Assembly: GCA_021158725.1 (NCBI GenBank)
Contig: JAGGUB010000044.1
Location: 3,722-67,721, forward strand
DNA: 64,000 nt
Direction: 5' to 3'
Source of the DNA: a candidate division WOR-3 bacterium
Lineage (GTDB): Bacteria > Hydrothermota > UBA3073 > NMUJ01
Made by a program: the position numbers and the translations under genes. Below the pieces are notes generated by a model. The model was given only the letters and a program-made list of their open reading frames with translations, ran no database searches and was not told where the DNA came from. This document shows positions 1 through 64,000 of the stretch, piece after piece (positions within the stretch are counted from its first letter, which is position 1; each line of letters opens with the position of its first letter).

Positions 1-881
1 AAACAGTACGGAGCTTCAACCTGCCTCGGATGCTCCCATAGCGCATAGGGTAGGTTACCCACAAGTATCGCACCGGTTATACCGCTATCCACATAGAGTG
101 TCTGCAGATACTCACGTATAGCTTCAGCTGGCATATCGCTCCAGCTATCCACAAATATATACAGGCTGGCATCAAACTGTGACTCAACATCCAGCTTGTA
201 CTGCTCCAACAACGTATCAATCATCCCATACACACTACTGTCCACGAGTACTGCTACATTCTGGTGTATACTGGGTGCAATGTTGTTGATAAAGTACCAC
301 CACCATGTCCAATAATCCCCGTACCCTATACCAAGTACATATTCATGCACGTATTCGAAAGTATCCGGTAACGAGTATGTGAGTGTCACACTGGTATCAA
401 GTACACACGGAGGAGAGGGCACCTCAACATCTTGCCAAAGTACGAAATCGAACTCCCACGCACCACGTGTAGCACGTTTGTACACTATGATACCAATGGT
501 ATCAACATTTGGTGGTACATTGACACTAAAATGTACGGTTACATCAATCTCCTCACCTGGATCTGCATACGGAGGGTAATCGATCCACACCACAGCCGGA
601 TATTGCTGTTTAAGTTGGTTCGTTGCCTGTATCAACCTGAACGCCTGCTGCCTTGTTAGCACCATATATTCTATACCGTATTGGGTTAAGAGTTGCATCT
701 TATCAGCTGTACAAGTTGCTACCACATTCCTATCATCCAGAACTATATAGTCAACACCCAACTCCGTAACAAGCTCATACTCCATATCCGTACGTGTATG
801 TATGAGCAGAGGTTGCCCATCACCCAGCAGCCATATGGGTTGTGGCAAGCTACATAAAATAATAAGCATAAAGCTCAACAT
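1..881 (-). CDS. Secreted hypothetical protein, N-terminal 293 codons only (gene continues past the left edge)
   Basis: I checked every codon by hand. The minus frame is open from ATG 881-879 to the window edge, and GGAGG lies at 885-890. The protein starts MLSFMLIILCSLPQPIW (signal-like). It is absent from the ORF track because there is no in-window stop. The segment AVLVDSSVY...AEAIREYL...GAILVGNLPYALWE loosely recalls C25/caspase-like peptidase N-regions (tentative). Confidence 0.7.
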   Translation of the reverse strand, partial: MLSFMLIILCSLPQPIWLLGDGQPLLIHTRTDMEYELVTELGVDYIVLDDRNVVATCTADKMQLLTQYGIEYMVLTRQQAFRLIQATNQLKQQYPAVVWIDYPPYADPGEEIDVTVHFSVNVPPNVDTIGIIVYKRATRGAWEFDFVLWQDVEVPSPPCVLDTSVTLTYSLPDTFEYVHEYVLGIGYGDYWTWWWYFINNIAPSIHQNVAVLVDSSVYGMIDTLLEQYKLDVESQFDASLYIFVDSWSDMPAEAIREYLQTLYVDSGITGAILVGNLPYALWEHPRQVEAPYC

Positions 882-963
882 CGTACCTCCTTCTACTCCT
901 ATACATCTTAAGATAACTTACCACTCACGATCGTATGTCAACTCTGGAATAGTATAGGGTAGA

Positions 964-985
964 GGGCAGGCTGTACAGCCTGCCC
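964..985 (-). terminator. GC-rich stem-loop after the 993..3350 CDS
   Basis: Perfect 10-bp inverted repeat GGGCAGGCTG-TA-CAGCCTGCCC, 7 nt past the stop at 993-995. The downstream sequence on the minus strand is TCTACCCTATACTATT, which is not a clean U-tract, so the call is tentative. Confidence 0.45.
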
Positions 986-992
986 TTGTATC

Positions 993-3350
993 TTAGTGTA
1001 TAAGCAGCAACTTCTTCGTAGCTGACCAGTCACCCACCTTCAACCTGTAGAAGTACACACCCGCTGGTAGCAGCCTACCCTGATCGTCGGTACCATTCCA
1101 TGTCACATGATGTGTACCTGGTGGTAGCTTCCAATCCACAAGCGTACGTACACGCTGACCCAGCATATTGTAGATGTAGAGCTTAACATGTGCCTGCTTT
1201 AATATGGTGAAAGCTATACGGGTGACATCAGTTACAGGGTTGGGTACATTCTGTGCCAACCGACATATTAGCGGTACCTGTTCCTCAACACCAACGTAGG
1301 GTGATGTCACTGCATATATTAAGAAATCGCCAATCCCCCAATCACTTGGCCGACACCAGTACCACCATTGATAGCAGATCCAGTCATTATCTGAATCCAT
1401 GTGCTCATCCACACCAATGTAGGGACGATCGCCAAACTTAAACTCTATCCTCGCATGTACAATATCGTCGAGCACAAAATTATCAGGTATCGGTATTTCA
1501 ACCCATCCCGTATCTGTAGGTACAACCTCGATGGGATCGATCAAATCGTCGCTGGTGGGTTTACCTGTACCATCATCAGGATGCAGGTGCAGATAGAACG
1601 TATCTGGCATCGAATCTATATACACCCATACACTGTACAGGGTTTCAGGTGTTGCAAATGGTTCAAACCTACGTGATATGAAGCCATCCCCCCATGGATT
1701 CGTAACATTATACGCAGGTAGCCCATCATCATACCTTATCACAGTGTTTGGTAACACCAGTATCGCACACCCAGCCTCTGGTGCAGTACCTGGCATATAG
1801 ACAACGTTGCCATCAGCGTCCTCAGCTTTAACGTAGTACTCGATCCTTGTATCCACTGGATAGCCCGGTATTTCAGCCTCATAGTTAGCACCACCAATAT
1901 TCTCCATATCAACTGTGGTCGTCTCTGTCGCTGTAGCGTATACCAGCTGTGCAGCAGTTAAGTTGTTATCCCTTATCTCAGCTGTTATAACATATGGGCC
2001 CACCGTATCATATGTATTACCATATGGTGTAGACATAACCTTAGGGGTTGTCCTCGCCGGCACAAACAGCGAGTCGGGTTCAAAATGTACCAGCCTAAGT
2101 GAATCCTCAAACGATTCCCACCACCCTATAGGATTGTAGATTATGAGCCCCTGATCACCAATATTTTCCGCCATCTCACACGCCATCGTCCTACCAGTAT
2201 CGGCACCAGCTACACCTTCACTCACCAACATAGGGCTTGTCCAGTAATCACCTGCATTGTCGGAACCAAACACAAATATACCATAATCAAGTGGCACTGG
2301 ATCGTACCAATCCTGTACTGCTACAAATATCCTACCATCTGCATCTCTACCCATGGTTGCAAGTGTCGCTTCACCATACGCTATATCAGTACGTGGTGGC
2401 GCTATAAACCAATAATCCTCCCACGTATCGGTTGATATCCTATACCTGAAGCCCACCAAACGGTTGCAACCCGGTTTATCTTGATACGCAAAACAGTAGA
2501 AAACATCATCGTTTACCATCACACCACGTGGATGACGTGCCCACCAGTTCTCCCATGCCCATGTTGCACCCTCAACAAGTGGAAAATGTTTCGCCTGTCG
2601 CCACGTAACCCCAGAGTCGGTTGACACAACTATACCCATGCACCAACCATCTCCAACAGGTGGTATGCTACCGAACGTTACCACGATATTTTTGCAATCC
2701 GAACTCATATATATGGTAGGGGATTCAGCCAAATGTAGGGGTTCACGTGGATTAGTGAACGAATCACCATATGCTATTACACGCATATCTTCCCAAGTTG
2801 TACCACCATCGAGCGACCTGAAGAACAGAATATCACGTACCTCTACATCATCACGTGTATAGTTACCCTGTGCTACGATGACAACAAACTGCCCATCACC
2901 ACTCACCGCTATTGAGCCAAACCTCATACTGTATTGATCCAGCGTATCAGTAAGTGCAACAGGATCCCGCCATAACCCATAGAGGAAACCCTCATCACGT
3001 ATGAACCTCAGCTCACCATCATCATCTATAAACGTGATGTATGGTGTATTATCAGCAGCTGCAGCTATTGATGGATACTGTGCACCATAACCCATATCGA
3101 TTGGACCCATCTCATCCCAAGTCACACCGTGGTCCTCTGAATACGCGAAATACAATGCATGTGCATCATAGGGTGTCGGTATATAAACGATCTCCGCTAC
3201 ACCACTGGTAGGATCATAGTATATGTTCTCACCAGATATTGGTACCGTAGCGTACCACTTATCAACCGGCAATATACAATGCTCCCATGCCACCTCTCCC
3301 AACAGCATACCACTCACCAACAGAGCTAAAACCACCAACCCTCTCTTCAT
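993..3350 (-). CDS. BNR/Asp-box beta-propeller (sialidase-fold-like) surface protein with T9SS-type C-terminal sorting domain
   Basis: 785 aa with signal peptide MKRGLVVLALLVSGMLLG. Asp-box motifs SEDHGVTW, SLDGGTTW and STDSGVTW are present. The last ~88 aa (VPNPV...KLYIYNMLGQRV...WNGTDDQGRLLPAGVYFYRL) fit the Por_Secre_tail/FlgD-Ig pattern. AAGGAGGT SD upstream. Confidence 0.8.
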   Translation of the reverse strand: MKRGLVVLALLVSGMLLGEVAWEHCILPVDKWYATVPISGENIYYDPTSGVAEIVYIPTPYDAHALYFAYSEDHGVTWDEMGPIDMGYGAQYPSIAAAADNTPYITFIDDDGELRFIRDEGFLYGLWRDPVALTDTLDQYSMRFGSIAVSGDGQFVVIVAQGNYTRDDVEVRDILFFRSLDGGTTWEDMRVIAYGDSFTNPREPLHLAESPTIYMSSDCKNIVVTFGSIPPVGDGWCMGIVVSTDSGVTWRQAKHFPLVEGATWAWENWWARHPRGVMVNDDVFYCFAYQDKPGCNRLVGFRYRISTDTWEDYWFIAPPRTDIAYGEATLATMGRDADGRIFVAVQDWYDPVPLDYGIFVFGSDNAGDYWTSPMLVSEGVAGADTGRTMACEMAENIGDQGLIIYNPIGWWESFEDSLRLVHFEPDSLFVPARTTPKVMSTPYGNTYDTVGPYVITAEIRDNNLTAAQLVYATATETTTVDMENIGGANYEAEIPGYPVDTRIEYYVKAEDADGNVVYMPGTAPEAGCAILVLPNTVIRYDDGLPAYNVTNPWGDGFISRRFEPFATPETLYSVWVYIDSMPDTFYLHLHPDDGTGKPTSDDLIDPIEVVPTDTGWVEIPIPDNFVLDDIVHARIEFKFGDRPYIGVDEHMDSDNDWICYQWWYWCRPSDWGIGDFLIYAVTSPYVGVEEQVPLICRLAQNVPNPVTDVTRIAFTILKQAHVKLYIYNMLGQRVRTLVDWKLPPGTHHVTWNGTDDQGRLLPAGVYFYRLKVGDWSATKKLLLIH

Positions 3351-3376
3351 CCTACCTCCTTTTTGGTTCCTCTGTT

Positions 3377-3403
3377 ATTATAACCAAATTTTTAATTTGG
3401 CAA
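3377..3403 (-). promoter_or_regulatory. Possible internal sigma70-like promoter (TTGCCA-N15-TATAAT) overlapping an AT-rich hairpin
   Basis: The minus strand reads TTGCCA (3403-3398), a 15-nt spacer, then TATAAT (3382-3377), followed by a 26-nt leader with AAGGAGGT before ATG 3350. The palindrome CCAAATT-TTT-AATTTGG (3384-3400) overlaps it. The spacer is suboptimal. Confidence 0.25.
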
Positions 3404-3411
3404 CCCATATC

Positions 3412-4920
3412 TCATAACATCCCAAATATCTCCAAAACATATTCTATTAACTCCTTTGCCTGTTCTTTATGTGTAAAGATTATGGGAAACGTGGTAACCA
3501 TCACATCATAAGTGATACCATCATAATATATACCCACAGGCTTACCGATAAGCGTCGTATCTGATACTGGATTGAACGTAAGCACCCCATACACTGGTGT
3601 GAACGGCACAATCGATACCCACGATATCGTACGCAGATATTGGTGTCTCCATGTCTTATTTGTATCCACATCAACCGATGGCCATCCTTCAACCCCTATT
3701 GCACCTTTAAACTCATATTCAGGGACTACCGTGCTACCGGTTATATAAAAGTAGTCATGTATAAAGCCATCCTCTGCGAATAGACTTGTATCTGCACGTT
3801 CAAACATACGCCACCCTGTAATCCATAACTTGCCACCAACTTCCAGGTACTGTGTAATCGCATCCATAACCCCAGGTGACCAAAATTCCGTCCCGTAACT
3901 CCAATCATCATCGTACCAGAACACCATCTTATATTCTCCTATGGTTGATAACAAGTCGCCATCAAATGTCTCCCAATCTAACACATCATAGCATGTTTCA
4001 CCCAGTATCTCATCCAATATCTCCTTGTAGAATGCCGAATCATTATACACACCTTCGGCACCCACCACACGTCGAGTCTCATCCACAACCAGTAGCGGTT
4101 TATCAAATGTAACCTCCACTAAGTATATATGTATAAAAGCAGGTGTGGGATCCTCATTAAATGTATTATCACGTGCCACTACTTCTATAGTATGCTTTCC
4201 CTCGAGTGGCTCCTTAAAAGCTGTCGGCGGTATATATATTGAAGTATCCATTATCCAATGTGACCACACAAGGCTATCTACCCGCCATCTGTAATCCATC
4301 ACTTCACCATCTGGATCGGTAGCTCTCCAACTCACCTTTATACCTCTCCATGTAGCTGTAGTGTATGTGAGTGCAAGAAACGTATCACCTTCAACGGGAT
4401 AGATGATCTCAGTCTCCGGCAGTTTATTGGCGAGCGTCCAAAACATCAACACCGCTGGACTGGTATCGACCGCACCTTCGTTATCTATAGCAGCAACCTC
4501 AAATATCTGTAGGTTACGTGAAATAGTATCACCATCCTCTGTTATGAGATCTTCATCAGACGATTCAAACGGTATCGTTATCTCAGTACCTGTTGTCTCT
4601 GCCCATTCATCTTCTGCCGGAAAGTAGTACGTATCACCTCGTGCTTTGTGTATGGTACGATACCTATATTTATATCTCACTACATAACCGTCTCCATCGT
4701 CACCATCCCAACATATCTGCTGTAACGCAAAATAGCAAGGCAGTGAATCACCCTTTGTCAGCGAATGCAGAGAATCATTCGGTACCGGCCCATAGGTTAT
4801 TATGGTTTCGGGTACCTTATTGGGGTACGGTGTACCGGTTTTACCCCTCCGACAGCAAACCAGTAACATCGACACCACACAACCGGTGATCATTATGATG
4901 CTAATTCTTTTGACCATCAT
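3412..4920 (-). CDS. Hypothetical lipoprotein with two Ig/PKD-like repeats and a C-terminal alpha/beta domain
   Basis: 502 aa with N-terminus MMVKRISIIMITGCVVSMLLVCC (lipobox-like Cys). A repeated W-x-[AG]-x-D-x-DG-x-V-x-x-Y-x-[WY]-R signature occurs (CWDGDDGDGYVVRYKYR and WRATDPDGEVMDYRWRV). GGGGG SD. No family recognised. Confidence 0.6.
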   Translation of the reverse strand: MMVKRISIIMITGCVVSMLLVCCRRGKTGTPYPNKVPETIITYGPVPNDSLHSLTKGDSLPCYFALQQICWDGDDGDGYVVRYKYRYRTIHKARGDTYYFPAEDEWAETTGTEITIPFESSDEDLITEDGDTISRNLQIFEVAAIDNEGAVDTSPAVLMFWTLANKLPETEIIYPVEGDTFLALTYTTATWRGIKVSWRATDPDGEVMDYRWRVDSLVWSHWIMDTSIYIPPTAFKEPLEGKHTIEVVARDNTFNEDPTPAFIHIYLVEVTFDKPLLVVDETRRVVGAEGVYNDSAFYKEILDEILGETCYDVLDWETFDGDLLSTIGEYKMVFWYDDDWSYGTEFWSPGVMDAITQYLEVGGKLWITGWRMFERADTSLFAEDGFIHDYFYITGSTVVPEYEFKGAIGVEGWPSVDVDTNKTWRHQYLRTISWVSIVPFTPVYGVLTFNPVSDTTLIGKPVGIYYDGITYDVMVTTFPIIFTHKEQAKELIEYVLEIFGML

Positions 4921-4926
4921 ATCCCC

Positions 4927-5553
4927 CTACTCCAATGATTTCACCTTAATTACGGGTGCTATCTCATAACCTTCAGCAGTCCTCGATAATGAGCTATCGA
5001 TATCGAAATACAGGTATAGATCGTAATACTTGTGCTCTTCAACCTGTAAATCAAAACTGGCCTTCGCCACACTTGTACCCCATTCGAGCTCTATATTGAG
5101 TAGATGACCACCCAGCTTGAACACATTATAATGGTAGTTAACCACCGTATCAGTATCCACGTAGGTGGTCTCCACGTAGGGGCTAAGGTTAATCGTCACC
5201 TTAATTGTATCGAACCTCTGTGGTGGTAGATCTGTTTCACCCAAGAAATAGGTTTTAAACTTATCCTCTGTCGTATCCCATGCGAATATGTTGACAACCC
5301 TATCTGTATCATGGAACACATCCGTTGACCAGTATATTGGTTTATGGTAACCATCTTCCCTAAATACCCTTATGTTGTTGATCTTCAAGTTCAAACAGTC
5401 ACCGGGTTGGATACCCAACACATCGCGGTCGGCGGCCTCACCCTCTATCCAAACACGCAAGTAACCAGGTTCAGGTGTAGTGAACCGTCTCGTACAGTGA
5501 ATCACCATTATTGCCGAAATTACCGCGATGGCTAAAACAGCACGTATCTTCAT
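4927..5553 (-). CDS. Small hypothetical lipoprotein (DUF4382-like, tentative)
   Basis: 208 aa, MKIRAVLAIAVISAIMVIHC signal/lipobox, GGGGG SD. Beta-rich. Co-oriented in the operon, 6 nt upstream of the next start. Confidence 0.55.
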   Translation of the reverse strand: MKIRAVLAIAVISAIMVIHCTRRFTTPEPGYLRVWIEGEAADRDVLGIQPGDCLNLKINNIRVFREDGYHKPIYWSTDVFHDTDRVVNIFAWDTTEDKFKTYFLGETDLPPQRFDTIKVTINLSPYVETTYVDTDTVVNYHYNVFKLGGHLLNIELEWGTSVAKASFDLQVEEHKYYDLYLYFDIDSSLSRTAEGYEIAPVIKVKSLE

Positions 5554-5562
5554 TGTACCCCC

Positions 5563-6477
5563 TTAGATAGCTATCCCCAACGTCAACCTATACACGTCTT
5601 TAAGCCCTTCATAATGTGTATATGCGCAGTTGATGCTGAACCTAAACTTACCCACATGCTGTACGAACCCCACACCAGTGGACCACGTTTCGGAATCATG
5701 TCCTATCTTGTAACCAGCTCGTACAGCAAACATATCATTATACCAGTATTCGCATCCTATTGCTAATCGTTCCTTGGAGTCGGTTGGTTTGTCAACATTG
5801 ACTGCCACAGTGAGTTTGTACATATCCGTCTCGATAACCTCATCCGCAACCCCAAACGAAAACATAGTAGGTAAAGGACACATCTCATGCATAAACTTAA
5901 GGTAAGGCCCAAAGTTTGCTATCCTCATACCGAACCGCACCTTATGCCAACCCGTCCAGTAATATGTACCGATATCACAACATATCGTACCCGCTGAGTA
6001 CACATAGAGATACATACCCACATACTTCAACGTAAATCCGATCGCTGTCTTATCCGTAAGGAATGTCGCATAAGTGAGCCCCAACACAAAATCACTACAA
6101 TAGAAATACTCACCAGTACCCTCAGGTCTCAGTATGGTACGTATCGGCATCTTATCTGTGTACAACGTACCAAACGATACACCGAACGTACCCAGCCTTC
6201 TGAAACTTTTCGCCATCCCCACATATTCATAATTAATATTCGCAAACCATGGCATATGGGTAGCAAACATACTGTAGCCATTCACACGTGCCAGGCACGC
6301 TGGGTTATAATACAATGCACTTGCATCATCCGCTACTGCAATGTAGGCTTCACCCATACCAACTGCACGTGCATGACAGCCAATTTTAAGCATCTGTGCA
6401 GTAGTGCTGCCAGGTCTATCATACACCCCATATAAGAGTAGAGGCATAAGGAACGTACAGCTCAACAATTTACGCAT
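5563..6477 (-). CDS. PorV/PorQ-family (FadL-like) outer-membrane beta-barrel protein, paralog 1
   Basis: I moved the start to ATG 6477 (MRKLLSCTFLMPLLLYG) because GGGGGAG sits 5 nt upstream; the track start 6504 overlaps the upstream gene. The N-terminal hatch-like motif GARAVGMGEAYIAVADDASALYYNPACLA matches the G-x-G-x-A-x-x-A-x-x-DDA...NPA signature of FadL/PorV-type barrels. Alternating beta pattern to the C-terminus. Confidence 0.7.
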   Translation of the reverse strand: MRKLLSCTFLMPLLLYGVYDRPGSTTAQMLKIGCHARAVGMGEAYIAVADDASALYYNPACLARVNGYSMFATHMPWFANINYEYVGMAKSFRRLGTFGVSFGTLYTDKMPIRTILRPEGTGEYFYCSDFVLGLTYATFLTDKTAIGFTLKYVGMYLYVYSAGTICCDIGTYYWTGWHKVRFGMRIANFGPYLKFMHEMCPLPTMFSFGVADEVIETDMYKLTVAVNVDKPTDSKERLAIGCEYWYNDMFAVRAGYKIGHDSETWSTGVGFVQHVGKFRFSINCAYTHYEGLKDVYRLTLGIAI

Positions 6478-6487
6478 CTTGCTCCCC

Positions 6488-8356
6488 CTATTTAATGACG
6501 ACAAATTTACCTATTTGAACCTCACCCGTCTCATGATCCTCCACCGAGAATATGTAGATTTCAGTCGTTATCGCCTGGTTTGCACGTGACACGAGGTACC
6601 AGTCCTCATAACCTTTATTAGGGTCGTTATGCTCGATAACGTCCACAAGATCGCCACTTAAGGTATAGATCCTAATCGTACAGTGAGCTGGCAGATTTAT
6701 GAACTGCACCCGCCTATCAGCTTCTGACCATTGTCTACCAGCTTCACGTGGTGTCTCCCATGGCAATGGACTTGTATAATCGACATTACCGAGATATGGG
6801 TTGGGTACCACCGCTACCCGACCGAGCTTCTTAGGTGGCGAACCCGGTACGACCTTCTGCATGTTGGCAAACTTTGCACTCTCCAGCCACACACCTTCAT
6901 GTGGTATCGCATATGAGGTGACACAATACCAGTAAGGTATACCGTTCACCAACCCACTATCTACGTATTCGTATTGTAGACCGGTTTCACGACCAAACCC
7001 ATCACCTTTCTTGTCGAAATCGGCCATCAATGTCCAGGGCCCATTTATACCGCTGGTACTTTTATAAACCCTATATCCAGCAAACGGATATTCTATACCG
7101 TCCACCCTATAAGGGTCATGAAACTCCTCGGGATTGATACCAGGGTCACCGGGCTCCCACCTCCAGCATAGCCTAACCCTATGTTCGTCCGGATATACTT
7201 TCAATGGAGGTGACGGTGGAGGTGCGGGCCCATGAAAATCATTTGCATAAAATGCGTGCGCTGTTTCAACATTCTTCTCTACACCCTCTGGCCCCATACC
7301 ACAAACAACCACTATAGTGAGTTGCAACGTATCACCAGGTGCAAAGTAGTATGGGCCAAACGAAATAAGGTTACCCGAACCGCCACTCGCCTGATCTGGA
7401 CCCTGGCTCTCCATTACTATAGGTTGTGAAAGATGCTCGTACCTTATGCTATCGTTATAAGGTTCACCGCAGTCCATGTACCATCGATACGCCCGTAACC
7501 CAGGCTCCTTGGGATACTTAAGTATCGATACAGCAACCGCACCCTCGGGTGTACCGGATGGATCTGGCAAGCTAAACGCATACATCGTATACGTTGTGAT
7601 TGTATCACTTTCAGACACGAGCAAATCTTCATCAAACCACGAGTAGTCGCCATCCCACCATCCCCAAGTAGGGTATATACCTACGTTAAAATCGAACCAA
7701 AACCCAAGATAAAGCTCAGGGTATGGCTCTTCGTTCTTGTTAACCACTTGGTAGTCCACAAATACAAACTCATCGTATGGAGGACGTCCCCACGCCCAGC
7801 TACGTTGTATAACCTCAAGATGTAGCGGCTTATGTGCAACAATATCGGTCCAATAGTCATCACAGTAGTGGCAGGTAAAATCCTGCTCCGAATATGTAGC
7901 ATAATCTTCGTCAATAAACCCATCCTGATCATTATCACGGCCATCGAGTAACTCCTCATCCACCTTACCATCACCATCATCGTCCACACCCCGTACACCA
8001 TGCAGTGTATCCAGATCGTTTATGCTTGCCACCCATATAGTATCGTTTGGATCATTTGTGGGATAGAATTCGAACATATCCGATCCACCTTCTGCCCAAT
8101 CGTGGAACGCTTGTGTTACACGAGGTTCACCATCAACTTTAGCACCTATCCATAGGCCTGCACCACATATGTGTTCCTCACTACTTCCAGGTGGATACTC
8201 ACAATGTGGACGCCCTTGACCATAAACTTCAGCTTGATGCTTACCTATTGTGCCAAGGTTCGATATCTTCAACCGTATAAGGCCAACATCGTGTTTCTTC
8301 CAATCTATAGCTGGCGGTTCAACACCCAACACAAAAATTAACAATGGTATGAGCAT
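6488..8356 (-). CDS. Secreted protein with acidic Ca-binding-like D-x-D-x-D run, FN3-like region and variant T9SS-type CTD
   Basis: 622 aa, hydrophobic N-terminus MLIPLLIFVLGV. Contains VDDDGDGKVDEELLDGRDNDQDGFIDED. The C-terminus VVPNPYLGN...VQFINLPAHCTIRIYTLSGDLVDVIEH...EIYIFSVED...GKFVVIK resembles the CTDs of the other three CTD proteins, with a ~28-aa insert after PNPY. Confidence 0.6.
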   Translation of the reverse strand: MLIPLLIFVLGVEPPAIDWKKHDVGLIRLKISNLGTIGKHQAEVYGQGRPHCEYPPGSSEEHICGAGLWIGAKVDGEPRVTQAFHDWAEGGSDMFEFYPTNDPNDTIWVASINDLDTLHGVRGVDDDGDGKVDEELLDGRDNDQDGFIDEDYATYSEQDFTCHYCDDYWTDIVAHKPLHLEVIQRSWAWGRPPYDEFVFVDYQVVNKNEEPYPELYLGFWFDFNVGIYPTWGWWDGDYSWFDEDLLVSESDTITTYTMYAFSLPDPSGTPEGAVAVSILKYPKEPGLRAYRWYMDCGEPYNDSIRYEHLSQPIVMESQGPDQASGGSGNLISFGPYYFAPGDTLQLTIVVVCGMGPEGVEKNVETAHAFYANDFHGPAPPPSPPLKVYPDEHRVRLCWRWEPGDPGINPEEFHDPYRVDGIEYPFAGYRVYKSTSGINGPWTLMADFDKKGDGFGRETGLQYEYVDSGLVNGIPYWYCVTSYAIPHEGVWLESAKFANMQKVVPGSPPKKLGRVAVVPNPYLGNVDYTSPLPWETPREAGRQWSEADRRVQFINLPAHCTIRIYTLSGDLVDVIEHNDPNKGYEDWYLVSRANQAITTEIYIFSVEDHETGEVQIGKFVVIK

Positions 8357-8365
8357 GATACCCCC

Positions 8366-11014
8366 TTACCATTTTATTCCGATACCTAACTCAATCTGTC
8401 TACCAGGGTCGAACACATATGGGTTTCTCATAGCGTATATCTGTTTCCAACTATAGATTTGACGATATGCTTCATTGGCATCCCCGTATTTGTAAGGTTC
8501 ACCCGTCCATGTGTTGAACCCACACCATAAGTGGGTTACGTTCTGATTGTCCAGTAGGTTCGATACCTCCGTAAAGAGTACTATATCAAGGTTACCGATC
8601 TTAAATCCTTTCTCCATTTTAAGGTCGACCGTACTCGTGTACGGTGCATGTGCAGTATTTTCGTATATCTGTGGATCTTTACCACCAGGTGTATAAGGTA
8701 GGCCCGACCCAAACCTCCACAGTATGCTTATCGACCAATCATCTGGCAACTTCTTACCGAACAACGTCGGGTGTTCACCTTTTGGAGCTTCAAAGTTGGC
8801 TATCATGACGATTGAGTGACGTTGATCCCAATCCAGTGGCCGCTCACGTATCGGTAGGGTCATACCACTCCATACCCTATAGCATTCCATGAATGCACTT
8901 GATGCATAACCGTTAGCCCACTGTAAGGTATACGCTATACTACCTGAGGTGAACCTCGAGTATCGTTTACGTAGATGTATCTCAAGTCCCTTTGCACGTC
9001 CATAACCTTTATTAATCCATACCCATACCGGAGGTTCGCCCGTCTTCACGAGCCCAACATAATCGGATATATCCTTCATGAACAGCTTGAAATCGACAGC
9101 CATATCTCTCGTTATCTTGTGTGAGATACCAACCTCATAAGCTACAGTGACTTCAGGCTTTAGGTTAGGGTTACCTACCCATGTGCCAGTCCATGGATCA
9201 CGATAGAAGTACTGTAACTCAGGTACCTGACTGAAATGCCCATAAGCAAAGTATATAACGGTTTTGTCACTTATAGGGTGTGACATACCCAGCCGTGGAC
9301 TTATCTGTATCCTGTGACGTTTAACTTCAAGCGGTAGCTGGGTGATAGCCTGCCACTGCCTCAGATAATCGGGTTGGGTTACGGTTTCACCCGGTGTGAA
9401 ATAGTCGACCCTCAACCCTACATTCACTATAAGGCCTTCAAATTCCATCTTATCCTGTACGTAGGCAGCACCCTTGATGGGATAGCCCTCAAAACACCAT
9501 CGATATAGCCCATACTCTGGATACGGTCCCGGTACGGTGTCACGCCCAGGGTAACGGAATGAACCAGGGTACTGGATATCGATATAGTTCACATCGTGGT
9601 AGTTAATCTCTATCCCGGATTTTACCAAATGTCGTGGATGTACCTGTGACGTGATGTCATACTTCAACGTATATACGTAAGAGATATCATCCCTATATCG
9701 TGAATCCGCACCTAAGTCACAGAATCCGTCGCCATCGGTATCCCAACCCCATGGGGTTGAAGTGTAGATTGTATCACCTTCTGGGGTTATCTCCACATGC
9801 CAAAATTCCGGCGGTGTATGTAACCACGAATAGTAACGTGTCTTCAAGTAACCCAGATGCAATGTGTAGAATGTCTTAGGTGATACCGTATGGATGAACG
9901 AAAAAGTCGCATGCTCACTAAACCTATGACTTATGGGTAATGAATCCGGCATATCTTTCCAATACCAATCGAACCTACTCCAACGTTCACCCGTCCTCCT
10001 ATATCCGAATGCAAATTTATATGCCTTGGTAGGTTGATATGTAAGTTTGAGGTTTAAACCCGCCTTATTCTCCTGACGTTCGGTGATCTCGAATATACCG
10101 GGTAATATTTCGATCTTCTCTCTTGTACGATGGTTATTGTAATACGTATCGGTAAGCTTGAAATTACTTGAGATAAAGAACCTGAGGTTACCCGGTACAA
10201 TACGATCAAGTATTGGTATGGGACCACCAAATGATACAGCTCCATAGTCTGTGTTGAACGAATATCGCTTAGGTGCAAGGTTATCGCTTTTGTACATCAG
10301 CTCACCCGATAGCTTGGGCCCACCTTCACGTGTCACTATGTTAACCACTGCGGATTGTGCTTGCCCATATTCGGCGTTGAACCCACCCGTAAGCATTTCA
10401 ATCTCCTGTATGGAGATTACATCAAGATCGAACGCTGCCGTACCACCATATATGGGATGCCTTATAGGGATACCATCTACCATATACAGGATTTCGCCAC
10501 TCCTACCACCTCTTATGTGGATTTCCCTACCTCTACCTACAGCACCGGGTTGCAGGGCGACAATATCTTCGAACGACTCCACCTTCGGTGTGGTAGCGAT
10601 CTCCTTCCGTGATACATATCGTACGGAGGCAGTAACATCCGGCTGTATAAGCGGTCGTTCAGCCACCACTGTTATGCCAGGTACTTCAATAGCTGTCGGT
10701 TCGAGTGCGAAATCCACCCTCGTGGTGAGGTCCGTCCTCACAATTATACCTTTAACATCCACTGGCCGATAACCTATACGTTCGGCACGTACAGTGTACT
10801 CACCTGGTGGTACTTTCAGTATGAAATATTCACCATGCTTATCCGTAGCCGCTCCATAAGTGGTACCCGGTATGTACACGTTGACATTTTCCAGCGGCTT
10901 GCCTGTCTCCTTGTCTATCACCCTACCCGCAATTTTACCATAGACACCAGCGAAGAGGAAGGTGGGAATTATTAAGGAGGCGAAAACTATAAACTTGGGA
11001 GTTAATCTATGCAT
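8366..11014 (-). CDS. TonB-dependent receptor with N-terminal carboxypeptidase-regulatory-like domain
   Basis: 882 aa. The N-terminus GKIAGRVIDKETGKPLENVNVYIPGTTYGAATDKHGEYFILKVPPGEYTVRAERIGY is CarboxypepD_reg-like. It is followed by a plug-like region (ALQPGAV...IHIRGGRSGEILYMVDGIPI) and a long barrel ending ...IELGIGIKW. GGGGG SD. Confidence 0.85.
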   Translation of the reverse strand: MHRLTPKFIVFASLIIPTFLFAGVYGKIAGRVIDKETGKPLENVNVYIPGTTYGAATDKHGEYFILKVPPGEYTVRAERIGYRPVDVKGIIVRTDLTTRVDFALEPTAIEVPGITVVAERPLIQPDVTASVRYVSRKEIATTPKVESFEDIVALQPGAVGRGREIHIRGGRSGEILYMVDGIPIRHPIYGGTAAFDLDVISIQEIEMLTGGFNAEYGQAQSAVVNIVTREGGPKLSGELMYKSDNLAPKRYSFNTDYGAVSFGGPIPILDRIVPGNLRFFISSNFKLTDTYYNNHRTREKIEILPGIFEITERQENKAGLNLKLTYQPTKAYKFAFGYRRTGERWSRFDWYWKDMPDSLPISHRFSEHATFSFIHTVSPKTFYTLHLGYLKTRYYSWLHTPPEFWHVEITPEGDTIYTSTPWGWDTDGDGFCDLGADSRYRDDISYVYTLKYDITSQVHPRHLVKSGIEINYHDVNYIDIQYPGSFRYPGRDTVPGPYPEYGLYRWCFEGYPIKGAAYVQDKMEFEGLIVNVGLRVDYFTPGETVTQPDYLRQWQAITQLPLEVKRHRIQISPRLGMSHPISDKTVIYFAYGHFSQVPELQYFYRDPWTGTWVGNPNLKPEVTVAYEVGISHKITRDMAVDFKLFMKDISDYVGLVKTGEPPVWVWINKGYGRAKGLEIHLRKRYSRFTSGSIAYTLQWANGYASSAFMECYRVWSGMTLPIRERPLDWDQRHSIVMIANFEAPKGEHPTLFGKKLPDDWSISILWRFGSGLPYTPGGKDPQIYENTAHAPYTSTVDLKMEKGFKIGNLDIVLFTEVSNLLDNQNVTHLWCGFNTWTGEPYKYGDANEAYRQIYSWKQIYAMRNPYVFDPGRQIELGIGIKW

Positions 11015-11040
11015 GGCACCCCCTTTTATTAATGATCGGC

Positions 11041-11115
11041 TGGGGGCAGGGGGTGGATTCGAACCACCGACCTCCGGGTTATGAGCCCGGCGAGCTTCCG
11101 CTGCTCCACCCTGCC
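11041..11115 (-). tRNA. tRNA-Met (CAU), 75 nt, CCA encoded
   Basis: Folded by hand: acceptor GGCAGGG/CCCTGCC, D arm GAGC-AGCGGAA-GCTC, anticodon arm CCGGG-CTCATAA-CCCGG, T arm GGTGG-TTCGAAT-CCACC, 3' C-CCA. The G1:C72 pair argues for elongator rather than initiator. An Ile2 (lysidine) identity cannot be excluded. Confidence 0.85.
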
Positions 11116-11218
11116 GGATTAGATTATGATGTTAAATTAAAATTACCATTTAAATATAGATGTCAAGTCAACGCAACTGTATAGATTGACCTGCTCCCAA
11201 CGCTTTTATTTTTAAGAG

Positions 11219-12469
11219 ATGCTCGATTTAAAGTATCTACGTACGAACTGGGATAAAGTTAAGCATATTGTTGAATTACGGGGCGAATCCGTCGATATCG
11301 ACGAATTAAAGCAGTTAGATCATCAGCGTCGTCAACTTGTAAAAGAGTGTGATACCAAGCGAGCCGAGTTGAACCACCTCACACGTGAGATAGGCAAACT
11401 CAAACGTGAAGGTAGAGACGACCCAAAACTTATCGAGACAGCCCGTCAGCTGTCAGCTGAAATATCTCATCTGGAGGAACGTTTACGTTCGATAGAAGCT
11501 AAATTCATGCACCTACTGTTGTGGATACCCAATATAGTGCATGCATCGGTACCTTTGGATGAACCCAAGATACTACGTGAGGTAGGTAAACCCTTCGAAC
11601 ACAAATTTGATGGCTTAGACCATTTTACATTTGCTGAACAACTCGGTATGATCGATTTCGTTAGAGGTGCCAAAATTGCAGGCTCTAACTTCCCATTGTA
11701 TATAGGATGGGGAGCGCGGCTCGAACGTGCACTCATAAATTACATGCTGGACTTCCATGTTAAGCGTGGCTTTAAGGAAGTATTCACCCCATTTGTAGCT
11801 AACCGCCAAAGTATGATAGGTACAGGCCAGTTACCGAAACTCGAAGATGACATGTATCATATTGAACGTGAGGATTTCTTCCTCAACCCCACTGCTGAGG
11901 TAACAGTAGCCAATCTACATCGTGAAGAGATGCTACCCGAGGAGAAGCTCCCCTTACGTTACGTAGCGTACACTGCATGTTTCCGACGTGAAGCCGGCAG
12001 CTACGGTAGAGGTACACGTGGGCTCAAACGTGTACATCAGTTCAACAAAGTGGAGCTGTTTTCATTCGCACATCCTGAACATTCCTATGAGGAGCTTGAG
12101 TTTCTGCTCAACGAAGCGGAAGAGGTTATCAAGTCGCTCGGCCTCAGGTATCGTGTGGTGCTTCTACCCATACATGAACTGGGGTTTGCGGCTGCAAAAA
12201 CCTACGACATAGAGGTATGGGCACCAGTATCCAGGGAGTGGTTGGAAGTCTCCTCCGTCAGCAACTGTGAAGCATTTCAAGCACGACGTGCTAAGATCAA
12301 GTTTCGTACCAAACACCGTACAGACTATGTGCATACATTGAACGCATCGGGGGTAGCCACCCCACGTACGTTTATAGCGATACTTGAGACCTATCAAAAC
12401 CCAGACGGTAGCCTTACAGTACCAGAAGTGTTACGTCCATATCTGGATGGTAAGAAACGTATACCGTGA
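11219..12469 (+). CDS. serS: Seryl-tRNA synthetase
   Basis: 416 aa. N-terminal coiled-coil arm MLDLKYLRTNWDKVK. Class II motifs FRREAGSYGRGTRGLKRVHQFNKVE and GSGVATPRT-like C-terminus. Confidence 0.95.
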   Translation: MLDLKYLRTNWDKVKHIVELRGESVDIDELKQLDHQRRQLVKECDTKRAELNHLTREIGKLKREGRDDPKLIETARQLSAEISHLEERLRSIEAKFMHLLLWIPNIVHASVPLDEPKILREVGKPFEHKFDGLDHFTFAEQLGMIDFVRGAKIAGSNFPLYIGWGARLERALINYMLDFHVKRGFKEVFTPFVANRQSMIGTGQLPKLEDDMYHIEREDFFLNPTAEVTVANLHREEMLPEEKLPLRYVAYTACFRREAGSYGRGTRGLKRVHQFNKVELFSFAHPEHSYEELEFLLNEAEEVIKSLGLRYRVVLLPIHELGFAAAKTYDIEVWAPVSREWLEVSSVSNCEAFQARRAKIKFRTKHRTDYVHTLNASGVATPRTFIAILETYQNPDGSLTVPEVLRPYLDGKKRIP

Positions 12470-12927
12470 TGCGATTCATTGCAGACTTTATGTTGGGTAA
12501 GCTTGCGAGGATGTTACGATTATTGGGCCAGGACGTGATATATGTGAAGCCAGCCGATCGCAACGGTATGCTCAAAATGGCGTTAGAAGAGGGGCGTGTC
12601 ATCCTCACGCGTAGCCATAAACTGCCACATCATCCATCCATATTCATTATCAAGAGCCAGGATTGGCGTGAACAGCTTGAAGAAGTCAAAAAGGCGTTTC
12701 CACTCGATATTAATCCATTCACCAGATGTTCGATCTGCAACACAAAGTTAGTCGAGGTACCCAAGCCAGAAGTACGTGGCAAGGTACCATATCATGTTTA
12801 TGAAGCACATGACGAGTTTGCTTACTGTCCAGGTTGTGGCCGCTACTACTGGAAAGGTACACATTACGAGAATATCAAGAAAATGTTGGGTATAGAAGAT
12901 GCGAATAACCGAACACCCAATAATTAA
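12469..12927 (+). CDS. Mut7-C RNase domain (DUF82) protein
   Basis: MRFIADFMLGKLARMLRLLGQDVIY plus C-terminal zinc ribbon CSICNTKL...CPGCGRYYWKGTHY. ATG 12469 overlaps the serS stop (TGATG). The track start at 12466 is a GTG one codon earlier. Confidence 0.8.
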   Translation: MRFIADFMLGKLARMLRLLGQDVIYVKPADRNGMLKMALEEGRVILTRSHKLPHHPSIFIIKSQDWREQLEEVKKAFPLDINPFTRCSICNTKLVEVPKPEVRGKVPYHVYEAHDEFAYCPGCGRYYWKGTHYENIKKMLGIEDANNRTPNN

Positions 12928-13210
12928 GTTCAAGCGTGGCAAAAAGGTGACAATATATTTCGAAGGCAAGCCTATCGAAGCATATGAGGGTGAATCCGTA
13001 GCAGCTGCGTTGATAGCAGCTGGCATCTATGTATTCAGATACAGTCCACGACATAAACGTGCACGTGGACTATTTTGTGCGATAGGTAAATGTTCGTCAT
13101 GTTTGATGGAAATAGATGGTAAACCCAACCAGATGGCCTGTATGGTACGTGTACGTGATGGCATGAGGGTTAGACGTCAGAAAGGTAAGGGTGTACTCGA
13201 TGGAGATTGA
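12899..13210 (+). CDS. (2Fe-2S)-binding protein, sarcosine-oxidase-alpha/HcnA N-terminal type
   Basis: 103 aa. The segment IYFEGKPIEAYEGESVAAALIAAG...RGLFCAIGKCSSCLMEIDGKPNQMACMV is typical of Fer2_4-type small subunits. Confidence 0.8.
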   Translation: MRITEHPIIKFKRGKKVTIYFEGKPIEAYEGESVAAALIAAGIYVFRYSPRHKRARGLFCAIGKCSSCLMEIDGKPNQMACMVRVRDGMRVRRQKGKGVLDGD

Positions 13211-14276
13211 TCTACTCGTAGTAGGTGGCGGACCGGCTGGCTTAAGTGCAGCCATCACTGCGGCGGAACTCGATCACTCCGTTATCATCGTAGACGAGAA
13301 CCCCAGGTTAGGTGGCCAGCTTATCAAACAGACACATAAGTTTTTTGGCTCCGAAAGCAACTACTGTGGTATACGTGGGATCGATATCGCAGAAATACTC
13401 GAGAATAAGGTAAACAAACTCGGTATCACCAAGTACCTCGAAAGTACCGTCATCGGTATATACGAAGACGGTGTAGCTATAGCCAGCGAGGAAGATTTAC
13501 GTGTTGTGCACCCCAAAAAGATAATCATAGCGACAGGTGCACGCGAGAACATGCTATCGTTTGTAAACAATGATCTACCCGGTGTATACGGGGCAGGTGC
13601 AGTACAGACGTTGGTCAATGTCTATGGTGTATTACCTGGTAAGCGTGCACTTATGGTGGGTTCAGGTAACATAGGGTTGATCGTGAGCTATCAATTAATG
13701 CAGGCAGGTGTTGAAGTGGTCGCCATACTGGAGGCGCTGGATCACGTAGGTGGCTATGAAGTACATGCAGCTAAAGTGAGACGTTTAGGTATACCGATAC
13801 TTTTGCGACATACAATCAAGTCAGCAATAGGTAACGACAAGGTGGAGGCAGCGGTGATCACTAAATTAGATGAACATTGGCAACCCATCCCAGGTAGTGA
13901 AAGGGAATTGAAGGTGGATTTTATATGCTTAGCGGTTGGATTATCACCTTCATACGAACTGGCAGCACAGGCGGGTGCCAAAATCGTATATATACCGGAG
14001 TTGGGTGGATGGTTACCCTGGCATAAGCCTAACCTCGAAACCTCAGTACCTGGGTTATACGTGGCAGGTGATGCTGCTGGTGTCGAAGAAGCCGTCTCTG
14101 CATTACTTGAAGGCAAGATAGCGGCTGCAGATGCATCCAATAGCATAAAAGAGAATAAATACGCACAGAAGTTAATTGAAACCACCCAGAAAGAGCTACA
14201 GGAGTTCCGTGCAGGTAAGTTTGGCAAAAAGATCGTCGAAGGTAAACGTAAGCTCTATGCGTCGCTACATCTATAG
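13200..14276 (+). CDS. FAD-dependent pyridine-nucleotide-disulfide-family oxidoreductase (HcnB/opine-oxidase-subunit-like)
   Basis: MEIDLLVVGGGPAGLSAA (dinucleotide fold 1), ALMVGSGNIGLIVSYQL (fold 2), YVAGDAAG. I prefer ATG 13200 to the track's GTG 13191. Overlaps the upstream stop. Confidence 0.8.
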   Translation: MEIDLLVVGGGPAGLSAAITAAELDHSVIIVDENPRLGGQLIKQTHKFFGSESNYCGIRGIDIAEILENKVNKLGITKYLESTVIGIYEDGVAIASEEDLRVVHPKKIIIATGARENMLSFVNNDLPGVYGAGAVQTLVNVYGVLPGKRALMVGSGNIGLIVSYQLMQAGVEVVAILEALDHVGGYEVHAAKVRRLGIPILLRHTIKSAIGNDKVEAAVITKLDEHWQPIPGSERELKVDFICLAVGLSPSYELAAQAGAKIVYIPELGGWLPWHKPNLETSVPGLYVAGDAAGVEEAVSALLEGKIAAADASNSIKENKYAQKLIETTQKELQEFRAGKFGKKIVEGKRKLYASLHL

Positions 14277-15183
14277 TGGGCTATTCGTAGCAATTTTAAT
14301 CCTTTTATATTTTGTAAGAACGAAAGAGTTTGAACGTTCCGCATTTTATATGGATACCCTGTGGGAGGTTAAAATTGTATCACATGTGTATCCCAAACGC
14401 GCATTTAACCGAGTTTTCACCGTAATCGCACACATCGACTCAATAGCTAATGTATTCGGTGACGGTGAGCTCGCAAAAATAAACAGTGGCCACCGTATGA
14501 AGGTTTCAAGCGAACTAAAGGAGATGCTGGAGGTTGGCATCAAAATGGGCAAGCTCAGCGGTGGTGCGTTCGATATAACAATATATCCGTTGATGAAGTG
14601 TTGGCATTTCTTTCGCGATCGATATGTACCAACAGATAGCGAAATCTTAGCTGCATTACAGAGGGTGGATTACAGGAAGATAGAATTTCGTCACGACACT
14701 TTGGTACTACCCGAGGGTTATGGTATAGACTTAGGTGGCCTCGCTAAAGGTTATGCAGTTGAATCCGCCATTAAAGTGCTTAAAGATATGGGGGTAAGGA
14801 GAGCCTTGGTAAACGGTGGTGGCGAAATAGGTGTAATCGGAAGCTGGAAAATAGGTATACGACATCCACGTCAACAGGATGAGATCATCGATACATTCAC
14901 ACTTGTTGATGCATATGTGGCTACATCCGGTGATTACGAACGCTATTTTGTCAAAGATGGAAAATATTATCACCATATACTGGATCCGAGGACAGGTTTG
15001 CCAGCCATGGAACTCGTCAGCGTAACAGTTGTCGATACCAGTGGCGTATGGGCGGACGCTATAGCGACCGCAGTATTCGTATTGGGTAAAGACAAAGGCA
15101 AGAAATTACTTCAACAACTTGGTATCACACGTTACTGGATATATACACGTGAGGAATTTCAAACCTCAGAGGCACCCAAATAA
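14257..15183 (+). CDS. apbE: FAD:protein FMN transferase (ApbE family)
   Basis: I moved the start to ATG 14257 (MRRYIYSGLFVAILILLYF, membrane anchor). The track start 14176 lies inside the upstream CDS. Motifs FDITIYPLM, GIDLGGLAKGYAVE, TSGDYERYF, HHILDPRTG. Confidence 0.85.
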   Translation: MRRYIYSGLFVAILILLYFVRTKEFERSAFYMDTLWEVKIVSHVYPKRAFNRVFTVIAHIDSIANVFGDGELAKINSGHRMKVSSELKEMLEVGIKMGKLSGGAFDITIYPLMKCWHFFRDRYVPTDSEILAALQRVDYRKIEFRHDTLVLPEGYGIDLGGLAKGYAVESAIKVLKDMGVRRALVNGGGEIGVIGSWKIGIRHPRQQDEIIDTFTLVDAYVATSGDYERYFVKDGKYYHHILDPRTGLPAMELVSVTVVDTSGVWADAIATAVFVLGKDKGKKLLQQLGITRYWIYTREEFQTSEAPK

Positions 15184-15188
15184 CAGCA

Positions 15189-16376
15189 TCAGCCGACGAA
15201 CATATCTATTACACGCATAAGTGTACCACTTACTAAAGGGACGGTGAAGTTGTCATCAACATTAAATGATAGCAATTCAGTAACCGCAGCACCTGTTGCA
15301 CCAACACCCAGCAATAAAGGTGATATGTGTAACGTATTATAAAGTATATATGCACAGATGAGAGCACCACCCCAATATGCAAGTGTACCTTCCAAGGTTT
15401 TACCCCTTATTTTGTGACGTCCAAACATAAGCCCAAACAGCTTACCGAAGATATCACCAAATATGAGGTAAGTGAACGCAGCCACAGCTATGGGTTTAGG
15501 AAACACCAACAGTGTAATGAAGCCTGCCACAAGGAAGACGGTCATCGATGAAAACTTACGATACTCAGTACGCTTAAAAAGCAACTTAATACGTTCACTT
15601 AAGAACATGCTGGTACGTCGATGTACGAACCGCACAATATCCATTAGGATGAAAAATATTGCTACACAACCGATAAGCTGTAGTGCCATATGCTGCGTGT
15701 TACGCAGATAGATCACTATAAAAGTGAGTGCACCTGGTCGTGCAGCTACACGCCACCAGTGACGTTTGAGGGTTTCATCGGTTATTTTCACCAACCCACG
15801 CTTAACAGTATTATACACCCCAACCGCTATTATATAAGCGATAACGGTAAGAAGGAACGGATTATGTGGATCATGTTGTGCATGTGAAAACAGCATATAA
15901 CAGAGTAGTGGTAAAACTATCATACTGACGAGTTCACCCTGTCGTGTGATGTAAGTGAAAATTGCAACCACAACGAATAGGAAACCCAACTCATACAGGG
16001 ATAATACACCGCTTGTTAGGTAATGCACAAGATAATACAACATTATACCGGTAGCACAGGCAACACTCTGACCACCACGGAACCCAAGGTAAAACGGTAA
16101 CACATGTCCCGCTATAGCAGCTAACCCACTAAGTTGTGCACAGACGAAGTTAGCTGTCAACCGCTGGCCGATGAGTATAGCCAACACCCCTTTGGATGCA
16201 TCGTATATCGCAGTTGGTATAGCAGGTATTAAACCCAGCGTATGGTAAACATTGACCGTACCCGCATTACCCGTACCTACACGACGTATGTCAAGATGAT
16301 ACAATCGTCCAAAGAAATACGCAGGTAGTATCGAACCCATAAGGTAACCTACAACTATGGAGATAACGTACACCAT
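15189..16376 (-). CDS. plsY: Fusion protein: glycerol-3-phosphate acyltransferase PlsY + CTP-transferase-1 family (CdsA/dolichol-phytol kinase-like) domain
   Basis: 395 aa. The N-terminal half has GSILPAYFFGRL...DIRRVGTGNAGTVNVYHTLG...DASKG (PlsY). The C-terminal half has ...FGDIFGKLFGLMFGRHKIRGKTLEGTLAYWGGAL (G-D-x-x-[AG]-x-x-x-G...K-T-x-EG signature of the CdsA/DolK family). Confidence 0.75.
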   Translation of the reverse strand: MVYVISIVVGYLMGSILPAYFFGRLYHLDIRRVGTGNAGTVNVYHTLGLIPAIPTAIYDASKGVLAILIGQRLTANFVCAQLSGLAAIAGHVLPFYLGFRGGQSVACATGIMLYYLVHYLTSGVLSLYELGFLFVVVAIFTYITRQGELVSMIVLPLLCYMLFSHAQHDPHNPFLLTVIAYIIAVGVYNTVKRGLVKITDETLKRHWWRVAARPGALTFIVIYLRNTQHMALQLIGCVAIFFILMDIVRFVHRRTSMFLSERIKLLFKRTEYRKFSSMTVFLVAGFITLLVFPKPIAVAAFTYLIFGDIFGKLFGLMFGRHKIRGKTLEGTLAYWGGALICAYILYNTLHISPLLLGVGATGAAVTELLSFNVDDNFTVPLVSGTLMRVIDMFVG

Positions 16377-16440
16377 GCGTATATAATCTATGCGAACCTG
16401 AGATTAAGTCAAAACCATTGATGAAGCGTTCCACCACCTA

Positions 16441-16470
16441 TTGACAACCTGTAGTTCGTTGTATCATAAT
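16441..16470 (+). promoter_or_regulatory. Sigma70-type promoter of the tRNA(-mutL) transcription unit
   Basis: TTGACA (16441-16446), 18-nt spacer, CATAAT (16465-16470). The first tRNA nucleotide (16477) is 7 nt downstream of the -10. Confidence 0.5.
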
Positions 16471-16476
16471 AATTAA

Positions 16477-16548
16477 GCTGGTGTAGCTCAGTGGTAGAGC
16501 AGGTGATTTGTAATCACCAGGTCGGGGGTTCGAATCCCTCCACCAGCT
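16477..16548 (+). tRNA. tRNA-Thr (UGU), no encoded CCA
   Basis: Hand fold: GCTGGTG/CACCAGC acceptor, GCTC-AGTGGTA-GAGC, GGTGA-TTTGTAA-TCACC, GGGGG-TTCGAAT-CCCTC, discriminator T. Confidence 0.9.
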
Positions 16549-16550
16549 TT

Positions 16551-16633
16551 GGGCGGGTACCCAAGTGGCCAAAGGGGGCAGACTGTAAATCTGCTGGCGT
16601 AAGCCTTCGGGGGTTCGAATCCTCCCCCGCCCA
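16551..16633 (+). tRNA. tRNA-Tyr (GUA), long variable arm, no encoded CCA
   Basis: GGGCGGG/CCCGCCC acceptor, anticodon arm GCAGA-CTGTAAA-TCTGC, variable arm TGGCGTAAGCCTTC, T arm GGGGG-TTCGAAT-CCTCC. Aligns position by position with the E. coli tRNA-Tyr layout. Confidence 0.9.
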
Positions 16634-16634
16634 T

Positions 16635-16708
16635 GCGGGAGTAGCTCAGCTTGGTAGAGCAGCGGCCTTCCAAGCCGCTGGTCGCGGGTTCGAGTCCCGT
16701 CTCCCGCT
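16635..16708 (+). tRNA. tRNA-Gly (UCC), no encoded CCA
   Basis: GCGGGAG/CTCCCGC acceptor, GCGGC-CTTCCAA-GCCGC, GCGGG-TTCGAGT-CCCGT, discriminator T. Confidence 0.9.
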
Positions 16709-16713
16709 ATGTT

Positions 16714-18300
16714 ATGGAACGTAAACCCATCATCCCACTACGTGAAGATGTTATCCACAAAATAGCTGCCGGTGAGGTGATTGAGCGTCCCGCTTCATGT
16801 GTTAAGGAGTTGGTCGAAAATTCAATAGATGCAGAAGCTACACATATTACAGTACGTGTGAAGGGTGGTGGTATAGATTTTATCGAAGTAATAGATAACG
16901 GGTATGGTATACCAGCCGATCAGGTAGAGCTGGCGATTGAACCACATACTACCAGCAAAATAAATGATATAAGTGATCTGGATAACCTCACATCACTCGG
17001 CTTCCGTGGTGAAGCGCTTGCCAGCATACGTAGGGTAGCGGATATGGAGATAATCACACGTGCACGTGAAGAACCCATAGGTACATACTTGCGGGTGGAT
17101 AACACCCGTATTGTCGATAAACGTCAAATAGCCCGTAACGTAGGTACAACTGTAAAGGTTTATCGGCTTTTCGAACGTATACCTGCAAGACGTAAATTCC
17201 TGAAATCCAAGCGCACAGAGTTTAGCCACATACTGGATAAAATCTACAACTATGCGATCGCATACCCTGAAATAGGGTTTAAACTTGTGCACGATGATGA
17301 AGTGGTGCTCGACCTCATGGCGGATGAGCTTGAGGCACGGTTGACAAACCTATTAGGTGAGGAATTCATGTCACACCTGGAGTCGTTCGAGGTCTCTGCA
17401 CCTAATATACTTGTTTGGGGTTACGTATCACGACCGGAGATGCTGGACACACATCCGGAAGAGTTCATATTTGTCAACCGCCGCCCGGTTAGAAGTCACA
17501 TCATACGTAAAGCTGTACAGGATGCGTATGGGTTAGATGATAAATCCAAACACCCATCATTCGTGATATTCATAGAGTTAGACCCCACCATGATCGATGT
17601 AAACATACACCCACGTAAGGATGAGGTACGATTCAGTGATGAGCGATCCCTTTACAACTTTATTGTTGACGGTATACGCAATAAGTTACGTATAAAGTTG
17701 GTGAAAGGGTTCGCTCGTCCAGCAGCTACTGGTGAGGAGGAGCTCACACTCGAAGGTACCAGGTTCTGGCAACTACATAACTCGTATATATTTGCACAAA
17801 CAAAACAGGGGCTCATCATAGTGGACCAACATGCAGCCCACGAACGGATAATATACGAACAGTTACTCAAAAGTAAGCCAACCTCACGGCGGTTAATGTT
17901 CCCTGTAGTGGCTAACCTTACACCACGTGAATATGAGGTATATAAAGCAACGAATGATCTGCTTACAAAGTTTGGCTTCGATATAGAGGAGTTCGGTCAC
18001 CACACCGTTAAGATAACAGCTGTACCTGGAGCGTTTGAAGATTTCGATACCCGCACATTCAAGGAGATGTTGTTAGAACTCGATAAAGAAGGTAAACTTA
18101 AGCGTGACATCGAAATCGTTGGCAAAACCATCGCATGTAAGGCAGCAACTAAGGCCAAACAGGAGCTAACTTCTGAGGAGATGAATGCGCTCATCGATCG
18201 CCTATTTGCAACACAGAATCCTTTCTTCTGTCCACATGGTAGGCCCACCTTGATACGGATAACACTTAAAGAGTTGGCAAAACGGTTCGCACGTCGATGA
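16714..18300 (+). CDS. mutL: DNA mismatch repair protein MutL (endonuclease-type)
   Basis: I set the start at ATG 16714 (MERKPIIPLREDVIHKIAAGEVIERPASCVKELVENSIDA). The track's 16651 start lies inside tRNA-Gly. The C-terminal DQHAAHERIIYE endonuclease motif and FFCPHGRPT are present. Confidence 0.9.
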   Translation: MERKPIIPLREDVIHKIAAGEVIERPASCVKELVENSIDAEATHITVRVKGGGIDFIEVIDNGYGIPADQVELAIEPHTTSKINDISDLDNLTSLGFRGEALASIRRVADMEIITRAREEPIGTYLRVDNTRIVDKRQIARNVGTTVKVYRLFERIPARRKFLKSKRTEFSHILDKIYNYAIAYPEIGFKLVHDDEVVLDLMADELEARLTNLLGEEFMSHLESFEVSAPNILVWGYVSRPEMLDTHPEEFIFVNRRPVRSHIIRKAVQDAYGLDDKSKHPSFVIFIELDPTMIDVNIHPRKDEVRFSDERSLYNFIVDGIRNKLRIKLVKGFARPAATGEEELTLEGTRFWQLHNSYIFAQTKQGLIIVDQHAAHERIIYEQLLKSKPTSRRLMFPVVANLTPREYEVYKATNDLLTKFGFDIEEFGHHTVKITAVPGAFEDFDTRTFKEMLLELDKEGKLKRDIEIVGKTIACKAATKAKQELTSEEMNALIDRLFATQNPFFCPHGRPTLIRITLKELAKRFARR

Positions 18301-18344
18301 CCAATAAGTGATTGACAAACCATCTTTAACCCTAAATTTGGTAA

Positions 18345-19967
18345 GTGAGACTCGACACCCCATACAAAAGGGTACGTGATATGCTCAAGAATCGGATAAG
18401 TGATAAGGATTCATACCCCGTAGTGGGTGCACTCGTAGACAATCAGCTCACAGGGTTAGATGAGCTGATACGTACAGATGCAAAGGTTGAACCCGTGACA
18501 ATTATATCACCAGAAGGTAAACGCATATTTGAACGCAGCCTGGCGTTTCTCCTACATATAGTGGTGAATAAGCTCATACCAAAAGGGGTATTGAAGGTCA
18601 AATACGCATATGGTGAAGCTATATACTGTGAAATCGATGGTATGAAGGTAGACGATGAGCTACTGAATCGGATTAAACGTGAGCTCAACGCCATTATCAA
18701 ACACAATAAACCGATCGAACGTATCAACCTCACAAAAGAAGAGGCGATCGCATTACTTAGAGTTAGCCATCGTTATGATCAGATCAAACTTATCAAGTAT
18801 TTGCCGTTCCAAATGATACCACTATACAAGTGTATGGATTGTTACTCTTACTTCTATGAACCGCTTGTACCAAGTACTGGCTATCTCAAGGTATACGAGC
18901 TCAGAAAATATGGACCCGGTTTTTTGATAATACCACCGGATGCATCTAATCCTTATAGATTAGCAACTGTTGGTGAACAACCGAAGCTATTCAAAGCGTT
19001 TGCCAACGCCAAAGAAGAAGCTGAGATATTGAAAGTCGAAACCGTAGGTGAGCTAAACGAAGTGATCGCCTCGGGCAAGATATCAGATTTCATAAAAGTA
19101 CAGGAAGCGTTACATGAACGTAGGTTGATAGAGATTGCAGATATGATCACAAAGAATAGGGATAGGATCAAACTCGTACTCGTGGCAGGACCCTCTTCTT
19201 CGGGTAAGACCACATTTTCGAAACTACTTTATGTACACCTAATGGCTAACGGGGTAAAACCTGTCACAGTATCGCTGGACGACTATTTCGTCGACCGTGA
19301 TAAGACGCCACTCGATGAGGAAGGTAACCCAGATTATGACTGTATCGAAGCAGTCGACGTAAAGCTATTCAATACGCAGCTTCAAAAGCTGTTAAACAAT
19401 GAGACGGTGGAACTACCGAAGTTCGACTTCCGTATCGGCAAACGTCGTCCCTCTGGTAGATACGTGAAACTCGACAAAGGTACATTACTTATTGTTGAAG
19501 GTATGCATGCACTCAACCCAATAATTGCTGCTGATGTATCAGAACATATGAAGTTGAAGATCTACGTAAGTGCACTCACACAGATAAACATGGATAACAC
19601 TACACGGTTATCGACACGTGATACACGGTTATTGCGTAGGTTAGTACGTGATAACCTATTCCGTGGACATACTGCATTGCAAACACTTAGGTTATGGCCA
19701 TCCGTGGTACGAGGCGAAGAACGCTATGTGTTCCCGTTCCAGGAGAAGGCTGATGTAATGTTCAACTCAGCTTCACTATATGAGCTGGCAGTATTGAAAG
19801 GTTACGCTGAACCTATCCTACGTGGTATCGATAGCAGTCAACCCGAGTACAAAGATGCGATCCGATTATTAGCATTTTTGTCACATTTCATGGGTATAAT
19901 GCCAGATGAGATACCCCCAACTTCTATTATACGTGAGTTCATAGGAGGTAGTAGCTTCCGATACTGA
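18345..19967 (+). CDS. Uridine/nucleoside kinase-family P-loop protein with ThrRS-like N-terminal extension
   Basis: 540 aa. LVLVAGPSSSGKTTFSKLL Walker A followed by a PRK/uridine-kinase-like core (VSLDDYF, LIVEGMHALNP). The N-terminal ~250 aa resemble TGS/second-additional-domain regions. The start is uncertain (GTG 18345 or ATG 18381). Confidence 0.7.
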   Translation: MRLDTPYKRVRDMLKNRISDKDSYPVVGALVDNQLTGLDELIRTDAKVEPVTIISPEGKRIFERSLAFLLHIVVNKLIPKGVLKVKYAYGEAIYCEIDGMKVDDELLNRIKRELNAIIKHNKPIERINLTKEEAIALLRVSHRYDQIKLIKYLPFQMIPLYKCMDCYSYFYEPLVPSTGYLKVYELRKYGPGFLIIPPDASNPYRLATVGEQPKLFKAFANAKEEAEILKVETVGELNEVIASGKISDFIKVQEALHERRLIEIADMITKNRDRIKLVLVAGPSSSGKTTFSKLLYVHLMANGVKPVTVSLDDYFVDRDKTPLDEEGNPDYDCIEAVDVKLFNTQLQKLLNNETVELPKFDFRIGKRRPSGRYVKLDKGTLLIVEGMHALNPIIAADVSEHMKLKIYVSALTQINMDNTTRLSTRDTRLLRRLVRDNLFRGHTALQTLRLWPSVVRGEERYVFPFQEKADVMFNSASLYELAVLKGYAEPILRGIDSSQPEYKDAIRLLAFLSHFMGIMPDEIPPTSIIREFIGGSSFRY

Positions 19968-19971
19968 TGCT

Positions 19972-21426
19972 GTGATGCATTTATCAATAATAGATGCAAC
20001 AGTGTTGGTGGTTTACTTCCTTGTGATCGCGACATTGGGTTATTCCCTTGGCCGCAAAGAGAAGGACATCGATGGCTTCTTTGTCGCCAACCGTCGCATG
20101 CCATGGGGTGCAGTATGTTTATCCATACTGGCGACAGAGGCAAGTGCACTCACATTTATCGGTGTACCAGCAGATGCATACAGAGCTAACTACACATATC
20201 TACAGTTTGCGTTTGGTTCACTTGTAGGGAGATTACTCATCGCATACCTGTTGATGCCAGCCTTCTACCGTGGTAAGGTGATAACGGTGTATCAATACCT
20301 TTATCAAAGGTTTGGCGCAGCTACCCGTAACACAGCCACCCTACTGTTTTTTGTCACGAGGTTGCTGGCCAGCGGGGTACGATTGTTGGCAGCCTCTATC
20401 GCTGTGTCCGTGGTTACGGGTTGGCCACTAATGTGGGCAATCGTTCTAATGGCCTGTATTGCTATGCTCTACACGATGTTTGGTGGTATCAAAGCAGTAA
20501 TATGGACAGACGTCATCCAAATAATAGTGTTTTTGGGTGGTGCATGGTTGGTGATATATTACCTCCTATCTAATATACCAGGTGGCTGGCAAACTGTCAC
20601 CACTATAGCAGGTAAGTTGGGTAAGTTCAAAGTGTTCGACTTACGGCCAGCATTCGACAACCCACGCTGGTTGGTTGCAGGTGTAGTTAATGGATGTTTC
20701 CAAACATTTGCTGCACTTGGTACAGATCAGGATCTCACTCAACGGATGCTCACATGCCGACACGTACGTGATAGCCAGCGTGCACTTATTATGACCGGTA
20801 TCATCGATTTCCCTGTAGTTGTAACGTTTTTGATGATCGGCACATTACTATATGTGTTTTACCAGAAATTCCCGGATCCTGGGTTACCAGCCAATACAGA
20901 CCATATCTTCCCATATTTCATAGTGACACAGTTACCGGTTGGTATGCGTGGATTACTGATAGCGGCCGTATTTGCAGCCGCCATGTCGAGCCTCGATTCA
21001 GCACTTGGTGCACTCACCTCCAGCGCTATAGTGGATGTATATCAACCCTATATCAAGAAACATGCATCCGAACGTCATTATCTAATGGTCTCACGTATCA
21101 CAGTGATCATATTCTGCTTGATACTCATCGGTATCGCTATGATGTGTCGCAATGTGGAGCAAATATTATGGTTGGGGTTCAAGATAGGTGTATTCACATA
21201 TGGTGCATTATTGGGTGTATTTCTACTGGGTGTGCTCGTAAAACGTGGTTCCGACATCGGTAATATGATCGCGATGTTATCGAGCATAGTGATAGTATCG
21301 ATCTTATTTGTATCACAACAACGTATAGGGGTGGCATGGCCATGGCTGATAGTTATAGGTGCGGTTTGGACGTTTGCTGTGGGATTACTGTTTAAACCCA
21401 AACATAGAGTAACCCACAATGCTTAA
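19972..21426 (+). CDS. Sodium:solute symporter family transporter
   Basis: 484 aa, about 12-13 hydrophobic segments. N-terminal FFVANRRMPWGAVCLSILATEASALTFIGVPADAY is typical of SSF. Confidence 0.8.
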   Translation: MMHLSIIDATVLVVYFLVIATLGYSLGRKEKDIDGFFVANRRMPWGAVCLSILATEASALTFIGVPADAYRANYTYLQFAFGSLVGRLLIAYLLMPAFYRGKVITVYQYLYQRFGAATRNTATLLFFVTRLLASGVRLLAASIAVSVVTGWPLMWAIVLMACIAMLYTMFGGIKAVIWTDVIQIIVFLGGAWLVIYYLLSNIPGGWQTVTTIAGKLGKFKVFDLRPAFDNPRWLVAGVVNGCFQTFAALGTDQDLTQRMLTCRHVRDSQRALIMTGIIDFPVVVTFLMIGTLLYVFYQKFPDPGLPANTDHIFPYFIVTQLPVGMRGLLIAAVFAAAMSSLDSALGALTSSAIVDVYQPYIKKHASERHYLMVSRITVIIFCLILIGIAMMCRNVEQILWLGFKIGVFTYGALLGVFLLGVLVKRGSDIGNMIAMLSSIVIVSILFVSQQRIGVAWPWLIVIGAVWTFAVGLLFKPKHRVTHNA

Positions 21427-21475
21427 CGTATTAATACCCTTGATATGGTGTATTCTAAGCGTAACCGGAGGTAAC

Positions 21476-22651
21476 ATGCATAAGGTACCAAAAGTTAAGC
21501 TGGGTATCGATGTGCTACTCGAGGAGAAGCTTGACCTGATTCGTGGCAAACGGGTTGGCTTGATAGCAAACCAAACGAGTGTCAACAGCAAGCTTGAGTC
21601 AACTATCGACCTGCTTTACCGACACCCTGATGTGGAGCTGGTGGCACTGTTTGCACCCGAACACGGTATAAGGGGTGAACTACCAGCAGGTACAAAGGTT
21701 AGGGATTACATAGACGAAATCACGGGGTTACCCGTCTACAGCCTATATGGTGATAGGATGAAACCCACAAAGGAGATGTTAAAAAATATAGATATCTTGA
21801 TATTTGATATACAGGATGTGGGCTCACGTGCGTACACATATGTGTACACGATGGAGCTTGCAATGGAGGCAGCACATGATGCTGGTATAGAGTTTATGGT
21901 ACTCGATAGACCTAACCCGCTTGGTGGCATAAATGTTGAAGGTACGTTACCGGAGATACGTGATGATAGGTTCCCTGCATATAATGTGTTGCCCATTGTC
22001 CATGGCATGACTATTGGTGAGCTTGCACTCTACTTTAACGATGTGCTCAACATAGGGGTGAAACTCATCGTGGTACCGATGAAAGGATGGTCCCGCGATA
22101 TGCTGTGGGAAGATACGGGATTAGAATGGGTATTAACCTCACCCCATATCCCTACACCTGATGCGGCACTCTGTTACGCAGGTACGGGGTTGTTGGGTGA
22201 AATCAAAAACCTGAGCGAAGGTGTGGGTTACACTAAGCCGTTCGAGATAGTCGGTGCACCCTGGATAGATGCAACCTCATTGGCAGATGAACTCAACTCA
22301 CGTAACCTACCCGGCGTATATTTTAGACCAATACACTACAAACCTTTTTATTTCCGTTATGTAGGTGAAGTGTGTGAGGGTGTGGAGCTACACCTTACAG
22401 ATAAACATGCATTCAAACCCGTAGCCACCGCTATACATATACTTGAGGCAATCAACAAACTTTATCGAGGGAGATTGGACTTTGAACATTCGCCGGGCTT
22501 CAACTGGGCAGTAGGTGGTACATACTTAGTGGATGCGATAATGGCAGGTAAATCTGCCTCTGAGATATTGAAAGAATGGTATGCATTACCTGAAGCACGC
22601 GAGAGGTTAGCAACCTTCATGCGATTAAGGGAACGCTATTTACTTTATTAG
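21476..22651 (+). CDS. DUF1343 family protein (NamZ-type exo-beta-N-acetylmuramidase family)
   Basis: KLGIDVLLEE...RVGLIANQTSV...ALFAPEHGIRG...IFDIQDVGSRAYTY...VLDRPNP. I prefer ATG 21476, preceded by GGAGGT, to the track's 21419. Confidence 0.8.
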   Translation: MHKVPKVKLGIDVLLEEKLDLIRGKRVGLIANQTSVNSKLESTIDLLYRHPDVELVALFAPEHGIRGELPAGTKVRDYIDEITGLPVYSLYGDRMKPTKEMLKNIDILIFDIQDVGSRAYTYVYTMELAMEAAHDAGIEFMVLDRPNPLGGINVEGTLPEIRDDRFPAYNVLPIVHGMTIGELALYFNDVLNIGVKLIVVPMKGWSRDMLWEDTGLEWVLTSPHIPTPDAALCYAGTGLLGEIKNLSEGVGYTKPFEIVGAPWIDATSLADELNSRNLPGVYFRPIHYKPFYFRYVGEVCEGVELHLTDKHAFKPVATAIHILEAINKLYRGRLDFEHSPGFNWAVGGTYLVDAIMAGKSASEILKEWYALPEARERLATFMRLRERYLLY

Positions 22652-22737
22652 TTATCTGAAGGCATCGCTTCGAATGTGAATGAGGTTGACGATTGACATT
22701 TTATCCGTAAGCATAAAATTGATGAAAAGGAGGCGAC

Positions 22738-22980
22738 ATGACACGCGACGAGATCAAGCAGAAGGTAGTGGATATTATCATCGAGAAGTTAGGGGTTGAC
22801 CCAAGTGCAGTAACTGAGGATGCACATTTCATAAAAGATCTGGGAGCTGACTCACTGGATACGGTTGAGCTGCTGATGGGTGTGGAGGAGACATTCAATA
22901 TCGAGATACCAGACGAAGAAGCTGGTAAGCTTGAAACCGTGGGCAAGGTTATAGATTATCTTGCCCAGAAGCTCTCCTAA
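22738..22980 (+). CDS. acpP: Acyl carrier protein
   Basis: 80 aa. DLGADSLDTVELLMGVEETF with the phosphopantetheine Ser. AAAGGAGG SD. Confidence 0.95.
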   Translation: MTRDEIKQKVVDIIIEKLGVDPSAVTEDAHFIKDLGADSLDTVELLMGVEETFNIEIPDEEAGKLETVGKVIDYLAQKLS

Positions 22981-22987
22981 AGGTACA

Positions 22988-24223
22988 GTGAGACGTGTAG
23001 TTGTCACAGGATTAGGTGTTGTCACACCCATAGGTAACGATGTACGTACTTATTGGCAGAATTTACTTGCAGGTAAGAATGGTGTAGGTTATATCACCAG
23101 GTTTGATGCATCCAATTTTAGCGTGAAGATAGCAGCTGAGGTACGCAATTTCGAGCCCCCCTCTATCATATCACCCAAGGAGTTACGTCGTATGGATCTA
23201 TTTAACGTTTTCGCAATACAAGCAGCTAAGGAAGCGATAGAAGATGCTCAGCTGAACATGGCAACCGAAGACCCGTATAGGGTGGGTGTATTGGTCTCAT
23301 CCGGTATAGGGGGGTTAGAGTTATGGGAGAAACAGCATATGCGGTTGCTGGAATCGCCCAGTAAGGTCAGCCCATTCTTCATACCGATGATGATCGTAAA
23401 TGTAGCCAGTGGCGACGTAGCCATCAGATGGGGGATGAAGGGACCCAACTACAGTATTGTATCAGCATGCGCATCGTCTGCACATGCGATCGGTGAAGCA
23501 TTTGAGCTCATCAAACGTGGTGATGCCGATGTTATGATTGCTGGCGGTGCAGAAGCACCAGTAACTCCATTATCTATAGCGGGGTTTGCCAACATGAAGG
23601 CACTCTCCACACGCAATGATGCACCCGAAAAGGCATCTCGACCATTTGATAAGTATCGTGATGGGTTTGTTGTAGGTGAAGGTGCAGGCATACTGGTGTT
23701 GGAAGAGCTCGATCATGCACGTCGTAGAGGTGCAAAAATCTATGCCGAAATCAAAGGCTATGCAGCGACTGCAGATGCGTACCATGTCACTGCACCAGAT
23801 CCTACCGCCGAAAGTCAATCCTACGCAATAAAGATGGCACTCCATAAGGCAGGGGTGAAACCTGATGAGATCGACTACATAAATGCACATGGTACATCTA
23901 CACCACTGAACGATAAAATAGAGACTATAGCGATCAAAAAGGCGCTCGGTGATCACGCATATAAGGTAGCGATATCATCCACAAAGTCGATGATCGGCCA
24001 TCTACTTGGTGCAGCAGGTGCAGTCGAACTCATTGCCACCATATTGAGTGTCAAAGAAGATAAGGTACATCCAACGATCAACTTGGAAGAACCCGATCCT
24101 GAATGTGACCTCGATTATGTACCCGATGGTACACGTGATATGAAGGTACGATATGCGATTTCGAATTCGTTTGGCTTTGGTGGTCATAATGCGGTTATAC
24201 TGGTGAGCAAATATGAGGGATAG
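22988..24223 (+). CDS. fabF: 3-oxoacyl-ACP synthase II
   Basis: RRVVVTGLGVVTPIG start (GTG 22988 preferred over the track's 22961, which overlaps acpP). Active-site ACASS, HGTSTP, GHLLGAAG, GFGGHN. Confidence 0.92.
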   Translation: MRRVVVTGLGVVTPIGNDVRTYWQNLLAGKNGVGYITRFDASNFSVKIAAEVRNFEPPSIISPKELRRMDLFNVFAIQAAKEAIEDAQLNMATEDPYRVGVLVSSGIGGLELWEKQHMRLLESPSKVSPFFIPMMIVNVASGDVAIRWGMKGPNYSIVSACASSAHAIGEAFELIKRGDADVMIAGGAEAPVTPLSIAGFANMKALSTRNDAPEKASRPFDKYRDGFVVGEGAGILVLEELDHARRRGAKIYAEIKGYAATADAYHVTAPDPTAESQSYAIKMALHKAGVKPDEIDYINAHGTSTPLNDKIETIAIKKALGDHAYKVAISSTKSMIGHLLGAAGAVELIATILSVKEDKVHPTINLEEPDPECDLDYVPDGTRDMKVRYAISNSFGFGGHNAVILVSKYEG

Positions 24224-24225
24224 CG

Positions 24226-24810
24226 ATGTTAGCTGCTGAAGTAGCATTACCACCACCGCGGTTGGAAAGCGAGTTTGCACTCGAACGTGCAATATATGAG
24301 CGACGCTCAATACGTGAATTCACCTCAGACATGTTAACACTCGAACAGATAGGACAACTGCTGTGGGCAGCCCAGGGTATAACTGATACTGTGCGAGGGT
24401 TCCGTGCAGCACCATCTGCAGGTGCTACGTATCCGCTTGTATTGTATATCGTGATACCGGATGGCATCTTCCGATACATGCCAGAGGAACACAAATTAGT
24501 ACGTATAAGGGAAGGTGACCATCGGTTAGCACTTGCACGTGCAGCATTGAACCAACCCTGGGTTAGTAGTGCTGCCATATCTATAGTTATAACTGCAAGG
24601 TTCGAACGTACCACACGCAGGTACGGTGAACGTGGCATCCGTTACGTTTATATGGAAGCAGGCCATGCTGCACAGAATATACTCCTACAGGCGGTAGCGT
24701 TGGGGTTGGGTTCTGTCCCAATAGGTGCGTTTTATGATGACGAGGTACAAAAGGTGATCACCTGCAAAGAAGCCCCTATCTACATAGTGTCTGTTGGCCA
24801 CCCGAGGTGA
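24226..24810 (+). CDS. SagB/ThcOx-type nitroreductase-family dehydrogenase
   Basis: 194 aa. RRSIREFTSDMLTLEQIGQLLWAAQGIT...RAAPSAGATYPL...YMEAGHAAQNILLQAVALGLG. Confidence 0.75.
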   Translation: MLAAEVALPPPRLESEFALERAIYERRSIREFTSDMLTLEQIGQLLWAAQGITDTVRGFRAAPSAGATYPLVLYIVIPDGIFRYMPEEHKLVRIREGDHRLALARAALNQPWVSSAAISIVITARFERTTRRYGERGIRYVYMEAGHAAQNILLQAVALGLGSVPIGAFYDDEVQKVITCKEAPIYIVSVGHPR

Positions 24811-25694
24811 CCGTGCCCCCTATAGTTGTTGAGACTAATCTACCGTATCCATTATATAAGCGTGGTAAGGTGCGTGATGTTTATAGGTTTGGTGAGGATA
24901 AGTTGCTTATCGTAGCTACCGACCGTATTTCGGCATTTGACCATGTATTACCTACACCCATACCTCATAAGGGTGAAATTTTGACCCAATTGACGATATT
25001 CTGGTTCAACTTCTTAGAAGATGTGATGCCCAACCACCACGTGAAGATGGCGCTACACTCCCTTCCACCAGAGTATCGGTTACGGACAATGCTTGTTAAA
25101 AAAGCTGTACCCATACCTGTGGAGTTCATAGTACGTGGCTACCTCACAGGTGCTGCATGGAACGAATATGTACAAACCGGTACAGTATGGGGGATGAAGT
25201 TACCATCAGGTTTACGTGAAGCCGATAAGCTCGAACGTCCAATCTTCACACCCACACTTAAGGCAACTGTTGGGCATGATGAGCCAATCTCCTTTGCAAC
25301 ACTGGCGGAGATGATAGGTTGGGAAAATGCCGAATATTTGCGTGAGAAGAGTATCGAAATTTATGAGAAAGCACATCAATACGCATACGAGCGCGGTATC
25401 ATAATAGCGGATATGAAGTTAGAATTTGGCTGGATAGATGGTGAACTCGTAATCATAGATGAAGTGTTGACACCAGATTCGTCACGTTTCTGGGCACGCG
25501 ATGAATACGAGCCTGGCAAACCACAGGTAAGTTTTGACAAACAATTTGTACGTGATTATCTCACAACAGTATGGGATAAAAACTCTGCACCACCTGAATT
25601 ACCCGAAGAGATAGTTAAGCAGACCTATCAAAAATATGTTGAAGCTTACAATAGACTTACGGGTAGGGATTTTAGTAAGATCGTGTCACAATAA
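24807..25694 (+). CDS. purC: Phosphoribosylaminoimidazole-succinocarboxamide synthase
   Basis: 295 aa. LYKRGKVRDVY...LLIVATDRISAFD...ADMKLEFG...DEVLTPDSSRFW. The GTG start overlaps the upstream stop (GTGA). Confidence 0.92.
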   Translation: MTVPPIVVETNLPYPLYKRGKVRDVYRFGEDKLLIVATDRISAFDHVLPTPIPHKGEILTQLTIFWFNFLEDVMPNHHVKMALHSLPPEYRLRTMLVKKAVPIPVEFIVRGYLTGAAWNEYVQTGTVWGMKLPSGLREADKLERPIFTPTLKATVGHDEPISFATLAEMIGWENAEYLREKSIEIYEKAHQYAYERGIIIADMKLEFGWIDGELVIIDEVLTPDSSRFWARDEYEPGKPQVSFDKQFVRDYLTTVWDKNSAPPELPEEIVKQTYQKYVEAYNRLTGRDFSKIVSQ

Positions 25695-26703
25695 ATTCTG
25701 TCAGCTCACGGAAGACAGTCTTTGATTCCTCCATGATCGGCATCTTGTCGATAACCGATAACGCCTGCGAAGTAAGCTCAGCAAGCCGTCTCTCTGTGTA
25801 CTTGCGTGCACCTACATCTTCGAGTAATTGCTTCACTTTGGCCACATCAGCAGCTGTAAGGTTGGGGTTACCCCAATGGTGTTGAAACCATTCCCTATCT
25901 CCAACAGATAAATGGTTAATTGCGTAGATATAAAGTAGTGTGCGTTTACCTTCTTTGATATCAGAATCGACAGGTTTACCTGTCTTGTTGGGGTTACCCC
26001 ATATACCCAGCAGGTCGTCCTTCACCTGATATGCACGTCCAAGGTAAATCGCATATTCCTTATAGCAGGATTTGGTGTGCTCATCCGCACCTGCAAGTAT
26101 TGCACCTATCATTATTGGGGCAAACGTTGTATAGCTTACAGTTTTGAGATCCACCATGTGAAAGTAGTCGGATTCATCCAGTTGCCCCTTTTGCATCAAA
26201 GTAATATCGTATATCTGGCCGAAATAACACTGTGATACTGCAGATAGCCAACATTCCAACGCATGCAGTTTGGTAGACTCCGAGAAACTCGTATCCAGTA
26301 ACGGCTTGATACTCTGTATTAAAAGTAGATCACCACCTACAATTGCTGAACTTACACCAACATGCGTATCACCCAGTAGGGATTCCATCACTTTGTGTAG
26401 GGTGGGGCCACCACGTCGTACGGTGTCACGATCGATGATATCGTCATGGATGAGGAGCGACCCCTCCGTGAATTCAACCATCAACGATGCAGTCACTATA
26501 TCATCGTGCTCCTGGCCGGTGACACCTCGATAGGCTTCTATCAACAGAAACGGTCGTAACCGTTTGCCGCCACGTAGTACGAAATCTTTGAGCGACTGCT
26601 TAAGTGTAGGATCTTCACCTATCCAGTGCTTATCAAGGTATTCACGTAGCTTATTTTCTATGAGATGACGACGCTTGACGAGCAGTGATTGAAATGTCAT
26701 CAA
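25672..26703 (-). CDS. Polyprenyl diphosphate synthase (GGPP/long-chain type)
   Basis: 343 aa. First Asp-rich motif LIHDDIIDRDTVRRG and second motif YQVKDDLLG. Confidence 0.85.
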   Translation of the reverse strand: MMTFQSLLVKRRHLIENKLREYLDKHWIGEDPTLKQSLKDFVLRGGKRLRPFLLIEAYRGVTGQEHDDIVTASLMVEFTEGSLLIHDDIIDRDTVRRGGPTLHKVMESLLGDTHVGVSSAIVGGDLLLIQSIKPLLDTSFSESTKLHALECWLSAVSQCYFGQIYDITLMQKGQLDESDYFHMVDLKTVSYTTFAPIMIGAILAGADEHTKSCYKEYAIYLGRAYQVKDDLLGIWGNPNKTGKPVDSDIKEGKRTLLYIYAINHLSVGDREWFQHHWGNPNLTAADVAKVKQLLEDVGARKYTERRLAELTSQALSVIDKMPIMEESKTVFRELTEFIVTRSY

Positions 26704-27650
26704 ATTGTGAGATTTACACCAAGGTGATGTTCCCCCCTAAGGTATTGATGGTTTTCATAGGCATAGTTTATACTTATGTGATCCCCCAGTATACCGAACC
26801 CATACGTGAAGTTATGATTATTTTTGCCAGTATAGCCTACCCTTAAAGCAAACTTGCCACCAAGTATGCATTCGATGCCCACACCGAATGTGACCGGCTG
26901 ATCAAGTGGATGGATGAGGTCAGCTGCAAAGCTACATTTGGTTGTTGCTTTATCTATGAGGTCAACAGCTATGCCGGTTTGGAAAGTAAGCGGTAGCGGG
27001 AACGGTGTACTCAGATATGTAGCCATACGTTCACCCTCTTCTACAGTATATTGGAGCGCCTCACCGTAATATGTCATGTCACGAGCAAAATTCTGTAGCG
27101 AGAAGCCAAACCTTAGGTTTCTCAAAGTACGTGTGTTGTAGATTGCACCTATGTCGATAGCTACACCCCAGCTGGTAACCTTATCGATGTTCAAGTTAAC
27201 CACTTTTATGTTGAACCCTGCACTAAACTTATCCGTTAAGTTACGTCCAAACGCTATACCAAATGCGTAGTCGTTGGCAGTGAAGTAATCACCCGTACCT
27301 CTGGGTGCTTCCGGTGTCGTACGTAATATTTCACCCGAAAGTGAAGCTATGATATCAACCCCTATCGTACCTACCGGTAGAGGATAAACAAAAGCTAAAT
27401 TAGTCTCCCTTAGACCCGCAAACAATTGCGTGTAGGTGATGTGATAGCTGGCCACCTTCACCGAAGCCAGTCCCGCAGGGTTCCAGAATATTGCCTCTAT
27501 ATCGTTTGCATACGCGGAATATGCATATCCCATAGCTGGCGCTATTGTACCCTTTGCACGTGAGAGGAACGCACCACCAGCACCACCCAGCCTGCCAAGT
27601 AAAGAGCTTGGCAGTATTACAAACATTATAGCACATATAGCTTTACGCAT
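26700..27650 (-). CDS. PorV/PorQ-family (FadL-like) outer-membrane beta-barrel protein, paralog 2
   Basis: 316 aa, signal MRKAICAIMFVILPSSLLG. N-terminal motif AMGYAYSAYANDIEAIFWNPAGLA is homologous to paralogs 1 and 3. GGAGG SD fused to the upstream stop (TAGGAGG). Confidence 0.65.
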   Translation of the reverse strand: MRKAICAIMFVILPSSLLGRLGGAGGAFLSRAKGTIAPAMGYAYSAYANDIEAIFWNPAGLASVKVASYHITYTQLFAGLRETNLAFVYPLPVGTIGVDIIASLSGEILRTTPEAPRGTGDYFTANDYAFGIAFGRNLTDKFSAGFNIKVVNLNIDKVTSWGVAIDIGAIYNTRTLRNLRFGFSLQNFARDMTYYGEALQYTVEEGERMATYLSTPFPLPLTFQTGIAVDLIDKATTKCSFAADLIHPLDQPVTFGVGIECILGGKFALRVGYTGKNNHNFTYGFGILGDHISINYAYENHQYLRGEHHLGVNLTI

Positions 27651-27658
27651 AGTACCTC

Positions 27659-29407
27659 CTACTGGGTGAGATCAAATATCTGTATCCTATCATTCTCTGT
27701 ATCTACTACATACAGTAAGTTGCCACATGTTGACAAAGCTTGTGGGTTGTTAAAACATCCAACCGCTGTACCTGAAGTACCCCAACGTGTAATAAATGTT
27801 ATGTATTTAAATTTCTGTACACGTGCATTGTCACTCTCGATAGTATAAACATAACCGCTATCGTCGACAGCTACATCACGTAAACCGATGAACTGACCAT
27901 CTTCCACACCTTCGGTTTCACCAAACTTACTTATGTAAGTACCGGAGGTTGTAAATATCTGCACTCTGTTGTTGTAGAAATCTGCCACATAAACGGTATC
28001 GTTGTGAATATCGATACCTGTGGGTAGATAGAATTGGCCATCACCCGCCCCGAAACCGCCCCAGCTGGTGACGAATTCACCATTGTGGGTGAATTTCTGA
28101 ATACGGTGGTTTTCGCGATCCACCACAAAAACGAAAGTATCGTACACTGCTATATCGTAAGGGTAACGAAACTGCCCGTTAGCTGCACCGTAACCACCCC
28201 ACTCAGCTACTATTGTACCGGTGGGTGATAGCTTCTTGACGGTTTGGGTGCCTGCATCTGTCACATAGATGTAACCATTAGTATCTACATCCACAGATAT
28301 GGGGGTATCGAAATATTGCCACTTATCGATAATGTTACCAGAAAGGTCGGTTATCACGAGTGATTGGGTACCGCTTTCTACTATATAAGCTCGGTCATCT
28401 GTTACACATATCTCGATGGGGGTATCGAAGTTGGGCCATTCATCCACAAAATTGGTTTTTATAGAAATAGCAGTTGGATCAGACCATTCCGACACACGTG
28501 ACCATTGGTCTCTCGCCTGTGCACGTACGTAGTGTAGGCCAGGAGTATCGAAATAATACCATACGGTGTAGACACTGGTGTCAGGTGGCCCCCATGCAGT
28601 GGTGTCATTATCGAACACAAACCTATATGAAAGCGCATCATCGTAAGGGTCAGGATCACTGGTTTGGGTGCTGAATTTCATTGGTGTATAAACATAGCTC
28701 ATAGGTTTACAAGAAGGGGGAGGTGGTGCAGTCGGTGGCCTATCAACTATGCGTATGAAGGTAGAAGCAAACGTATCAGCCACACTACCATGTATGTTCT
28801 TCGCGTAAGCCCTAAATTCGAAGCTTGTATCAGCAAGCGTAAAAGACAGTTGAATCGAATCTATGCCACCCGATGGTACAGGAGGACGCCAGTCTATTGT
28901 ATCTGTAATGGTCATACCTAATAGTACTAAAAATTGGAATTGTATGCTATCGTTGTTGGGGTCCACCGCACGTGCATAGAACCAGTAATCTTCACCTATA
29001 TAGCCAGTGTCAGGACCCCACACTTCAAGCGATCCAGGTGGTGGATAGTAAGACTTAACGGTAAACACGAAAGGAGCCGACCACTCTGAAGTAGCACCAT
29101 GTTCGTCTTTTGCCTGTGCACGTATCTCATATGTACCGGACTCCGTAAATGTATGGGTATCGATCCATACGCTATCGGACGGTATGAGATGGCTCCATGT
29201 GGAGATTGTACCATCACCCCAATCAAACCGTATAGATATACGGTCTTCGTCTGGATCGTGGGTTGACGTCATAAATGCATAGGTGGTTAGAGCAGTACCT
29301 TCTTCGGATTTACACCATGGGGTTACGGGAACCTCTGGCGGGTGGTTGGCATGTTTACAGGTTAGCAAAATTAAAATGAAGCACACACTCCAAGCTACAC
29401 GCTTCAT
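27659..29407 (-). CDS. Lipoprotein with three PKD-like repeats and a six-bladed NHL-repeat beta-propeller
   Basis: 582 aa, lipobox ILLTC. Three ~100-aa units end in ...SEWS (units 1 and 3) or its divergent counterpart. NHL blades include FRYPYDIAV, NHRIQKF, GQFYLPTGIDI, NNRVQIF, ARVQKF, DRIQIF. Confidence 0.8.
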   Translation of the reverse strand: MKRVAWSVCFILILLTCKHANHPPEVPVTPWCKSEEGTALTTYAFMTSTHDPDEDRISIRFDWGDGTISTWSHLIPSDSVWIDTHTFTESGTYEIRAQAKDEHGATSEWSAPFVFTVKSYYPPPGSLEVWGPDTGYIGEDYWFYARAVDPNNDSIQFQFLVLLGMTITDTIDWRPPVPSGGIDSIQLSFTLADTSFEFRAYAKNIHGSVADTFASTFIRIVDRPPTAPPPPSCKPMSYVYTPMKFSTQTSDPDPYDDALSYRFVFDNDTTAWGPPDTSVYTVWYYFDTPGLHYVRAQARDQWSRVSEWSDPTAISIKTNFVDEWPNFDTPIEICVTDDRAYIVESGTQSLVITDLSGNIIDKWQYFDTPISVDVDTNGYIYVTDAGTQTVKKLSPTGTIVAEWGGYGAANGQFRYPYDIAVYDTFVFVVDRENHRIQKFTHNGEFVTSWGGFGAGDGQFYLPTGIDIHNDTVYVADFYNNRVQIFTTSGTYISKFGETEGVEDGQFIGLRDVAVDDSGYVYTIESDNARVQKFKYITFITRWGTSGTAVGCFNNPQALSTCGNLLYVVDTENDRIQIFDLTQ

Positions 29408-29444
29408 AGTACCTCCATACTATAGAGGATAACGCTAAATCTGG

Positions 29445-29481
29445 ACGGTCAATATCATCGACAGGAGGCTAAATTGACCGT
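29445..29481. promoter_or_regulatory. 9-bp perfect inverted repeat in a divergent intergenic region (candidate operator)
   Basis: ACGGTCAAT (29445-29453) and ATTGACCGT (29473-29481) separated by 19 nt, between the divergent starts at 29407 (-) and 29491 (+). Confidence 0.3.
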
Positions 29482-29490
29482 AATGATAGT

Positions 29491-31875
29491 GTGTTATCAT
29501 TAATTGTGTGGGATAGCATTTTGTCCCAGATTGCTAAACCCGGTAGGTATCTAAACCACGAGTGGCATAGTGTGCATAAAGATTGGGATAAAACCATATT
29601 ACATACGGTGGTCGCCTATCCCGACATATATGAAGTGGGTATGAGCTGCTTAGCAATCCATATACTGTATAATCTACTTAATAGCGATGCTGAAACACTA
29701 TGTGAACGTGTGTTCTTGCCAGCTGATGATATGGTGAATATGCTGAAAAATCGTAGTATGAAATTGACCTCCCTTGAGTCACGTAGGGCACTTGATGAGT
29801 TTGATGCCATATTTTTCTCGATACCATATCCCTTGCTGTATCCCAATATAGTTAAGATGCTGGAGTTAGGAGGTATACCAGTGTGGCGAGCCGACCGCTA
29901 TAACGAACCGCTCATCATAGGTGGTGGTATCGCTGTAGTCAACCCATTACCCATAGCACCATTTTTTGACCTATTTCTCATAGGGGAAGCAGAGCCCCTT
30001 ATACCACGAATAATACCCTTACTTAAAGCGTGGTCAAAACGTGAACTGACACGTGACGAACTTTATAAAGAGGCATCTCAGATCGAGGGTGTATGGGTAC
30101 CCGCTATAGGGAATAAGGCCAAACGTGTATATGCGAAAGAGATACCAGCAGCACCTAAGTTAATAGTACCATTGGTGGAGACAACACATGATAGGTTGGT
30201 AATCGAGGTGAGCCGTGGCTGTACACGTGGGTGTAGGTTCTGTCAAGTGGGTATGGTTACACGTCCATATAGGGAGCGAGACATAACCGAGATCATCAAA
30301 CTTATAGATGTGGGGTTGTTGGAAACCGGTTACAACGAGGTCTCACTGTTAGCATTGTCGTTATCAGATTATTCCGGTTGTGAAGACCTTATCAAACGTG
30401 TAGCTACGAAATACCCACATATTCAATTATCATTACCATCGTTACGTGGTGATGCAATAACACATGAGATTGCACCATACTTGACAGGTGGTATAACCAT
30501 AGCACCTGAGGCAGGTACGGAACGATTACGTAAGATTATCAACAAACAGATAAGCGAAGACGATATTTTACGGTCGGTTGAACTTGCAACCAGCTATAAC
30601 ATTACACACGTCAAGCTATACTTTATGATAGGGTTACCAGGTGAGGAGTGGCAAGATATAGAAGCGATTGTCAAGCTTATCCGTAGGATAGCAGCTGTAG
30701 CATATCCGAAGCAGGTCAAAGTGTCGATATCACCGTTTGTACCACAACCATTTACACCGTTCCAATGGAAGATGTTTGCCGATAGAAAAGAGTTATCAAA
30801 TAAAGCCAGGCATATACGAGCTGCGTTCAGGGGCAGGCGTGGGGTTGAAGTACACTATCGTAACCCAGACATAAGCTACATAGAGACTATATTGGGACGC
30901 GGTGACGAGAAGGTTGCACCCGCCATTGTGGAAGCCTCTAAAGCAGGTATCGCAACCAGTGAGGAGGGTAGGTTCGACTTTCACACATGGGAGGAAGCAT
31001 TTACCAAAATAGGGGTTGACCCCTCACACTATACAAGTGAATTGAAAGTCGATGAATTATTACCATGGGAGCACTACATAGACGTAGGTGTGAAACGTGA
31101 ATTCCTCATCCAAGAAAGTGCCCGAACCGACGAGACACCTGATTGCAGGATACAGGGCTGCTATGGGTGTGGTGTATGTAAGGGTATGTCTCCCATACCA
31201 ATAAGGTTGGAAAGATTGTCACGTAAGGGAGATATAGTCTATGGTAGACGACCGATAAAGATCGCAACCTCCTCCGTGGTCTATACCTTACGCATACGAT
31301 ATGGTAAGGAACCCGAACTTAGGTGGGTGGGGCATCTCGACACCACCCGTACGATGATAAGAGCATTATTACGTGCAAAGTTACCGGTGGTGTTCACGAA
31401 AGGCTATAAGCCACATCCGAGGGTCGCATTTGGGCCACCATTGCCGTTTGGTATGTTCTCTTATACGGAATATATGGATGTGGTGGTAAGCGAACCACCC
31501 GCTGATGTAGTGTATCTTGTGAACCGCAAGCTACCAAAAGGGTTTAAGGTATTTGATGTAAAGGTTATGCCGGGTACGGATCATACGTCACTATTTCAGC
31601 TATTCAATGAAGTAGAATATGTAGTGTATGGGATAAAGTTGGAACCCACCATCATAAAGCAGTTCATGCATACAAGGGGAATATGGGTGAACAAAAGGAA
31701 TAAGAGGCTCAACCTACGTGCGAGCGTCAAGCGCATGGAACTGAAAGATGGCAACCTACATATAAAGATGACGATGGGAAGATTGAACGCATTTGATGTG
31801 CTCGCATATCTCACAGGTGGAAAACCCGAAGAGATGGTAATCCACCCCGTAGAACGTATACTCAGGTTACCATGA
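29491..31875 (+). CDS. Radical SAM protein (TIGR03960-type) fused to DUF2344/TIGR03936-type domain
   Basis: 794 aa. N-terminal ...IAKPGRYLNHEWHS, the CxxxCxxC-like cluster site SRGCTRGCRFCQ, and a C-terminal ~200 aa (LRIRYGKEPELRWVGHLDTTRTMIRALLRAKLP...) typical of the partner protein, which is often encoded separately. Confidence 0.8.
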   Translation: MLSLIVWDSILSQIAKPGRYLNHEWHSVHKDWDKTILHTVVAYPDIYEVGMSCLAIHILYNLLNSDAETLCERVFLPADDMVNMLKNRSMKLTSLESRRALDEFDAIFFSIPYPLLYPNIVKMLELGGIPVWRADRYNEPLIIGGGIAVVNPLPIAPFFDLFLIGEAEPLIPRIIPLLKAWSKRELTRDELYKEASQIEGVWVPAIGNKAKRVYAKEIPAAPKLIVPLVETTHDRLVIEVSRGCTRGCRFCQVGMVTRPYRERDITEIIKLIDVGLLETGYNEVSLLALSLSDYSGCEDLIKRVATKYPHIQLSLPSLRGDAITHEIAPYLTGGITIAPEAGTERLRKIINKQISEDDILRSVELATSYNITHVKLYFMIGLPGEEWQDIEAIVKLIRRIAAVAYPKQVKVSISPFVPQPFTPFQWKMFADRKELSNKARHIRAAFRGRRGVEVHYRNPDISYIETILGRGDEKVAPAIVEASKAGIATSEEGRFDFHTWEEAFTKIGVDPSHYTSELKVDELLPWEHYIDVGVKREFLIQESARTDETPDCRIQGCYGCGVCKGMSPIPIRLERLSRKGDIVYGRRPIKIATSSVVYTLRIRYGKEPELRWVGHLDTTRTMIRALLRAKLPVVFTKGYKPHPRVAFGPPLPFGMFSYTEYMDVVVSEPPADVVYLVNRKLPKGFKVFDVKVMPGTDHTSLFQLFNEVEYVVYGIKLEPTIIKQFMHTRGIWVNKRNKRLNLRASVKRMELKDGNLHIKMTMGRLNAFDVLAYLTGGKPEEMVIHPVERILRLP

Positions 31876-32501
31876 GGGTTGATGTACTTATAGTTCCCGG
31901 CGGTGGTATTGATAAGTATGGTAGGCTTAAACCCACCAGCTTACAGCGAGTAGATAAAGCTGTGGAGCTCTTCAAAGAAGGTGTTACACAGTATGTGATA
32001 TTCTCAGGTGCATGGAGTTTCATGTATACATATAAACCACCAATCACAGAGGCACGTGCGATGCAAGAATATGCCATAACACACGGTATACCATATGATA
32101 AGATATTACTGGATGAGGAGGCCTGTGATACCATAGGTAATGCGTATTTCCCTAAAGTTAGGATAATCAAGCCACGTGGCTGGCGTAACATAATGGTGGT
32201 GACATCGGAGTTTCATCTCAAACGTACGCAGTATGTTTTTGAAAAGGTGTTCGGTCCAGATTACAACCTAAAGTTTATAGCTGTGACATCTGCATTGCCA
32301 CAGGATGTGCTCACACATGTTATCGATACGGAGAGGAAGAACCTTGAACTCACTCGACGTAAAATTGGCCAAATACCAGCCGGTGACGATAAGGCAATAG
32401 GTGAGTTCCTATTTACCAAACATCCAGCTTACACTAAATACACACGTATCAAACGTGCAATCCTTATCCATATGCTACGTCATAATCGACGAACCTTTTA
32501 A
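31872..32501 (+). CDS. YdcF/ElyC/SanA family (DUF218) protein
   Basis: VLIVPGGGI...RVDKAVELFKEG...IFSGA...EARAMQEYAITHGIP...ILLDEEACDTIGNAYF. ATGA overlap with the upstream stop. Confidence 0.8.
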   Translation: MRVDVLIVPGGGIDKYGRLKPTSLQRVDKAVELFKEGVTQYVIFSGAWSFMYTYKPPITEARAMQEYAITHGIPYDKILLDEEACDTIGNAYFPKVRIIKPRGWRNIMVVTSEFHLKRTQYVFEKVFGPDYNLKFIAVTSALPQDVLTHVIDTERKNLELTRRKIGQIPAGDDKAIGEFLFTKHPAYTKYTRIKRAILIHMLRHNRRTF

Positions 32502-32513
32502 TTTATCACACCC

Positions 32514-33578
32514 TCATCGGATTGCAAACGGACGTGGCACAAACGTCAATATTAGCATAACTAATGCAAATATACCTAACACCTTATCCTGTGAGGTCAA
32601 CGGTGTAACGCTATCGAGTGGCTTTGGGTGTTTGATCCCCCCTATCATACCGAGAAATGCCCACAAAAAGTAGCCCGGCCAAAGGAAACCCAACCCTATC
32701 AGTATTACAAACATAGCTATCATGATTTTGGGGTAATATTTCTCACCAAACATTGCATAACTTATATGTCCACCATCGAGTTGCCCCATCGGTAATAAGT
32801 TAAGCGCTGTAACAAATAAACCCACCCAACCCGCAAACGCCACAGGGTGCAATAGTAATGAATAGTTTTCTGGCAACTTACCATACACCAGGTTTATCAG
32901 TATCGAAAACAGTATCGAGCGTCCCAACCTAAAATGTGGCATCTGTTCTGGTATTACCATTGTCAACGTAGATAACTTCAACCCCACCAGGGTTATAGGA
33001 ATAGATACAACGAAACCTACAAGTGGACCCATCACCCCTATTTTAACGAGTGCAGACTTATCCGGTATAGGGCTACGTATCCTTATAACAGCGCCAAATG
33101 TACCCAAAATAAACGGTGGTGGCACAGGTATAAAAAACGGCAATGTAGCTTCCACACCAAGCTTTCTGCACATAATATAATGGCCCAACTCATGTGACCC
33201 CAGTATAAACATTATAGCCAACGAAAACGGTAACCCTTTCAATATATTTGTGGGATTACGGAATGGGTCAACTCCCGCCAGCATCGCACCTGCCAGCATC
33301 GTCGTAAACAGTGTCGCTATCAACAATAGAATATTTAACCGATACGAGGTCGCCTTAATATATCTGGGACGTGGCACAAGATAGAGTACCACTTCACTCG
33401 GATACGTACCCTTTCTAAGGAATGGTGTATAATCTACGAGCTGATTCCTTATCTTACGAAATAACTCTCTTGTCGATATACGTGGTATATATGAAACTTT
33501 GATCACACCTTCCTCTTCTGACCATTCCCTCACATCACCATAATAGCTAAGCCATTCCACAATCTCGTATATGTTCAT
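32514..33578 (-). CDS. Site-2 protease family (M50) membrane metalloprotease
   Basis: 354 aa, polytopic. HELGHYIMCRKLG (HExxH) and a downstream LDGGH-type motif (MGQLDGGH). Confidence 0.85.
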   Translation of the reverse strand: MNIYEIVEWLSYYGDVREWSEEEGVIKVSYIPRISTRELFRKIRNQLVDYTPFLRKGTYPSEVVLYLVPRPRYIKATSYRLNILLLIATLFTTMLAGAMLAGVDPFRNPTNILKGLPFSLAIMFILGSHELGHYIMCRKLGVEATLPFFIPVPPPFILGTFGAVIRIRSPIPDKSALVKIGVMGPLVGFVVSIPITLVGLKLSTLTMVIPEQMPHFRLGRSILFSILINLVYGKLPENYSLLLHPVAFAGWVGLFVTALNLLPMGQLDGGHISYAMFGEKYYPKIMIAMFVILIGLGFLWPGYFLWAFLGMIGGIKHPKPLDSVTPLTSQDKVLGIFALVMLILTFVPRPFAIR

Positions 33579-33579
33579 A

Positions 33580-34836
33580 CTATGGTGCAGTTATTTCACC
33601 TTTAATCGCCGACACCGCACATACTGCGGGCGACGCCAGATATATGAAACCATCAGGGTTGCCCATCCTACCTTTGAAGTTACGGTTCTGTGACGATAGG
33701 CATACCTCACCATCTGCTAATACTCCCTCATGTACACCCACACATGGCCCACAACCAGGCCCCAATACTGTTGCACCTGCTTTGACGAATATTTCGATCA
33801 ACCCTTCCTTCAGTGCCTGTAGAAATACTTGTCTGGATGCTGGTACAACGATCAACCTCACATCTGGATGTACCTTCTTACCTTCAAGTATCTTAGCTGC
33901 TACCCTCAAGTCTGTTATCCTTCCATTAGTACATGTACCTATATACACCTGGTCTACCTTTATACCTTTGGCTTCAGAAACTGGATGCACGTTATCCACC
34001 CTGTGTGGGAATGCTACCTGGGGTTCAAGTTCCGATACATCTATCTCTATTATTTTCTCATATTCGGCATCCTCATCTGCTGCTATGGAACGCCATTCAT
34101 CTCCCCTACCCTGCATTTCAAGGTATTCACGTGTCTTACTGTCTGATGCGATAAGACCCACCTTAGCACCTGCCTCTACTGCCATGTTACTCAACACAAA
34201 CCGTTCCTCCATAGACATCTGCTCAATGACAGGACCACCAAACTCCAACGCCTTATACGTGGCACCATCCGCCCCTATCATCCCTATGAGGTATAACATG
34301 ATATCTTTTGAGTAGACATTTGGTGGCATCTTACCCTTGTATATAACTTTAATACTCTCTGGCACCTTAAGCCAGGTCTTACCCAATGTCATAGCTACCG
34401 CCACATCAGTTGACCCCATCCCTGTAGCGAATGCACACAATGCACCCGACGTCGTCGTATGTGAATCCGCACCCACCACCACATCACCGGGTTTCACAAA
34501 CTCCTCCACCAACCGCTGATGTATTACGCCTTCACCTACGTCTGATAGTTTCACACCGTATTTTTTGGTAAACTCCCTCAAGTATTTATGGTCATTAGAT
34601 AGCTCCTTACGTGGGCTTGGGGCAGCATGATCTATAAAGAATATCACCTCAGGGGCACGCAGCTTATCAATGTTCAGCTGTTTGGTGAGCTCCTCCACCT
34701 GTCTTGCCGCAAGTGGCCCTGTACCATCCTGTGCTGCAGCCACATCAACCGTTGTCACCACTATATCGCCAGCTTTTACGGTGTGACCAACTTTTTCACT
34801 CAATATTTTCTCAGCCAATGTAAGGCCCATCTTCAC
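33580..34836 (-). CDS. leuC: 3-isopropylmalate/homoaconitate dehydratase large subunit (archaeal-type aconitase family)
   Basis: 418 aa. MGLTLAEKILSEKVG, GADSHTTTSGALCAFATGMG, IGTCTNGR, GPGCGPCVG cluster ligand regions. Confidence 0.85.
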   Translation of the reverse strand: MKMGLTLAEKILSEKVGHTVKAGDIVVTTVDVAAAQDGTGPLAARQVEELTKQLNIDKLRAPEVIFFIDHAAPSPRKELSNDHKYLREFTKKYGVKLSDVGEGVIHQRLVEEFVKPGDVVVGADSHTTTSGALCAFATGMGSTDVAVAMTLGKTWLKVPESIKVIYKGKMPPNVYSKDIMLYLIGMIGADGATYKALEFGGPVIEQMSMEERFVLSNMAVEAGAKVGLIASDSKTREYLEMQGRGDEWRSIAADEDAEYEKIIEIDVSELEPQVAFPHRVDNVHPVSEAKGIKVDQVYIGTCTNGRITDLRVAAKILEGKKVHPDVRLIVVPASRQVFLQALKEGLIEIFVKAGATVLGPGCGPCVGVHEGVLADGEVCLSSQNRNFKGRMGNPDGFIYLASPAVCAVSAIKGEITAP

Positions 34837-34842
34837 CTCCGT

Positions 34843-36552
34843 TTACATAACTATACGCCACTTATTTAATAAAAATGAGGTCACCTCTTCTCGTATCTCC
34901 GGATACTTACATGGACATAACATACAGCGTTTGATATATCCTTCTTCCTGCCATATTATGGTGCCACCTTTAACCTCACTTCTGATCTTACCTTCAAAGG
35001 CCATGGTAGTTACTGTCTTCTTCGGCAGGTACGTGGGGGTAAACCCTTCCATATAAAGTGTTACAGTGTATTCCCATCCATTTCCTTCGTATATAGTGAG
35101 TCGGTTGCTTCTTTTTGATAGTTGAAAGTATCTACCTACATCTGTACCAAGTATTTTCGCCGGTATGGTGAGGCTACCGTTTTCAATGTAGTAGTTTGGA
35201 CATTCCACCTCTATCTTCACGGTTACCCCTCTTAGAAGTGTATCCAGGCCATCAACCTCATACCCCACGAGTCTACAGCCAGGCTTTATACTTGCAACCC
35301 TTTGTTCAAACCACTTACGTAATTCAGCTACCGTCTTGCCACGTAACGTATGCCTTAGATCAGCCGCCGTACGGCCTATGAAATGGCAATTGAACTCACC
35401 GGTAAGCGTTCCGTTTGTATCGATCATCCCACTGAATCTCAGCTTCTCGTAACTTCTTACTTTATTCCTTATCGGCACCAGTTTCACATCATGAGCAGTT
35501 ACCACCAACCCTATATACCCATCGTATCTTGTATAGCCTACGTCCCCAAATTCATCTGCAAGATCCTCAAACCTAAAGCCATACTCATCCTCAATTGCAA
35601 CCATCATCTTGGTAAATATACTGGGTGTGGCTATCTTCACATCTAAACTGAACAACGAAGGTGCCACCAACACTGGATATGCATTATCCACCAATGTTGT
35701 AAATAGTGCCACCTTATCCTTGCTATCAGCATATTTGTTTGCATATACCTGAGTTGCGGGGTTGGGTTTAAATCCCGTCCATTCCAAACTTATAGGTACT
35801 GTTCGGATGTCAGTTTTCATATACTTCACAAGCTCATCAATGTTATTGTAATTCAATTGAGGTGGCTTACCCTTGGCTTTAAACTGGTCACGTAGCCAAT
35901 CACCCAATTCTTTCCAGCTACTGAATTCACTATAATACAGTGTAGGGCCTATCTCTCTTAATGATGGGCTATAGGGTTCACGCTTTATCTTACGAATGTT
36001 TTCGTATCCCCACACGTAAACTGTATAGTCACCGTCCTCATACAGACTGGGTTTCAGGTTATAATACAACGTTATATCTTTTGGTATCTCCAGCACAAAG
36101 ACCTTCTTCTTGATAGGTTCGTACTCACTAAATACCACATCACCGTAGAGTTTAGGTCGCTCCTTGGGTCGCTTCTTAGGTACAATCTCGTATTCGTAGT
36201 CGATTATTGCACCAGGTTTGAGTGCTGGAAAGGTGACCACCTTCATCCTTAAATTCGCATACATTGGCGCATCATACACTTCGGGTGGACTCACATCGGC
36301 GATCGCTTTTGGTTCAGGTTCCACTTCCCTACCGTCGGGCAATATTGTTACCGCTCGTATGATATTGAACTCATACTTGTCGTTGTTGTAACGTACTTTC
36401 ACGTCACCATATGTGTCACGACCACGTTCGGTTAGTATTTCAACTTTATAGTGTCGATACGTTCGTAATCCATTTCTATCCAACCTAACATACGTGCTAT
36501 CCAATAGTATCTTTGCATCAGCTGTCACCAGAAGTATCAGCCACATCCACAT
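34843..36552 (-). CDS. DUF3857-like / transglutaminase-like protein, catalytic residues substituted (predicted inactive paralog)
   Basis: 569 aa. Homologous in layout to the next gene, but KYADSKDKVALF replaces KYGVCRDKAALL (Cys to Ser) and FTKMMVAI replaces FNHAVVAI (His to Lys). Confidence 0.6.
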   Translation of the reverse strand: MWMWLILLVTADAKILLDSTYVRLDRNGLRTYRHYKVEILTERGRDTYGDVKVRYNNDKYEFNIIRAVTILPDGREVEPEPKAIADVSPPEVYDAPMYANLRMKVVTFPALKPGAIIDYEYEIVPKKRPKERPKLYGDVVFSEYEPIKKKVFVLEIPKDITLYYNLKPSLYEDGDYTVYVWGYENIRKIKREPYSPSLREIGPTLYYSEFSSWKELGDWLRDQFKAKGKPPQLNYNNIDELVKYMKTDIRTVPISLEWTGFKPNPATQVYANKYADSKDKVALFTTLVDNAYPVLVAPSLFSLDVKIATPSIFTKMMVAIEDEYGFRFEDLADEFGDVGYTRYDGYIGLVVTAHDVKLVPIRNKVRSYEKLRFSGMIDTNGTLTGEFNCHFIGRTAADLRHTLRGKTVAELRKWFEQRVASIKPGCRLVGYEVDGLDTLLRGVTVKIEVECPNYYIENGSLTIPAKILGTDVGRYFQLSKRSNRLTIYEGNGWEYTVTLYMEGFTPTYLPKKTVTTMAFEGKIRSEVKGGTIIWQEEGYIKRCMLCPCKYPEIREEVTSFLLNKWRIVM

Positions 36553-36589
36553 GTCACCTCCTTATTTTAAACCCAATCTTCAACAAGTG

Positions 36590-38494
36590 TTAAAATCTTG
36601 CCCTCTCCAAAACTATCTCCTGTTCCGCTAATTGTTGCAGTTTGTCAAATCTATGCTTAATTTCGGGGTATACCTCAACCGGTATGAGTGGATCTTTCAC
36701 ACATGAATAGCTGGTTACAAAGATTGTATCACCAACAACCTCGTATTTTACGTAACCCTCAAGTTGGTCACTATCCAGCCGCATATCATCGGGTAGATGT
36801 TTGACTCTATACCCTTCGGGTAGTTTAATTATCGTGTTACTTTCTGTCTGCATCACTGCATGCATGAACAATGGGTAACGGCGTTCCTCGAGTGCAAATG
36901 GGTTGCCACCAAGTTGTAACCCACTCCTGCTGCCGAGCTTAAACCTATACTCATCACCATATTTTATACCGAATTCACTCATGTGATAGTACAATGTGAA
37001 CCACACATTTTCGTCAAAGTTATCCAGTTCCATCATCGAGAAGCTATCAAGTACCGCGTTTGGACCTAACCCTGCCACCATCTGTTGAAACAGCTGACGC
37101 CTAAACTCAACCGGCATCTTCTTTAACATATTACGGAATATCCAATCGTAAAATCCTTTCGCACTGAAGTGAAGCCTACCTGTCACGAAGCATGATGTAT
37201 CTATCTCCATTTCGAGGGTCACCTTCAACGCATGTTTGTCAGGTTTTGAGTACGGTATCGTACGTAATGGCTCACCATCTTCATCACACACCAGCATCTG
37301 CTTACCTTCTTCATAAGCTAAGAGGTACTCTGTGGTATTCTCCACAGTAGGGTCAAGGAATTCGTATCTGCCATCCCTTTTAATGGCGACTACTGCGTGG
37401 TTGAACTCATCTACTGCAATATCTTGGTCAATGTGCATCGTTGGGTTACACAGCACTATATAGGCATCGACACCTATCTCACGTAACATAGTAACTAACA
37501 ACGCCGCCTTGTCACGACATACTCCATATTTGCGGTTAAACGTAACCGTGGCAGGTGCAGGTTCGTAACCACCCTTCTTACCGGTTAGCTTAGTCTCCAC
37601 ATACCGTATGTTATTACTTACGAACATAAACAGTGCACGTATCTTCGCATCCAAACTCTCTAACGTATCCGTAATTTCATGTATTTTCGCCATTAAGCTG
37701 CTATCCACCACAAAACTTTTACTCGCCAGCTTATAGTACCAGCTGGACCATACCTCAAATGATGGTACCGTGGTGACCAGCAACTTCAACGCTATCTCTG
37801 GTATCGGTGGCATAAGGGGTTCGCTTACAATCTTAGGTATATCCTCCTTACGAAACACATAGGTTACCCTATTCTGCTTTACAAGGCTATCAATTTCAAG
37901 TTTACCGTTTTTAACCTTCCACCTGATCGGCATATCTATTGGTAGGTCGATGATCACCACTTTCTCGTGGATGGGTTCGTCCTCCTCGAATACACAGAGC
38001 ATGTCGAAATTCGAATCCATTGGCGGATTGTATACGTTCTCTTCGACAATATACTCGATAGCATCACCGGTTTCAAGTGCTGGATATATGATTTTCACCA
38101 CATATACGTTGGGTAAGAAGAATTTCGACCCCTCCCATGCTGGCATCGGAAACTCTTTAATGTTTTCTTTCGGTACCTTCACTATACGGCCGTCGGCTTT
38201 TATCACTCTTGCAAGTTTAACCTGTAGCTTGCTATAGGTTTCATAATAATGGAAGACAGGTTCGGCAAACTTACTTTTACCTGTAACGGTGAATATTTTA
38301 ATCAATCTATGCTGATAAGATCGATATTTGCCATCACGTTCAACATGATATTTGATCGTATCGAATACCACAACAGCATTGGCATCACTATACTCTTCGG
38401 TAGTGATCGTCTTCAATAATGGTAAGTAATTTGGCAACCTCGTAGCACACCCCATTATGATAAAACCACCAACTATCAGCATCACCCGATACAT
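36590..38494 (-). CDS. DUF3857-like N-domain + transglutaminase-like cysteine protease core lipoprotein
   Basis: 634 aa, lipobox IIMGC. Core YGVCRDKAALLVTMLREIGVDAYIV ... FNHAVVAI ... FLDPT gives a Cys-His-Asp triad in canonical order. Confidence 0.7.
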   Translation of the reverse strand: MYRVMLIVGGFIIMGCATRLPNYLPLLKTITTEEYSDANAVVVFDTIKYHVERDGKYRSYQHRLIKIFTVTGKSKFAEPVFHYYETYSKLQVKLARVIKADGRIVKVPKENIKEFPMPAWEGSKFFLPNVYVVKIIYPALETGDAIEYIVEENVYNPPMDSNFDMLCVFEEDEPIHEKVVIIDLPIDMPIRWKVKNGKLEIDSLVKQNRVTYVFRKEDIPKIVSEPLMPPIPEIALKLLVTTVPSFEVWSSWYYKLASKSFVVDSSLMAKIHEITDTLESLDAKIRALFMFVSNNIRYVETKLTGKKGGYEPAPATVTFNRKYGVCRDKAALLVTMLREIGVDAYIVLCNPTMHIDQDIAVDEFNHAVVAIKRDGRYEFLDPTVENTTEYLLAYEEGKQMLVCDEDGEPLRTIPYSKPDKHALKVTLEMEIDTSCFVTGRLHFSAKGFYDWIFRNMLKKMPVEFRRQLFQQMVAGLGPNAVLDSFSMMELDNFDENVWFTLYYHMSEFGIKYGDEYRFKLGSRSGLQLGGNPFALEERRYPLFMHAVMQTESNTIIKLPEGYRVKHLPDDMRLDSDQLEGYVKYEVVGDTIFVTSYSCVKDPLIPVEVYPEIKHRFDKLQQLAEQEIVLERARF

Positions 38495-38586
38495 TATACC
38501 TCCTTATAATCCTAAAATATTCGAAATCCATCAAAATCAATACTAACTACACCAATCTTACGAATCACATCCATTACTATAATAGG

Positions 38587-38616
38587 TTGACGTTATTTAT
38601 TTTTGTGCATTTTAAT
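38587..38616 (+). promoter_or_regulatory. Sigma70-type promoter for the prepilin-like gene
   Basis: TTGACG (38587-38592), 18-nt spacer, TTTAAT (38611-38616). The ATG at 38629 is only 12 nt past the -10, so the leader would be very short. The track's TTG start at 38587 is the -35 hexamer itself. Confidence 0.4.
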
Positions 38617-38628
38617 TTCATAGACCAA

Positions 38629-39150
38629 ATGTGGCCACTCCGTAGCAGAGAAGGGTTTACATTAGTGGAGTTGCTTATGGTTGTCCTCGCGTTAGGTATA
38701 TTTGCAGCTGTGCTTATGCCACGTTACTTTGCACTACACAAGCAAGCGTTACGGGCTTCTTTTGATGCCACTGTAAGTAACATCCGTAGCGGTGTAGAAG
38801 CATACCACTATGCATGCCTTGCGGGTAAATTCGATAAGTACGATCCAAACAACGTAATATATTGCCCAACAAACCCTTTGATCTCATATGATCCTTATTA
38901 TGTACACAACGTAGAGAGTGGTAACCCTTTCTATCAGCCGAACCCATGGCCGTCAGTGCTCGATTACAGTCAAGCAGGTGCTGAAGCAACCTACCAGTAT
39001 CCGTTCTTTTGGGTTATACTCGAAAAGCCCGTAACAGATGGTTGGACCAAACGTAGTGATATGCTTGCCGATACAATCTGGTACTACGGACCTCGTAAGA
39101 TTGACAGTTTTGCCTACATACGTGTAACCGGTAAAATTTTCGTACCATGA
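38629..39150 (+). CDS. Prepilin-type N-terminal cleavage/methylation domain protein (pseudopilin/pilin-like)
   Basis: MWPLRSREG|FTLVELLMVVLALGIFAAVLMP is the classic G-F-T-L-x-E class III signal. 173 aa from ATG 38629. Confidence 0.75.
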   Translation: MWPLRSREGFTLVELLMVVLALGIFAAVLMPRYFALHKQALRASFDATVSNIRSGVEAYHYACLAGKFDKYDPNNVIYCPTNPLISYDPYYVHNVESGNPFYQPNPWPSVLDYSQAGAEATYQYPFFWVILEKPVTDGWTKRSDMLADTIWYYGPRKIDSFAYIRVTGKIFVP

Positions 39151-39165
39151 CGAGTTAGTAGCACG

Positions 39166-40419
39166 ATGGAATACGACATACGTGACATTGGGTTAAGCGA
39201 GCGTGGCATAAAACGTATTATGTGGGCAGCCACCCGTATGCCAGTATTGAATACTATTCGCCAGGAGTTAGCCAAATCACATCCACTTAGAGGGGTAAAG
39301 ATAGCTGCCTGTCTACATGTGACAACGGAAACCGCTAACCTCATCCTAACCTTGAAAGAGGGTGGCGCCCAGATACGACTTACCGCATCCAACCCCTTAT
39401 CTACTCAGGACGATGTGGCGGCTGCACTTGTTGCCGAGTACGGTATACCGGTGTTCGCGATTAAAGGTGAAGATCGTGAAACCTATTACAAGCACATAAA
39501 CCAGGCACTTGACATTAAGCCACACATAACCATGGACGATGGTGCCGACCTCATATCCACACTACATAGAGAGCGACAAGATCTTATCTCTAACGTCGTA
39601 GGAGGTACTGAGGAGACGACCACCGGTGTGGTGAGATTGAAACAGATGGCCACCAAAGGTGTACTCGGTTATCCTGTCATTGCGGTTAACGACTCATATA
39701 CTAAATATTTGTTCGACAACCGTTACGGTACGGGGCAGAGCACGATAGATGCCATCATGCGTGCAACAAACATACTATTGGCAGGTAAAACGTTTGTGGT
39801 TGCTGGTTATGGATGGTGTGGTAGAGGTATCGCCTGGCGTGCAAGAGGTATGGGTAGCCATGTGATAGTTACTGAAACCAACCCCATACGTGCACTTGAA
39901 GCTGTGATGGATGGCTTTACGGTTATGCCTATGCGTGATGCAATAAAGGTAGCCGATATCGTTGTAACCGCTACGGGTGATATCAATGTCGTAGATGTTG
40001 AGCATCTCAAATCTGCCAAGGATGGTGTGATACTTGCGAATGCGGGACATTTTGATGTCGAAATCAACATACAGAAGTTGCATGAACTGGCAGATAAAGT
40101 GGAAAACATCAAACCCATGGTTGATTGCTACCATTTGGGTGATAAAAGGATATACCTGTTGGCTGAAGGTAGGTTGGTGAATCTTTCAGCTGCCGAGGGT
40201 CATCCCGCTGAGGTGATGGATATGAGTTTTGCCAACCAAGCGCGTGCAGTCGAATATCTTCTGAAACATGGCGATAAGTTAGAGAAGAAGGTATACAAGC
40301 TGCCGGACGAGATCGACCGCGATATAGCGATACGTAAACTTAAAGTGATGGGGGTTGAAATCGACAAGCTAACCCCCGAACAGCAACAGTACCTCAGTTC
40401 ATGGGAATGGGGTACATGA
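39166..40419 (+). CDS. ahcY: Adenosylhomocysteinase
   Basis: 417 aa. [25 protein letters not shown] fold [28 protein letters not shown]. Confidence 0.95.
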
Positions 40420-41244
40420 TCATTCAGCTCCTGGATAGGCCTCACGAAATAGGGTAAGTGTTGTACCATCATACCCCATGATATTGTGGTCTTCGTCAAA
40501 ATATATCACTAATTTGCCAACCTCTGACAATTCCCCATATGTACGTACTATAATTGTATGTGATAAACTATCTTCGAGCGGCTCATGTAAGCCACGCCCT
40601 TCGTAGCCACCTACAAGTATATCGATACCTCTTACCTGTTCGACCAGCTTCACATCGTTATCAAACCCAAGTGATGACAGTACAATGAGCACATCGACAC
40701 TATCACGTATGTGTGCCACTACACGGCTTACACTCTCTATGGGGTTGTACACTTTAATCTTGGTTGCATACTCCCAAGCTAATGCGGGTGCTAAGTACTG
40801 GGTTACCACACCTATCACACCTATAGTGATACCATCTTTTTTCAAAATCACATATGGTTTGTTGTAACCTTCGATATTCGCTGATATAAATGTAGGGCTA
40901 TCCGGCAAATATGGTACCCATGGTAGGTCATATACTCCAATATTTACAACATCGTAGTTAAGCTCACCGAACATCTTCAACATCATATGTGGTGGTTCAC
41001 CATACCTACCGGGTGCACTGAAGTTACCTGCATCTAAAAGCAACAACGGGTAGCCCTCCCTGTATGCCTTCTGACGTTCTACCGATAGCAGGTATTTCAG
41101 TGACGGTAAGCCACCAAGTTCAGGTGGAAAGTTTGGATTTATCCATGTAGCAGGACGTGGATATGTAACCTCCGCTATATCATTGGTATATAGGATGACA
41201 AGCTTCTCAGTAACAAAAATCAACCCTACTATCACTATTGTCAT
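40420..41244 (-). CDS. Membrane-anchored 5'-nucleotidase/metallophosphatase-fold protein with all metal-ligand motifs degenerate (pseudoenzyme)
   Basis: 274 aa, N-terminal TM MTIVIVGLIFV. Scaffold motifs are retained but the ligands are lost: ILYTNDIAEV (for D-x-H), LLLDAGNF (for G-D), VNIGVYD (for G-N-H-E), VLSSLG (for S-H-x-G), LVGGYEG (for G-G-H-x-H). Confidence 0.65.
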   Translation of the reverse strand: MTIVIVGLIFVTEKLVILYTNDIAEVTYPRPATWINPNFPPELGGLPSLKYLLSVERQKAYREGYPLLLLDAGNFSAPGRYGEPPHMMLKMFGELNYDVVNIGVYDLPWVPYLPDSPTFISANIEGYNKPYVILKKDGITIGVIGVVTQYLAPALAWEYATKIKVYNPIESVSRVVAHIRDSVDVLIVLSSLGFDNDVKLVEQVRGIDILVGGYEGRGLHEPLEDSLSHTIIVRTYGELSEVGKLVIYFDEDHNIMGYDGTTLTLFREAYPGAE

Positions 41245-41798
41245 CTCACTGTAGGAAGCGTTTTGGTCGACACTCTCAGAAGCTGGTCAAAGTACTGTTC
41301 GAACATTGTTGCAACCTCACGTGATACGATCATCACCGTAGCTTCATTATTCCTCTGCAGTGCGTAATACGTCCAGTTATGTGAACCCACAAACACTATC
41401 TTACCATCGATTATGACAACCTTACAATGTGTGGTGACATCGGGCGGATCGAAATACACTTCGGTTATACCGAGTTCATGAAGATGTTTGGCCACCTGCA
41501 CATTTTTACGTGTAACACTGGGGTTCCAATCTGACTGATCGAGTATGAGCTTCACCTCCACACCCTGTCTATTTATATACGCAAGCGCATCATACAGCGA
41601 ATCATTCATCCCACGCGGATATTGTGGGTAATAACCTGCACTAAACATTATCACATGTACAACACTATCTGCATTGTATACCTCCTCGATCAACCGTCTC
41701 ACGTAGTCGCGATTGAATGTAACTTCAACCTCATCTGCAGGTAAGCCAACCGCCACACTCGCTACTATAACAATAAATGCTACAAATATGCGTTTCAT
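41241..41798 (-). CDS. Secreted single-HKD phospholipase-D-superfamily protein (Nuc-like endonuclease candidate)
   Basis: 185 aa, signal MKRIFVAFIVIVASVAVG. HCKVVIIDGKIVFVGSHN is an exact H-x-K-x4-D-x6-G-S-x-N motif. The size and single-motif layout match Nuc-type nucleases rather than two-domain PLDs. Confidence 0.7.
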   Translation of the reverse strand: MKRIFVAFIVIVASVAVGLPADEVEVTFNRDYVRRLIEEVYNADSVVHVIMFSAGYYPQYPRGMNDSLYDALAYINRQGVEVKLILDQSDWNPSVTRKNVQVAKHLHELGITEVYFDPPDVTTHCKVVIIDGKIVFVGSHNWTYYALQRNNEATVMIVSREVATMFEQYFDQLLRVSTKTLPTVR

Positions 41799-42889
41799 GG
41801 TAACTCCTTCTTGATCGTAAAGATAACACTGAACATACTTTCGTCGATTTTGTCAAACCCCTCCACATCCACAAGGTATGCACTGTATTTGCGACACCAG
41901 AAGCTTATCCCAACGTCGATCTCACAAAATGCGCCCCTATAGCCGATACCTGCAGTGTAGATCCCTTTTGATAGACGTTCATCCTTAGCCGCTGATAGCC
42001 ATGCGAAGCCGGCTCGTAACAGAAATGAAGGCATAAGCTCGTGCTCCACACCCATGTGGTATTCCCATTCACGATGTTTGCCTTGATGGGTTAACACCTC
42101 GGCTACAAAATATGCAGGTAAAATATTTGCTGGCCGATATCCGATACCTACTCCATACGTGAATTGAGGATAATCGAACAGTGTATCTTTAAGTGTGGAT
42201 ATCTTCCATATACCGCCGATGGTCCACCTAAAAGAAGGTTTGATACATATACCAAACGTAAAGTTTATACCCTGAAGTTTACCACTTGTCGATGTATCCC
42301 ACGGTTCACTACCTTCATATGAGGGACGCCACATCTTTGCATGTTGCCAATCCCCTTTTAAATAACTACCACCTATCCCCACGTATAAGGTGGGCCATAC
42401 TCGTACACCCAACATTGCTGAATACGATATAACCATACCGGTTGAGGATTCGATCTGCCACCCCCTTATGAGATAGTAGTCATCGTACATCGGGAGCTTA
42501 AACTCATAGTCGAACACATATTTAGGGGATACTTTAAAGTCGAACGACACACCGTGTTTATAGAGATTTATACCTAATGGCATAGGAACGGTATGTAACT
42601 CGTCACGTATCGCACGTGTAGCTTCACCTACATAGTCTTCGAACTCATTGTATACCTTAACCTTACGTTCCTCGGTAATCTGATGAAGTTGTAGGTTGAT
42701 GACAACCGCAGAGATCGAATCATAACACGCGGGGTTGTCTGCATCCGTCACCACTATAGATATGTAGCCTAACCCAACATTCTTGCCATCGAACATAGAT
42801 AATGGATAGCCACCAGTTGCTATCTCATGTAATGTATATCCATACAGAGGGATTACTGCAAAACTGAAGATGTACACAAATTTACTCAT
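41795..42889 (-). CDS. Hypothetical outer-membrane beta-barrel-like protein
   Basis: I moved the start to ATG 42889 (MSKFVYIFSFAVIPLYG) with GGAGG 5 nt upstream, fused to the preceding TAG. Alternating aromatic/Gly beta-strand pattern (YVGIGGSYLKG, FTFGICIKP, YGVGIGYRP, YTAGIGYRG). Confidence 0.55.
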   Translation of the reverse strand: MSKFVYIFSFAVIPLYGYTLHEIATGGYPLSMFDGKNVGLGYISIVVTDADNPACYDSISAVVINLQLHQITEERKVKVYNEFEDYVGEATRAIRDELHTVPMPLGINLYKHGVSFDFKVSPKYVFDYEFKLPMYDDYYLIRGWQIESSTGMVISYSAMLGVRVWPTLYVGIGGSYLKGDWQHAKMWRPSYEGSEPWDTSTSGKLQGINFTFGICIKPSFRWTIGGIWKISTLKDTLFDYPQFTYGVGIGYRPANILPAYFVAEVLTHQGKHREWEYHMGVEHELMPSFLLRAGFAWLSAAKDERLSKGIYTAGIGYRGAFCEIDVGISFWCRKYSAYLVDVEGFDKIDESMFSVIFTIKKELP

Positions 42890-42897
42890 ATAGCCTC

Positions 42898-45195
42898 CTA
42901 CCACCATATTATCAAAAGTAAGTTACCACCAAACTCACGCCTGGTATCGATAAACTCGTAAATTGGTATACCATCCTCTGAATGTGCACCCAACATCCCA
43001 GTATGCGGGAACTCGCTTAATTTATACCTAAATTTTAACCTAAATAATAAGTTATGTGACAGCCTATCTGATAGCACTAAGTAATATTTCCAGCCCCTAC
43101 CCTCAAGAAAGTCTATACCCGTGTCTTCGAATATCCACTGCGATAACCCCTGTGTCTGCCATATCGCATATCCACCCAGTATCGACATATGTGGTGATAA
43201 ATTATACCGATAGGTGAGCGCGAGAAACCCTCCCGTTATTGTGTTGGCTGTCTCATATCTTGGTAACGAAGGAAACGATACCCTCGCATAACGTAATTCA
43301 GCACGTAAGTTGTTGTAGTTGCTTAACCTATATTCGATTGTGAGCGATGTCTCCCATAGATGCGATATTGTAGTGGTAGCCAGCCGTTTGTGTGATTTAG
43401 CCTGCAGCTTTTGCCTCAGATATATACGTAACGGGAAAGCTGGCCGATACTGTAATGTCACCTGTGTACGCCAGTTAGGTAACCCATACGCAAGGTCCTT
43501 CCATACATCTATGTAAAAACGTGATATTATCAACCTATGTGATGGTTGGTATCTGAACTCAAGATATATACCCTCCTCTGCCCTCGGTACAGGATATTCG
43601 GAAATATAGACATAAAGTGGATCTATCAACCGATACGAACGTTGCCATATGCCTTCACCAAACCGCCTACGTTCGGCAAACCCACGTGAGTATGGGTTAT
43701 CATAATCCACATCGTAGTGCCGTAAAACCAAGATCCCATATAGTGTTTCATACTGTAGGTGTAGCTTCATAATGTATGCATGACCGGCATGCTGTTGCTT
43801 TGCGTAGTCAAATTCTAAGCTCATATTGTTCACCACCGTAGAGAGATGTGTACCTACGAAGCTACGATGCTGGCCACGACTTGATAATAGGTAGTTAGGG
43901 TCATCGATCACCTCCTTATCCCAGGGTATATCCAGGTATTTGGGATTCGGGTTGAATGGCCTCGAGTAAAGTAAATCGAGTAGACTAACCCCTACGTATG
44001 TACCTACAGGTAGATTGTATAGACCGCCCATATCTACGGTGAGGTTAACTCCGATCATTCGTTCCTTCACGTTATGACGGAATGCGGGTAGCACCGGGTA
44101 GATATGTATCAGGTGGTTCACCGAACTGTCAGGGTTAAGTATTGCATTCCTTGGTGCATACGACCACAGTATGGTAGGATGTATGCGGTTGAATGTGAGT
44201 TCAGCTGCCACCCCTTGTAGATAGAAATGTTCGTAATACGTGAGGTCACCGAATAACCCCTCCGGACGCGTGTGTAATCTTGCACGTATCTCGTCACTGT
44301 TATCAAGTAATATACCTTGCCCCCATGTTACCCTGTACGTACCGATGTACATTTTACGTAATGGGCCTATCGATCGTAGCTCGATATAACCTTTGTTGAA
44401 TTTCCTAATCCCTAGATATACATGTGGGGTTATACCCATCCGTAACCGCCAGTCCCATCCCCGATATGTACCCTCACGTAGGTAATCTTCCTTCTCACGA
44501 TATAGCCGTGATATGAGGTGCACGATCTCATCTTTGGTCCATCCAGCTGCTATTAGGTCTTCCTCCCTGTATTTAAGATAGGTAGGCCTACCATAAAGGT
44601 CACCCAATATATCGCCCCTTATGTAATAGATAGTACGCCAGCTGATCTTTAGGTAACCTTCTGTCCCATGTAGGGGTTTGTCTTCAAAGGTTACAAAGTT
44701 TCTGAGATTCCTATATCCCCAGTACGATAACCCCGGTATATCGCGGAGTGCACGTTGATACGATATCTTACCATATAGCTGACGATATCTTACAATGCTG
44801 GCAGCATCCACCAAGCTGACACCATCAAACATTGCAATATCCTTAACAGCTGCACGATTTATGTTGAGCGGATGTCCAAGATACCAGAGCCACTCTTCTA
44901 CAGCACCTGCACGTGGCCCTTCCTCACGGGTGAGCCGCTCCTGCAGGTATTCATAATAATCGCTGGTTTCACGTCTATAAGGTGGTGGGGTCAACTTCAC
45001 CAGGTAACGTATCTTGTTTACTGACTCAATAGGTAATATCTTCGTAAGCTCGTAAAAGCTACGAAAGTACCCATGTTTAAGCCTGTATAGGTATATTGCT
45101 TGGATTTCGGGCTCACTCAGAGGTAGTTGCTTAAGCTTATATAAACTATCGGTGTTTAGATCGATAACAATCAGTATGGATAGCAGGATTACCAT
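42898..45195 (-). CDS. Two ComEA-like helix-hairpin-helix domains fused to a ~550-aa beta-barrel-like C-terminal region
   Basis: HhH unit 1 is DLNTDSLYKLKQLPLSEPEIQAIYLYRLKHGYFRSFYELTKILPIESVNKI. Unit 2 is LNINRAAVKDIAMFDGVSLVDAASIVRYRQLYGKISYQRALRDIPGLS. The remainder is amphipathic beta-strand-rich and ends LLLIIWW (aromatic terminus). The start is ATG 45195 (overlaps the upstream stop) or TTG 45213. Confidence 0.6.
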   Translation of the reverse strand: MVILLSILIVIDLNTDSLYKLKQLPLSEPEIQAIYLYRLKHGYFRSFYELTKILPIESVNKIRYLVKLTPPPYRRETSDYYEYLQERLTREEGPRAGAVEEWLWYLGHPLNINRAAVKDIAMFDGVSLVDAASIVRYRQLYGKISYQRALRDIPGLSYWGYRNLRNFVTFEDKPLHGTEGYLKISWRTIYYIRGDILGDLYGRPTYLKYREEDLIAAGWTKDEIVHLISRLYREKEDYLREGTYRGWDWRLRMGITPHVYLGIRKFNKGYIELRSIGPLRKMYIGTYRVTWGQGILLDNSDEIRARLHTRPEGLFGDLTYYEHFYLQGVAAELTFNRIHPTILWSYAPRNAILNPDSSVNHLIHIYPVLPAFRHNVKERMIGVNLTVDMGGLYNLPVGTYVGVSLLDLLYSRPFNPNPKYLDIPWDKEVIDDPNYLLSSRGQHRSFVGTHLSTVVNNMSLEFDYAKQQHAGHAYIMKLHLQYETLYGILVLRHYDVDYDNPYSRGFAERRRFGEGIWQRSYRLIDPLYVYISEYPVPRAEEGIYLEFRYQPSHRLIISRFYIDVWKDLAYGLPNWRTQVTLQYRPAFPLRIYLRQKLQAKSHKRLATTTISHLWETSLTIEYRLSNYNNLRAELRYARVSFPSLPRYETANTITGGFLALTYRYNLSPHMSILGGYAIWQTQGLSQWIFEDTGIDFLEGRGWKYYLVLSDRLSHNLLFRLKFRYKLSEFPHTGMLGAHSEDGIPIYEFIDTRREFGGNLLLIIWW

Positions 45196-46001
45196 CGTAT
45201 GCCGACCGTCCAAGTTATCGGCAGATAAGCATGGTATTTAAATGCGCAATCTAATGTAAGTTGCTTTAATTTGAAGCTCACCCCCCACGTTAGGACAACG
45301 GGTGGTGTCTCCATACCCGTACGAACCGTTAGGTTAGGATGTATCTGGAATTCACCACCTATCCGCATACGGTTGACACCTACATGGGTACGCTCCAACT
45401 CCATCATGGTGACAGCACCTACAAACGGTACGTATGACATACCCACTGTTAAGCTACGTGGTATATAATGACGTGAAAGCTTACCTATACTGGGGTTGTT
45501 CAACGGATGTATTACTGCACCCAAACACCACCTATCATATACGTAACCGATTAACCCCATATCTACACCAATGACATGTGAGCTACCAAACCTCTGCATA
45601 GATAGCGAATAGTAAGAAGTTGATACCCCAAAGTAAAGGTCACCCGCTATCGGTAATCCAATACCAGCAACCACTATACGTTCTTCGTACAGTGATACAT
45701 TATCTCCTACGTTTAACAAATGTACACCTACAGCGACCGTATATTGGTGGACCGATCGTGCCAATATGAAGTTGGCTCTATTCACGATACTGAATAGGTG
45801 TTCATAATTCGCTTCTATACGGGTACCACTTATGAGTGACAGCCCTGCTGGGTTATAAAATAAGGTTGATGGCGCATCCCCTATTGCAACAAATGCATCA
45901 CCACAACCAGCTACACGTGCACTTAAGGAGTACTGGTCAAACATCCCAAATAGCATGCCAGGCAGTATTATCCCTATTGAGATCAAGCTTTGGTGCTTCA
46001 T
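45189..46001 (-). CDS. PorV/PorQ-family (FadL-like) outer-membrane beta-barrel protein, paralog 3
   Basis: 270 aa. SARVAGCGDAFVAIGDAPSTLFYNPAGLS motif. ATGA overlap with the upstream CTD-protein gene. Confidence 0.65.
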   Translation of the reverse strand: MKHQSLISIGIILPGMLFGMFDQYSLSARVAGCGDAFVAIGDAPSTLFYNPAGLSLISGTRIEANYEHLFSIVNRANFILARSVHQYTVAVGVHLLNVGDNVSLYEERIVVAGIGLPIAGDLYFGVSTSYYSLSMQRFGSSHVIGVDMGLIGYVYDRWCLGAVIHPLNNPSIGKLSRHYIPRSLTVGMSYVPFVGAVTMMELERTHVGVNRMRIGGEFQIHPNLTVRTGMETPPVVLTWGVSFKLKQLTLDCAFKYHAYLPITWTVGIRW

Positions 46002-47926
46002 TTCAGTGGCGTACCAACAACTATCGGTTTACAGAATTTTTGGTATTCGCCATGGATCTCAACCTCCACCTCAAGTATATATGTACCGATGGGTACGGAT
46101 TCCTCTAACTCGTTCTTACCATCCCAATCCGTGTATATAGGGGATTTGTATTTACGTTCGACTACCGTTCGGATGAGGTCACCACGTAGATTGAATATCC
46201 TTGCAGTATAAACAGCATCCGATGGTCCATTGATTTTGATAAACAGTATCTCACCCAACTCAGGTGCAAATGGATTGGGAGATATATCAATCGACACATT
46301 GGGTTGTGGTTCACCTATGTATATTTTCTGTATATCTTCTGGATAGCGTAACTTCAACTGATAACCTGAATTGTAAGGGGGGTCACGATCGTATTGTGAG
46401 CCTATCCCCACAATTGTGATGTAATCACCGATCTCCAAGCTACGATAGATTTCGGAGGTATCAATCCCCGTACCTTCGTCTACCCGTACATTGATGATGA
46501 TGTTGCCATTCCATACCTCGAAATTGCCCGCCCCCAAACCCGGTGTAAACTTCGTATGTAGTTTAGCTTGCGGTATACAAAGTAGTTTACCTTCAAATTG
46601 TTCAGTTATTGGATACGATAGCTTTAACGTCTCAGGTATCACCGTAGCGTTTGTATCAGTACGTAATAAAATGAAACATTCATCTCCCACATATGTGAGC
46701 TCGGTCATCCCATTGTATTCCTGAACTTTACCCCTTACGATGATCTCGTCACCCATCTGTGGATTATAGTCGAACCCATAAATGGCCACCCCTGTGGTGG
46801 TATCTTGGATGAAGAATTGGCCACCCCCCAATGGGGGTGAGGTTATAACACCTCTCACAGTTACGAGTTGACCCAATAACTGTGAATCATAACCAGAAGT
46901 GTCAGGTTGCTGTACTTCACTGATAGGTATTATAGGTAACGAATCGATTACATTGATCACGGGTATGGTTGGCACAGTAACTAGCATCCCTCCAGGTGGT
47001 GCAGTCTTCACTTCGAATTGGTGCTCACCAACCTCATATGGTTCCATATCGTGAAGATATACACGGAGTGAATCCATCACGGTTAGGCTGTCAAGGTATA
47101 GGTGTGATGGGGTGACCTCACCCAACACAGGTTGCATCGGGTAGATTGTATATTCCAAAGAATGCCATGTCCAACCTTCAGGTATTGTTATTTCGAGCTT
47201 CTCAATAGTGTCAGAGGTTACGATGTCAAACCTTAACGTTAATCGCTCGTTTTTGAACACCACGTGTGGGTTGAGTCTCACCATACCGGGGCCCACCACG
47301 GCAGGGGTGAAATCAGCAAGCGATCTGGGTTCAATCTGATAACTCTCATAGTACTGTGTAAGTGGTGAAACAATGCTTATATAGCCGTCAGGGATCGTAG
47401 CACCTACCATCGAATCGTTGTACCTGCTTATCCATACCGGTAACTGGTTACCTTCGTTATCTTCAACATGGTATGTGGTGTTACCCTGAAACGTACCGGA
47501 TTCTATGAATCTCACGCTATCAATACGTACGAGCATACCCTCATAGTCTTCACCATTACTGTGTATCGCAGGTATGGTGAGTTTGTGAGGTGATGGCAGG
47601 CTATGATTACGTGCTATTATGTTTATCGTAAATAGTTCGTTGCTTGCCCATAGTTCGGTGAGATTGGCGAACTCCTTTACCAACCCCGTGATTACAATGC
47701 TATCACCTACGTGTATGTCGGGTGTATTTCTACCACCCCTGTAGACGTATATACCGGAACGTAATTCACCTGACATATCTTGTAAGTAGAAATTGTTACC
47801 TGTAAGGCCCGTCACTATGCCTGAGGTTGTAACTGTATCACCTACGTAGGGGGAAGTATCACCCGCACCCTGTAGCTCGCTAATCGAGTGATAAGGATAA
47901 AGAATGAAGGCTATTAATATCAACAT
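45998..47926 (-). CDS. Surface protein with two OB-fold-like modules (as at the N-terminus of ExeM/NucH-type extracellular nucleases) and a T9SS-type CTD, with no catalytic domain
   Basis: 642 aa. Module A (aa ~14-205) begins ISELQGAGDTSPYVGDTVTTSGIVTG..NFYLQD...GIYVY...VGDSIVITGLVKEFANLTEL. Module B (aa ~333-535) begins ISEVQQ...LLGQLVTVRGVITS...FFIQDTTTGVAIYGF...MGDEIIVRGKVQEYNGMTEL. CTD is aa ~545-642 (SPNPF...ARIFNLRGDLIRTV...WDGKNE...IGTYILEV). Confidence 0.65.
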   Translation of the reverse strand: MLILIAFILYPYHSISELQGAGDTSPYVGDTVTTSGIVTGLTGNNFYLQDMSGELRSGIYVYRGGRNTPDIHVGDSIVITGLVKEFANLTELWASNELFTINIIARNHSLPSPHKLTIPAIHSNGEDYEGMLVRIDSVRFIESGTFQGNTTYHVEDNEGNQLPVWISRYNDSMVGATIPDGYISIVSPLTQYYESYQIEPRSLADFTPAVVGPGMVRLNPHVVFKNERLTLRFDIVTSDTIEKLEITIPEGWTWHSLEYTIYPMQPVLGEVTPSHLYLDSLTVMDSLRVYLHDMEPYEVGEHQFEVKTAPPGGMLVTVPTIPVINVIDSLPIIPISEVQQPDTSGYDSQLLGQLVTVRGVITSPPLGGGQFFIQDTTTGVAIYGFDYNPQMGDEIIVRGKVQEYNGMTELTYVGDECFILLRTDTNATVIPETLKLSYPITEQFEGKLLCIPQAKLHTKFTPGLGAGNFEVWNGNIIINVRVDEGTGIDTSEIYRSLEIGDYITIVGIGSQYDRDPPYNSGYQLKLRYPEDIQKIYIGEPQPNVSIDISPNPFAPELGEILFIKINGPSDAVYTARIFNLRGDLIRTVVERKYKSPIYTDWDGKNELEESVPIGTYILEVEVEIHGEYQKFCKPIVVGTPLK

Positions 47927-47994
47927 CTACTAAAAATATTTGGGTCTGCAAAATTACAACCTATGGAGGGGTGGATCTCGTGCCACATCTGATG

Positions 47995-48327
47995 TTAACG
48001 TGTAAGTAGCAACACATATGCGACTGTTACACCCAATATATCAGCTACGATATCCTTGTAACTCATATAGGTGTGACGTACTTTCCAATCATACAGCTCT
48101 TTCAGCACACCCAACGATATCGTAACGCCTATCGCTAAGTTACGTGCAGGTTCATAACTCCAACCATTTTGACAATATGTTACATGGAATAGTATCGTGG
48201 ATATGCTTAGGGAATAACTAAAATGATGTAACTTATCCACACTGAACCACTTATCTTCAACCTTATGTGTACTATCAGGTGGTGCCATCAAAAGTATACC
48301 TGTCAGGATGATAGCCATTCGCCCCAC
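47995..48327 (-). CDS. Small membrane protein (VanZ/YfiM-DUF2279-like, tentative)
   Basis: 110 aa with 3 hydrophobic segments. DKLHHFSYS and SYKDIVADILGV resemble VanZ-like motifs. Weak assignment. Confidence 0.45.
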   Translation of the reverse strand: MGRMAIILTGILLMAPPDSTHKVEDKWFSVDKLHHFSYSLSISTILFHVTYCQNGWSYEPARNLAIGVTISLGVLKELYDWKVRHTYMSYKDIVADILGVTVAYVLLLTR

Positions 48328-49007
48328 CAGAGGATACCACGTAGTGTTAGATGAACATCGTAGCGATAGCCCATAAATTTAGCACCTAACCAACCCCACC
48401 CTCCTGTGAATATAATCTTTACACCTTCTGTTTGTTGCTTGAACCGCTGAATAATGCCTTCGATACGGGTAACTTCACCCCATACGATGCCGGCTGCTGC
48501 ACACTCGTTCGTACTACGGCCAATAAGTGGCACCTGTTCAGTGATCATGAAATCAGGTTTTATGTTTAGATGTGACAATTTTTTACGATAAAACTCACAC
48601 GAATAAGATACACCTGGTAGTATCAACCCACCTTGATGTTTGCGATCGACCAGCAAGTCCACTGTGGTGGCTGTCCCCATATCTATTACAAGTAAAGGTG
48701 AACCCAGCATTTTGTATCCCGCTATCATATTCGCACGCCGATCGACTCCCAACCCATCATAAGCCCATTGTATGGGGGTGGGTGTCTTTTGGGTTAACCA
48801 TACGAATTTATCCCTATGGGTTGTTATATTTAGCTTGATATCACGTACGGATATGATGAACACTTTCGCTACCTTATCCAGATATTGCTCAATTATCGAT
48901 AACGCTTCATCCCATGTATCTTTACACCATGCCTTCTGTATATCTGTAGTACCTAAGCCCACCTTGATCTTGGTAGTACCTATGTCAACTGCTAGCTTCC
49001 ATGCCAT
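48303..49007 (-). CDS. coaX: Type III pantothenate kinase
   Basis: LAVDIGTTKIKVG, GVDRRANMIAGY, LVIDMGTATTVDLL, GGLILPG: the CoaX signature order. Confidence 0.8.
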   Translation of the reverse strand: MAWKLAVDIGTTKIKVGLGTTDIQKAWCKDTWDEALSIIEQYLDKVAKVFIISVRDIKLNITTHRDKFVWLTQKTPTPIQWAYDGLGVDRRANMIAGYKMLGSPLLVIDMGTATTVDLLVDRKHQGGLILPGVSYSCEFYRKKLSHLNIKPDFMITEQVPLIGRSTNECAAAGIVWGEVTRIEGIIQRFKQQTEGVKIIFTGGWGWLGAKFMGYRYDVHLTLRGILWWGEWLSS

Positions 49008-50031
49008 TAATGAACGACCTTACTAACGCGGCACGCTCTTTCTCAGCGATATGTTGTTGCAATTTTCTACCTGTACGTTTTTCAAGATGTGAATGCCTTG
49101 TAATCAGCAGCAGATTGGTAAATCTTGGCAACTCTTTTGCTGAAAATATGAGCCCCATCGAGATACCCATCCGGATACCTGAGATATAGGTCCAGGTCTC
49201 CTCTTCTGATAACAGTCGTGCGTATTTCAACAACCCCCACGATCGGGTGACTTTATCTTCTAAAATATCGGCCAGATGTGTGTTCATGACCTCACGTGCC
49301 TTGTTCTCCTGCTTGATAAGCGCATTGGCAAGATACTCAAATGGTGTGATTATCTCCTCACGGAATGCCCAAGTAAGTGCATTAGTCACCACGAATATGT
49401 AACCAGTGGTACCTGTACCCCATAGGTTATGGAATATGAACCCCTGTGGAGTAAGTGTCTCAACAGTAAAGTTGTACTGTCTCAACAATACCAGTGCCGG
49501 GAGATGCAAAGTGATCGCAACCCTCAACCCCGTACCTACCTCAAGTGGTGACGAGGTGAGGTGCCCCCATTCTTCTGAATACGTATATTCGAGGCCCAAT
49601 ATTTTCGCGATTTCGTTTGCTTTATTATATGCTTCCCTGATGTTGAGCCCATTCGCAAAACTCTGTATCACAAGGTGATCACGATCGTTCACCACTATGC
49701 TTATGTCTTCGTCAGGACTTATAGCCACGAGTTTACCTTTGGGTGAATCAATAAATGTCTTGCTGATGAGAAACCTCTCCCATAAGAATTTGCGATCCTC
49801 TGGGGTTAGCTCCTCGCCTTTGAAGATTGTGAACCCCTGCAACTTTTCATTACGTTCAATCGCATAGGCTATGATCTCACGTACCTCTTCAAGTTCGTCA
49901 TCGCTCGCCTTCAATGGGAAATTGTATCCTTTAAGGTTACGTACAAGTTTAGCCCTCGTAAAAAGTGGTATATCAGAGGAGGTATCACCCCACCACTCAG
50001 GTGCCCTTTTGGCCCTTTGCTCTAAGTTCAT
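48985..50031 (-). CDS. mcsB: Protein arginine kinase McsB (ATP:guanido phosphotransferase family)
   Basis: 348 aa. N-terminal ...W......IPLFTRAKLVRNLKGYNFP, EEWGHLTSSPLEVGTGLRV (guanido kinase active-site region), C-terminal dimerisation/pArg-binding-like helices. Confidence 0.8.
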   Translation of the reverse strand: MNLEQRAKRAPEWWGDTSSDIPLFTRAKLVRNLKGYNFPLKASDDELEEVREIIAYAIERNEKLQGFTIFKGEELTPEDRKFLWERFLISKTFIDSPKGKLVAISPDEDISIVVNDRDHLVIQSFANGLNIREAYNKANEIAKILGLEYTYSEEWGHLTSSPLEVGTGLRVAITLHLPALVLLRQYNFTVETLTPQGFIFHNLWGTGTTGYIFVVTNALTWAFREEIITPFEYLANALIKQENKAREVMNTHLADILEDKVTRSWGLLKYARLLSEEETWTYISGIRMGISMGLIFSAKELPRFTNLLLITRHSHLEKRTGRKLQQHIAEKERAALVRSFINGMEASS

Positions 50032-50476
50032 TTTCGATTTCTTTTATCTTATCACGTATCTTGGCAGCTTCCTCGTATGCCTCCTTGTCGAGCAGCTCCT
50101 GCAATTTCCTCTTTAACCTGTATAGTTGGAGATGTTTGTCAGGTTCTTCATCCCTTATCTCCGCACCTTTGGGGGGTACCTCCTTCTGCCATGGTGTACG
50201 TACTAATAAGTTCTTAATGAATTGGCCAAACGTCTCATAGCAGGTGCTACACCCGAGCTCCATATTCTGTAGAAACTCCTCGTATGTGAGCCCACAACGT
50301 GGACATACGCGTTGCCCCTGCTGTATATCATGTTTGGGGACATAGGGTTCCTCCGATATCTCCAGCTTATCACGCAGACATGTACTACATATAGGGATGA
50401 TCTCCTTATTTTCTCGGAAGACCACTATTACATATTTGAATTGGGCCTCACGTTTACCGCAAACAGCGCACTTCAT
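49997..50476 (-). CDS. mcsA: McsA-like zinc-finger / UvrB-UvrC-motif activator protein
   Basis: 159 aa. CAVCGK...CSTC and CPRCG...CSTCY zinc fingers. C-terminal LQELLDKEAYEEAAKIRDKIKEIE UVR motif. Confidence 0.8.
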   Translation of the reverse strand: MKCAVCGKREAQFKYVIVVFRENKEIIPICSTCLRDKLEISEEPYVPKHDIQQGQRVCPRCGLTYEEFLQNMELGCSTCYETFGQFIKNLLVRTPWQKEVPPKGAEIRDEEPDKHLQLYRLKRKLQELLDKEAYEEAAKIRDKIKEIENELRAKGQKGT

Positions 50477-51128
50477 TTAATACCCCCTTACTTAATTGAT
50501 AGCAGCGATCTGCTATTTTCATCATCCTATTTTTGTGTGTAACTATCACCGCAGCCATCTTTCTATCTTTAATTACTCGATAGATCAAATTATGCAATAG
50601 GTCACTCGACTTCTCGTCAAGGTTACCTGATGGTTCATCCGCTAATAGTATTGATGGTAGGTTTATCAGTGCACGTGCAACTGCAACCCGTTGACGTTCG
50701 CCACCCGATAATTCTGCTGGATAATGGGACGCCTTACTCTGTAATCCCACAAGCTCCAGTAGCTCCATCCCGAAGTCGATGTTAGGCTTTCTACCCCTAA
50801 TTATGGAAGGTAGTAGCACGTTCTCGACTACGGTTAACTCGGGTATCAATTGATGGAACTGAAACACAAACCCTATCTTTTCGTTACGTAAACGGGCAAG
50901 CTCACTATCGTCCAACGTGGATGTATCATGGCCATCGATCCATACTTTGCCAGTATCGGGTTTGTCGAGTGTTCCCAGTATGTTGAGCAATGTGGTCTTA
51001 CCCGAACCTGATGGCCCTAACACGACCACGATTTCGTTTGCATGTACCTCTAAGTTGACACCCCTAAGTACAGTTAACCGGCGCTTATCTTCTGGGTAGC
51101 TCTTCCAGATATTTTCTGCTTTGAGCAT
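50454..51128 (-). CDS. ABC transporter ATP-binding protein (LolD/MacB/FtsE-like)
   Basis: GPSGSGKTT Walker A, LSGGERQRVAVARAL signature, ILLADEPSGNLD Walker B, VIVTH. No permease gene is adjacent. The start overlaps the C25 stop (TAATG). Confidence 0.85.
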   Translation of the reverse strand: MLKAENIWKSYPEDKRRLTVLRGVNLEVHANEIVVVLGPSGSGKTTLLNILGTLDKPDTGKVWIDGHDTSTLDDSELARLRNEKIGFVFQFHQLIPELTVVENVLLPSIIRGRKPNIDFGMELLELVGLQSKASHYPAELSGGERQRVAVARALINLPSILLADEPSGNLDEKSSDLLHNLIYRVIKDRKMAAVIVTHKNRMMKIADRCYQLSKGVLNEVRCLR

Positions 51129-54100
51129 TAGCGGATGACGAGAAATTTATCGAGCTTACTGGTGGTTAGACGTTGACCAGGCTCTTCCCTTATTGCAACA
51201 ACTTTGTAGAAGTAGATACCGCTACCGATTTTGTCGCCAATAAAGTCACATGTATTCCATTCAATCTCATTGTAGCCGGCGGATAGGTCGAACGGACCCA
51301 ACACCTGTATCACCCTACCCGTGATGGTATAGATACGTATCCATACCGTGCTTTCTTTGGTCAGATAGAAATAGAATGTAACTTTATCACCACGTACAGG
51401 GTTGGGATAAACCCGCAATTCTGTAATATCAAGCGGTTGTTCCCACATTACAGTTACGTGAAAGGAATCTACCCGCACATTACATATGTTATCGGCAGCT
51501 GAGAAGTATAAGGTAAAGTCTGACAGTGCAGCTGGTACATCCACCTTGTACCTAAACCTACCACGTGTCTGGCTACCTAAGTCATACGTGAAGTAATCAC
51601 TTAGATATATAGGGTCGGAAAATCGTGGATCATCGTAACTCATACGTATCGCATAGGGGCCCGTCCTATCGAATATATTGATACCACTTGAATCCTCTAT
51701 CACACCATAGAGGGTAAAAGATGGCGGTATCTCCATACCAGACCTTAGTTGTTTGCCATTAACATAGAGTTTGATGGTTGGTGGCACAGTATCGTTGATC
51801 ACATGCGTATCTTGTATCACTATACCTGTTATACCTATGGTTGCCTCGCCCCCGGTACCGTCCCACCATATAAGGCTTATCTTACCATTATCGCCCGCCA
51901 TGGGTGGTTGTAATAGTGGCCATGCGGGTGTGACAAACCGTACGCTGAACTTACCACCTACCACTGGTGCTATGCCTTCGAAGATAATCTCTTTATCCAC
52001 CCTACCAGGGTACGGGAAATACTGGTTGTCATATCCAGTAAATGGTGGAGCCCCTCTCATCGTATAGGTGATTGTGCCACCATCCGGCAACTTATGTGTA
52101 TGCATGTATGTAGATGATAACACAGTGATATAGACCATACCATTGGGTAAGCCATCACCTTCGATCAGCGCTTCAGCTCCACCATACAACGTATCAGGTA
52201 CGTGTAGACACCATGTACTTATATCGACATTGTTCAATCTTATTCTTATCAAGGGCTCACCAAACCCCTGATAGTTCTCGTAGCTACCACCTGGACATAA
52301 TTTAGCCATAAGGAATGCATCACCTAATCGATTTACACTATCGGAAAATATCGATCTGAGCAACCTCACCCCCACGTTTTGGTTGTAAGTCGCTGATGCG
52401 GCACGAGTTGATGCCAACACCCCTATGGCACCACCATGGGGCCACTTCTCGAGGTAATCACCAAGCCCATCCTTAGCTAAACGGTCGAAACACCCTACCC
52501 CACATGCACCGAAGTAAAATATTGGTAACCTGTAGTTATTTTCAAGCCTATAGATATCGTCAGGGTTAACAAATACGCGTTCATGCGCTATGGTCTCTAT
52601 GCTGCCATGGCCCATCCACATGGCCAGAAACATACCCTTGTGTAGATAACGTAGTATATCTTCTGTGGCACCGGGTTTATTACCAGGTCGGTTGGCGGGT
52701 GTCCAGTTTGGATCCGTAGCTTGTGTTACACCTTGGTAATTCATCAAGTATACTTTGTATATGTCGTAACCTGTGGGTATCAATGGTGTGAATGAATTTT
52801 CAACCTGACTTGTATGTTGTGGTTCACAGATGGATTGTCCATACTCGTCATCTGCTATAAGTAGTACACGATGACGCCACCCACCATAGGAGTGTTCGTA
52901 GTTGATAACCTTTTCTGTTAGCCAGTGAGCTTCTTCTTCGTTTTTTACGGTTGACCGCGTTATGACAACATCTGGGATATCGTCCTCATCGTAGTTAATG
53001 CACGCAAAATAATCGTCATAGCATTTGTTGCCTTGAGGTGGGTACCCGAATATCCCGATGAGATAACCAGTCTCATATGGAGGGATACGGTTGCGATCCA
53101 CTTCCTCTTTATATCCGTATGTACCTGCACCAAACAGATACACGTAACATAATCCCCAGTTATTGTATGCGTAACGGATGAACCTCCTTATTGCATCTGG
53201 GTGTGGGTAGCCGAACGAGAAATTGTCGTAGATTTCGTCGATTGGTACCACTTTCGTTTTTATACCGTGTGATGTACGCCATTCAGCTATTCGATTCGCG
53301 TAGGGTATGAACTCACTTACGGTGATGATCGCGTAATCTACATCTTCGTCCGTATAGAGCGAATATGGGTTGGAGCGTTCGATTGCATCCACGGAGTAAG
53401 GGTTGGCTGTCACCATGTAGACGCCAGGTGAGGCATGAAATTTGTAAATACTACCCTCAAACGTACCACCTACCACTCGTACAGGTGTGTAGCTATCGGT
53501 GATGTTGAAAACATAAGGGTATGTATCAAGTCCACTGATGTGGATATCGGTAGCCTCGTTTGTTTCGAATTTTATCCCATGGTTATGGGATTGAAACTTA
53601 CAGTCTGCAGTCACTTCGAAGTAATCGAAATATAACCTATCTTCGAGCGTATCTTTGGGTGCCTTCCACTGTAGGATTGTGAATTTGTTCTCACCGGTTT
53701 TTAGATTGGTCACCGGTACTTCCAACACCCATGGTGTGGAGGTGCTACCACCTTTTATTGTATCAACGCTAACTACGTGATCGTTTAGTAGTAGCTTTAC
53801 CCTATGTATCTGAGCGCTTGGATTCTCACCGGTGAGGTCGGTCCAATATCGATAGAATACTACCTTGAGGTAGCCACATGAGTCTGCCAATTCTGGCAAA
53901 TTAAATGTATAGGACCAGCGGTTTTCAACCTCTATGGGGGAGCGAACAAGTTCTACCCATATCCAACGTAATCCACCACGTGCGGGACAGAGGTGATCCT
54001 CCTCCCAATGAAACGTATATGTGAATCTGTCCGGTGGTGTTTCACCTGTGGGGGGTGCCACCATGCTGTCTCTTCTACCGTCGGCACCACCCCAGGTCAG

Positions 54101-54973
54101 CCAATACGTTATGTAATCAGAGTATGGATTAAGATAGGTGGTGGGAAATTTATCCCATCCATGTGGCCCCATTGCATAGAATATGATCTCAGAGGTCTCG
54201 TCAAACGTTATACCGCTTTTCACGTATATGGGTATCTCTACCAGTGTGTCACTGAATGATAACCTCAACCCAACCGGTGGCGCATATATTTTGATCGTAC
54301 GTGGATCGATAAAATCGGGTTCAATACCTGCATTTATGAGATCCTGATATGTGATCCTATATATACCTTCGTGCGATATCCTTAGCTTGTACCAATTAGC
54401 TGTGGCCTTCTCGGGTATGACCCGTTTACGGGTTATACGCCAGGATCGTGCTGTTTTGTAATTGAGCAACAACGCACGATAGAGGGGTTCCATTTTATCG
54501 ACTTTATAATTACCTGGTTGACCTCCAACGAAGGTCACCTTTACTCTCATCATCCTGTGTATACGCAGGGTTTGGGTTGCGGGATTATACTGTACGAAGT
54601 TTAGCTTGATAAAGGCGATATGTTGATCCCTAAATATACCTTGCTTGGTGAGCTCAACAGGTTCTGATGGATAGTACTGGTTGGATGTTAAAGTATTATA
54701 TGGCTCACCATATATTGGAGGTACGGGTTTGATGTAGTGTTTGAACTGTCGGCTTTCTGTGTCCAATAGTTTCACATCAATTTGTGCACCTGGAGGTATA
54801 CCAAGCACCACATAATCGTATGGCACCATAGGTAGGCCTGGCTCGCTGGGATAATAGTAGGGTGCACATTCGATGTTATCTATTGTAATTTCCGGTCGAT
54901 AGATGAACTCTATCCCCTGGGGACCACTTTTGACCACCTCAATCCGCACAATAAGCAATAATGCTATCAACAT
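51128..54973 (-). CDS. C25-family cysteine peptidase (gingipain/PorU-like) with T9SS-type CTD
   Basis: 1281 aa. N-terminal propeptide-like region (...FVQYNPATQTLRIHRMMRVKVTF). Core DYAIITVSEFIPYANRIAEWRTSHGIK...YVYLFGAG. Catalytic His in WMGHGS and Cys in FYFGACGVGCFD. CTD LRVYPNPVRGDKVTFYFYL...IRIYTITGRVIQVL...GSGIYFYKV. Confidence 0.8.
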   Translation of the reverse strand: MLIALLLIVRIEVVKSGPQGIEFIYRPEITIDNIECAPYYYPSEPGLPMVPYDYVVLGIPPGAQIDVKLLDTESRQFKHYIKPVPPIYGEPYNTLTSNQYYPSEPVELTKQGIFRDQHIAFIKLNFVQYNPATQTLRIHRMMRVKVTFVGGQPGNYKVDKMEPLYRALLLNYKTARSWRITRKRVIPEKATANWYKLRISHEGIYRITYQDLINAGIEPDFIDPRTIKIYAPPVGLRLSFSDTLVEIPIYVKSGITFDETSEIIFYAMGPHGWDKFPTTYLNPYSDYITYWLTWGGADGRRDSMVAPPTGETPPDRFTYTFHWEEDHLCPARGGLRWIWVELVRSPIEVENRWSYTFNLPELADSCGYLKVVFYRYWTDLTGENPSAQIHRVKLLLNDHVVSVDTIKGGSTSTPWVLEVPVTNLKTGENKFTILQWKAPKDTLEDRLYFDYFEVTADCKFQSHNHGIKFETNEATDIHISGLDTYPYVFNITDSYTPVRVVGGTFEGSIYKFHASPGVYMVTANPYSVDAIERSNPYSLYTDEDVDYAIITVSEFIPYANRIAEWRTSHGIKTKVVPIDEIYDNFSFGYPHPDAIRRFIRYAYNNWGLCYVYLFGAGTYGYKEEVDRNRIPPYETGYLIGIFGYPPQGNKCYDDYFACINYDEDDIPDVVITRSTVKNEEEAHWLTEKVINYEHSYGGWRHRVLLIADDEYGQSICEPQHTSQVENSFTPLIPTGYDIYKVYLMNYQGVTQATDPNWTPANRPGNKPGATEDILRYLHKGMFLAMWMGHGSIETIAHERVFVNPDDIYRLENNYRLPIFYFGACGVGCFDRLAKDGLGDYLEKWPHGGAIGVLASTRAASATYNQNVGVRLLRSIFSDSVNRLGDAFLMAKLCPGGSYENYQGFGEPLIRIRLNNVDISTWCLHVPDTLYGGAEALIEGDGLPNGMVYITVLSSTYMHTHKLPDGGTITYTMRGAPPFTGYDNQYFPYPGRVDKEIIFEGIAPVVGGKFSVRFVTPAWPLLQPPMAGDNGKISLIWWDGTGGEATIGITGIVIQDTHVINDTVPPTIKLYVNGKQLRSGMEIPPSFTLYGVIEDSSGINIFDRTGPYAIRMSYDDPRFSDPIYLSDYFTYDLGSQTRGRFRYKVDVPAALSDFTLYFSAADNICNVRVDSFHVTVMWEQPLDITELRVYPNPVRGDKVTFYFYLTKESTVWIRIYTITGRVIQVLGPFDLSAGYNEIEWNTCDFIGDKIGSGIYFYKVVAIREEPGQRLTTSKLDKFLVIR

Positions 54974-55206
54974 CGACCCTTAATTGCTATACATGTGGTG
55001 GTCGATAGTATTCCATCGAGTTTGTGCACCTTACCTGAGATTAAGTTACCAAGCTCTTGAAAATCTTTCACCTCAACAAATGCGATGAGATCGAACGGTC
55101 CAGTCACCACACATGCGGTCTTTATCTCCTTTATTTTCGTTAGCTCTGTTAATACGCGATCCACTTTGTTTGCCTCTATTCGTATGAGCACATAAGCTTT
55201 TATCAT
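54967..55206 (-). CDS. Stand-alone Lrp/AsnC ligand-binding (RAM) domain protein
   Basis: 79 aa. MIKAYVLIRIE...VLTELTKIKEIKTACVVTGPFDLIAFVEVKDFQELGNLI: a RAM fold pattern without an HTH domain. Confidence 0.7.
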   Translation of the reverse strand: MIKAYVLIRIEANKVDRVLTELTKIKEIKTACVVTGPFDLIAFVEVKDFQELGNLISGKVHKLDGILSTTTCIAIKGRC

Positions 55207-55523
55207 TTTGTGCCCTTTGCCTCCAAAATCCCTATGAAATACTCTAACCCTTTACGTTTTTCGAGTGCTGATTGTAACTTATCGTACACCATGGTTGTGG
55301 GGTATATCATCTGTATTATGGGTCTAAGTATTAGCATCACCTGTGACCCTATGAAACTCATAGGCTTGCTCGACTGTGCAAACAGTATTGTAGGTACGGT
55401 GAGCCCACGCTTGACGATCTCGTCAGCAAACTGTTCGAGTACCTTCTTTTCCTCCTCTGTAAGCTCATACTCTTCGGATTCGACTGCAAATGCATGCCTT
55501 AGTGCGTGCCAAAACTTACCCAT
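55203..55523 (-). CDS. Hypothetical small protein
   Basis: 106 aa. Overlapping start/stop with both neighbours supports expression. One central hydrophobic stretch. No family recognised. Confidence 0.5.
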   Translation of the reverse strand: MGKFWHALRHAFAVESEEYELTEEEKKVLEQFADEIVKRGLTVPTILFAQSSKPMSFIGSQVMLILRPIIQMIYPTTMVYDKLQSALEKRKGLEYFIGILEAKGTK

Positions 55524-56949
55524 AATAGTTTACGTTTAGGTCACGTGAAGCTTTACCTTCATTGACCCTCTTAACCGGCATGCTATGGGGTGCATTTTTC
55601 ACGATATCGGGGTGGGTTTGAGCTTCGTTTACAATCTCCCCAATAGCAGTGGCGAATGCGTCAAGTGTGGCCTTGCTTTCGGTTTCGGTTGGCTCTATCA
55701 TGAGTGCTTCCTTAACTATAAGCGGAAAGTATATGGTGGGTGGGTGAAACCCTTTATCAAGCAACCGCTTAGCTAAATCAATGGTCCTCACATCGTATTG
55801 GAGTAGCGGTTTACCGGAGGCAACAAATTCGTGCATGTAGGGGCCAGGATATGGGATTGGCAGTATTTCGCGGATCAGGGTTGCAAGATAGTTTGCATTC
55901 AGTACCGCATGTTCGGCTACCTTTTTGAGCCCAGGTGAGCCCATCATCCTTATGTATATGAAACCCTTGAGGTTAACAAGAAAGTTACCGTAAAATGTAT
56001 GTATCTTGCCAATAGAATGTGGATGTTCCGAATCCCAGTAGTATTTATTGTCTCGCTTCTTGACACGAGGTACTGGAAGGAAGGGCTCTAAGAATTTCTT
56101 CACCCCCAACGCACCACCTCCCGGGCCACCACTACCGTGGGGTGCACCAAACGTCTTGTGTAGGTTAAAATGCACGATATCGAAGCCCATCTCACCGGGT
56201 TTGACCCACCCAACATATGAGTTGAGGTTGGCACCATCGAGATACATGATACCGCCTACTTCGTGTACAATCTGTGCTATTTTAAGTATGTCCTTCTCGA
56301 ATATACCTAAGGTATTGGGTACTGTTAACATGATGACAGCCAGCTTATCAGTAGCGTGACGTTTCAACTCGTTTATATCTACCATACCAGATGGGGTCGA
56401 TTTTATCTCCACGGGGGTGAATCCTGCCATCCTTGCACTCGCGGGGTTGGTACCATGTGCTGAATCGGGTATCAACACTATTGAACGATCTTCGTGTTTG
56501 TGTTTGAAATACGCACGTGCAAGTAATAACCCGACAAGCTCACCATGTGCACCTGCGGCTGGATGTAAAGTGACTGCATCCATACCGCTAATTTCAGCCA
56601 GAAGGTGCTCTAACTCGTACATCACACGTAATGCACCCTGTACAGCGGAGGCGGGTGCAAGCGGATGCAGTGATAGCCATGAGGGGTGGCTCACAAGTCG
56701 TTCAGAAATCGGTGGATTATATTTCATGGTACAGCTACCGAGTGGATAGAAATTTCTATCTATGTGTAGGTTACGGCTGGCAAGTTCATTATAGTGGCGT
56801 GCAACCTCGATTGGCGCAAGTTCAGGCAACTTCAGTTCAGCCTTACGTAATAGGGATTGAGGCAATAGATTAGGTTGTGGTGTCACATCGAGCTTCGGTA
56901 AACTATAACTCCTGTGGCCAGGTTTACTCTTTTCGAATACCAACTTCAT
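55516..56949 (-). CDS. gcvPB: Glycine dehydrogenase (decarboxylating) subunit 2
   Basis: 477 aa. LVFEKSKPGHRSYSLPKLDV, PLGSCTMKYNP, NLHKTF (PLP Lys region), HPPTIYFPLIV. Confidence 0.9.
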   Translation of the reverse strand: MKLVFEKSKPGHRSYSLPKLDVTPQPNLLPQSLLRKAELKLPELAPIEVARHYNELASRNLHIDRNFYPLGSCTMKYNPPISERLVSHPSWLSLHPLAPASAVQGALRVMYELEHLLAEISGMDAVTLHPAAGAHGELVGLLLARAYFKHKHEDRSIVLIPDSAHGTNPASARMAGFTPVEIKSTPSGMVDINELKRHATDKLAVIMLTVPNTLGIFEKDILKIAQIVHEVGGIMYLDGANLNSYVGWVKPGEMGFDIVHFNLHKTFGAPHGSGGPGGGALGVKKFLEPFLPVPRVKKRDNKYYWDSEHPHSIGKIHTFYGNFLVNLKGFIYIRMMGSPGLKKVAEHAVLNANYLATLIREILPIPYPGPYMHEFVASGKPLLQYDVRTIDLAKRLLDKGFHPPTIYFPLIVKEALMIEPTETESKATLDAFATAIGEIVNEAQTHPDIVKNAPHSMPVKRVNEGKASRDLNVNYYG

Positions 56950-58309
56950 CTTCTATCTCAGATAGCTCTTGCTCGACTATCTGCTTTATTCTCTGGAGGT
57001 TGGCCTCATCCTTGGCTTCAAACCTCAACACAAGTATCGGTTGTGTGTTGGATGCACGTACGAGTGCCCATCCATTAGGAAAGTATATTCGTGCACCATC
57101 TATATCCAGTAGCTTATAACCCTTTTCACGAAACCTATCACGTAGCTTGTTGACAATTGTGAATTTATGTTCGTCAGTCGATGGACGCCTTATTTCAGGG
57201 GTTGAACAATAATATGGTATTTCGGATACGAGTTCGGAGAACGGTTTACCTGATTTAGACCATATCTCGACAAGCTTCAGTGATGCAAATATTGCATCAT
57301 CAAACCCATAGTAGTCCTCTTTGATGAACATATGTGCGGACATCTCACCCGCAAGTAATGCATGCTCTTCACGCATCTTGGCCTTAAGTAGTGAATGGCC
57401 AGTCTTCCAAATTATTGGGATGCCACCAAGTTGGCGAATGTATTCCTCCAACCCCTGTGAACATTTGACATCGAATATTATCTTAGCACCAGGATGACGG
57501 GTGAGCAGATCCTTCGCTAATATACCGAGCAGCTGATCGCCGTAAACCATGTCACCTTTCTCAGTGATGATACCAACACGATCTGCATCACCATCATAGC
57601 TGATACCGAGGTCAGCACCTTTGGTGGTCACCATACGTTGTAAATCCTTCACAAACTCAGGTACGGTGGGATCTGGTAGGTGGTTGGGGAAGTTGCCATC
57701 GGGTTCACAATATATGCATTCAACCTTTGCACCAAGTTCGGTGAAAAGCTGTTTAGCGATTGGGCCTGCAGTACCGTTGCCTGGATCGATGATAATGTAG
57801 GGGGAACGTGTGAGCTTAACCTTGGTTTTGAGCACCTCAATATAGCGGGGTACGATATCTTCCTCCTTTAAGTTACCTAACCCACTATCGAAGTCTTCCT
57901 CCTCCATTATACGGCGTATCTGTTGTATCTGTTCACCGTATATGGTTTCATCACGTAGCGTTAACTTGAACCCATTGTATTCGGGTGGGTTATGGCTACC
58001 GGTTATCATCACACCAGCATCAACGTTAAGCTCATACACAGAGAAATAAAGTACAGGAGTGGGTACCACACCTATATCGATCACGTTTACTCCTACGTTG
58101 GTTAACCCATGTATGAGGCTGTTACGTAATCTATTGGAAGATGGGCGGACGTCACGTCCAAGTGATAAGGTTTTAACCCCCCTACGACGTAAGTATGTAC
58201 CTATAGCTTTACCTAAAAGTATAGTTATGGGGTCGGTGAAATCCCTATCCGCTATACCACGTATGTCGTATTGCCGGAAAATGTATGGGTTTATTTCTAC
58301 CCGTGCCAT
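56924..58309 (-). CDS. Phosphomannomutase/phosphoglucomutase (alpha-D-phosphohexomutase family)
   Basis: 461 aa. FRQYDIRG, active-site loop ITGSHNPPEYNGFK, metal loop YDGDADR, sugar loop GEMSAH. Confidence 0.9.
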   Translation of the reverse strand: MARVEINPYIFRQYDIRGIADRDFTDPITILLGKAIGTYLRRRGVKTLSLGRDVRPSSNRLRNSLIHGLTNVGVNVIDIGVVPTPVLYFSVYELNVDAGVMITGSHNPPEYNGFKLTLRDETIYGEQIQQIRRIMEEEDFDSGLGNLKEEDIVPRYIEVLKTKVKLTRSPYIIIDPGNGTAGPIAKQLFTELGAKVECIYCEPDGNFPNHLPDPTVPEFVKDLQRMVTTKGADLGISYDGDADRVGIITEKGDMVYGDQLLGILAKDLLTRHPGAKIIFDVKCSQGLEEYIRQLGGIPIIWKTGHSLLKAKMREEHALLAGEMSAHMFIKEDYYGFDDAIFASLKLVEIWSKSGKPFSELVSEIPYYCSTPEIRRPSTDEHKFTIVNKLRDRFREKGYKLLDIDGARIYFPNGWALVRASNTQPILVLRFEAKDEANLQRIKQIVEQELSEIEDEVGIRKE

Positions 58310-59568
58310 AGTACCTCCAGGTTATGTGCATCCTTTGGGGTTATGGCACCCACTGCACTGATGGAGAATTGGTCAGGTTGCAAGTATTTATCGAGCGTCG
58401 CTAATACATCGTCCATCTTTATAGATTTAAATTTAGCGATGACTTCATCAAGTGGTACGTATTTACCTTCGTAGATCTCGTCACGCATAAGTTTACGCAT
58501 ACGGTGTACAGTGCTTTCGGATGATATTATGAGCCCCCCTGTGACATAGTTTTTTATGCGTTGGAGCTCATCTTCTTGTAGATTATCGTGTAGATGTAGC
58601 ATCTCTTCACGTATGGAGTTGAGCGATTTGACCACATTACGTGGTGTGGTAGCAAAGTATATCTCTAAGCTGCCGGTTTCACAATAGAATTCGAGGTATG
58701 ACGATACCGTATACACGAGGGCTTCGGATTCACGTAACCGCTGAAATAGCCTTGAGCTCATCGTACCACCTAAGATTGCATTACCGAGCACCAATGGGTG
58801 ACGTTCATCACTCGCGTATGGGAAGGTGCGGTTACCTATTGCCACATGTACTTGTGATATATCGCGTTGCTTCTTGGTGAATATACGTGGTTTGTAGGGT
58901 GGAAGCTCAGGTAACTGGATATCGGTACCGGGGGTGAGCTTGTTAAAGTAGCGGTCAACAAGATCTACGAGCTCGTTATGCTCAACAGCACCTGCGGCTG
59001 CAACTATGATCCTATCTGCAGTGTAATACTTGCGTTTGAACTCCACAAGCTGTTTGCCCTTTAAGCGTGATACGACTTTCCATTCACCAAGTATCGGACG
59101 TGAAAGCGGATGTCCGGGGTATAGGAGTTGGTCGAGTCCAAAAAACGTTTGATCGGAGGGTGAATCAAGGAAGCTCTTAATTTCCTCACCCACCACACGT
59201 TTTTCTAACTCAATAGCGGTGGGATTGAAGTGCTCATTGGTAAGTATATCAGCAAGTACATCCCATATCTCATGTAGGTGATGGCTGGGTAACCTCGCAT
59301 AGAAGTACGTAAACTCTTTGGAAGTATAGGCGTTGACTTCACCACCGACACCTTCTATCTCTTGGGCTATCTGTTTGGCTGTACGTTTTTTGGTACCCTT
59401 GAAGAGTATATGTTCGAGGAAGTGCGAGATACCATTTTCGTATGGGGATTCGTGTTTTGTACCTACGAGTATGGCTATACCTAACGATATAGAGCGTACG
59501 TGGTCGAGCCGTTCAGTTATCACCCTTATCCCGTTGCTGAGGATGGTTTTGTTGTATTGTTCTTTCAT
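58297..59568 (-). CDS. M16 (pitrilysin/insulinase) family zinc peptidase
   Basis: 423 aa. Inverted zinc motif HFLEHILFKGT with downstream E. Two M16 halves. Confidence 0.85.
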   Translation of the reverse strand: MKEQYNKTILSNGIRVITERLDHVRSISLGIAILVGTKHESPYENGISHFLEHILFKGTKKRTAKQIAQEIEGVGGEVNAYTSKEFTYFYARLPSHHLHEIWDVLADILTNEHFNPTAIELEKRVVGEEIKSFLDSPSDQTFFGLDQLLYPGHPLSRPILGEWKVVSRLKGKQLVEFKRKYYTADRIIVAAAGAVEHNELVDLVDRYFNKLTPGTDIQLPELPPYKPRIFTKKQRDISQVHVAIGNRTFPYASDERHPLVLGNAILGGTMSSRLFQRLRESEALVYTVSSYLEFYCETGSLEIYFATTPRNVVKSLNSIREEMLHLHDNLQEDELQRIKNYVTGGLIISSESTVHRMRKLMRDEIYEGKYVPLDEVIAKFKSIKMDDVLATLDKYLQPDQFSISAVGAITPKDAHNLEVLWHG

Positions 59569-60314
59569 TTTGCTCTACGTAAAACCCTGTATAGCAGAAG
59601 TTTGTTTACCAGCCAGAAGGCTTCCCAGATGATCTTTTTGGTCATTTTCGAGCTACCCTCTGACCGTTCCGTGAACACTATAGGTATCTCTTTTATTTTA
59701 AATCGCTTGTAATATGCCCAGAACAGTGTCTCGATTTGGAACCCATATCCTGTAGTTTTTATGCAATGCCAAGGTAGTGATTCGAGCACTTTTCTGCGGT
59801 AGCATTTGAACCCACTCGTTAAGTCGACGAATGGCAACCCTGTCATATAGCGTGCGTAGAGGTTGGCAAAATACGATAGAAGTAAGCGCGTTATGGGCCA
59901 GTTTATCACACGTACACCGTTTATGTAGCGGGAACCTAACACAACGTCGGCCTCTTTTATGGTATCAATAAATCGTCGTATATCGTTGGGATCGTGTGAG
60001 AAATCGGCATCCATCTGTATTATGATATCGTAACCGTTTTTAATAGCGTATTCAAACCCTGTTTTGTAGGCGGAACCAAGTCCCAGCTTGCTGGGACGTT
60101 GGATAAGATGCACACGTGGGGTGGTCTTGCTCACCTCTTTCACGTAATCACCGGTACCGTCGGGTGAGTTATCGTCCACTATGAGGATGTGAAGGTTGGG
60201 GTCGATCTTCAGCAGACACTCAAGGAACTTGGCTATATTTTCACGTTCATTATAGGTGGGAGTGACAACCAATGTACGCATTAAGTAAAAGTATGTCGTC
60301 ATGGGGTGTGTCAA
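59565..60314 (-). CDS. Polyprenol-phosphate mannosyltransferase-like GT2 glycosyltransferase
   Basis: LVVTPTYNERENI, ILIVDDNSPDGT, IQMDADFSHDP. The start is ambiguous (TTG 60314, ATG 60302 or ATG 60281), none with a clear SD. Confidence 0.8.
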   Translation of the reverse strand: MTHPMTTYFYLMRTLVVTPTYNERENIAKFLECLLKIDPNLHILIVDDNSPDGTGDYVKEVSKTTPRVHLIQRPSKLGLGSAYKTGFEYAIKNGYDIIIQMDADFSHDPNDIRRFIDTIKEADVVLGSRYINGVRVINWPITRLLLSYFANLYARYMTGLPFVDLTSGFKCYRRKVLESLPWHCIKTTGYGFQIETLFWAYYKRFKIKEIPIVFTERSEGSSKMTKKIIWEAFWLVNKLLLYRVLRRAK

Positions 60315-60390
60315 TTTACAACTGTAGCTTAGACAATGTAGCTAAATGGATGGTGGTTGATTTTCTACTGTCTCAAAATAATGATTAAAT

Positions 60391-60987
60391 ATGGAGCTAA
60401 GTGGCCCAGTTTGGTTGATGCAACCCATCCCTTACTGGGGTGAGAAGTTACAAGGTGATTGGATATATGAACCCAAAATCGATGGCTGGCGCTTACAAGT
60501 GATAAAATATCAAGATGGTAGAGTTGAGTTTTGGGGTAGACGGTTGGAACGTTCACCTAATTGGACTGCTAAGCTATCTTATTTGATACCAGCGTTTAGG
60601 AAGCTACCCAATGGTAGTTTGGTGGATGCTGAACTGTACTCAACCGGTGGTAGGCGGTTTATACCGTCACTATTTGCACGTAAACGTAAGGTTGACCCTA
60701 TAATTTATGTGTTTGATGTGATATTCTGGGAGGGTGAATTCGTTGGTAACCACAAATTACGTGAAAGGAAGGCCTTGCTTGAAACAATAAGCTGGAGCCC
60801 ACCGGTTGAGGTCTTGCGATACGATAGGATACGCAATATACGTGAACATTGGGAAGCAGTTATCAAAAGTGGTGGTGAAGGGCTTGTACTCAAGTATCTT
60901 GAATCCACCTATGAGGTAGGACGTGACGGCCCAATAGCAACCCAGTACTGGAGGAAAGTCAAACGAGGGTTATATATAGAAGGATAG
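60391..60987 (+). CDS. ATP-dependent DNA ligase-like nucleotidyltransferase domain only (no OB domain)
   Basis: 198 aa. Motif I EPKIDGWR, III LVDAELY, IIIa IYVFDVIFWEG, IV EGLVLK, V YWRKVK. The ORF stops 8 codons after motif V, and purD starts 2 nt later. Confidence 0.75.
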   Translation: MELSGPVWLMQPIPYWGEKLQGDWIYEPKIDGWRLQVIKYQDGRVEFWGRRLERSPNWTAKLSYLIPAFRKLPNGSLVDAELYSTGGRRFIPSLFARKRKVDPIIYVFDVIFWEGEFVGNHKLRERKALLETISWSPPVEVLRYDRIRNIREHWEAVIKSGGEGLVLKYLESTYEVGRDGPIATQYWRKVKRGLYIEG

Positions 60988-60988
60988 G

Positions 60989-62251
60989 ATGAAAGTACTT
61001 GTAGTGGGTAGTGGCGGTAGGGAGCACGCACTCGGTTGGAAATTGGCACAAAGTACGTTGGTGGATGAACTGTTCTTTGCACCCGGTAATGCAGGTACTG
61101 AACTTATAGGTGAGAATTTACCCATCAACACAGAAGATGTAGAGGGTATCATCAAGTTTGCTAAGAATGTTGACCTCGTTGTGGTAGGACCTGAGAATCC
61201 ACTCGCTATGGGTATAATAAATGAGCTACCGCCAGGGAAGGGGTTTGGGCCCACACGTGAAGCTACGACTATCGAATCTGATAAGGCGTTTGCTAAAGAG
61301 GTGATGAAAAAGGTTAATGTTCCCACGGCAAGATTCAAGATATTTACAGATTACGAGTTGGCAAAGTCGTATCTTGAAACTATAAGTTACCCGCAGGTAA
61401 TTAAAGCGTCAGGGCTTGCTGCTGGTAAGGGTAGCTTCGTTGTTAAGACCAAAGAGCAAGCGTTTGAGGTATTACATGATTTGATGGTCAACCGTACGTT
61501 AGGTGACGCTGGCAGTAAGGTGGTGATAGAGGAATATCTTGAGGGTGAAGAAGTCTCGTTGTTGGTGTTTGTTGATGGTAAAGATTTGGTACCGTTGATC
61601 CCATCACAAGATCATAAACAGCTATATGATGGCGATAAAGGACCCAATACAGGTGGTATGGGTGCATATGCACCGGTACCATTTCTGGATAAGGATGAGA
61701 TCGAGAATATCCTTGAACACATATTTAACCCAACAATATGGCAGCTGAAACGCGAAGGTGTCATATACAAAGGTGTACTGTATGCGGGGTTGATGTTAAC
61801 CGATGAGGGGCCGAAAGTGCTCGAATTCAATGCAAGATTTGGTGACCCCGAAACACAAGCGATATTACCGTTGCTGGGGTCGGATCTTATGGAACCCATA
61901 CTTGCGACGATAGATGGTGAGCTGGCAAATGTGAGGTTGAAATGGCAACCCGATACAGCAGTCTGTGTGGTACTTGCATCTAAAGGCTATCCTGGTAAGT
62001 ACGAAAAAGGTAAGGAGATAGTGGGGTTGGATGATGTCGAAAATGTAATAGTATTTCATGCAGGTACAAAACGTGAAAATAATCGCATAGTGACAGCTGG
62101 TGGTAGGGTGTTGAACGTTGTTGCAGTAGATAAGGATTTGCCAGCTGCAGTGGATAAAGTTTATGAGGAGCTACCAAAGATACAGTTTGATGGCGTATAT
62201 TATCGTAGCGATATAGGGTGGCATGGGCTTAGGTACTTGGGTAAATGGTGA
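60989..62251 (+). CDS. purD: Phosphoribosylamine-glycine ligase
   Basis: 420 aa. MKVLVVGSGGREHALGWKL, ATP-grasp core, EFNARFGDPETQ. Confidence 0.95.
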   Translation: MKVLVVGSGGREHALGWKLAQSTLVDELFFAPGNAGTELIGENLPINTEDVEGIIKFAKNVDLVVVGPENPLAMGIINELPPGKGFGPTREATTIESDKAFAKEVMKKVNVPTARFKIFTDYELAKSYLETISYPQVIKASGLAAGKGSFVVKTKEQAFEVLHDLMVNRTLGDAGSKVVIEEYLEGEEVSLLVFVDGKDLVPLIPSQDHKQLYDGDKGPNTGGMGAYAPVPFLDKDEIENILEHIFNPTIWQLKREGVIYKGVLYAGLMLTDEGPKVLEFNARFGDPETQAILPLLGSDLMEPILATIDGELANVRLKWQPDTAVCVVLASKGYPGKYEKGKEIVGLDDVENVIVFHAGTKRENNRIVTAGGRVLNVVAVDKDLPAAVDKVYEELPKIQFDGVYYRSDIGWHGLRYLGKW

Positions 62252-62967
62252 TTAAAGTTGGGTGTTGTGGGTTCCCTCTCTCACGTAAGCAGTATTACAA
62301 GATATTTAAGGTGGTAGAAGTGCAACAAACGTTCTATGAGCCACCACTACCGGAGACACTGAAGAGGTGGCGTGATGAGGCACCTGATGGGTTTGAGTTC
62401 ACGATAAAGGCATGGCAGTTGATCACACATACACCGAGTAGCCCCACATATCGTAAGCTAAAACGTACCAGTATCGATACGAGTAAAGCTGAGCTGTACG
62501 GTAATTTCAGGCTTACAGCTGAGGTACTACATGCGTGGAAGCTGACAAGGGAAGCTGCAAACATATTAAAAGCTAAGGTGATAGTGTTTCAGTCACCGGC
62601 AGCGTTCCAACCTACGGATGAGAACAAAGACAACCTGCGTAGGTTTTTCGATAGGATACGTGACCCTAATTTTATATACGTGTGGGAGCCACGTGGTAAG
62701 TGGCAACCTGATGAAATACGTGAGCTATGTGAGGAGTTGGGTGTGGTGGATTGCGTTGATCCGTTCAAACGTCAAAAGACAGTGGGCGAGATTACATATT
62801 ATAGGTTACACGGTAAAGGTGGGTATCGATACCAGTATACCGACGAGGAGCTTACAACCCTAAAGACATGGCTAAAGGAAGGTGTAAACTATGTGATGTT
62901 CAATAACGTCTATATGCGTGAAGATGCACAAAGGTTTATGGTGATGTTGGGGGGAAAGGCAATATGA
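62245..62967 (+). CDS. DUF72 family protein
   Basis: 240 aa. IKVGCCGFP...YYKIFKVVEVQQTFYEPP...FEFTIKAWQLITH is the typical DUF72 N-terminal pattern. Confidence 0.75.
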   Translation: MVIKVGCCGFPLSRKQYYKIFKVVEVQQTFYEPPLPETLKRWRDEAPDGFEFTIKAWQLITHTPSSPTYRKLKRTSIDTSKAELYGNFRLTAEVLHAWKLTREAANILKAKVIVFQSPAAFQPTDENKDNLRRFFDRIRDPNFIYVWEPRGKWQPDEIRELCEELGVVDCVDPFKRQKTVGEITYYRLHGKGGYRYQYTDEELTTLKTWLKEGVNYVMFNNVYMREDAQRFMVMLGGKAI

Positions 62968-62975
62968 AGGACAGT

Positions 62976-64000
62976 TCATCGTTTCACGTATGTGCCACGG
63001 ATTGGATCTTTTGCCAGCTCCACACGGTTATCGGTGATCTCCGTAAAACTCACATCGTGGCTGATAAGGAATAGCTGGTCGTAGGGTTTGTCACCACCTT
63101 CCTCAAGACGTTTGAACACCTCAACAAGGTTTTCACGATGTTCGGTGTCGAGGTTAGATGTAGGTTCGTCAAAGAACGCTATCCTTGTACCACATACCTT
63201 AAGTAATGCCAACCTCAGTGCTATCACGGCAGTCATGAACTCACCCCCTGATAGGTTCATATCTTCACGTACACGTCGTACACCGTTAACGTAATCGACT
63301 AACCTTATCGAGTATCCTTCACCCCATTCCAGCTCCTCATCTGTATCGCTGATCGCCTGGTAGATGCGGTTGGCTTCGATGCTTATACGGGTACGTAGTT
63401 TCTGTGATAGACGTTCGCCTATCTTGTTGAATATGCGGTCCCTTATGAATTGCAACAACTCAAGGGTATGATGCCACTCATCTCTTTCGGATTTGAGCTG
63501 TTCCAGCTTCGTCTTCTTAGATTCAAGGTTGATGATGTCAGCTTCCAATGATCTCAGGTTACTTTCGTAGATCTCGAGCTCACGTTCATAAGCTTTATGG
63601 TCGGCTTTCAATCTCTCCAGCTGTGTGCGTTTCTCGCTATGTTTTACCTCATCGTACCGACGCTTCATAGCTTCAAGTTGTTCAGTATATGCCTCTATCC
63701 TGGCTTTAACCTCAGATAGCTGGTGTTCAAGCTCACCGATATGTGCATTAACTTCACTTTCGCGGTCGACAAATTTCGTCAACTTCATGTACTCCTCGAA
63801 GCTGGGTTTCAGTTTTTCGCTTTCTTCTGTTATCTCATGTAACCTCTTCTGCAGTTTGTCAAACTCACTCAACTTATTGGCTAACTCGTTACGCTCTTTA
63901 TTGATTAAGTTGAGTTTAAGCTGTAGCTCATCGATCCTTTGCTCAACCTGTGAAAGCATATCATGTTTCGTATGGAGTTCAGCCAGTAGTTTATCCCTAC
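62976..64000 (-). CDS. Rad50/SbcC-type SMC-like ATPase, C-terminal part (N-terminus beyond the right edge)
   Basis: The frame is open to the window edge (codons before the track's Met read ...RDKLLAELHTKHD). Long coiled-coil, then signature LSGGEFMTAVIALRLAL, Walker B IAFFDEPTSNLD, H-loop LISHD. Confidence 0.8.
   Translation of the reverse strand, partial: RDKLLAELHTKHDMLSQVEQRIDELQLKLNLINKERNELANKLSEFDKLQKRLHEITEESEKLKPSFEEYMKLTKFVDRESEVNAHIGELEHQLSEVKARIEAYTEQLEAMKRRYDEVKHSEKRTQLERLKADHKAYERELEIYESNLRSLEADIINLESKKTKLEQLKSERDEWHHTLELLQFIRDRIFNKIGERLSQKLRTRISIEANRIYQAISDTDEELEWGEGYSIRLVDYVNGVRRVREDMNLSGGEFMTAVIALRLALLKVCGTRIAFFDEPTSNLDTEHRENLVEVFKRLEEGGDKPYDQLFLISHDVSFTEITDNRVELAKDPIRGTYVKR

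Follow-up and report, generated by a model that had tools for sequence, protein, structure and literature searches.

PorV/PorQ-group barrels encoded beside surface-protein genes in a candidate division WOR-3 bacterium, and their possible role as private outer-membrane anchors

[quoted passage not shown] The PorU tail stays bound to PorV and the PorZ tail to PorQ, and it has been proposed that cognate PorV-like barrels shield such tails from cleavage (PMC10202324, PMC10947112). PorP/SprF barrels form genetically linked, cognate pairs with type-B CTD cargo, as in SprF-SprB of F. johnsoniae (PMC12618676, PMC9143113), beside the general type-A shuttle PorV (LptO), which is docked on SprA (PDB 8gl6, 6h3i). 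In SusC/SusD (RagA/RagB) of Bacteroidota, the gene of a TonB-dependent receptor that begins with a CarboxypepD_reg domain has the gene of its surface-exposed partner directly after it. Finally, BamG of the Bacteroidota BAM complex is a FadL-type 14-strand barrel that holds the surface lipoprotein BamH and packs against BamA, and a BamG2-BamH2 operon has been described (PMC12578637).

We have analysed a 64,000-nucleotide stretch (the window) of a WOR-3 genome of 1.25 Mb, from an assembly that is 88% complete. A first-pass annotation had described three barrel paralogs right behind surface-protein genes, and all six open reading frames, three barrels and three upstream partners, were confirmed, each on the minus strand. 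By analogy with PorQ-PorZ and PorV-PorU in Porphyromonas, and drawing throughout on synteny and homology, we take the three barrels to be additional PorV/PorQ-group proteins, each from a conserved surface-protein cassette, and consider it rather probable that each serves as the private outer-membrane receptor and anchor of a surface protein encoded in its cassette. The three pairs and their neighbours are as follows.

8366..11014, minus strand, TonB-dependent receptor, 882 aa, CarboxypepD_reg, Plug and barrel (Pfam TonB_dep_Rec_b-barrel 81 bits, CarboxypepD_reg 68, Plug 45); first gene of cassette 1
6488..8356, minus strand, partner 1, 622 aa, secreted, all-beta, bearing a specialised "cassette" C-terminal tail (cassette-tail profile 119 bits)
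5563..6477, minus strand, barrel 1, 304 aa counted from the ATG at 6477, PorV/PorQ family (NF033709 202.2 bits, cut-off 90, full length; Pfam PorV 28.4, cut-off 27)
4927..5553, minus strand, lipoprotein, 208 aa, weak DUF4382 match; cassette 1 operon
3412..4920, minus strand, lipoprotein, 502 aa, family unknown; cassette 1 operon
993..3350, minus strand, BNR-like protein, 785 aa, canonical type-A tail (TIGR04183 34 bits); end of operon 1
27659..29407, minus strand, partner 2, 582 aa, PKD and NHL-propeller lipoprotein (NHL 89 bits, PKD 41 bits; lipobox LLTC)
26700..27650, minus strand, barrel 2, 316 aa, PorV/PorQ family (NF033709 156.3 bits, cut-off 90, full length)
45998..47926, minus strand, partner 3, 642 aa, no nuclease domain, DUF5689/OB-fold modules as in ExeM/NucH (DUF5689 53 bits, ExeM_NucH 62 bits)
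45189..46001, minus strand, barrel 3, 270 aa, minimal 14-strand barrel of FadL/PorV fold (NF033709 38.7 bits; AF2 model)
42898..45213, minus strand, 771-aa protein combining HhH domains of ComEA type with an outer-membrane barrel (HHH_3 43 bits); downstream of barrel 3
41795..42907, minus strand, barrel-like protein, 370 aa (faint PorV_fam match, 19.5 bits); barrel 3 operon
41241..41798, minus strand, PLD/Nuc-type nuclease-like protein, 185 aa (PLDc_2 81 bits)
40420..41244, minus strand, UshA-like 5'-nucleotidase-type protein, 274 aa (NF041198 61 bits, under its cut-off)

The tight junctions reported earlier were confirmed. Pair 1 has TAG, the 10-nt gap GGGGAGCAAG, then ATG, and in pair 3 partner 3 and barrel 3 overlap in ATGA. 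In pair 2 the junction reads TAGGAGGTACTATG, with a gap of 8 nt in which the SD-like AGGAGG is followed by four bases and not by the five claimed. The NPAGL-type N-terminal motif is common to the three barrels, as had been noted, with small departures: barrel 1 has NPACL, and barrel 2 is without the first G (AMGYAY...FWNPAGL).

The three barrels belong to a set of about 11 PorV-family paralogs in this genome, and each of the 151 genomes sampled from the phylum has 2-15 such genes. Barrels 1 and 2 pass the NCBI PorV/PorQ family model NF033709, which is also the family of PorV itself, whereas barrel 3 stays below the cut-off with a match restricted to its N-terminal 77 residues. Every one of the 26 proteins in the barrel 3 family nevertheless matches the model (best E 6.9e-26), and barrel 3 is best regarded as a PorV/PorQ relative of outlying position. 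Unlike PorV and PorQ of the attachment complex, none of the three attains an equivalog cut-off: with the PorV model NF033710 (cut-off 250 bits) barrel 1 scored 84.2 and barrel 2 41.3 bits, barrel 3 giving no reported match, and with the PorQ model NF033711 (cut-off 220 bits) the scores were 83.4, 85.7 and 23.4 bits. They are also shorter than PorV (about 370-390 aa). The PorP/SprF model PF11751 matched none of the three at E <= 0.1 and nothing in the whole genome, where the search control was also silent. Weak PorP/SprF matches (PF11751/TIGR03519) were seen in 4-5 of the 26 barrel 3 relatives, and the barrel 3 profile aligns over its full length to one protein annotated as PorP/SprF. The HMM classification called for in the first-pass annotation thus leads to the PorV/PorQ group, with barrel 3 as an outlier, and neither to PorP/SprF nor to generic FadL transporters.

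The AF2 model of barrel 3 (pLDDT 87.8, pTM 0.82) has 14 strands and an N-terminal hatch. Its Foldseek matches comprise TodX, TbuX, FadL and the F. johnsoniae PorV chain 8gl6_F, the last with the top TM-score among them (TMq 0.76). Such a fold, together with the conserved FadL-type NPA motif, the weak but recurrent Toluene_X matches and operons in which a TonB receptor occurs alongside nuclease-like or nucleotidase-like genes, would also be expected if the barrels were FadL-type channels importing small hydrophobic or amphipathic products, as parts of uptake operons with secreted binding or hydrolytic proteins. We regard this as quite improbable. The Toluene_X model PF03349 (FadL/OmpP1/TodX; cut-off 29.7 bits) gave 26.3, 12.2 and 18.7 bits for barrels 1-3, from the N-terminal motif only, while the PorV/PorQ model was passed by two of them, and a generic FadL/OmpP1 identity was rejected on these grounds. 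Moreover, at 270-316 aa against about 420 aa for FadL and TodX, the barrels are without the long extracellular loops of those transporters, and import would leave unexplained why barrels are associated with particular tail subtypes.

These tails are not of the ordinary kind, although partners 1 and 3 had been read as type-A CTD cargo. The type-A sorting-domain model TIGR04183 (cut-off 23 bits, at the C-terminus) has 49 matches in the genome, including at least 45 canonical type-A tails, and partners 1 and 3 are neither among them nor detected in direct scans. A type-A profile built from the genome itself gave no match for partner 1 and 21.7 bits for partner 3, compared with 27-94 bits for the canonical tails. 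On two subtype profiles, on the other hand, the partner tails reach 112-142 bits. The cassette tail of partner 1 follows the pattern VVPNPY..F.NLP..CTIRIY..IEH..GKFVVIK, and that of partner 3, which ends in ..KPIVVGTPLK, represents the second subtype (112 bits with its own profile vs 18.5 with type A). No curated tail model matched partner 1 itself. Across the cassette tails the PorZ model came first (10 of 11 members matched, lowest E 1.7e-10), followed by PorU and then by generic type A; the type-B model TIGR04131 picked up two of the 11 (E 0.011), so that the descent appears to be type-A/PorZ rather than the type B of PorP/SprF cargo. Partners 1 and 3 carry two specialised tail subtypes, one of them closest to the uncleaved tails of PorZ and PorU. 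Nearly all of the ordinary type-A proteins are without a private barrel, and one cassette-tail protein, of 1045 aa on contig C21, has no adjoining barrel.

The association of barrels with tails goes beyond the window. Of the genome's 11 PorV-family genes, five have a gene with a CTD-type tail immediately upstream, and genes of that kind account for about 4.6% of the total (binomial P = 8e-5). In five near-complete WOR-3 genomes the same was true of 15 of 37 barrels, or 20 of 37 when weak tails were counted. When 100 barrels were placed in a tree, a single clade (SH-aLRT 99) took in every one of the 25 cassette-paired and 13 NHL-paired barrels, whereas 16 of the 17 whose partner has the second tail subtype fell in another (SH-aLRT 99), and none of 500 label shuffles gave clustering as strong. 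Barrel clades follow partner type. Barrel 1 was placed in the cassette clade and the clade of barrel 2 is nested within it. Conservation of the adjacency in relatives, which had been proposed as a check on the first annotation, was thereby borne out for the pairings.

It is highly improbable, in our opinion, that the barrels act redundantly as general PorV shuttles, serving many type-A cargo proteins from gene positions devoid of functional meaning. The genome does offer ample type-A cargo, and as none of its barrels attains the PorV equivalog cut-off the identity of the general shuttle is not certain; but the adjacency is far above chance and conserved across the phylum, the clades follow the tail type of the partner, and a better candidate exists. 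A clade of PorU-linked barrels has one member in each of six genomes examined and contains the barrels that directly follow PorU in WOR-3 relatives. The member in the present genome, C55:10357, has the genome's top PorV equivalog score (114 bits), and on sequence grounds it is a better candidate for the general PorV than the window barrels, none of which falls in this clade or adjoins PorU. The top PorQ score belongs to C55:7613. As candidates for both the general PorV and PorQ are encoded elsewhere in the genome, the arrangement suggested is that of a general PorV plus private PorQ-like barrels, reminiscent of the cognate pairs found beside general PorV in the PorP/SprF system though built from another barrel family, and the earlier logic of one barrel per type-A cargo is not upheld.

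As for the secretion machinery, the sortase is encoded in the window itself, with no barrel gene adjoining it.

51128..54973, minus strand, PorU, T9SS sortase, 1281 aa (NF033707 462.6 bits, cut-off 420; Peptidase_C25 244 bits)

SprA/Sov was not found in this incomplete assembly; the same-genus genome G001 encodes SprA (1764 aa), as do six other WOR-3 genomes. Models for GldM/PorM and GldK/PorK (TIGR03517, TIGR03525, PF12081), which may be too specific for Bacteroidota, detected nothing in this and 3-5 other WOR-3 genomes, which makes the secretion route less certain than in Bacteroidota.

Cassette 1 is a repeated unit of TonB receptor, partner and barrel. This order occurs three times in the genome, with paralogous cassettes on contigs C114, C74 and C117 headed by the same kind of receptor. 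Each of the five near-complete WOR-3 genomes that were examined shows the order as well, and so does a Caldithrix MAG. In a Bacteroidota MAG, partner and barrel stand at a contig start, where the receptor position falls outside the contig. Partner 1, which has seven paralogs in the genome, matched no family in Pfam or NCBIfam. In its AF2 model (pLDDT 85.9) a large beta-sandwich similar to the N-domain of GH116 is accompanied by an Fn3 domain and, at the C-terminus, by a sandwich of seven strands. The resemblance to SusC/SusD lies in the receptor and its neighbouring partner gene; partner 1, however, has neither a SusD fold nor a lipid anchor, being all-beta and equipped with a secretion tail and a barrel of its own, and a lid role would be conjectural.

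Partner 2 is a lipoprotein without a C-terminal sorting tail, and tail-barrel recognition cannot account for its adjacency to barrel 2. In all seven relatives examined, the partner 2 ortholog lies between a cassette-tail protein and the barrel. Pair 2 is half of a TonB-receptor cassette with an inserted lipoprotein, and in this genome the cassette is split, the tailed partner of barrel 2 likely being a 1053-aa protein on contig C117.

Pair 2 also bears on a reading independent of type IX secretion, in which the barrels would be BamG-like platforms for surface lipoproteins or neighbouring barrels, packed on the TonB receptor or the HhH-barrel protein, and the tailed proteins ordinary cargo that shares the operon. 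BamG-BamH and the BamG2-BamH2 operon provide the precedent; lipoproteins adjoin barrels in cassette 1 and on contig C79 too, and barrel 3 invariably adjoins another barrel protein. We find it unlikely, since the BamG model gave a negligible 15.8 bits (cut-off 250), the intervening lipoprotein is optional from cassette to cassette, and the co-occurrence of PorZ-like, clade-specific tails with barrel clades would be left unexplained. In addition, the window genes are not near bamA.

At the third locus the earlier pairing of barrel 3 with the upstream tailed protein has to be revised. The steadier neighbour of barrel 3 is the downstream gene for the 771-aa HhH-barrel protein, an ortholog of which follows the barrel 3 ortholog at every locus with downstream DNA, whereas the upstream tailed gene is absent from a 13-member subclade of barrel-3-type barrels. 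Barrel 3 and the HhH-barrel protein would then form the unit, joined by the OB-fold partner 3 where present, and this unit is probably an apparatus for capture and degradation of extracellular DNA.

Read as private anchors, the barrels would work as follows. The partner would cross the outer membrane through the SprA translocon, steered by its specialised C-terminal beta-sandwich tail, which would be taken up by the cognate barrel and not by the general PorV. If the tail remains uncleaved and bound, the partner would be tethered beside the rest of the cassette machinery. In cassette 1 the tethered partner, with its large beta-sandwich and Fn3 domain, could be the substrate-capture subunit of the adjoining TonB-dependent receptor, and in cassette 2 the NHL lipoprotein may be an accessory surface component. 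By analogy with PorQ-PorZ (PMC10202324, PMC10947112), a role as anchor appears to fit better than one as shuttle. The proposed partners differ from PorZ and PorU in being cassette-specific surface proteins, several per genome, that are linked to TonB receptors or a DNA-binding barrel, and not parts of the secretion machinery.

No description of these cassettes was found in the literature; the principle behind them is already precedented by PorQ-PorZ, PorV-PorU and PorP/SprF with type-B tails. More tentatively, FCB-group bacteria beyond Bacteroidota might build modular outer-membrane machines, in which a type IX-delivered subunit with an uncleaved PorZ-like tail is tethered by its own PorV-family barrel and the pair is bolted to a TonB-dependent receptor or a DNA-binding barrel. 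If so, the receptor-bound pair would be a SusD-less counterpart of SusCD and the pair on the DNA-binding barrel an extracellular-DNA capture device, and the number of PorV-family paralogs in a WOR-3 genome would read out the machines made per cell.

All six open reading frames named in the first-pass annotation, which had described three PorV/FadL-like barrels as candidate cargo-dedicated shuttles, each for a surface protein encoded directly upstream (type-A-looking CTD proteins in pairs 1 and 3), were found at the positions claimed:

5563-6477, minus strand: barrel 1, 304 aa
6488-8356, minus strand: partner 1, 622 aa
26700-27650, minus strand: barrel 2, 316 aa
27659-29407, minus strand: partner 2, 582 aa
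45189-46001, minus strand: barrel 3, 270 aa
45998-47926, minus strand: partner 3, 642 aa

The junctions are tight in all three pairs, as had been noted. In pair 1 the gap is 10 nt (TAG, GGGGAGCAAG, ATG), in pair 2 it is 8 nt (TAGGAGGTACTATG) with an SD-like AGGAGG 4 bases ahead of the ATG, not 5 as claimed, and in pair 3 the two genes overlap at ATGA. The N-terminal motif ending in NPAGL is likewise real and common to the barrels, albeit with NPACL in barrel 1 and without the initial glycine in barrel 2.

Pair 1 represents a recurrent cassette that consists of a TonB-dependent receptor, a partner with a specialised C-terminal domain (the cassette tail) and a barrel. The genome encodes six paralogs of partner 1, and the receptor, partner, barrel order is found at three loci, on contigs C36 (the window), C114 and C74. 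On C79 a small lipoprotein is encoded between partner and barrel, on C117 receptor and partner run up to the contig end, a contig end also truncates the copy on C70, and on C21 the cassette-tail protein occurs without a barrel. Partner 1 was modelled with AF2 (pLDDT 85.9) as a three-part protein, made up of a large beta-sandwich like the N-terminal domain of GH116 glucosidase, with no catalytic domain, an Fn3 domain, and a C-terminal sandwich of seven strands, in which about 30 residues inserted after strand 1 are of low confidence. Homologs of partner 1, all annotated as hypothetical and none with a Pfam domain, were found in MAGs of WOR-3, Calditrichia, Krumholzibacteria, Eiseniibacteriota and Bacteroidota. 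In a Caldithrix sp. MAG (WJIP01000365.1) a TonB receptor is followed by three tandem partner paralogs (595, 601 and 599 aa) and a single 309-aa barrel, which may serve several partners if such barrels indeed anchor the tails. A Bacteroidota MAG has the partner followed by a barrel annotated as PorV, and the Krumholzibacteria locus with a partner homolog has no barrel.

Contrary to what had been proposed, the partners' tails are not of the ordinary type-A kind. TIGR04183, the model of the canonical C-terminal type-A sorting domain, is passed at the C-terminus by 45 proteins of the genome, and partners 1 and 3 are both absent among the matches in direct as well as genome-wide scans. On a type-A profile built from 45 tails of the same genome, canonical tails score 27-94 bits, compared to at most 22 bits here (partner 3, 21.7 bits; paralogs of partner 1, 19-22 bits; partner 1 itself, no score). 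Phylum-wide alignments resolved two specialised tail subtypes, the cassette tail, with the consensus VVPNPY, a variable insert and then F.NLP..CTIRI[YF]..G.L...IEH...W[DN]LL...SG[IL]YIY...GKF.[IV][IV][KR], and a second subtype, that of partner 3, with the consensus YPNPF.P..GE...I[YF]D..GR.[VI]K...W.G.D...GIY......K.[IV]V[IV]GT[PQ][LF]. When the cassette tails were scanned with curated models, the PorZ tail ranked first (10 of 11 members, best E 1.7e-10), followed by PorU (6.9e-7) and generic type A (4.9e-6); the tail of the window's partner 1 is the sole member of the 11 without any curated-model match. Among T9SS proteins, PorZ and PorU are the two with tails known to be uncleaved, and these tails bind PorQ and PorV (PMC10202324; PMC10947112).

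The HMM classification that had been suggested as a check placed barrels 1 and 2, but not barrel 3, in the PorV/PorQ family. With the NCBI family model NF033709 (cut-off 90 bits) barrel 1 scored 202 bits and barrel 2 156 bits, and barrel 3 reached 38.7 bits, over its N-terminal 77 residues only. The equivalog cut-offs for PorV (250 bits), PorQ (220 bits) and PorV2 (325 bits) were reached by none of the three window barrels, all three stayed under the cut-off of the Pfam FadL/TodX model, and none matched Pfam PorP/SprF. With scores under the family cut-offs and a specific synteny, generic FadL transporters were set aside as the main reading, and a transport role of FadL type is retained as a rival explanation or an additional function. 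The same standing is given to a BamG-like platform role of the barrels (PMC12578637), model scores for BamG identity itself being negligible.

Since barrel 3 was the weak case in the family scans, it was modelled structurally, with an alignment of 26 orthologs as input. A word-based protein search with barrel 3 alone had returned two near-identical proteins only, and the profile search reached further. The model (pLDDT 87.8, pTM 0.82) has 14 strands with a short helical N-terminal hatch in front. Foldseek matched it to TodX, TbuX, FadL and chain F of 8gl6, an F. johnsoniae translocon complex; the top TM-score, 0.76, was to this chain, which we take to be PorV. NCBIfam scans of each barrel-3 family member gave matches to PorV_fam in 26/26, PorV2 in 22/26, PorQ in 12/26 and PorP/SprF in 5/26 (weak E-values), and the corresponding Pfam matches were scattered among TraF_2, Toluene_X, UPF0164, PorP_SprF and PorV. 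The family profile also aligned over the full length with one Ignavibacteriales protein annotated as PorP/SprF (hhalign 99.5%). The PorP/SprF identity raised by this single match was rejected, as the per-member scans favour PorV/PorQ. From the fold, the per-member scans and the hhalign match, barrel 3 is therefore placed as an outlying branch of the PorV/PorQ group with a slight lean to PorP/SprF.

Pair 2 is half of a cassette. Among the nearest relatives of barrel 2 (41-49% identity) 13 loci have an NHL gene upstream and 5 have a gene for a cassette-tail protein, and all seven relatives with longer flanks have the order TonB-dependent receptor, cassette-tail protein (1075-1128 aa), NHL lipoprotein (584-604 aa, lipobox GC[KR]KN), barrel and a protein of about 650 aa. 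In the window's own genome, the ortholog of this cassette-tail protein (1053 aa, 39-50% identity over the full length) is encoded downstream of the TonB receptor on contig C117 and ends 72 nt short of the contig end, so that receptor and cassette-tail gene (C117:1-6297) and the NHL region of the window (27659-29490) lie on separate contigs. An assembly break was considered as the cause and rejected, the 72-nt tail of C117 having no overlap with the DNA upstream of the NHL gene, and the cassette therefore appears to be split in this genome. Partner 2 itself, the NHL lipoprotein, has no sorting tail, and the role of an accessory surface component suits it better than that of cargo for barrel 2. 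Within the genus, an ortholog of barrel 2 is present in one genome (G105, 96% identity) and absent from another (G001); the cassette thus varies within the genus.

Orthologs of barrel 3 are spread over many WOR-3 families. The upstream gene is a partner 3 ortholog with a ..VVGTP tail in 17 of 30 loci, the tailed gene being missing in one subclade of the relatives, and the next gene downstream is an ortholog of the window's 771-aa protein, with ComEA-type HhH domains and a barrel, wherever downstream DNA exists (27 of 29 relatives' loci and three census loci). In the window these genes head a six-gene operon (40420-47926, minus strand) encoding the OB-fold tailed protein, barrel 3, the HhH-barrel protein, and then a 370-aa barrel-like, a PLD/Nuc-type and a 5'-nucleotidase-like protein. 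Every recognisable domain in it concerns nucleic acids, and partner 3 has OB-fold/DUF5689 modules as in the ExeM/NucH nucleases, the nuclease domain being absent. Judged by its domains, the unit resembles an apparatus for capturing extracellular DNA, of which barrel 3 would be a fixed component.

The genome, a 1.25 Mb MAG that is 88% complete, has 11 PorV-family paralogs, and matches to the family occur in 151/151 sampled genomes of the phylum (2-15 per genome). The T9SS sortase PorU is encoded in the window, alone (51128-54973, minus strand; 463 bits, cut-off 420). SprA was not found in this 88%-complete assembly, and neither was PorP/SprF, in searches where the control was silent, so that neither result is evidence of absence; a genome of the same genus that is 99% complete has SprA as an ORF of 1764 aa, and six other WOR-3 genomes also have SprA. 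GldM/PorM (TIGR03517, PF12081) and GldK/PorK (TIGR03525) gave no match in this genome nor in up to five others (search set G000, the window's own genome, G001, G084, G024, G148 and G006), despite the presence of SprA, PorU, barrels of the PorV family and at least 45 type-A tails. The T9SS of WOR-3 may work without the known motor and ring, or with very divergent versions of them.

Two further barrels lie 2 kb apart on contig C55, among unrelated housekeeping genes, and neither adjoins PorU. C55:10357-11409 has the genome's best PorV-equivalog score (NF033710, 114 bits, full length) and belongs to a clade that is PorU-linked in relatives, and C55:7613-8470 has the best PorQ score (NF033711, 80 bits). 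As candidate general PorV and candidate PorQ are thus present, the three window barrels are additional. A logic of one barrel per type-A cargo, as had been proposed, is not supported in the presence of this candidate PorV and with only 1 of 45 canonical tails followed by a barrel, as opposed to 4 of 6 determinable cases for specialised tails (Fisher P = 3e-4, approximate because some genes are at contig ends). The genome's only canonical tail with a private barrel is encoded at C125:1-1914 (67 bits on the own-genome profile), followed after 21 nt by a 284-aa PorV-family barrel (92 bits with NF033709, 78 with PorV2) whose clade is paired in relatives with weakly CTD-like proteins.

Overall, 5 of the genome's 11 barrels follow a tailed gene, compared to a background of 4.6% (P = 8e-5). 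The census of adjacent pairs that had been called for was run on five near-complete genomes of other WOR-3 families, with all 37 PorV-family barrels of at least 45 bits on our own barrel profile and their flanks, and bears out the adjacency: in 15 of 37 cases the gene immediately ahead of the barrel encodes a clear CTD-type tail, and in 20 if weak tails are included. Recurrent modules are receptor-partner-barrel, PorU-barrel, and second-subtype partner, barrel and a protein of about 800 aa. For a 1286-aa gene upstream of a cassette-clade barrel (contig C1 of G148, about 2,057,000) the C-terminus is hidden by masking (X residues from a stretch of N), and its tail was therefore left unscored and its type counted as other. 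In a maximum-likelihood tree of 100 barrels, all cassette-paired (25/25) and NHL-paired (13/13) barrels form one clade (SH-aLRT 99) with the NHL group nested within it, another (SH-aLRT 99) contains 16 of the 17 barrels whose partner has the second subtype, and the PorU-adjacent barrels of relatives make up a third (SH-aLRT 100), which has one member in each of six genomes examined, here C55:10357. None of 500 label shuffles clustered as well.

In the prevailing view of the Bacteroidota T9SS, a single PorV handles the whole of the type-A cargo, only type-B cargo has private barrels (PorP/SprF), and PorQ-PorZ is regarded as a special case internal to the machinery. Our data fit a model, with predicted binding, tail retention and substrates, in which the many type-A proteins of the phylum would still rely on a general PorV and the PorQ-PorZ principle would have been multiplied, such that a specialised, probably uncleaved tail would be recognised by, and stay bound to, a dedicated PorV-family barrel from the neighbouring gene. 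In this way a surface subunit would be tethered, in cassettes 1 and 2 to a TonB receptor and in cassette 3 to a DNA-binding barrel. The model is limited by the tail-less partner in pair 2, by the constant neighbour of barrel 3 being another barrel, by one cassette-tail protein without a barrel, and by the undetected secretion motor. A 2023 review speculated that cognate PorV-like barrels shield tails from cleavage in PorZ/PorQ and type-B/PorP pairs (PMC10202324), and according to a 2025 study, which demonstrated that type-B tails have cognate PorP/SprF shuttles, all type-A tails use PorV (PMC12618676). In contrast to the latter pairs, the barrels here are of the PorV family, and this, together with the scale, the two tail subtypes and the link to uptake operons, is new; our literature search found no paper on the receptor-partner-barrel cassette or on PorV paralogs in WOR-3. 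The results suggest that a whole uncultured phylum and some of its neighbours have multiplied the PorQ-PorZ principle and tied it to nutrient-uptake operons, and that each barrel paralog has its own tail subtype. If true, this would account for the many unannotated 'PorV/PorQ family protein' genes of FCB genomes, provide new tail classes for cargo prediction, and show how SusD-less bacteria give TonB receptors surface capture subunits. A simple rule for annotation comes out of it as well, the partner type being predicted from the barrel clade.

Two minor observations concern barrels 1 and 2. Barrel 1 passes UPF0164, the Pfam family of Treponema FadL-like outer membrane proteins, with 22.2 bits (cut-off 21.4), which hints that this spirochaete family may be related to the PorV/PorQ barrels. 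The stop codon of barrel 2 is overlapped by a few bases by a gene which, from reading of its sequence alone, is polyprenyl-diphosphate-synthase-like (25672-26703, minus strand, 343 aa, TTG start) and may therefore be co-transcribed with the NHL-barrel pair; in relatives the protein of about 650 aa takes its place.

What the first reader, a model, noticed from the sequence alone, without database searches (positions are those of the whole stretch)
40420..47926. Candidate undescribed outer-membrane extracellular-DNA capture/processing system: six translationally coupled genes whose recognisable domains all relate to nucleic acids
In minus-strand order the six genes are as follows.
- (1) A 642-aa CTD-sorted protein with two OB-fold-like modules of the type that precede the catalytic domain in ExeM/NucH-type extracellular nucleases, but with no catalytic domain.
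- (2) A PorV/FadL-like barrel.
- (3) A ~770-aa protein with two ComEA-like helix-hairpin-helix DNA-binding domains and a ~550-aa beta-barrel-like region ending in WW.
- (4) A second predicted barrel.
- (5) A 185-aa secreted protein with an exact single HKD motif, as in the periplasmic Nuc endonuclease.
- (6) A TM-anchored 5'-nucleotidase-fold protein with all metal ligands replaced.
The junctions are ATGA (46001/45998), a 7-nt overlap (45195/45189), TAGGAGG-N5-ATG (42898/42889), ATGA (41798/41795) and ATGA (41244/41241). A 68-nt gap upstream (47927-47994) could hold the operon's own promoter. The domain set (OB folds + nuclease + 5'-nucleotidase fold, surface-anchored) parallels the sortase-anchored multidomain nuclease YhcR of Bacillus subtilis. 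Here it is split over separate proteins and adapted to a diderm envelope with barrels and a T9SS-type anchor. I infer that DNA is bound at the surface, passed to or through HhH-bearing barrel(s), and cut in the periplasm, for nucleotide scavenging, competence-like uptake or eDNA matrix anchoring.
Basis: partly seen in the sequence, partly recalled or inferred. Interest (0 to 1): 0.8.

Follow-up and report, generated by a model that had tools for sequence, protein, structure and literature searches.

The report
Outer-membrane DNA-scavenging gene cassette, FCB bacteria
Six tightly packed genes in an uncultured WOR-3-like bacterium form a cassette, conserved across at least ten related phyla, that most likely binds DNA at the cell surface, passes it through a previously undescribed outer-membrane barrel fused to DNA-binding domains, and breaks it down in the periplasm; no part has been tested experimentally.

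Summary
Six translationally coupled minus-strand genes lie at 40420-47926, and nearly every domain call holds.
- p1: two DUF5689/ExeM-type OB modules plus a T9SS sorting tail, with no catalytic domain.
- p2: a PorV/PorQ-like barrel.
- p3: two ComEA-type HhH domains plus a predicted 24-strand barrel (AF2 pLDDT 80) that matches no Pfam family and no specific solved structure.
- p4: a BamG/FadL-like barrel.
- p5: a secreted single-HKD, Nuc/NucT-like protein.
- p6: the N-terminal half of a 5'-nucleotidase, with six of seven metal ligands lost but dN/dS 0.11.

Synteny is strong. In 80+ loci from WOR-3, TA06, Edwardsbacteria, Latescibacterota, Gemmatimonadota, Krumholzibacteriota, Zixibacteria, Eisenbacteria and Cloacimonadota (plus MAGs labelled Fibrobacteraceae), the order p1-like, p2, p3, p4, 5'-nucleotidase recurs. 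Counts are p2 69/70, p4 68/79 and 5'-NT 55/66. The six-gene form is a sub-clade variant in which an HKD nuclease plus a dead, truncated 5'-NT replaces the active enzyme.

The closest known systems are the Bacteroides ddbABCDEF DNA-utilisation locus and the Riemerella transformation genes. Those combine a DUF5689 surface binder, a TonB-dependent barrel and a periplasmic HhH protein. Here the logic is the same, but the barrel is a different, TonB-independent class, the HhH is fused to it, and anchoring is by T9SS.

Verdict: a new variant of a known kind, inferred entirely in silico.

The parts
45998..47926 (-). p1, 642 aa: a secreted surface protein with two OB/HIN-like (DUF5689/ExeM-type) modules, a middle Ig-like domain and a T9SS-type C-terminal sorting domain. 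It has no catalytic domain.
   Evidence: AF2 pLDDT 84.8. Foldseek matches PorU, PorZ and p204 HINab-dsDNA. Homologs fuse the module to three nuclease folds.
47312..47848 (-). p1 OB module 1 (aa ~27-205).
   Evidence: DUF5689 best stretch 27-205. ExeM_NucH model positions 2-112. N-terminus of the 9sf8 EEP nuclease.
46322..46924 (-). p1 OB module 2 (aa ~335-535).
   Evidence: Second DUF5689/ExeM stretch and a tRNA_anti-codon OB hit at 387-411. This is the most conserved block in alignment A2.
46001..46249 (-). p1 C-terminal sorting domain (aa ~560-642), T9SS type.
   Evidence: FlgD_ig, CHU_C and PorU C-terminus hits. Homologs carry Por_Secre_tail at the same position and share a VVGTPL[KDE] end.
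45189..46001 (-). p2, 270 aa: a small FadL-family outer-membrane barrel, PorV/PorQ-like, ending in ...GIRW.
   Evidence: NCBIfam PorV_fam 8e-10. The family profile matches PorV 6h3i at 3e-7. Present upstream of p3 in 69/70 loci.
42898..45195 (-). p3, 765 aa (771 aa if the TTG at 45213 is the start): tandem ComEA-type HhH domains fused to a large outer-membrane barrel ending in WW. This is the signature protein of the cassette.
45001..45168 (-). p3 HhH module 1 (aa ~10-65).
   Evidence: HHH_3/comEA hits. Helices 18-62 in the AF2 model.
44689..44871 (-). p3 HhH module 2 (aa ~109-169).
   Evidence: HHH_3 best stretch. The family profile matches ComEA structures 8dss/8dfk.
42901..44661 (-). p3 barrel region (aa ~179-765): 24 predicted strands, a helical insert at 196-242 and a conserved YDNPYSRGF loop around aa 497-506.
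   Evidence: AF2 DSSP. Foldseek finds only generic OM barrels with TM <= 0.32. No Pfam hit in 18 members. Arg is 24% of conserved positions against 8.6% overall.
41795..42889 (-). p4, 364 aa: a FadL-family barrel, BamG/TodX/PorV-like, and a paralog of p2.
   Evidence: The family profile matches BamG chains 9hjm_F/9hiv_F at 4e-18, plus TodX and FadL. 14/21 members hit NCBIfam BamG and 16/21 hit PorV_fam. hhalign against the p2 family gives probability 99%. Present downstream of p3 in 68/79 loci.
41241..41798 (-). p5, 185 aa: a secreted single-HKD PLD-superfamily protein, Nuc/NucT-like, and a putative periplasmic endonuclease.
   Evidence: PLDc_2 8e-23. NucT/DrmC hits. The family profile matches Zucchini, NucT and Nuc at about 1e-10 each. 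Invariant H124, K126, D131, G138, S139 and N141. Found only in the sub-clade.
41406..41429 (-). p5 HKD catalytic motif HCKVVIID (aa 124-131).
   Evidence: Read directly from the sequence.
40420..41244 (-). p6, 274 aa: the N-terminal (metallophosphoesterase) half of a UshA-type 5'-nucleotidase. Six of seven metal ligands are replaced and the C-terminal substrate domain is absent. It is a conserved pseudoenzyme.
   Evidence: dN/dS 0.11 against L007. Always co-occurs with p5.
51128..54973 (-). Context gene: a PorU-like T9SS sortase (Peptidase_C25 plus propeptide plus sorting tail). It shows that the organism has T9SS machinery able to handle p1.

Best explanation
This is a dedicated outer-membrane cassette for acquiring extracellular nucleic acid, used mainly to scavenge nucleosides and phosphate.

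**Proposed steps**
1. p1 is exported by the type IX secretion system and displayed on the surface. Its two OB/HIN-like modules bind DNA non-specifically. The domains are shown; the binding is inferred.
2. p3, a roughly 24-strand barrel flanked in the membrane by its two FadL-family paralogs p2 and p4, forms the conduit. PorV docking on SprA and BamG docking on BamA are the precedents. The conserved Arg-rich interior suits an anionic polymer. All of this is inferred.
3. Both barrel termini lie on the same side of the membrane, so the N-terminal tandem ComEA-type HhH domains sit in the periplasm. There they capture the incoming strand and bias its movement inward, as free ComEA does in competent bacteria. 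This is inferred.
4. The DNA is then processed in the periplasm. In most lineages the enzyme is an active UshA-type 5'-nucleotidase. In this window's sub-clade it is a Nuc/NucT-like HKD endonuclease (p5), accompanied by a catalytically dead half-nucleotidase (p6) that is under purifying selection and presumably has a non-catalytic role.
For: **Domains linked to nucleic acids**
- Every recognisable domain is nucleic-acid related.
- p1's module is the DUF5689 fold of DdbD, the surface DNA-binding partner in a genetically proven DNA-utilisation locus.
- p1's model matches HIN-dsDNA.
- The same module recurs in other secreted proteins fused to three unrelated nuclease folds.

**The p3 barrel**
- p3 is confidently modelled as two HhH domains plus a 24-strand barrel.
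- Arg is enriched about threefold among conserved barrel positions.

**Synteny**
- The order p1-like, p2, p3, p4, 5'-NT is conserved across about ten FCB phyla.
- Unbiased clustering recovers the same five families.
- Full-length 5'-NTs in the cassette keep all metal ligands and carry SPI signal peptides. This favours catabolism.

**Precedents and context**
- Riemerella transformation requires the same three elements: a DUF5689 surface protein, an OM barrel and a periplasmic HhH protein.
- A PorU-like T9SS sortase lies 3 kb upstream.
- All four genes that could be compared are under purifying selection.
Against: - There is no experiment on any member, and no cultured host was found.
- Most cassettes encode no nuclease at all, so it is unclear who generates the mononucleotides that a 5'-NT needs.
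- The side of the membrane on which the HhH domains sit is inferred only from the even strand count and general OMP topology.
- The barrel may be plugged by the helical insert (aa 196-242) or the conserved loop (aa 495-539).
- FadL-family barrels classically carry hydrophobic molecules.
- p1 is missing in 12/54 loci, whereas p2 is almost always present. p2 is therefore tied to p3 rather than to p1.
- Some homologs pair the p1 module with CBM_4_9.
- A sugar-type ABC importer sits upstream in 16 loci.
- p5's top-scoring PDB sequence match is a lipid-acting Serratia PLD.
- purD in the window shows that at least one de novo purine-synthesis gene is present, so there is no sign the organism depends on purine salvage.
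Confidence: 0.5

Rival explanations
1. The cassette is a natural-transformation uptake machine. The same parts move intact DNA across the outer membrane for delivery to ComEC and recombination, as a pilus- and secretin-independent competence route. The nucleotidase or nuclease only trims or recycles the non-transforming strand.
For: - The nearest genetically characterised analogue, the Riemerella pair RA0C_RS04915/RS04920 (OM barrel and DUF5689 surface protein) plus the periplasmic HhH protein RS02645, is essential for transformation.
- ComEA-type HhH domains are hallmark competence parts.
- NucT, a relative of p5, is linked to transformation in Helicobacter (from my own knowledge).
- A pilin-like gene lies nearby at 38587-39150.
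Against: - An active 5'-nucleotidase is the most conserved enzyme of the cassette (49/66 loci). Its product is nucleosides, which points to catabolism.
- No comEC, dprA or comF appears among the recurrent neighbours.
- The Bacteroides homolog system is catabolic, not transforming.
Confidence: 0.2
2. The cassette is a surface eDNA-anchoring or adhesion module with no import. p1 tethers the cell to the eDNA matrix. The three barrels serve only as its T9SS-type attachment platform, as PorQ holds PorZ and BamG holds surface lipoproteins. The HhH domains have a structural or regulatory role.
For: - p1 resembles PorZ and PorU in overall build.
- p2 and p4 belong to the PorV/PorQ/BamG group, whose known members are docking platforms rather than channels.
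- A second pair of sorting-tail protein plus PorV-like barrel follows the cassette in several phyla.
Against: - This reading does not explain a conserved periplasmic 5'-nucleotidase or nuclease in the operon.
- It does not explain why a 24-strand barrel should carry periplasmic DNA-binding domains.
- p1 is dispensable in 12/54 loci while p2-p3-p4 persist.
Confidence: 0.13
3. The cassette has a function unrelated to DNA, such as uptake of another phosphorylated or hydrophobic substrate or an envelope-biogenesis role. On this reading the HhH and OB domains have been re-used for protein-protein or glycan contacts, and the 5'-NT acts on nucleotide-sugars or other phosphoesters.
For: - UshA-type enzymes also hydrolyse UDP-sugars and similar substrates (names of the NCBIfam models).
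- FadL-family barrels transport hydrophobics.
- The OB module occurs with CBM_4_9 in some proteins.
- A sugar-type SBP_bac_1 ABC importer lies upstream in 16 loci.
- p4-family members approach the BamG model, best 3e-24.
Against: - Four independent nucleic-acid-associated domain types (OB/DUF5689, HhH, HKD nuclease-like, 5'-NT) converge in one operon.
- The p1 module is fused repeatedly to bona fide nuclease domains.
- There are no POTRA/Omp85 or Plug/TonB domains in p3.
Confidence: 0.12
4. The cassette is an anti-phage defence locus (DISARM-like), because p5 matches DrmC models.
For: p5 hits DrmC profiles, with a best E-value of 7e-13.
Against: - No other cassette protein hits any PADLOC model.
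- There is no DrmA, DrmB or methyltransferase.
- All six proteins carry N-terminal hydrophobic, signal-peptide-like segments (by eye, no predictor was run).
- p5 is absent from 60/66 cassettes.
Confidence: 0.01

Closest known systems
Bacteroides thetaiotaomicron ddbABCDEF DNA-utilisation locus and the Riemerella anatipestifer transformation genes RA0C_RS04915/RS04920 plus RS02645 (bioRxiv 10.1101/2025.03.18.642099; PMC8459023)
   Same: - A surface protein with the DUF5689 OB/HIN-like DNA-binding fold sits next to an outer-membrane barrel.
- A periplasmic HhH DNA-binding element is part of the system.
- Secreted or periplasmic nucleic-acid hydrolases are encoded in the same locus.
- The overall logic is to bind at the surface, pass the outer membrane and process in the periplasm.
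   Different: - There the barrel is a TonB-dependent SusC-like transporter. Here it is an unrelated 24-strand barrel with no Plug, TonB box or CarboxypepD_reg domain.
- Here the HhH domains are fused to the barrel instead of being a separate protein.
- Here the DUF5689 protein is a T9SS sorting-tail protein rather than an SPII lipoprotein.
- Two FadL-family accessory barrels are added.
- In most lineages the locus enzyme is a 5'-nucleotidase, not a nuclease.
ExeM/NucH extracellular nucleases (and B. subtilis YhcR)
   Same: - p1 shares their N-terminal OB module (NCBIfam NF033681, positions 2-112, matched twice).
- Relatives of p1 also carry LTD domains, as ExeM does.
- YhcR combines OB, nuclease and 5'-NT functions on the cell surface.
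   Different: - p1 and all nine p1-like cassette proteins examined lack the Exo_endo_phos catalytic domain.
- The functions are split over separate proteins in a diderm envelope.
ComEA (periplasmic or membrane-bound competence DNA receptor)
   Same: The HHH_3 domains of p3 match ComEA structures 8dss, 8dfk and 2duy. A non-specific dsDNA-binding, ratchet-like role is proposed.
   Different: ComEA is a small free or membrane-anchored protein that works with the PilQ secretin and type IV pilus. Here two HhH domains are covalently attached to a roughly 590-aa outer-membrane barrel.
PorV/PorQ (T9SS) and BamG (Bacteroidota BAM), which are FadL-family 14-strand accessory barrels
   Same: - p2 and p4 are FadL-family barrels whose best matches are PorV and BamG.
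- Both precedents dock on a larger barrel (SprA, BamA) and hold surface-exposed proteins.
   Different: - Scores are far below the NCBIfam cut-offs, so p2 and p4 are paralogs, not orthologs.
- The partner barrel is p3, not SprA or BamA.
Nuc (pKM101), NucT (H. pylori) and Zucchini: single-HKD PLD-superfamily nucleases
   Same: - p5 has one HxKx4D plus GSxN motif, a mature size of about 160 aa and a signal peptide.
- The family profile aligns over nearly the full length of NucT.
   Different: - Sequence identity is low and the NucT equivalog cut-offs are not reached.
- Substrate is untested, and a lipid-acting two-HKD Serratia PLD scores similarly.
Vibrio cholerae and Shewanella eDNA-as-phosphate pathway: secreted Dns/Xds or ExeM/ExeS nucleases plus periplasmic UshA (PMC4714964)
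   Same: A periplasmic UshA-type 5'-nucleotidase is the terminal step that releases phosphate and nucleosides from DNA-derived nucleotides.
   Different: In those organisms the components are scattered in the genome and nucleotides cross the outer membrane by general porins. Here a dedicated barrel set is encoded in the operon.

Membership tests
Ddb/Riemerella-type DNA-utilisation or transformation locus (DdbCD) | Surface protein with a DUF5689 domain | tested here: met
   PF18942 at 4.1e-14, 53.4 bits against a cut-off of 28.6, in two stretches. Also found in p1-like proteins of other phyla.
Ddb/Riemerella-type DNA-utilisation or transformation locus (DdbCD) | Adjacent TonB-dependent (SusC/CarboxypepD_reg-type) outer-membrane transporter | tested here: not met
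   No cassette protein hits TonB_dep_Rec, Plug or CarboxypepD_reg. Foldseek similarity of p3 to TBDTs is generic, with TM about 0.3.
Ddb/Riemerella-type DNA-utilisation or transformation locus (DdbCD) | The DUF5689 protein is an SPII surface lipoprotein | tested here: not met
   The p1 N-terminus MLILIAFILYPYHS has no lipobox Cys. It carries a T9SS-type C-terminal domain instead.
Ddb/Riemerella-type DNA-utilisation or transformation locus (DdbCD) | Secreted nucleases encoded in the locus | tested here: inconclusive
   The window has p5, which is HKD and nuclease-like. 60/66 related cassettes have no nuclease, only a 5'-NT.
ExeM/NucH extracellular endonuclease | N-terminal OB (and LTD) accessory modules | tested here: met
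   NF033681 positions 2-112 matched twice at 5.5e-17. LTD is present in p1-like relatives.
ExeM/NucH extracellular endonuclease | Endonuclease/exonuclease/phosphatase catalytic domain | tested here: not met
   There is no PF03372 hit in p1 or in nine p1-like cassette proteins. The score of 61.8 bits is far below the cut-off of 300.
ComEA | HHH_3 helix-hairpin-helix DNA-binding domain | tested here: met
   PF12836 at 7e-11 in two stretches. All 18 family members match, best 1.9e-21. ComEA structures match at 4.7e-10.
ComEA | Small stand-alone periplasmic or inner-membrane-anchored protein | tested here: not met
   The HhH domains are fused to a roughly 590-aa beta-barrel. TIGR01259 scores 26 bits against a cut-off of 152.
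PorV/PorQ family (T9SS) | Sequence membership in NF033709/NF033710/NF033711 | tested here: not met
   p2 scores 38.7 bits against a cut-off of 90, and p4 scores 19.5 bits. They are homologous to the family but below its threshold. The p2 profile matches PorV 6h3i at 3e-7.
PorV/PorQ family (T9SS) | Binds a T9SS C-terminal-domain cargo at the surface | not testable with these tools
   Adjacency to the sorting-tail protein p1 is suggestive. However, p2 persists in loci that lack p1.
BamG (Bacteroidota BAM subunit) | Equivalog-level match to NF053685 and association with BamA | tested here: not met
   The window's p4 scores 15 bits against a cut-off of 250. The best family member reaches 3.3e-24. 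The operon partner is p3, which has no POTRA or Omp85 domain.
Nuc/NucT single-HKD nuclease | Single HxKx4D motif with GSxN, about 150-185 aa, and a signal peptide | tested here: met
   H124, K126, D131, G138, S139 and N141 are invariant in six homologs. The N-terminus MKRIFVAFIVIVASVAVG is signal-like.
Nuc/NucT single-HKD nuclease | Equivalog-level sequence match | tested here: not met
   The NucT models score 28-38 bits against cut-offs of 211-351.
Nuc/NucT single-HKD nuclease | Hydrolyses DNA rather than phospholipid | not testable with these tools
   The profile is equidistant from Zucchini, NucT and Nuc (about 1e-10) and from a Serratia lipid PLD (1.6e-12 summed over two stretches). Support comes from context only.
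UshA-type 5'-nucleotidase | Metallophosphoesterase metal-ligand motifs (DxH, GD, GNH[DE], H, GHxH) | tested here: not met
   p6 has NDIAE, AGN, GVYD, S and GGYEG, so only the first Asp is kept. Cassette 5'-NTs in other lineages keep all the motifs.
UshA-type 5'-nucleotidase | C-terminal 5_nucleotid_C substrate-binding domain | tested here: not met
   p6 is 274 aa and ends at the convergent ahcY gene. There is no PF02872 hit.
DISARM defence system | DrmC together with DrmA, DrmB and a methyltransferase | tested here: not met
   Only p5 hits PADLOC (DrmC). The other five proteins have no hits.

The most novel reading that the evidence does not exclude
p3 defines a new class of outer-membrane nucleic-acid translocon. 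It is a roughly 24-strand, TonB- and pilus-independent barrel with a built-in periplasmic ComEA-like ratchet, and it works in a three-barrel complex with two FadL-family paralogs. The system is conserved across at least ten FCB-group phyla, which would otherwise have no known route for DNA to cross the outer membrane.
Probability: 0.35. Interest if true: 0.85.

Novelty: new variant of a known kind. Interest (0 to 1): 0.7.

Why it matters
How DNA crosses the outer membrane is understood mainly for the type IV pilus and secretin route. A TonB-dependent route in Bacteroidota has only recently been added. Extracellular DNA is a major phosphorus, nitrogen and carbon pool in sediments and soils, where WOR-3, Krumholzibacteriota, Latescibacterota, Gemmatimonadota and their relatives live.

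A conserved, operon-encoded barrel with fused DNA-binding domains gives a concrete and testable candidate for a third route. It also provides:
- a genomic marker, the HhH-barrel plus its two FadL-like flanks, for predicting DNA foraging in uncultured lineages;
- a natural example of enzyme replacement, in which an active 5'-nucleotidase is swapped for an HKD nuclease plus a maintained pseudo-nucleotidase.

Tried and rejected
- **Promoter and terminator scan of 40000-48600.** It found fewer promoter-like sites than shuffled sequence, so it says nothing about an operon promoter in the 68-nt gap.
- **Defence reading.** Only p5 matches PADLOC (DrmC-like), so this reading was rejected.
- **Relatives of the p3 barrel.** None was identified. 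The PDB profile search hits only the HhH part. The Pfam scan of all 18 members gives no barrel family. Foldseek gives only generic barrels with TM <= 0.32.
- **Literature searches for an HhH-fused barrel or for WOR-3 DNA uptake.** No description was found.
- **Search for a cultured host.** Only MAG-derived names were returned.
- **p6 as a decaying pseudogene.** Rejected, because dN/dS is 0.11 and the short form is conserved in at least five distinct genomes.
- **p1 as a carbohydrate-binding protein.** Rejected on fold and fusion evidence, although a few homologs pair the module with CBM_4_9.
- **p4 as the organism's BamG ortholog.** Rejected because scores are far below the cut-off and the operon partner is not BamA.
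- **Technical failures.** One Pfam call exceeded the residue limit, and one paper search used a disallowed term.

Full report
**Observation**

- p1: 45998-47926, 642 aa.
- p2: 45189-46001, 270 aa.
- p3: 42898-45195, 765 aa, or 771 aa from a TTG at 45213.
- p4: 41795-42889, 364 aa.
- p5: 41241-41798, 185 aa.
- p6: 40420-41244, 274 aa.

The junctions are as described. There are ATGA overlaps at p1/p2, p4/p5 and p5/p6. There is a 7-nt overlap at p2/p3. A TAGGAGG precedes the p4 ATG with a 4-nt spacer, not 5. The public gene calls on the source contig (ENA k141_24266, 144.9 kb) give the same protein lengths for the four that could be seen.

The 68-nt gap upstream of p1 exists, but a consensus promoter scan found fewer sites than in shuffled sequence. 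The cassette ends a long same-strand run: PorU-like sortase, LolD-like ATPase, McsA, McsB, CoaX, DUF2279.

**What each protein is**

*p1*
- It matches Pfam DUF5689 above threshold (4e-14) and, twice, the N-terminal OB part of the NCBIfam ExeM/NucH model (5.5e-17).
- Its C-terminus has weak FlgD_ig, CHU_C and PorU-tail matches, and it has no catalytic domain.
- Its AF2 model (38-sequence alignment, pLDDT 84.8) is all-beta.
- The best PDB matches are PorU, PorZ and the p204 HINab-dsDNA complex at 3e-7. No carbohydrate-binding module ranks near the top.
- The ~200-aa module recurs in other secreted proteins fused to Exo_endo_phos (annotated ExeM/NucH), to double PLDc_2 with a Por_Secre_tail, to Endonuclease_1 with a Por_Secre_tail, and to Metallophos. 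A few homologs instead carry CBM_4_9.

*p3*
- It has two HHH_3 domains (7e-11).
- The 18-member family profile matches the tandem HhH of human EEPD1 (2.6e-18) and ComEA structures (4.7e-10), and nothing else.
- AF2 gives pLDDT 80.3 and pTM 0.76. The model shows HhH modules at about 10-65 and 109-169, a strand, a helical insert at 196-242, then beta-strands to the C-terminal WW. I count 24 strands of at least 6 residues.
- Foldseek returns only generic large OM barrels (FimD usher, AlgE, OprC/TBDTs, SlpA, FadL) with TM <= 0.32.
- None of the 18 members hits any Pfam barrel family.
- Arg makes up 9 of 38 conserved barrel positions (24%) against 8.6% overall.

*p2 and p4*
- They are paralogs (hhalign probability 99.2%) of the FadL superfamily.
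- The p2 family profile best matches PorV 6h3i at 3e-7.
- The p4 family best matches the BamG chains of the Bacteroides and Porphyromonas BAM structures 9hjm/9hiv at 4e-18, then TodX, TbuX, BamG 9n2d and FadL.
- 14/21 p4 members hit NCBIfam BamG and 16/21 hit PorV_fam, all below the cut-offs.
- According to PMC12578637, BamG is a 14-strand FadL homolog that packs against the back of BamA and serves as a platform for surface lipoproteins. That paper describes PorV as another FadL homolog, proposed to bind and shuttle substrates in the T9SS.

*p5*
- It is a PLDc_2 protein (8e-23) with an invariant HxKx4D...GSxN motif and a signal peptide.
- Its six-member family profile scores Zucchini 2.6e-10, NucT 6.5e-10 (residues 25-172 against 16-159), Nuc 7e-10, and a two-HKD Serratia phospholipase 1.6e-12 summed over two stretches.

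*p6*
- It aligns to the N-terminal metallophosphoesterase domain of 5'-nucleotidases (3ivd at 2e-12; NCBIfam UshA-like at 9e-17).
- Six of seven metal ligands are replaced and the C-terminal domain is absent.

**Conservation**

*Breadth*
- The word-indexed search found only 18 p3 homologs, labelled WOR-3, Hydrothermia or simply 'bacterium'.
- An exhaustive profile search found 206 50%-identity representatives at E <= 1e-30.
- A scan of one genome per species found 191 genomes.
- The 80 best are labelled WOR-3, TA06, Edwardsbacteria, UBP2, Latescibacterota, Gemmatimonadota, Krumholzibacteriota, Fibrobacteraceae, Zixibacteria, Eisenbacteria and Cloacimonadota. A few MAGs carry Alphaproteobacteria or Desulfuromonadaceae labels that may be binning or labelling errors.
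- No cultured organism appears among the source names.

*Gene order*, using iterated HMMs of the six window proteins on all ORFs of 86 loci:
- p2 lies directly upstream of p3 in 69/70 loci with enough flank.
- p4 lies directly downstream in 68/79.
- A 5'-nucleotidase follows in 55/66 (49 full-length, 6 short).
- A p1-like sorting-tail protein lies upstream in 42/54.
- All five are present in 34/50.
- An unbiased all-against-all clustering gives the same five families as the top recurrent same-strand neighbours.

*The p1-like proteins in other phyla* carry DUF5689/OB, LTD, Big_5 and FlgD_ig/Por_Secre_tail domains. None of the nine examined has a nuclease domain.

*The 5'-nucleotidases*
- The full-length enzymes keep every metal-ligand motif and have SPI-type signal peptides.
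- PLD plus short p6 occurs only in the window, its 96%-identical relative L007, and L022, L031, L039/L042 and L041. In all of these the motifs are degenerate.
- L010 is an intermediate: full-length but degenerate.

*Selection.* Between the window and L007, dN/dS is 0.058 for p3, 0.145 for p4, 0.127 for p5 and 0.112 for p6. p6 is therefore a maintained pseudoenzyme, not a decaying gene.

**Comparison with what is known**

DUF5689 appears in two papers.
- In Riemerella anatipestifer, transposon hits in a DUF5689 'choice-of-anchor J' surface protein, the adjacent carboxypeptidase-regulatory-domain OM protein and a periplasmic HhH protein abolish natural transformation (PMC8459023).
- In Bacteroides thetaiotaomicron, the six-gene ddbABCDEF locus is required for depletion of exogenous DNA and for production of uracil and xanthine. 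DdbD (DUF5689) is modelled as the surface substrate-binding partner of the TonB-dependent transporter DdbC, and it resembles the p202 HIN DNA-binding domain (bioRxiv 10.1101/2025.03.18.642099).

The present cassette has the same three functional elements: a DUF5689-type surface binder, an OM barrel and a periplasmic-type HhH. It builds them differently.
- The barrel is not a TonB-dependent transporter.
- The HhH is fused to the barrel.
- The surface binder is a T9SS sorting-tail protein rather than a lipoprotein.
- Two FadL-family barrels flank the main one.

In Vibrio cholerae, eDNA serves as a phosphate source through secreted nucleases and periplasmic phosphatases, including UshA according to my own recollection (PMC4714964; only the title and start of the abstract were seen). 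That fits the conserved 5'-NT here.

**Mechanism I commit to (confidence 0.5)**

The cassette captures eDNA at the surface, passes it across the outer membrane and degrades it in the periplasm, mainly as a nutrient.
- *Shown:* the domain identities, the predicted folds, operon coupling, synteny across phyla, the active versus dead state of the 5'-NT motifs, and purifying selection.
- *Inferred:* DNA binding by p1 and by the HhH domains; the periplasmic location of the HhH (from the even strand count and the usual OMP topology); passage through the p3 lumen; a p2-p3-p4 complex (by analogy with PorV-SprA and BamG-BamA, and from the near-obligate adjacency); and nuclease activity of p5.

Two points remain unresolved.
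- p2 accompanies p3 even where p1 is absent, so I regard p2-p3-p4 as the core and p1 as an accessory surface binder.
- Most cassettes encode no nuclease. Either polymeric DNA is imported and cut by enzymes encoded elsewhere, or the 5'-NT acts on nucleotides produced outside the cell.

**Rivals**
- Transformation machinery (0.2). This is favoured by the Riemerella precedent. It is disfavoured by the conserved active 5'-NT and by the absence of comEC or dprA among recurrent neighbours.
- Surface eDNA anchoring without import (0.13).
- A function unrelated to DNA (0.12).
- Defence (0.01), rejected.

**Verdict**

Three corrections apply.
- The conserved unit is a five-gene cassette with an active 5'-NT, and the six-gene form is a sub-clade variant.
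- p6 is probably secreted, not TM-anchored.
- A related concept has been published since 2021.

I rate it a new variant of a known kind, with interest 0.7. The HhH-fused barrel is uncharacterised, broadly conserved in environmentally important uncultured phyla, and makes a TonB- and pilus-independent route for DNA across the outer membrane directly testable.

Noticed in passing
window 51128-54973 (-), continuing through 47995-51128: A PorU-like T9SS sortase (Peptidase_C25, propeptide and sorting tail; 1281 aa) heads a same-strand, overlapping run of genes. The run continues with a LolD-like ABC ATPase, McsA (UVR motif), a McsB-type protein arginine kinase, CoaX and a DUF2279 lipoprotein, and leads into the cassette. 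McsA and McsB are best known from Firmicutes, so finding them in a diderm FCB-type genome is unusual.
   Followed up: partly
window 38587-39150 (+): A 187-aa protein with an N-terminal methylation (type IV pilin-like) motif lies just beyond ahcY, next to the cassette. It could matter for the competence-versus-scavenging question.
   Followed up: no
window 34843-36552 and 36590-38494 (-): Two tandem paralogous DUF3857 proteins. The second also has a transglutaminase-like core. Their function is unknown.
   Followed up: no
L010:7693-9195 (WOR-3 UBA3079): A full-length (500 aa) cassette 5'-nucleotidase with partly degenerate metal-ligand motifs (NDIQG, GQYD, S, GYSR). It looks like an evolutionary intermediate between the active enzyme and the truncated dead p6.
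   Followed up: partly
L020:15179-17409, and likewise L011, L024, L026, L027, L029, L038, L040, L043: In Edwardsbacteria, UBP2 and TA06-type loci the 5'-NT is followed by a second pair: a ~450-aa protein with a weak CHU_C-type sorting tail, then another PorV-like barrel. This suggests a recurring unit of 'sorting-tail protein plus its own FadL-family barrel'.
   Followed up: partly
L009:2487-5754 and 15 other loci; L001:13039-14682 and 16 other loci: Two lineage-specific neighbours recur. A family-1 solute-binding-protein ABC importer (SBP_bac_1 plus two permeases) lies upstream of p1 in 16 loci. A 547-aa DHH/DHHA1 (RecJ/NrnA-like) protein lies directly after the 5'-NT in 17 loci.
   Followed up: partly
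proteins P0175, P0188-P0190, P0201, P0202, P0213 (homologs of p1): Proteins of about 720-1050 aa, some from Bacteroidota MAGs, combine the p1-type OB module, two PLDc_2 domains and a Por_Secre_tail. They appear to be an uncharacterised class of T9SS-secreted PLD-type nucleases, and they support a nuclease role for PLDc_2 in this context.
   Followed up: partly
window p1, p3, p4 and p6 N-termini; also L022 and L031: Signal peptides in this lineage are unusually short (about 11-17 aa) and often lack a charged n-region, for example MLILIAFILYPYHS and MTIVIVGLIFV. Start-codon calls such as ATG 45195 versus TTG 45213 for p3 are therefore uncertain.
   Followed up: partly
loci L001-L086, antisense to p3, p4 and the 5'-NT: Long 'conserved' antisense ORFs (for example 274 aa and 364 aa median) cluster across 40+ loci. 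They are shadow ORFs of the conserved genes, not genes in their own right.
   Followed up: yes
L039, L050, L058 record titles: Some MAGs carrying the cassette are labelled Desulfuromonadaceae or Alphaproteobacteria. L039 is near-identical in gene content to the WOR-3-labelled L042, which suggests binning or taxonomic-label errors in the public records.
   Followed up: no

What the first reader, a model, noticed from the sequence alone, without database searches (positions are those of the whole stretch)
42898..45213. ComEA-type DNA-binding domains fused to a predicted outer-membrane barrel
Residues ~20-75 and ~105-165 (nt about 44718-45153) each look like the (HhH)2 DNA-binding unit of ComEA. 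Signature stretches are LNTDSLYKLKQLP...IQAIYLYRLKHGYFRSFYELTKILPI and LNINRAAVKDIAMFDGVS...ASIVRYRQLYGKISYQRALRDIPGLS. The remaining ~600 aa show repeated amphipathic strands (YLEFRYQPSHRLIISRFYIDVW, TQVTLQYRPAFPLRIYLR, WETSLTIEYRLSN..LRAELRYARV, GGFLALTYRYNL, LLFRLKFRYKL) and end in an aromatic LLLIIWW. ComEA is normally a free periplasmic protein that ratchets DNA through the secretin. Tethering such domains to a dedicated barrel would be a different way to move or hold DNA at the outer membrane.
Basis: partly seen in the sequence, partly recalled or inferred. Interest (0 to 1): 0.65.

Follow-up and report, generated by a model that had tools for sequence, protein, structure and literature searches.

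The report
HhH-tipped outer-membrane barrel, DNA-scavenging operon
This gene encodes an uncharacterised outer-membrane protein, a 24-stranded barrel with two ComEA-like helix-hairpin-helix modules at its N-terminus, and it sits in a gene cassette conserved across many Bacteroidota-related phyla that looks built to capture and take up extracellular nucleic acid without a secretin or a TonB-dependent transporter.

Summary
ORF 42898-45213 (-) encodes 771 aa: a signal-like N-terminus, two HHH_3/ComEA-type modules (aa 17-75 and 114-176) joined by an acidic linker, and a C-terminal domain that two AlphaFold models (pLDDT 78.7 and 85.4) fold into 24 long amphipathic strands ending in an aromatic beta-signal. 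Foldseek matches only outer-membrane barrels, and none closely (TM <= 0.34). No Pfam or NCBIfam model covers the barrel.

The fusion defines a family found in at least 191 species genomes (WOR-3, TA06, Fibrobacterota, Gemmatimonadota, Latescibacterota, Cloacimonadota and others), with distant single-HhH relatives in Bacteroidota.

Its gene neighbourhood is strongly conserved:
- a surface protein built from nuclease accessory modules (DUF5689, OB, LTD)
- a PorV/PorQ-like barrel (68 of 69 loci)
- the HhH barrel
- a BamG-like barrel (60 of 73)
- a secreted 5'-nucleotidase (54 of 62)

In this window's subclade a Nuc/NucT-like PLD nuclease has been added and the nucleotidase has degenerated.

The best reading (confidence about 0.5) is the outer-membrane conduit of a nucleic-acid capture and uptake system. 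Caveats: the HhH hairpins have lost the GhG signature, HhH1 is usually acidic, and orientation and DNA binding are inferred, not shown. I class it as a new variant of a known kind, interest about 0.6.

The parts
42898..45213 (-). Whole ORF, 771 aa from TTG 45213. An alternative ATG at 45195 gives the 765-aa product called in public data.
   Evidence: (P0001, 100% identical, 765 aa). The ATG overlaps the upstream stop codon as ATGGTAA. The TTG start adds a charged n-region (MDGRH) and matches the 16-18 aa pre-HhH length of the close homologues. The start codon is unresolved.
45163..45213 (-). N-terminal hydrophobic signal-like segment (aa 1-17)
   Evidence: every family member starts with a hydrophobic segment. 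Distant members have classical Sec signal peptides with AXA-type sites. There is no lipobox.
44989..45165 (-). HhH module 1 (aa 17-75), ComEA-like fold with degenerate hairpins
   Evidence: NCBIfam comEA model at aa 17-62, E 6.6e-6. Family profile against ComEA 8dss E 5.5e-10. Acidic in most members (pI 4.4-6.9), with hairpins 'LP-I' and 'GMT'.
44875..44988 (-). Acidic, partly helical linker (aa 76-113), low model confidence at aa 78-101
   Evidence: pLDDT below 50 at about aa 79-100. Net charge -1 to -8 across the family. Conserved 'RLASEEGP' motif.
44686..44874 (-). HhH module 2 (aa 114-176), 8 residues from the first barrel strand
   Evidence: Pfam HHH_3 E 6.8e-11, above the gathering score. 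Basic in most members (pI 8-10.6). V132, D136 and A137 are invariant and R171 is nearly invariant. It is retained in the distant Bacteroidota homologues.
42901..44661 (-). 24-stranded outer-membrane beta-barrel (aa 185-771) with C-terminal beta-signal ...LLLIIWW
   Evidence: Two AF2 models. Foldseek hits are only OM barrels. All 24 strands are amphipathic and the lumen face is net +16 in this protein. A terminal aromatic residue is present in 18 of 18 members. No Pfam family matches.
44221..44322 (-). Conserved loop L3 (aa 298-331; family motif GQGLxMDNTD...R...RPxGLFGDL)
   Evidence: It is more conserved than the strands, and the motif GxFxVxFGQGL is retained in the Bacteroidota homologue. 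It is a candidate in-lumen constriction or partner-docking loop (inference).
43579..43713 (-). Conserved loop L7 (aa 501-545; family motif YDVxYDNPYSRxF...RF.DT.LEK.YRL.DP)
   Evidence: This motif was the pattern used to find 191 genomic relatives.
45998..47926 (-). First gene of the operon: 642-aa non-catalytic surface protein with DUF5689/OB modules and a FlgD_ig-type (T9SS-like) C-terminal domain
   Evidence: Pfam DUF5689 4.1e-14 and OB fold 1e-4. NCBIfam ExeM/NucH N-terminal region 5.5e-17. PDB EEP nuclease N-terminus 6.7e-4. Orthologous positions in other phyla carry LTD, DUF5689, OB, Big_5 and FlgD_ig.
45189..46001 (-). 270-aa PorV/PorQ-family (FadL-superfamily) barrel, the near-universal upstream partner
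   Evidence: 52 of 52 orthologues match NCBIfam PorV_fam, best 4.3e-25. The profile matches solved PorV 6h3i_F at 3.2e-8. It lies directly upstream in 68 of 69 loci.
41795..42907 (-). 370-aa BamG-like/TodX-like FadL-superfamily barrel, the downstream partner
   Evidence: 29 of 34 orthologues hit the BamG model, best 3.2e-24, far below the 250-bit cutoff. PDB 9hiv_F 2.9e-13, TodX 2.5e-9, BamG 9n2d_B 3.7e-7. It lies directly downstream in 60 of 73 loci.
41241..41798 (-). 185-aa secreted PLD-family (Nuc/NucT-like) nuclease, specific to this subclade
   Evidence: PLDc_2 7.7e-23, NucT models, HKD motif HCKVVIID. PDB Nuc 1byr and NucT 6ehi. Signal peptide present. Found in only 6 of 68 loci.
40420..41244 (-). 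274-aa truncated, motif-less remnant of the cassette's 5'-nucleotidase
   Evidence: It aligns to nucleotidase 3ivd (1.9e-12) but the metal-ligand motifs are lost and there is no 5_nucleotid_C domain. Pfam gives no hit. Elsewhere the gene is 500-590 aa with intact motifs.

Best explanation
The gene encodes the central outer-membrane component of a conserved extracellular nucleic-acid capture and uptake cassette found in Bacteroidota-related (FCB-group) bacteria.

Shown:
- The protein has a signal peptide, two divergent ComEA-type (HhH)2 modules on an acidic linker, and a 24-stranded beta-barrel with a canonical C-terminal beta-signal.
- It is translationally coupled in a six-gene operon.
- Across at least ten candidate and established phyla it is flanked by a PorV/PorQ-like barrel, a BamG-like barrel, a large non-catalytic surface protein made of DUF5689, OB and LTD modules (the accessory modules of ExeM/NucH-type extracellular nucleases), and a Sec-exported 5'-nucleotidase.
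- In this subclade a Nuc/NucT-like PLD nuclease is present and the nucleotidase has decayed to a remnant.

Inferred mechanism:
1. The surface protein is exported by the T9SS. The organism encodes PorU 5 kb away.
2. It is held at the cell surface by the FadL-family adaptor barrels, in the way PorV/PorQ hold CTD proteins and BamG holds BamH. There it captures DNA or RNA.
3. The polymer, or large fragments of it, passes through the wide 24-strand barrel. Conserved loops L3, L5, L7 and L11 probably gate the barrel.
4. The HhH modules are placed on the periplasmic side by the loop and turn pattern. HhH2 is basic and sits 8 residues from strand 1. They receive and retain the incoming strand as a tethered ComEA-like ratchet.
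5. Periplasmic nuclease and nucleotidase convert the polymer to nucleosides and phosphate for salvage. Hand-over to a competence pathway is possible but not indicated.
For: Architecture. Foldseek hits are only OM barrels, and the top hits are 24-strand ushers, 22-strand TonB-dependent transporters and 26-strand MtrB.

Family breadth: 207 representatives at 50% clustering with E <= 1e-30 and 191 species genomes. Every full-length barrel relative carries HHH_3.

Synteny in species-representative loci with enough flank: PorV/Q-like upstream 68 of 69, BamG-like downstream 60 of 73, nucleotidase 54 of 62. The first-gene domain sets are LTD, DUF5689, OB, Big_5 and FlgD_ig. DHH/DHHA1 phosphoesterases occur in some loci.

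Enzymes: the nucleotidases have intact catalytic motifs, signal peptides and no surface-sorting domain, so they are periplasmic enzymes that need a phosphorylated substrate delivered across the outer membrane. The PLD nuclease has an intact HKD motif and a signal peptide.

Adaptor-barrel precedent: PorV on SprA (PDB 6h3i, matched) and BamG on BamA holding BamH (PMC12611786).

Functional precedent: DUF5689 protein DdbD with an OM transporter and nucleases gives DNA utilisation in Bacteroides. The homologous Riemerella genes plus a separate HhH protein are essential for natural transformation (PMC12478041; PMC8459023).

Other: the organism has a T9SS, since PorU scores 462.6 bits against a cutoff of 420. 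The lumen face of the strands is net +14 across the family. All gene junctions overlap by 4-25 nt.
Against: - The HhH hairpins lack the GhG signature. HhH1 and the linker are acidic in most members, and ComEA equivalog cutoffs are missed by a wide margin. HHH_3-like folds also occur in non-DNA proteins: PsbU gave a weak hit, and the T2SSK_1st model hits 8 of 18 members.
- Neither orientation nor pore openness could be read from coordinates.
- The covariation test of barrel closure was uninformative.
- A basic wall with acidic loops is also the pattern of ordinary porins.
- No inner-membrane transporter, ComEC or DprA lies in the cassette.
- The distant Bacteroidota homologues lack the cassette.
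- No member has been studied experimentally.
Confidence: 0.5

Rival explanations
1. Export or anchoring platform. The 24-strand barrel and its two PorV/PorQ/BamG-like partners form a dedicated outer-membrane docking or secretion station for the upstream T9SS-type surface protein, a small-scale analogue of SprA-PorV or BamA-BamG-BamH. The HhH modules are structural periplasmic adaptors and do not contact DNA.
For: Both flanking barrels belong to the family that binds T9SS C-terminal domains or surface lipoproteins. The upstream protein ends in a FlgD_ig-type domain. PorU and other cargo-plus-PorV/Q pairs are in the window. The HhH hairpins are degenerate and acidic. The GspK-type T2SSK_1st model hits 8 of 18 members.
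Against: It does not explain why a periplasmic 5'-nucleotidase (54 of 62 loci), a PLD nuclease or DHH enzymes are kept in the operon. The same window has a PorV-like barrel and CTD proteins next to a TonB-dependent importer, so these partners are compatible with uptake loci. The cargo is always built from nucleic-acid-binding modules. This platform role can coexist with uptake.
Confidence: 0.17
2. Channel for a different anionic or phosphorylated substrate, such as nucleotides, polyphosphate or phosphorylated glycans. The HhH modules bind a periplasmic partner, and the DNA-related look of the neighbours is incidental to phosphate scavenging.
For: The most conserved enzymatic partner is a 5'-nucleotidase, not a nuclease. 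PLD nucleases are present in only 6 of 68 loci. The lumen face is net positive. The HhH motifs are degenerate.
Against: A 24-strand barrel is far larger than needed for mononucleotides. The first gene is consistently built from OB, DUF5689 and LTD modules typical of polymer-binding nuclease accessories. The HhH fold is retained in every member, even the distant Bacteroidota ones.
Confidence: 0.13
3. Dedicated competence (natural transformation) DNA-uptake pore. It would be the FCB-group counterpart of secretin plus ComEA, delivering intact DNA to ComEC, not to catabolism.
For: ComEA-like modules are fused to an OM pore. In Riemerella a DUF5689 protein, an OM barrel and a separate HhH protein are each essential for transformation and no type IV pilus is required (PMC8459023). 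A lone type IV pilin-like gene lies about 1.3 kb beyond the end of the operon, on the other strand.
Against: Hydrolases that would destroy incoming DNA are co-encoded. No comEC, dprA or comF lies in the cassette or within 10 kb in the loci examined. The pilin gene is not conserved next to the cassette: 0 tblastn hits in 84 loci.
Confidence: 0.1
4. Surface eDNA adhesin. The N-terminal HhH modules are exported through the barrel, autotransporter-like, and tether the cell to extracellular DNA in biofilms.
For: The linear order (signal peptide, N-terminal passenger-like domains, C-terminal barrel) is that of classical autotransporters, and strand parity alone cannot exclude this.
Against: Only about 8 residues connect HhH2 to strand 1, too few to span a pore. 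The barrel has 24 strands, not 12. HhH1 and the linker are acidic. The periplasmic enzymes in the operon would have no role.
Confidence: 0.05

Closest known systems
ComEA (periplasmic or membrane-anchored competence DNA receptor; Pfam HHH_3, TIGR00426/TIGR01259; PDB 8dss, 8dfk, 2duy)
   Same: The (HhH)2 fold is the same. The family profile matches solved ComEA at E 5.5e-10 and Pfam HHH_3 scores above the gathering cutoff. The proposed role is also the same: binding incoming DNA on the periplasmic side of an outer-membrane pore.
   Different: Here the modules are duplicated and covalently fused to a 24-strand barrel. The GhG hairpins are lost. HhH1 is acidic. Scores are far below the ComEA equivalog cutoffs. 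ComEA works with a secretin and type IV pilus, and none is associated here.
Bacteroidota DNA-utilisation / transformation loci: B. thetaiotaomicron ddbABCDEF and Riemerella RA0C_RS04915/04920 plus the HhH protein RA0C_RS02645 (PMC12478041, PMC8459023)
   Same: The locus logic is the same: a DUF5689-type surface DNA-binding protein next to an OM barrel together with secreted nucleases. In Riemerella an HhH protein is also required. The organisms belong to the same superphylum.
   Different: In those systems the barrel is a TonB-dependent transporter with CarboxypepD_reg and Plug domains, and the HhH protein is a separate soluble protein. Here the barrel has 24 strands, no Plug or TonB-receptor signature, carries the HhH modules itself, and is flanked by two FadL-family barrels. 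A DdbC-type transporter does exist elsewhere in this window (8366-11014) but in a different locus.
SprA-PorV (T9SS translocon) and BamA-BamG-BamH (Bacteroidota BAM) assemblies (PDB 6h3i; PMC12611786)
   Same: A large barrel is accompanied by FadL-superfamily adaptor barrels that hold surface-exposed proteins. The partners here are PorV/PorQ-like (52 of 52) and BamG-like (29 of 34).
   Different: The central barrel is neither SprA (36 strands) nor Omp85. The partners score far below the PorV, PorQ and BamG equivalog cutoffs, so they are paralogues. The associated enzymes point to nucleic-acid metabolism, not to secretion or OMP assembly.
Large gated OM barrels: chaperone-usher FimD (24 strands), TonB-dependent transporters (22), MtrB (26), AlgE/BcsC-type polymer exporters
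   Same: The fold class and size are similar. These are the best Foldseek matches (E 3e-9 to 2e-6). The linear order, an N-terminal soluble domain followed by a barrel, resembles TonB-dependent transporters (plug) and BcsC/PgaA (periplasmic TPR).
   Different: TM-scores are only 0.24-0.34 and sequence identity is 7-11%. There is no Usher, Plug, TonB_dep_Rec or Alginate_exp Pfam hit. There are no chaperone, pilin, cytochrome or polysaccharide-synthesis genes nearby.

Membership tests
ComEA / HHH_3 DNA-binding module | Sequence match to the (HhH)2 ComEA-type domain model | tested here: met
   Pfam HHH_3 42.6 bits against a cutoff of 27 at aa 115-175. 18 of 18 family members match. The family profile matches ComEA 8dss at 5.5e-10 for HhH1.
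ComEA / HHH_3 DNA-binding module | Equivalog-level score to the ComEA models (TIGR01259, TIGR00426) | tested here: not met
   26.1 bits against a cutoff of 152.35, and 29.2 bits against a cutoff of 53.1.
ComEA / HHH_3 DNA-binding module | Gly-hydrophobic-Gly hairpins and basic surface that contact the DNA backbone | tested here: not met
   The hairpins read 'LP-I' and 'GMT' in HhH1, and 'NVS' (GVS in the window protein) and 'GLS' in HhH2. HhH1 pI is 4.4-6.9 in most members, and only HhH2 is usually basic. Canonical multi-ComEA proteins retrieved in the same search keep GIG/GVG hairpins.
ComEA / HHH_3 DNA-binding module | Sequence-independent DNA binding | not testable with these tools
   This needs EMSA or fluorescence anisotropy with the N-terminal 180 aa, and with HhH1 and HhH2 separately.
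BAM-dependent outer-membrane beta-barrel protein | N-terminal export signal and C-terminal beta-signal ending in an aromatic residue | tested here: met
   All 18 members have a hydrophobic N-terminus, and distant members have classical Sec sites. All 18 end in W, F or Y after an alternating hydrophobic pattern.
BAM-dependent outer-membrane beta-barrel protein | Even number of antiparallel amphipathic transmembrane strands with short turns on one side and long loops on the other | tested here: met
   24 strands appear in two independent AF2 runs. Turns are 2-11 aa and loops reach 52 aa. All 24 strands are amphipathic across 48 sequences. Foldseek returns only OM barrels.
TonB-dependent transporter (including the DdbC / RA0C_RS04915 type) | Plug domain, TonB box and a 22-strand TonB_dep_Rec barrel signature | tested here: not met
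   No Plug, TonB_dep_Rec or CarboxypepD_reg hit in any of 18 members at E <= 0.1. The model has 24 strands. By contrast the window's own TonB-dependent transporter at 8366-11014 hits all of these.
Chaperone-usher pathway usher (FimD/PapC) | Usher family signature with plug, N- and C-terminal domains, and adjacent chaperone and pilin genes | tested here: not met
   Ushers are the top Foldseek hits, but TM is only 0.26-0.28 at 7-9% identity. There is no Pfam Usher hit and no chaperone or pilin gene in the operon.
Ddb-type DNA-utilisation locus (PMC12478041) | DUF5689 surface protein encoded next to an OM transporter together with secreted nucleases | tested here: met
   A DUF5689 protein lies two genes upstream (4.1e-14). 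A secreted PLD nuclease lies two genes downstream. The pattern is conserved in related loci.
Ddb-type DNA-utilisation locus (PMC12478041) | The transporter is a DdbC homologue, and the locus confers depletion of exogenous DNA | tested here: not met
   The transporter here is unrelated to DdbC-type TonB-dependent transporters. The functional half of this feature cannot be tested with these tools.
PorV/PorQ and BamG (for the two flanking barrels) | Score above the equivalog cutoffs for T9SS PorV (250), PorQ (220) or BamG (250) | tested here: not met
   The window proteins score 38.7 bits (PorV_fam, subfamily cutoff 90) and 15-19.5 bits. The best orthologue E values are 4.3e-25 and 3.2e-24. They are members of the FadL/PorV superfamily, not orthologues of PorV, PorQ or BamG.

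The most novel reading that the evidence does not exclude
The family is a self-contained outer-membrane nucleic-acid translocon that needs neither a secretin and pilus nor TonB. A wide 24-strand barrel with an electropositive wall is gated by its own acidic HhH1-linker segment or acidic loops acting as a polyanion mimic. Incoming DNA or RNA, handed over by a T9SS-anchored OB/LTD receptor held on two FadL-type adaptor barrels, displaces the gate. The basic HhH2 at the periplasmic rim then rectifies its movement. This would be a third, previously unrecognised route for polymeric nucleic acid across a diderm envelope, widespread in uncultivated FCB-group phyla.
Probability: 0.2. Interest if true: 0.85.

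Novelty: new variant of a known kind. Interest (0 to 1): 0.6.

Why it matters
How polymeric DNA crosses the outer membrane is understood mainly for secretin and type IV pilus systems with ComEA. TonB-dependent DdbC-type transporters in Bacteroidota were added only recently.

This family would add a structurally different solution in which the ComEA-like element is built into the pore, and the pore works with FadL-type adaptor barrels and a T9SS-delivered receptor. It is present in at least ten phyla that dominate sediments, hot springs, digesters and soils but are mostly uncultivated. In those settings, extracellular DNA is thought to be an important phosphorus, nitrogen and carbon pool (general background knowledge, not checked here).

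The cassette is a compact, recognisable genomic marker that could be used to map nucleic-acid scavenging, or gene uptake, in metagenomes. The protein is a tractable target for structure determination and for DNA-translocation assays in bilayers. It also extends the emerging theme that FadL-family barrels (PorV, PorQ, BamG) act as adaptors on larger barrels.

Tried and rejected
1. Covariation (mean-field DCA) on 189 family sequences (Meff about 125), to test whether strand 1 pairs with strand 24. Consecutive strands scored only 0.37 against a background of 0.17, and the beta23-beta24 control failed, so the null result for beta1-beta24 (0.07) is uninformative.
2. AlphaFold of the 270-aa partner barrel with a 52-sequence alignment taken from syntenic loci. 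The word-indexed homologue search found only two near-identical relatives.
3. Multi-HhH hits in the exhaustive search (P0109, P0119, P0158). These are unrelated ComEA-repeat proteins with canonical hairpins and no barrel.
4. Riemerella RA0C_RS02645 as a possible fused homologue. The paper describes it as a periplasmic protein with the annotated HhH domain at aa 236-301 (three HhH domains in all). No barrel is described, so I treated it as an analogue and not a homologue.
5. Anti-phage defence reading. PADLOC gives only generic PLD/DrmC similarity for the nuclease and nothing for the other five proteins.
6. Promoter and terminator scans were at or below shuffle expectation and uninformative. 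Rfam finds only tRNAs, far from the locus.
7. Literature. No paper links Fibrobacter, HhH and the outer membrane. One query failed on syntax.
8. Lumen charge as evidence for a polyanion channel. It is positive (+14), but with acidic loops (-20) this pattern is also porin-like, so it is not used as decisive evidence.
9. Usher, TonB-dependent transporter and AlgE homology. Rejected on TM <= 0.34 and the absence of family signatures.

Full report
**1. The observation**

The ORF is real: 42898..45213 on the minus strand, 771 aa from a TTG start.

HhH modules:
- Pfam finds HHH_3 at aa 115-175 (E 6.8e-11, 42.6 bits, gathering score 27).
- NCBIfam's comEA model matches aa 17-62 and its ComEA HhH-repeat model matches aa 113-162. 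Both are well below the curated cutoffs.
- A profile built from 18 full-length homologues matches solved ComEA (8dss, E 5.5e-10; 8dfk; 2duy) and the tandem HhH of EEPD1 (9yi2, 2.6e-18) through its first module.

So both N-terminal units are ComEA-type (HhH)2 modules.

C-terminal domain: the remaining ~590 aa have no Pfam or NCBIfam model in any of 18 members and no sequence match in the PDB. Two AlphaFold2 runs agree on 24 long strands between aa 185 and 770:
- 18 sequences: pLDDT 78.7, pTM 0.75
- 50 sequences: pLDDT 85.4, pTM 0.81

Foldseek against the PDB returns only outer-membrane barrels. The best are FimD ushers (24 strands), TonB-dependent transporters, MtrB, AlgE and porins. TM-scores are 0.24-0.34 and identity is 7-11%, so there is no close structural relative. 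All 24 strands alternate between a hydrophobic and a polar face across 48 sequences. All 18 aligned members end in W, F or Y after an alternating hydrophobic pattern, which is the OMP beta-signal.

**2. Anatomy and likely topology**

The connections between strands alternate between short turns (2, 2, 2, 2, 2, 4, 4, 4, 5, 5 and 11 aa) and long loops (up to 52, 45, 35, 26 and 26 aa). By the standard OMP rule (short periplasmic turns, long external loops, C-terminus periplasmic), the N-terminus of strand 1, and hence the HhH modules, lie on the periplasmic side. HhH2 is only 8 residues from strand 1. HhH1 hangs on a ~40-aa acidic linker that is modelled with low confidence.

This is an inference. 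I could not access coordinates, and a covariation test of strand 1-24 pairing was uninformative. An in-lumen plug position, as in TonB-dependent transporters or ushers, is not excluded.

The most conserved segments are loops, not strands:
- L3: GQGLxMDNTD...RPxGLFGDL
- L5
- L7: YDNPYSRxF...
- L11: GMSQWxFEDxGIDF

This suggests they form a gate, a constriction or a partner-docking surface. The polar face of the strands is net +14 (range +7 to +19) and the long loops are net -20. That is compatible with a polyanion conduit but is also porin-like.

**3. Are the HhH modules DNA binders?**

The ComEA-typical 'YRxxxGxF' core is kept, but the hairpins that contact DNA backbone are degenerate:
- HhH1: 'LP-I' (one residue shorter, no glycine) and 'GMT'
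- HhH2: 'NVS' and 'GLS'

HhH1 (pI 4.4-6.9) and the linker (net -1 to -8) are acidic in most members. HhH2 is basic in most (pI 8-10.6) and carries the invariant V132, D136 and A137 and the nearly invariant R171. The window protein is the most basic of the set. Canonical multi-ComEA proteins picked up by the same search keep GIG/GVG hairpins.

DNA binding is therefore plausible for HhH2 and doubtful for HhH1, and it has not been tested.

**4. Family and distribution**

- An exhaustive profile search found 207 representatives (50% clusters) at E <= 1e-30, about 90 of them full length.
- A scan of species-representative genomes found 191 relatives. By record title, the best 80 come from candidate division WOR-3, TA06, Edwardsbacteria, UBP2, Latescibacterota, Gemmatimonadota, Krumholzibacteriota, Fibrobacterota, Zixiibacteriota, Eisenbacteria and Cloacimonadota. 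A few MAG labels, such as Alphaproteobacteria, are probably binning artefacts.
- A barrel-only profile search showed that every full-length relative carries HHH_3.
- That search also reached ~680-700-aa Bacteroidota proteins such as one from Lewinella aquimaris. hhalign confirms them as homologues (99% probability, E 2.2e-18, 430 columns). They have only the HhH2-equivalent module.

The fusion is therefore ancient and obligate.

**5. Gene context**

In the window the six genes from 47926 down to 40420 overlap stop-to-start by 4-25 nt. They are:
1. A 642-aa protein with DUF5689 (4.1e-14), an OB fold, the N-terminal region of ExeM/NucH nucleases (5.5e-17) and a FlgD_ig-like C-terminus.
2. A 270-aa PorV/PorQ-like barrel.
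3. The HhH barrel.
4. A 370-aa FadL-like barrel.
5. A 185-aa PLD (Nuc/NucT-like) nuclease with an HKD motif and signal peptide.
6. A 274-aa UshA-like protein.

Across the 80 species-representative loci with enough flank:

| Neighbour | Loci |
|---|---|
| PorV/Q-like barrel directly upstream | 68 of 69 |
| BamG-like barrel directly downstream | 60 of 73 |
| 5'-nucleotidase homologue after that | 54 of 62 |
| PLD nuclease | 6 of 68 |

The first gene varies but is always assembled from LTD, DUF5689, OB, Big_5 and FlgD_ig modules. Some loci add DHH/DHHA1 phosphoesterases. The nucleotidases are normally 500-590 aa with intact NDxH, GD and GNHE motifs, Sec signal peptides and no sorting domain.

The truncated, motif-less form occurs in exactly the loci that gained the PLD nuclease, this window included.

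**6. The partner barrels**

- All 52 orthologues of the upstream barrel match the PorV/PorQ family (best 4.3e-25), and their profile hits solved PorV from the SprA-PorV complex (6h3i_F, 3.2e-8).
- 29 of 34 orthologues of the downstream barrel hit NCBIfam's BamG model (best 3.2e-24, far below the 250-bit cutoff). Their profile hits 9hiv_F, TodX and BamG 9n2d_B.

BamG is a FadL-family barrel that docks on BamA and anchors the surface lipoprotein BamH (PMC12611786). PorV docks on SprA and carries T9SS cargo. Both neighbours therefore belong to a class of adaptor barrels that attach to a larger barrel and hold surface proteins.

The organism has a T9SS:
- PorU is at 51128-54973 (462.6 bits, cutoff 420).
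- Two further bona fide PorV/Q paralogues lie beside putative surface proteins.
- There is a second OM locus with a CarboxypepD_reg-Plug-TonB receptor, a PorV-like barrel and Por_Secre_tail proteins.

**7. Mechanism**

Putting this together, the best-supported explanation (about 0.5) is an outer-membrane nucleic-acid capture and uptake module:
1. A T9SS-delivered, non-catalytic receptor made of nuclease accessory modules is held by the adaptor barrels next to the 24-strand pore.
2. Nucleic acid passes the pore.
3. The tethered HhH modules, chiefly HhH2, receive it.
4. Periplasmic nuclease, nucleotidase and DHH enzymes degrade it for salvage.

Shown: the architecture, family, synteny and enzyme integrity. 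Inferred: orientation, DNA binding, direction of transport and the physical complex.

The closest functional precedents are the Bacteroides ddb DNA-utilisation locus and the related Riemerella transformation genes. There a DUF5689 protein works with a TonB-dependent barrel, and in Riemerella a separate HhH protein is also essential (PMC12478041, PMC8459023). Here the barrel is of a different kind and carries the HhH element itself.

Rivals:
- a surface-protein anchoring or export platform (0.17)
- a channel for another phosphorylated substrate (0.13)
- a dedicated competence pore (0.10)
- an autotransporter-like eDNA adhesin (0.05)

**8. Start codon and signal peptide**

The ATG at 45195 overlaps the upstream stop codon (ATGGTAA), suggesting translational coupling, and it is the start used in public gene calls (765 aa). 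The TTG at 45213 adds MDGRHT, giving a charged n-region and the 16-18 aa pre-HhH length seen in close homologues. Neither start has a clear Shine-Dalgarno sequence. This is unresolved. Distant members have classical cleavable signal peptides.

**9. Verdict**

- The family is annotated only by its HhH domain and I found no published study of it.
- It is a new variant of a known kind (outer-membrane DNA-acquisition systems), with a structurally novel transporter component.
- Interest is about 0.6.

Noticed in passing
window 40420-41244 (-); compare L008:13841-15391, L074:13836-15611: The last gene of the operon is a 274-aa remnant of the cassette's 5'-nucleotidase. It has the calcineurin-like fold only, the metal-ligand motifs are lost (NDIAE, GN, GV-Y, GYEG), and there is no 5_nucleotid_C domain. 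The truncated form occurs in exactly the loci that acquired the PLD nuclease (window/L088/L005, L020, L029, L037, L039, L040). Elsewhere the enzyme is full length with intact motifs. It may be a pseudo-enzyme retained for a structural role.
   Followed up: partly
window 993-11014 (-): A second outer-membrane uptake-type locus. It has a CarboxypepD_reg-Plug-TonB-dependent receptor (8366-11014, the same domain architecture as DdbC and RA0C_RS04915), a 622-aa protein with no family hit, a bona fide PorV/PorQ-family barrel (5563-6504, 202 bits), a 502-aa protein of unknown function and a 785-aa Por_Secre_tail protein (993-3350). It looks like a PUL-like arrangement in which a T9SS-anchored protein plus a PorV-like barrel replaces the SusD-type lipoprotein.
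   Followed up: partly
window 51128-54973 (-): This 1281-aa C25-family peptidase is the T9SS sortase PorU (NF033707, 462.6 bits against a cutoff of 420) with its own Por_Secre_tail domain. This WOR-3-like organism therefore has a type IX secretion and sorting system.
   Followed up: partly
window 26700-29407 (-): Another cargo-plus-adaptor pair: a 582-aa PKD/NHL-repeat protein (27659-29407) immediately followed by a PorV/PorQ-family barrel (26700-27650, 156 bits). Pairs of a surface protein with a private PorV/Q paralogue recur at least four times in 64 kb.
   Followed up: no
window 48985-50476 (-): A McsB protein-arginine kinase (ATP-gua_Ptrans + McsB_C) with its McsA-like UVR-motif partner. 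This system is best known from Firmicutes, and here it is in a diderm FCB-group genome, directly upstream of a type III pantothenate kinase gene and close to the cassette.
   Followed up: no
window 38587-39150 (+): A lone type IV pilin/pseudopilin-like gene (prepilin N-terminal GFTLVE motif; GspG and ComGC models at 1e-7 to 1e-4) about 1.3 kb beyond the operon on the opposite strand. It is not conserved next to the cassette in other loci (0 of 84 tblastn hits).
   Followed up: partly
P0198, P0199; L092:9001-11049 (Lewinella aquimaris): Bacteroidota carry a short form of the family (~680-700 aa) with an acidic leader, a single HhH (the HhH2 equivalent) and the barrel, with a shortened L7 loop. 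It stands alone with no nucleotidase or PorV cassette. In Lewinella it lies about 1 kb from a CarboxypepD_reg TonB-dependent receptor on the opposite strand.
   Followed up: partly
P0073 (1251 aa, from the exhaustive search): One family member has a ~430-aa N-terminal extension that looks TPR-like by eye (not scanned against Pfam), in front of the two HhH modules and the barrel. This resembles the periplasmic-TPR-plus-barrel layout of polymer exporters such as BcsC and PgaA.
   Followed up: no
L002/L003:13042-14682; L087:16719-18173: In several WOR-3/TA06-type loci a DHH/DHHA1 phosphoesterase (RecJ/NrnA-like) follows the nucleotidase. In L022 a further FlgD_ig-tailed 444-aa protein follows it, and L087 has an unannotated 443-aa protein in the same position. 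The cassette therefore has lineage-specific enzymatic add-ons.
   Followed up: no
window 34843-38494 (-): Two tandem paralogues (569 and 634 aa) with DUF3857, the longer also with a transglutaminase core domain. They lie about 2 kb beyond the cassette's end, past the convergent AdoHcy hydrolase gene and the pilin-like gene. A homologue also lies near the cassette in L044.
   Followed up: no
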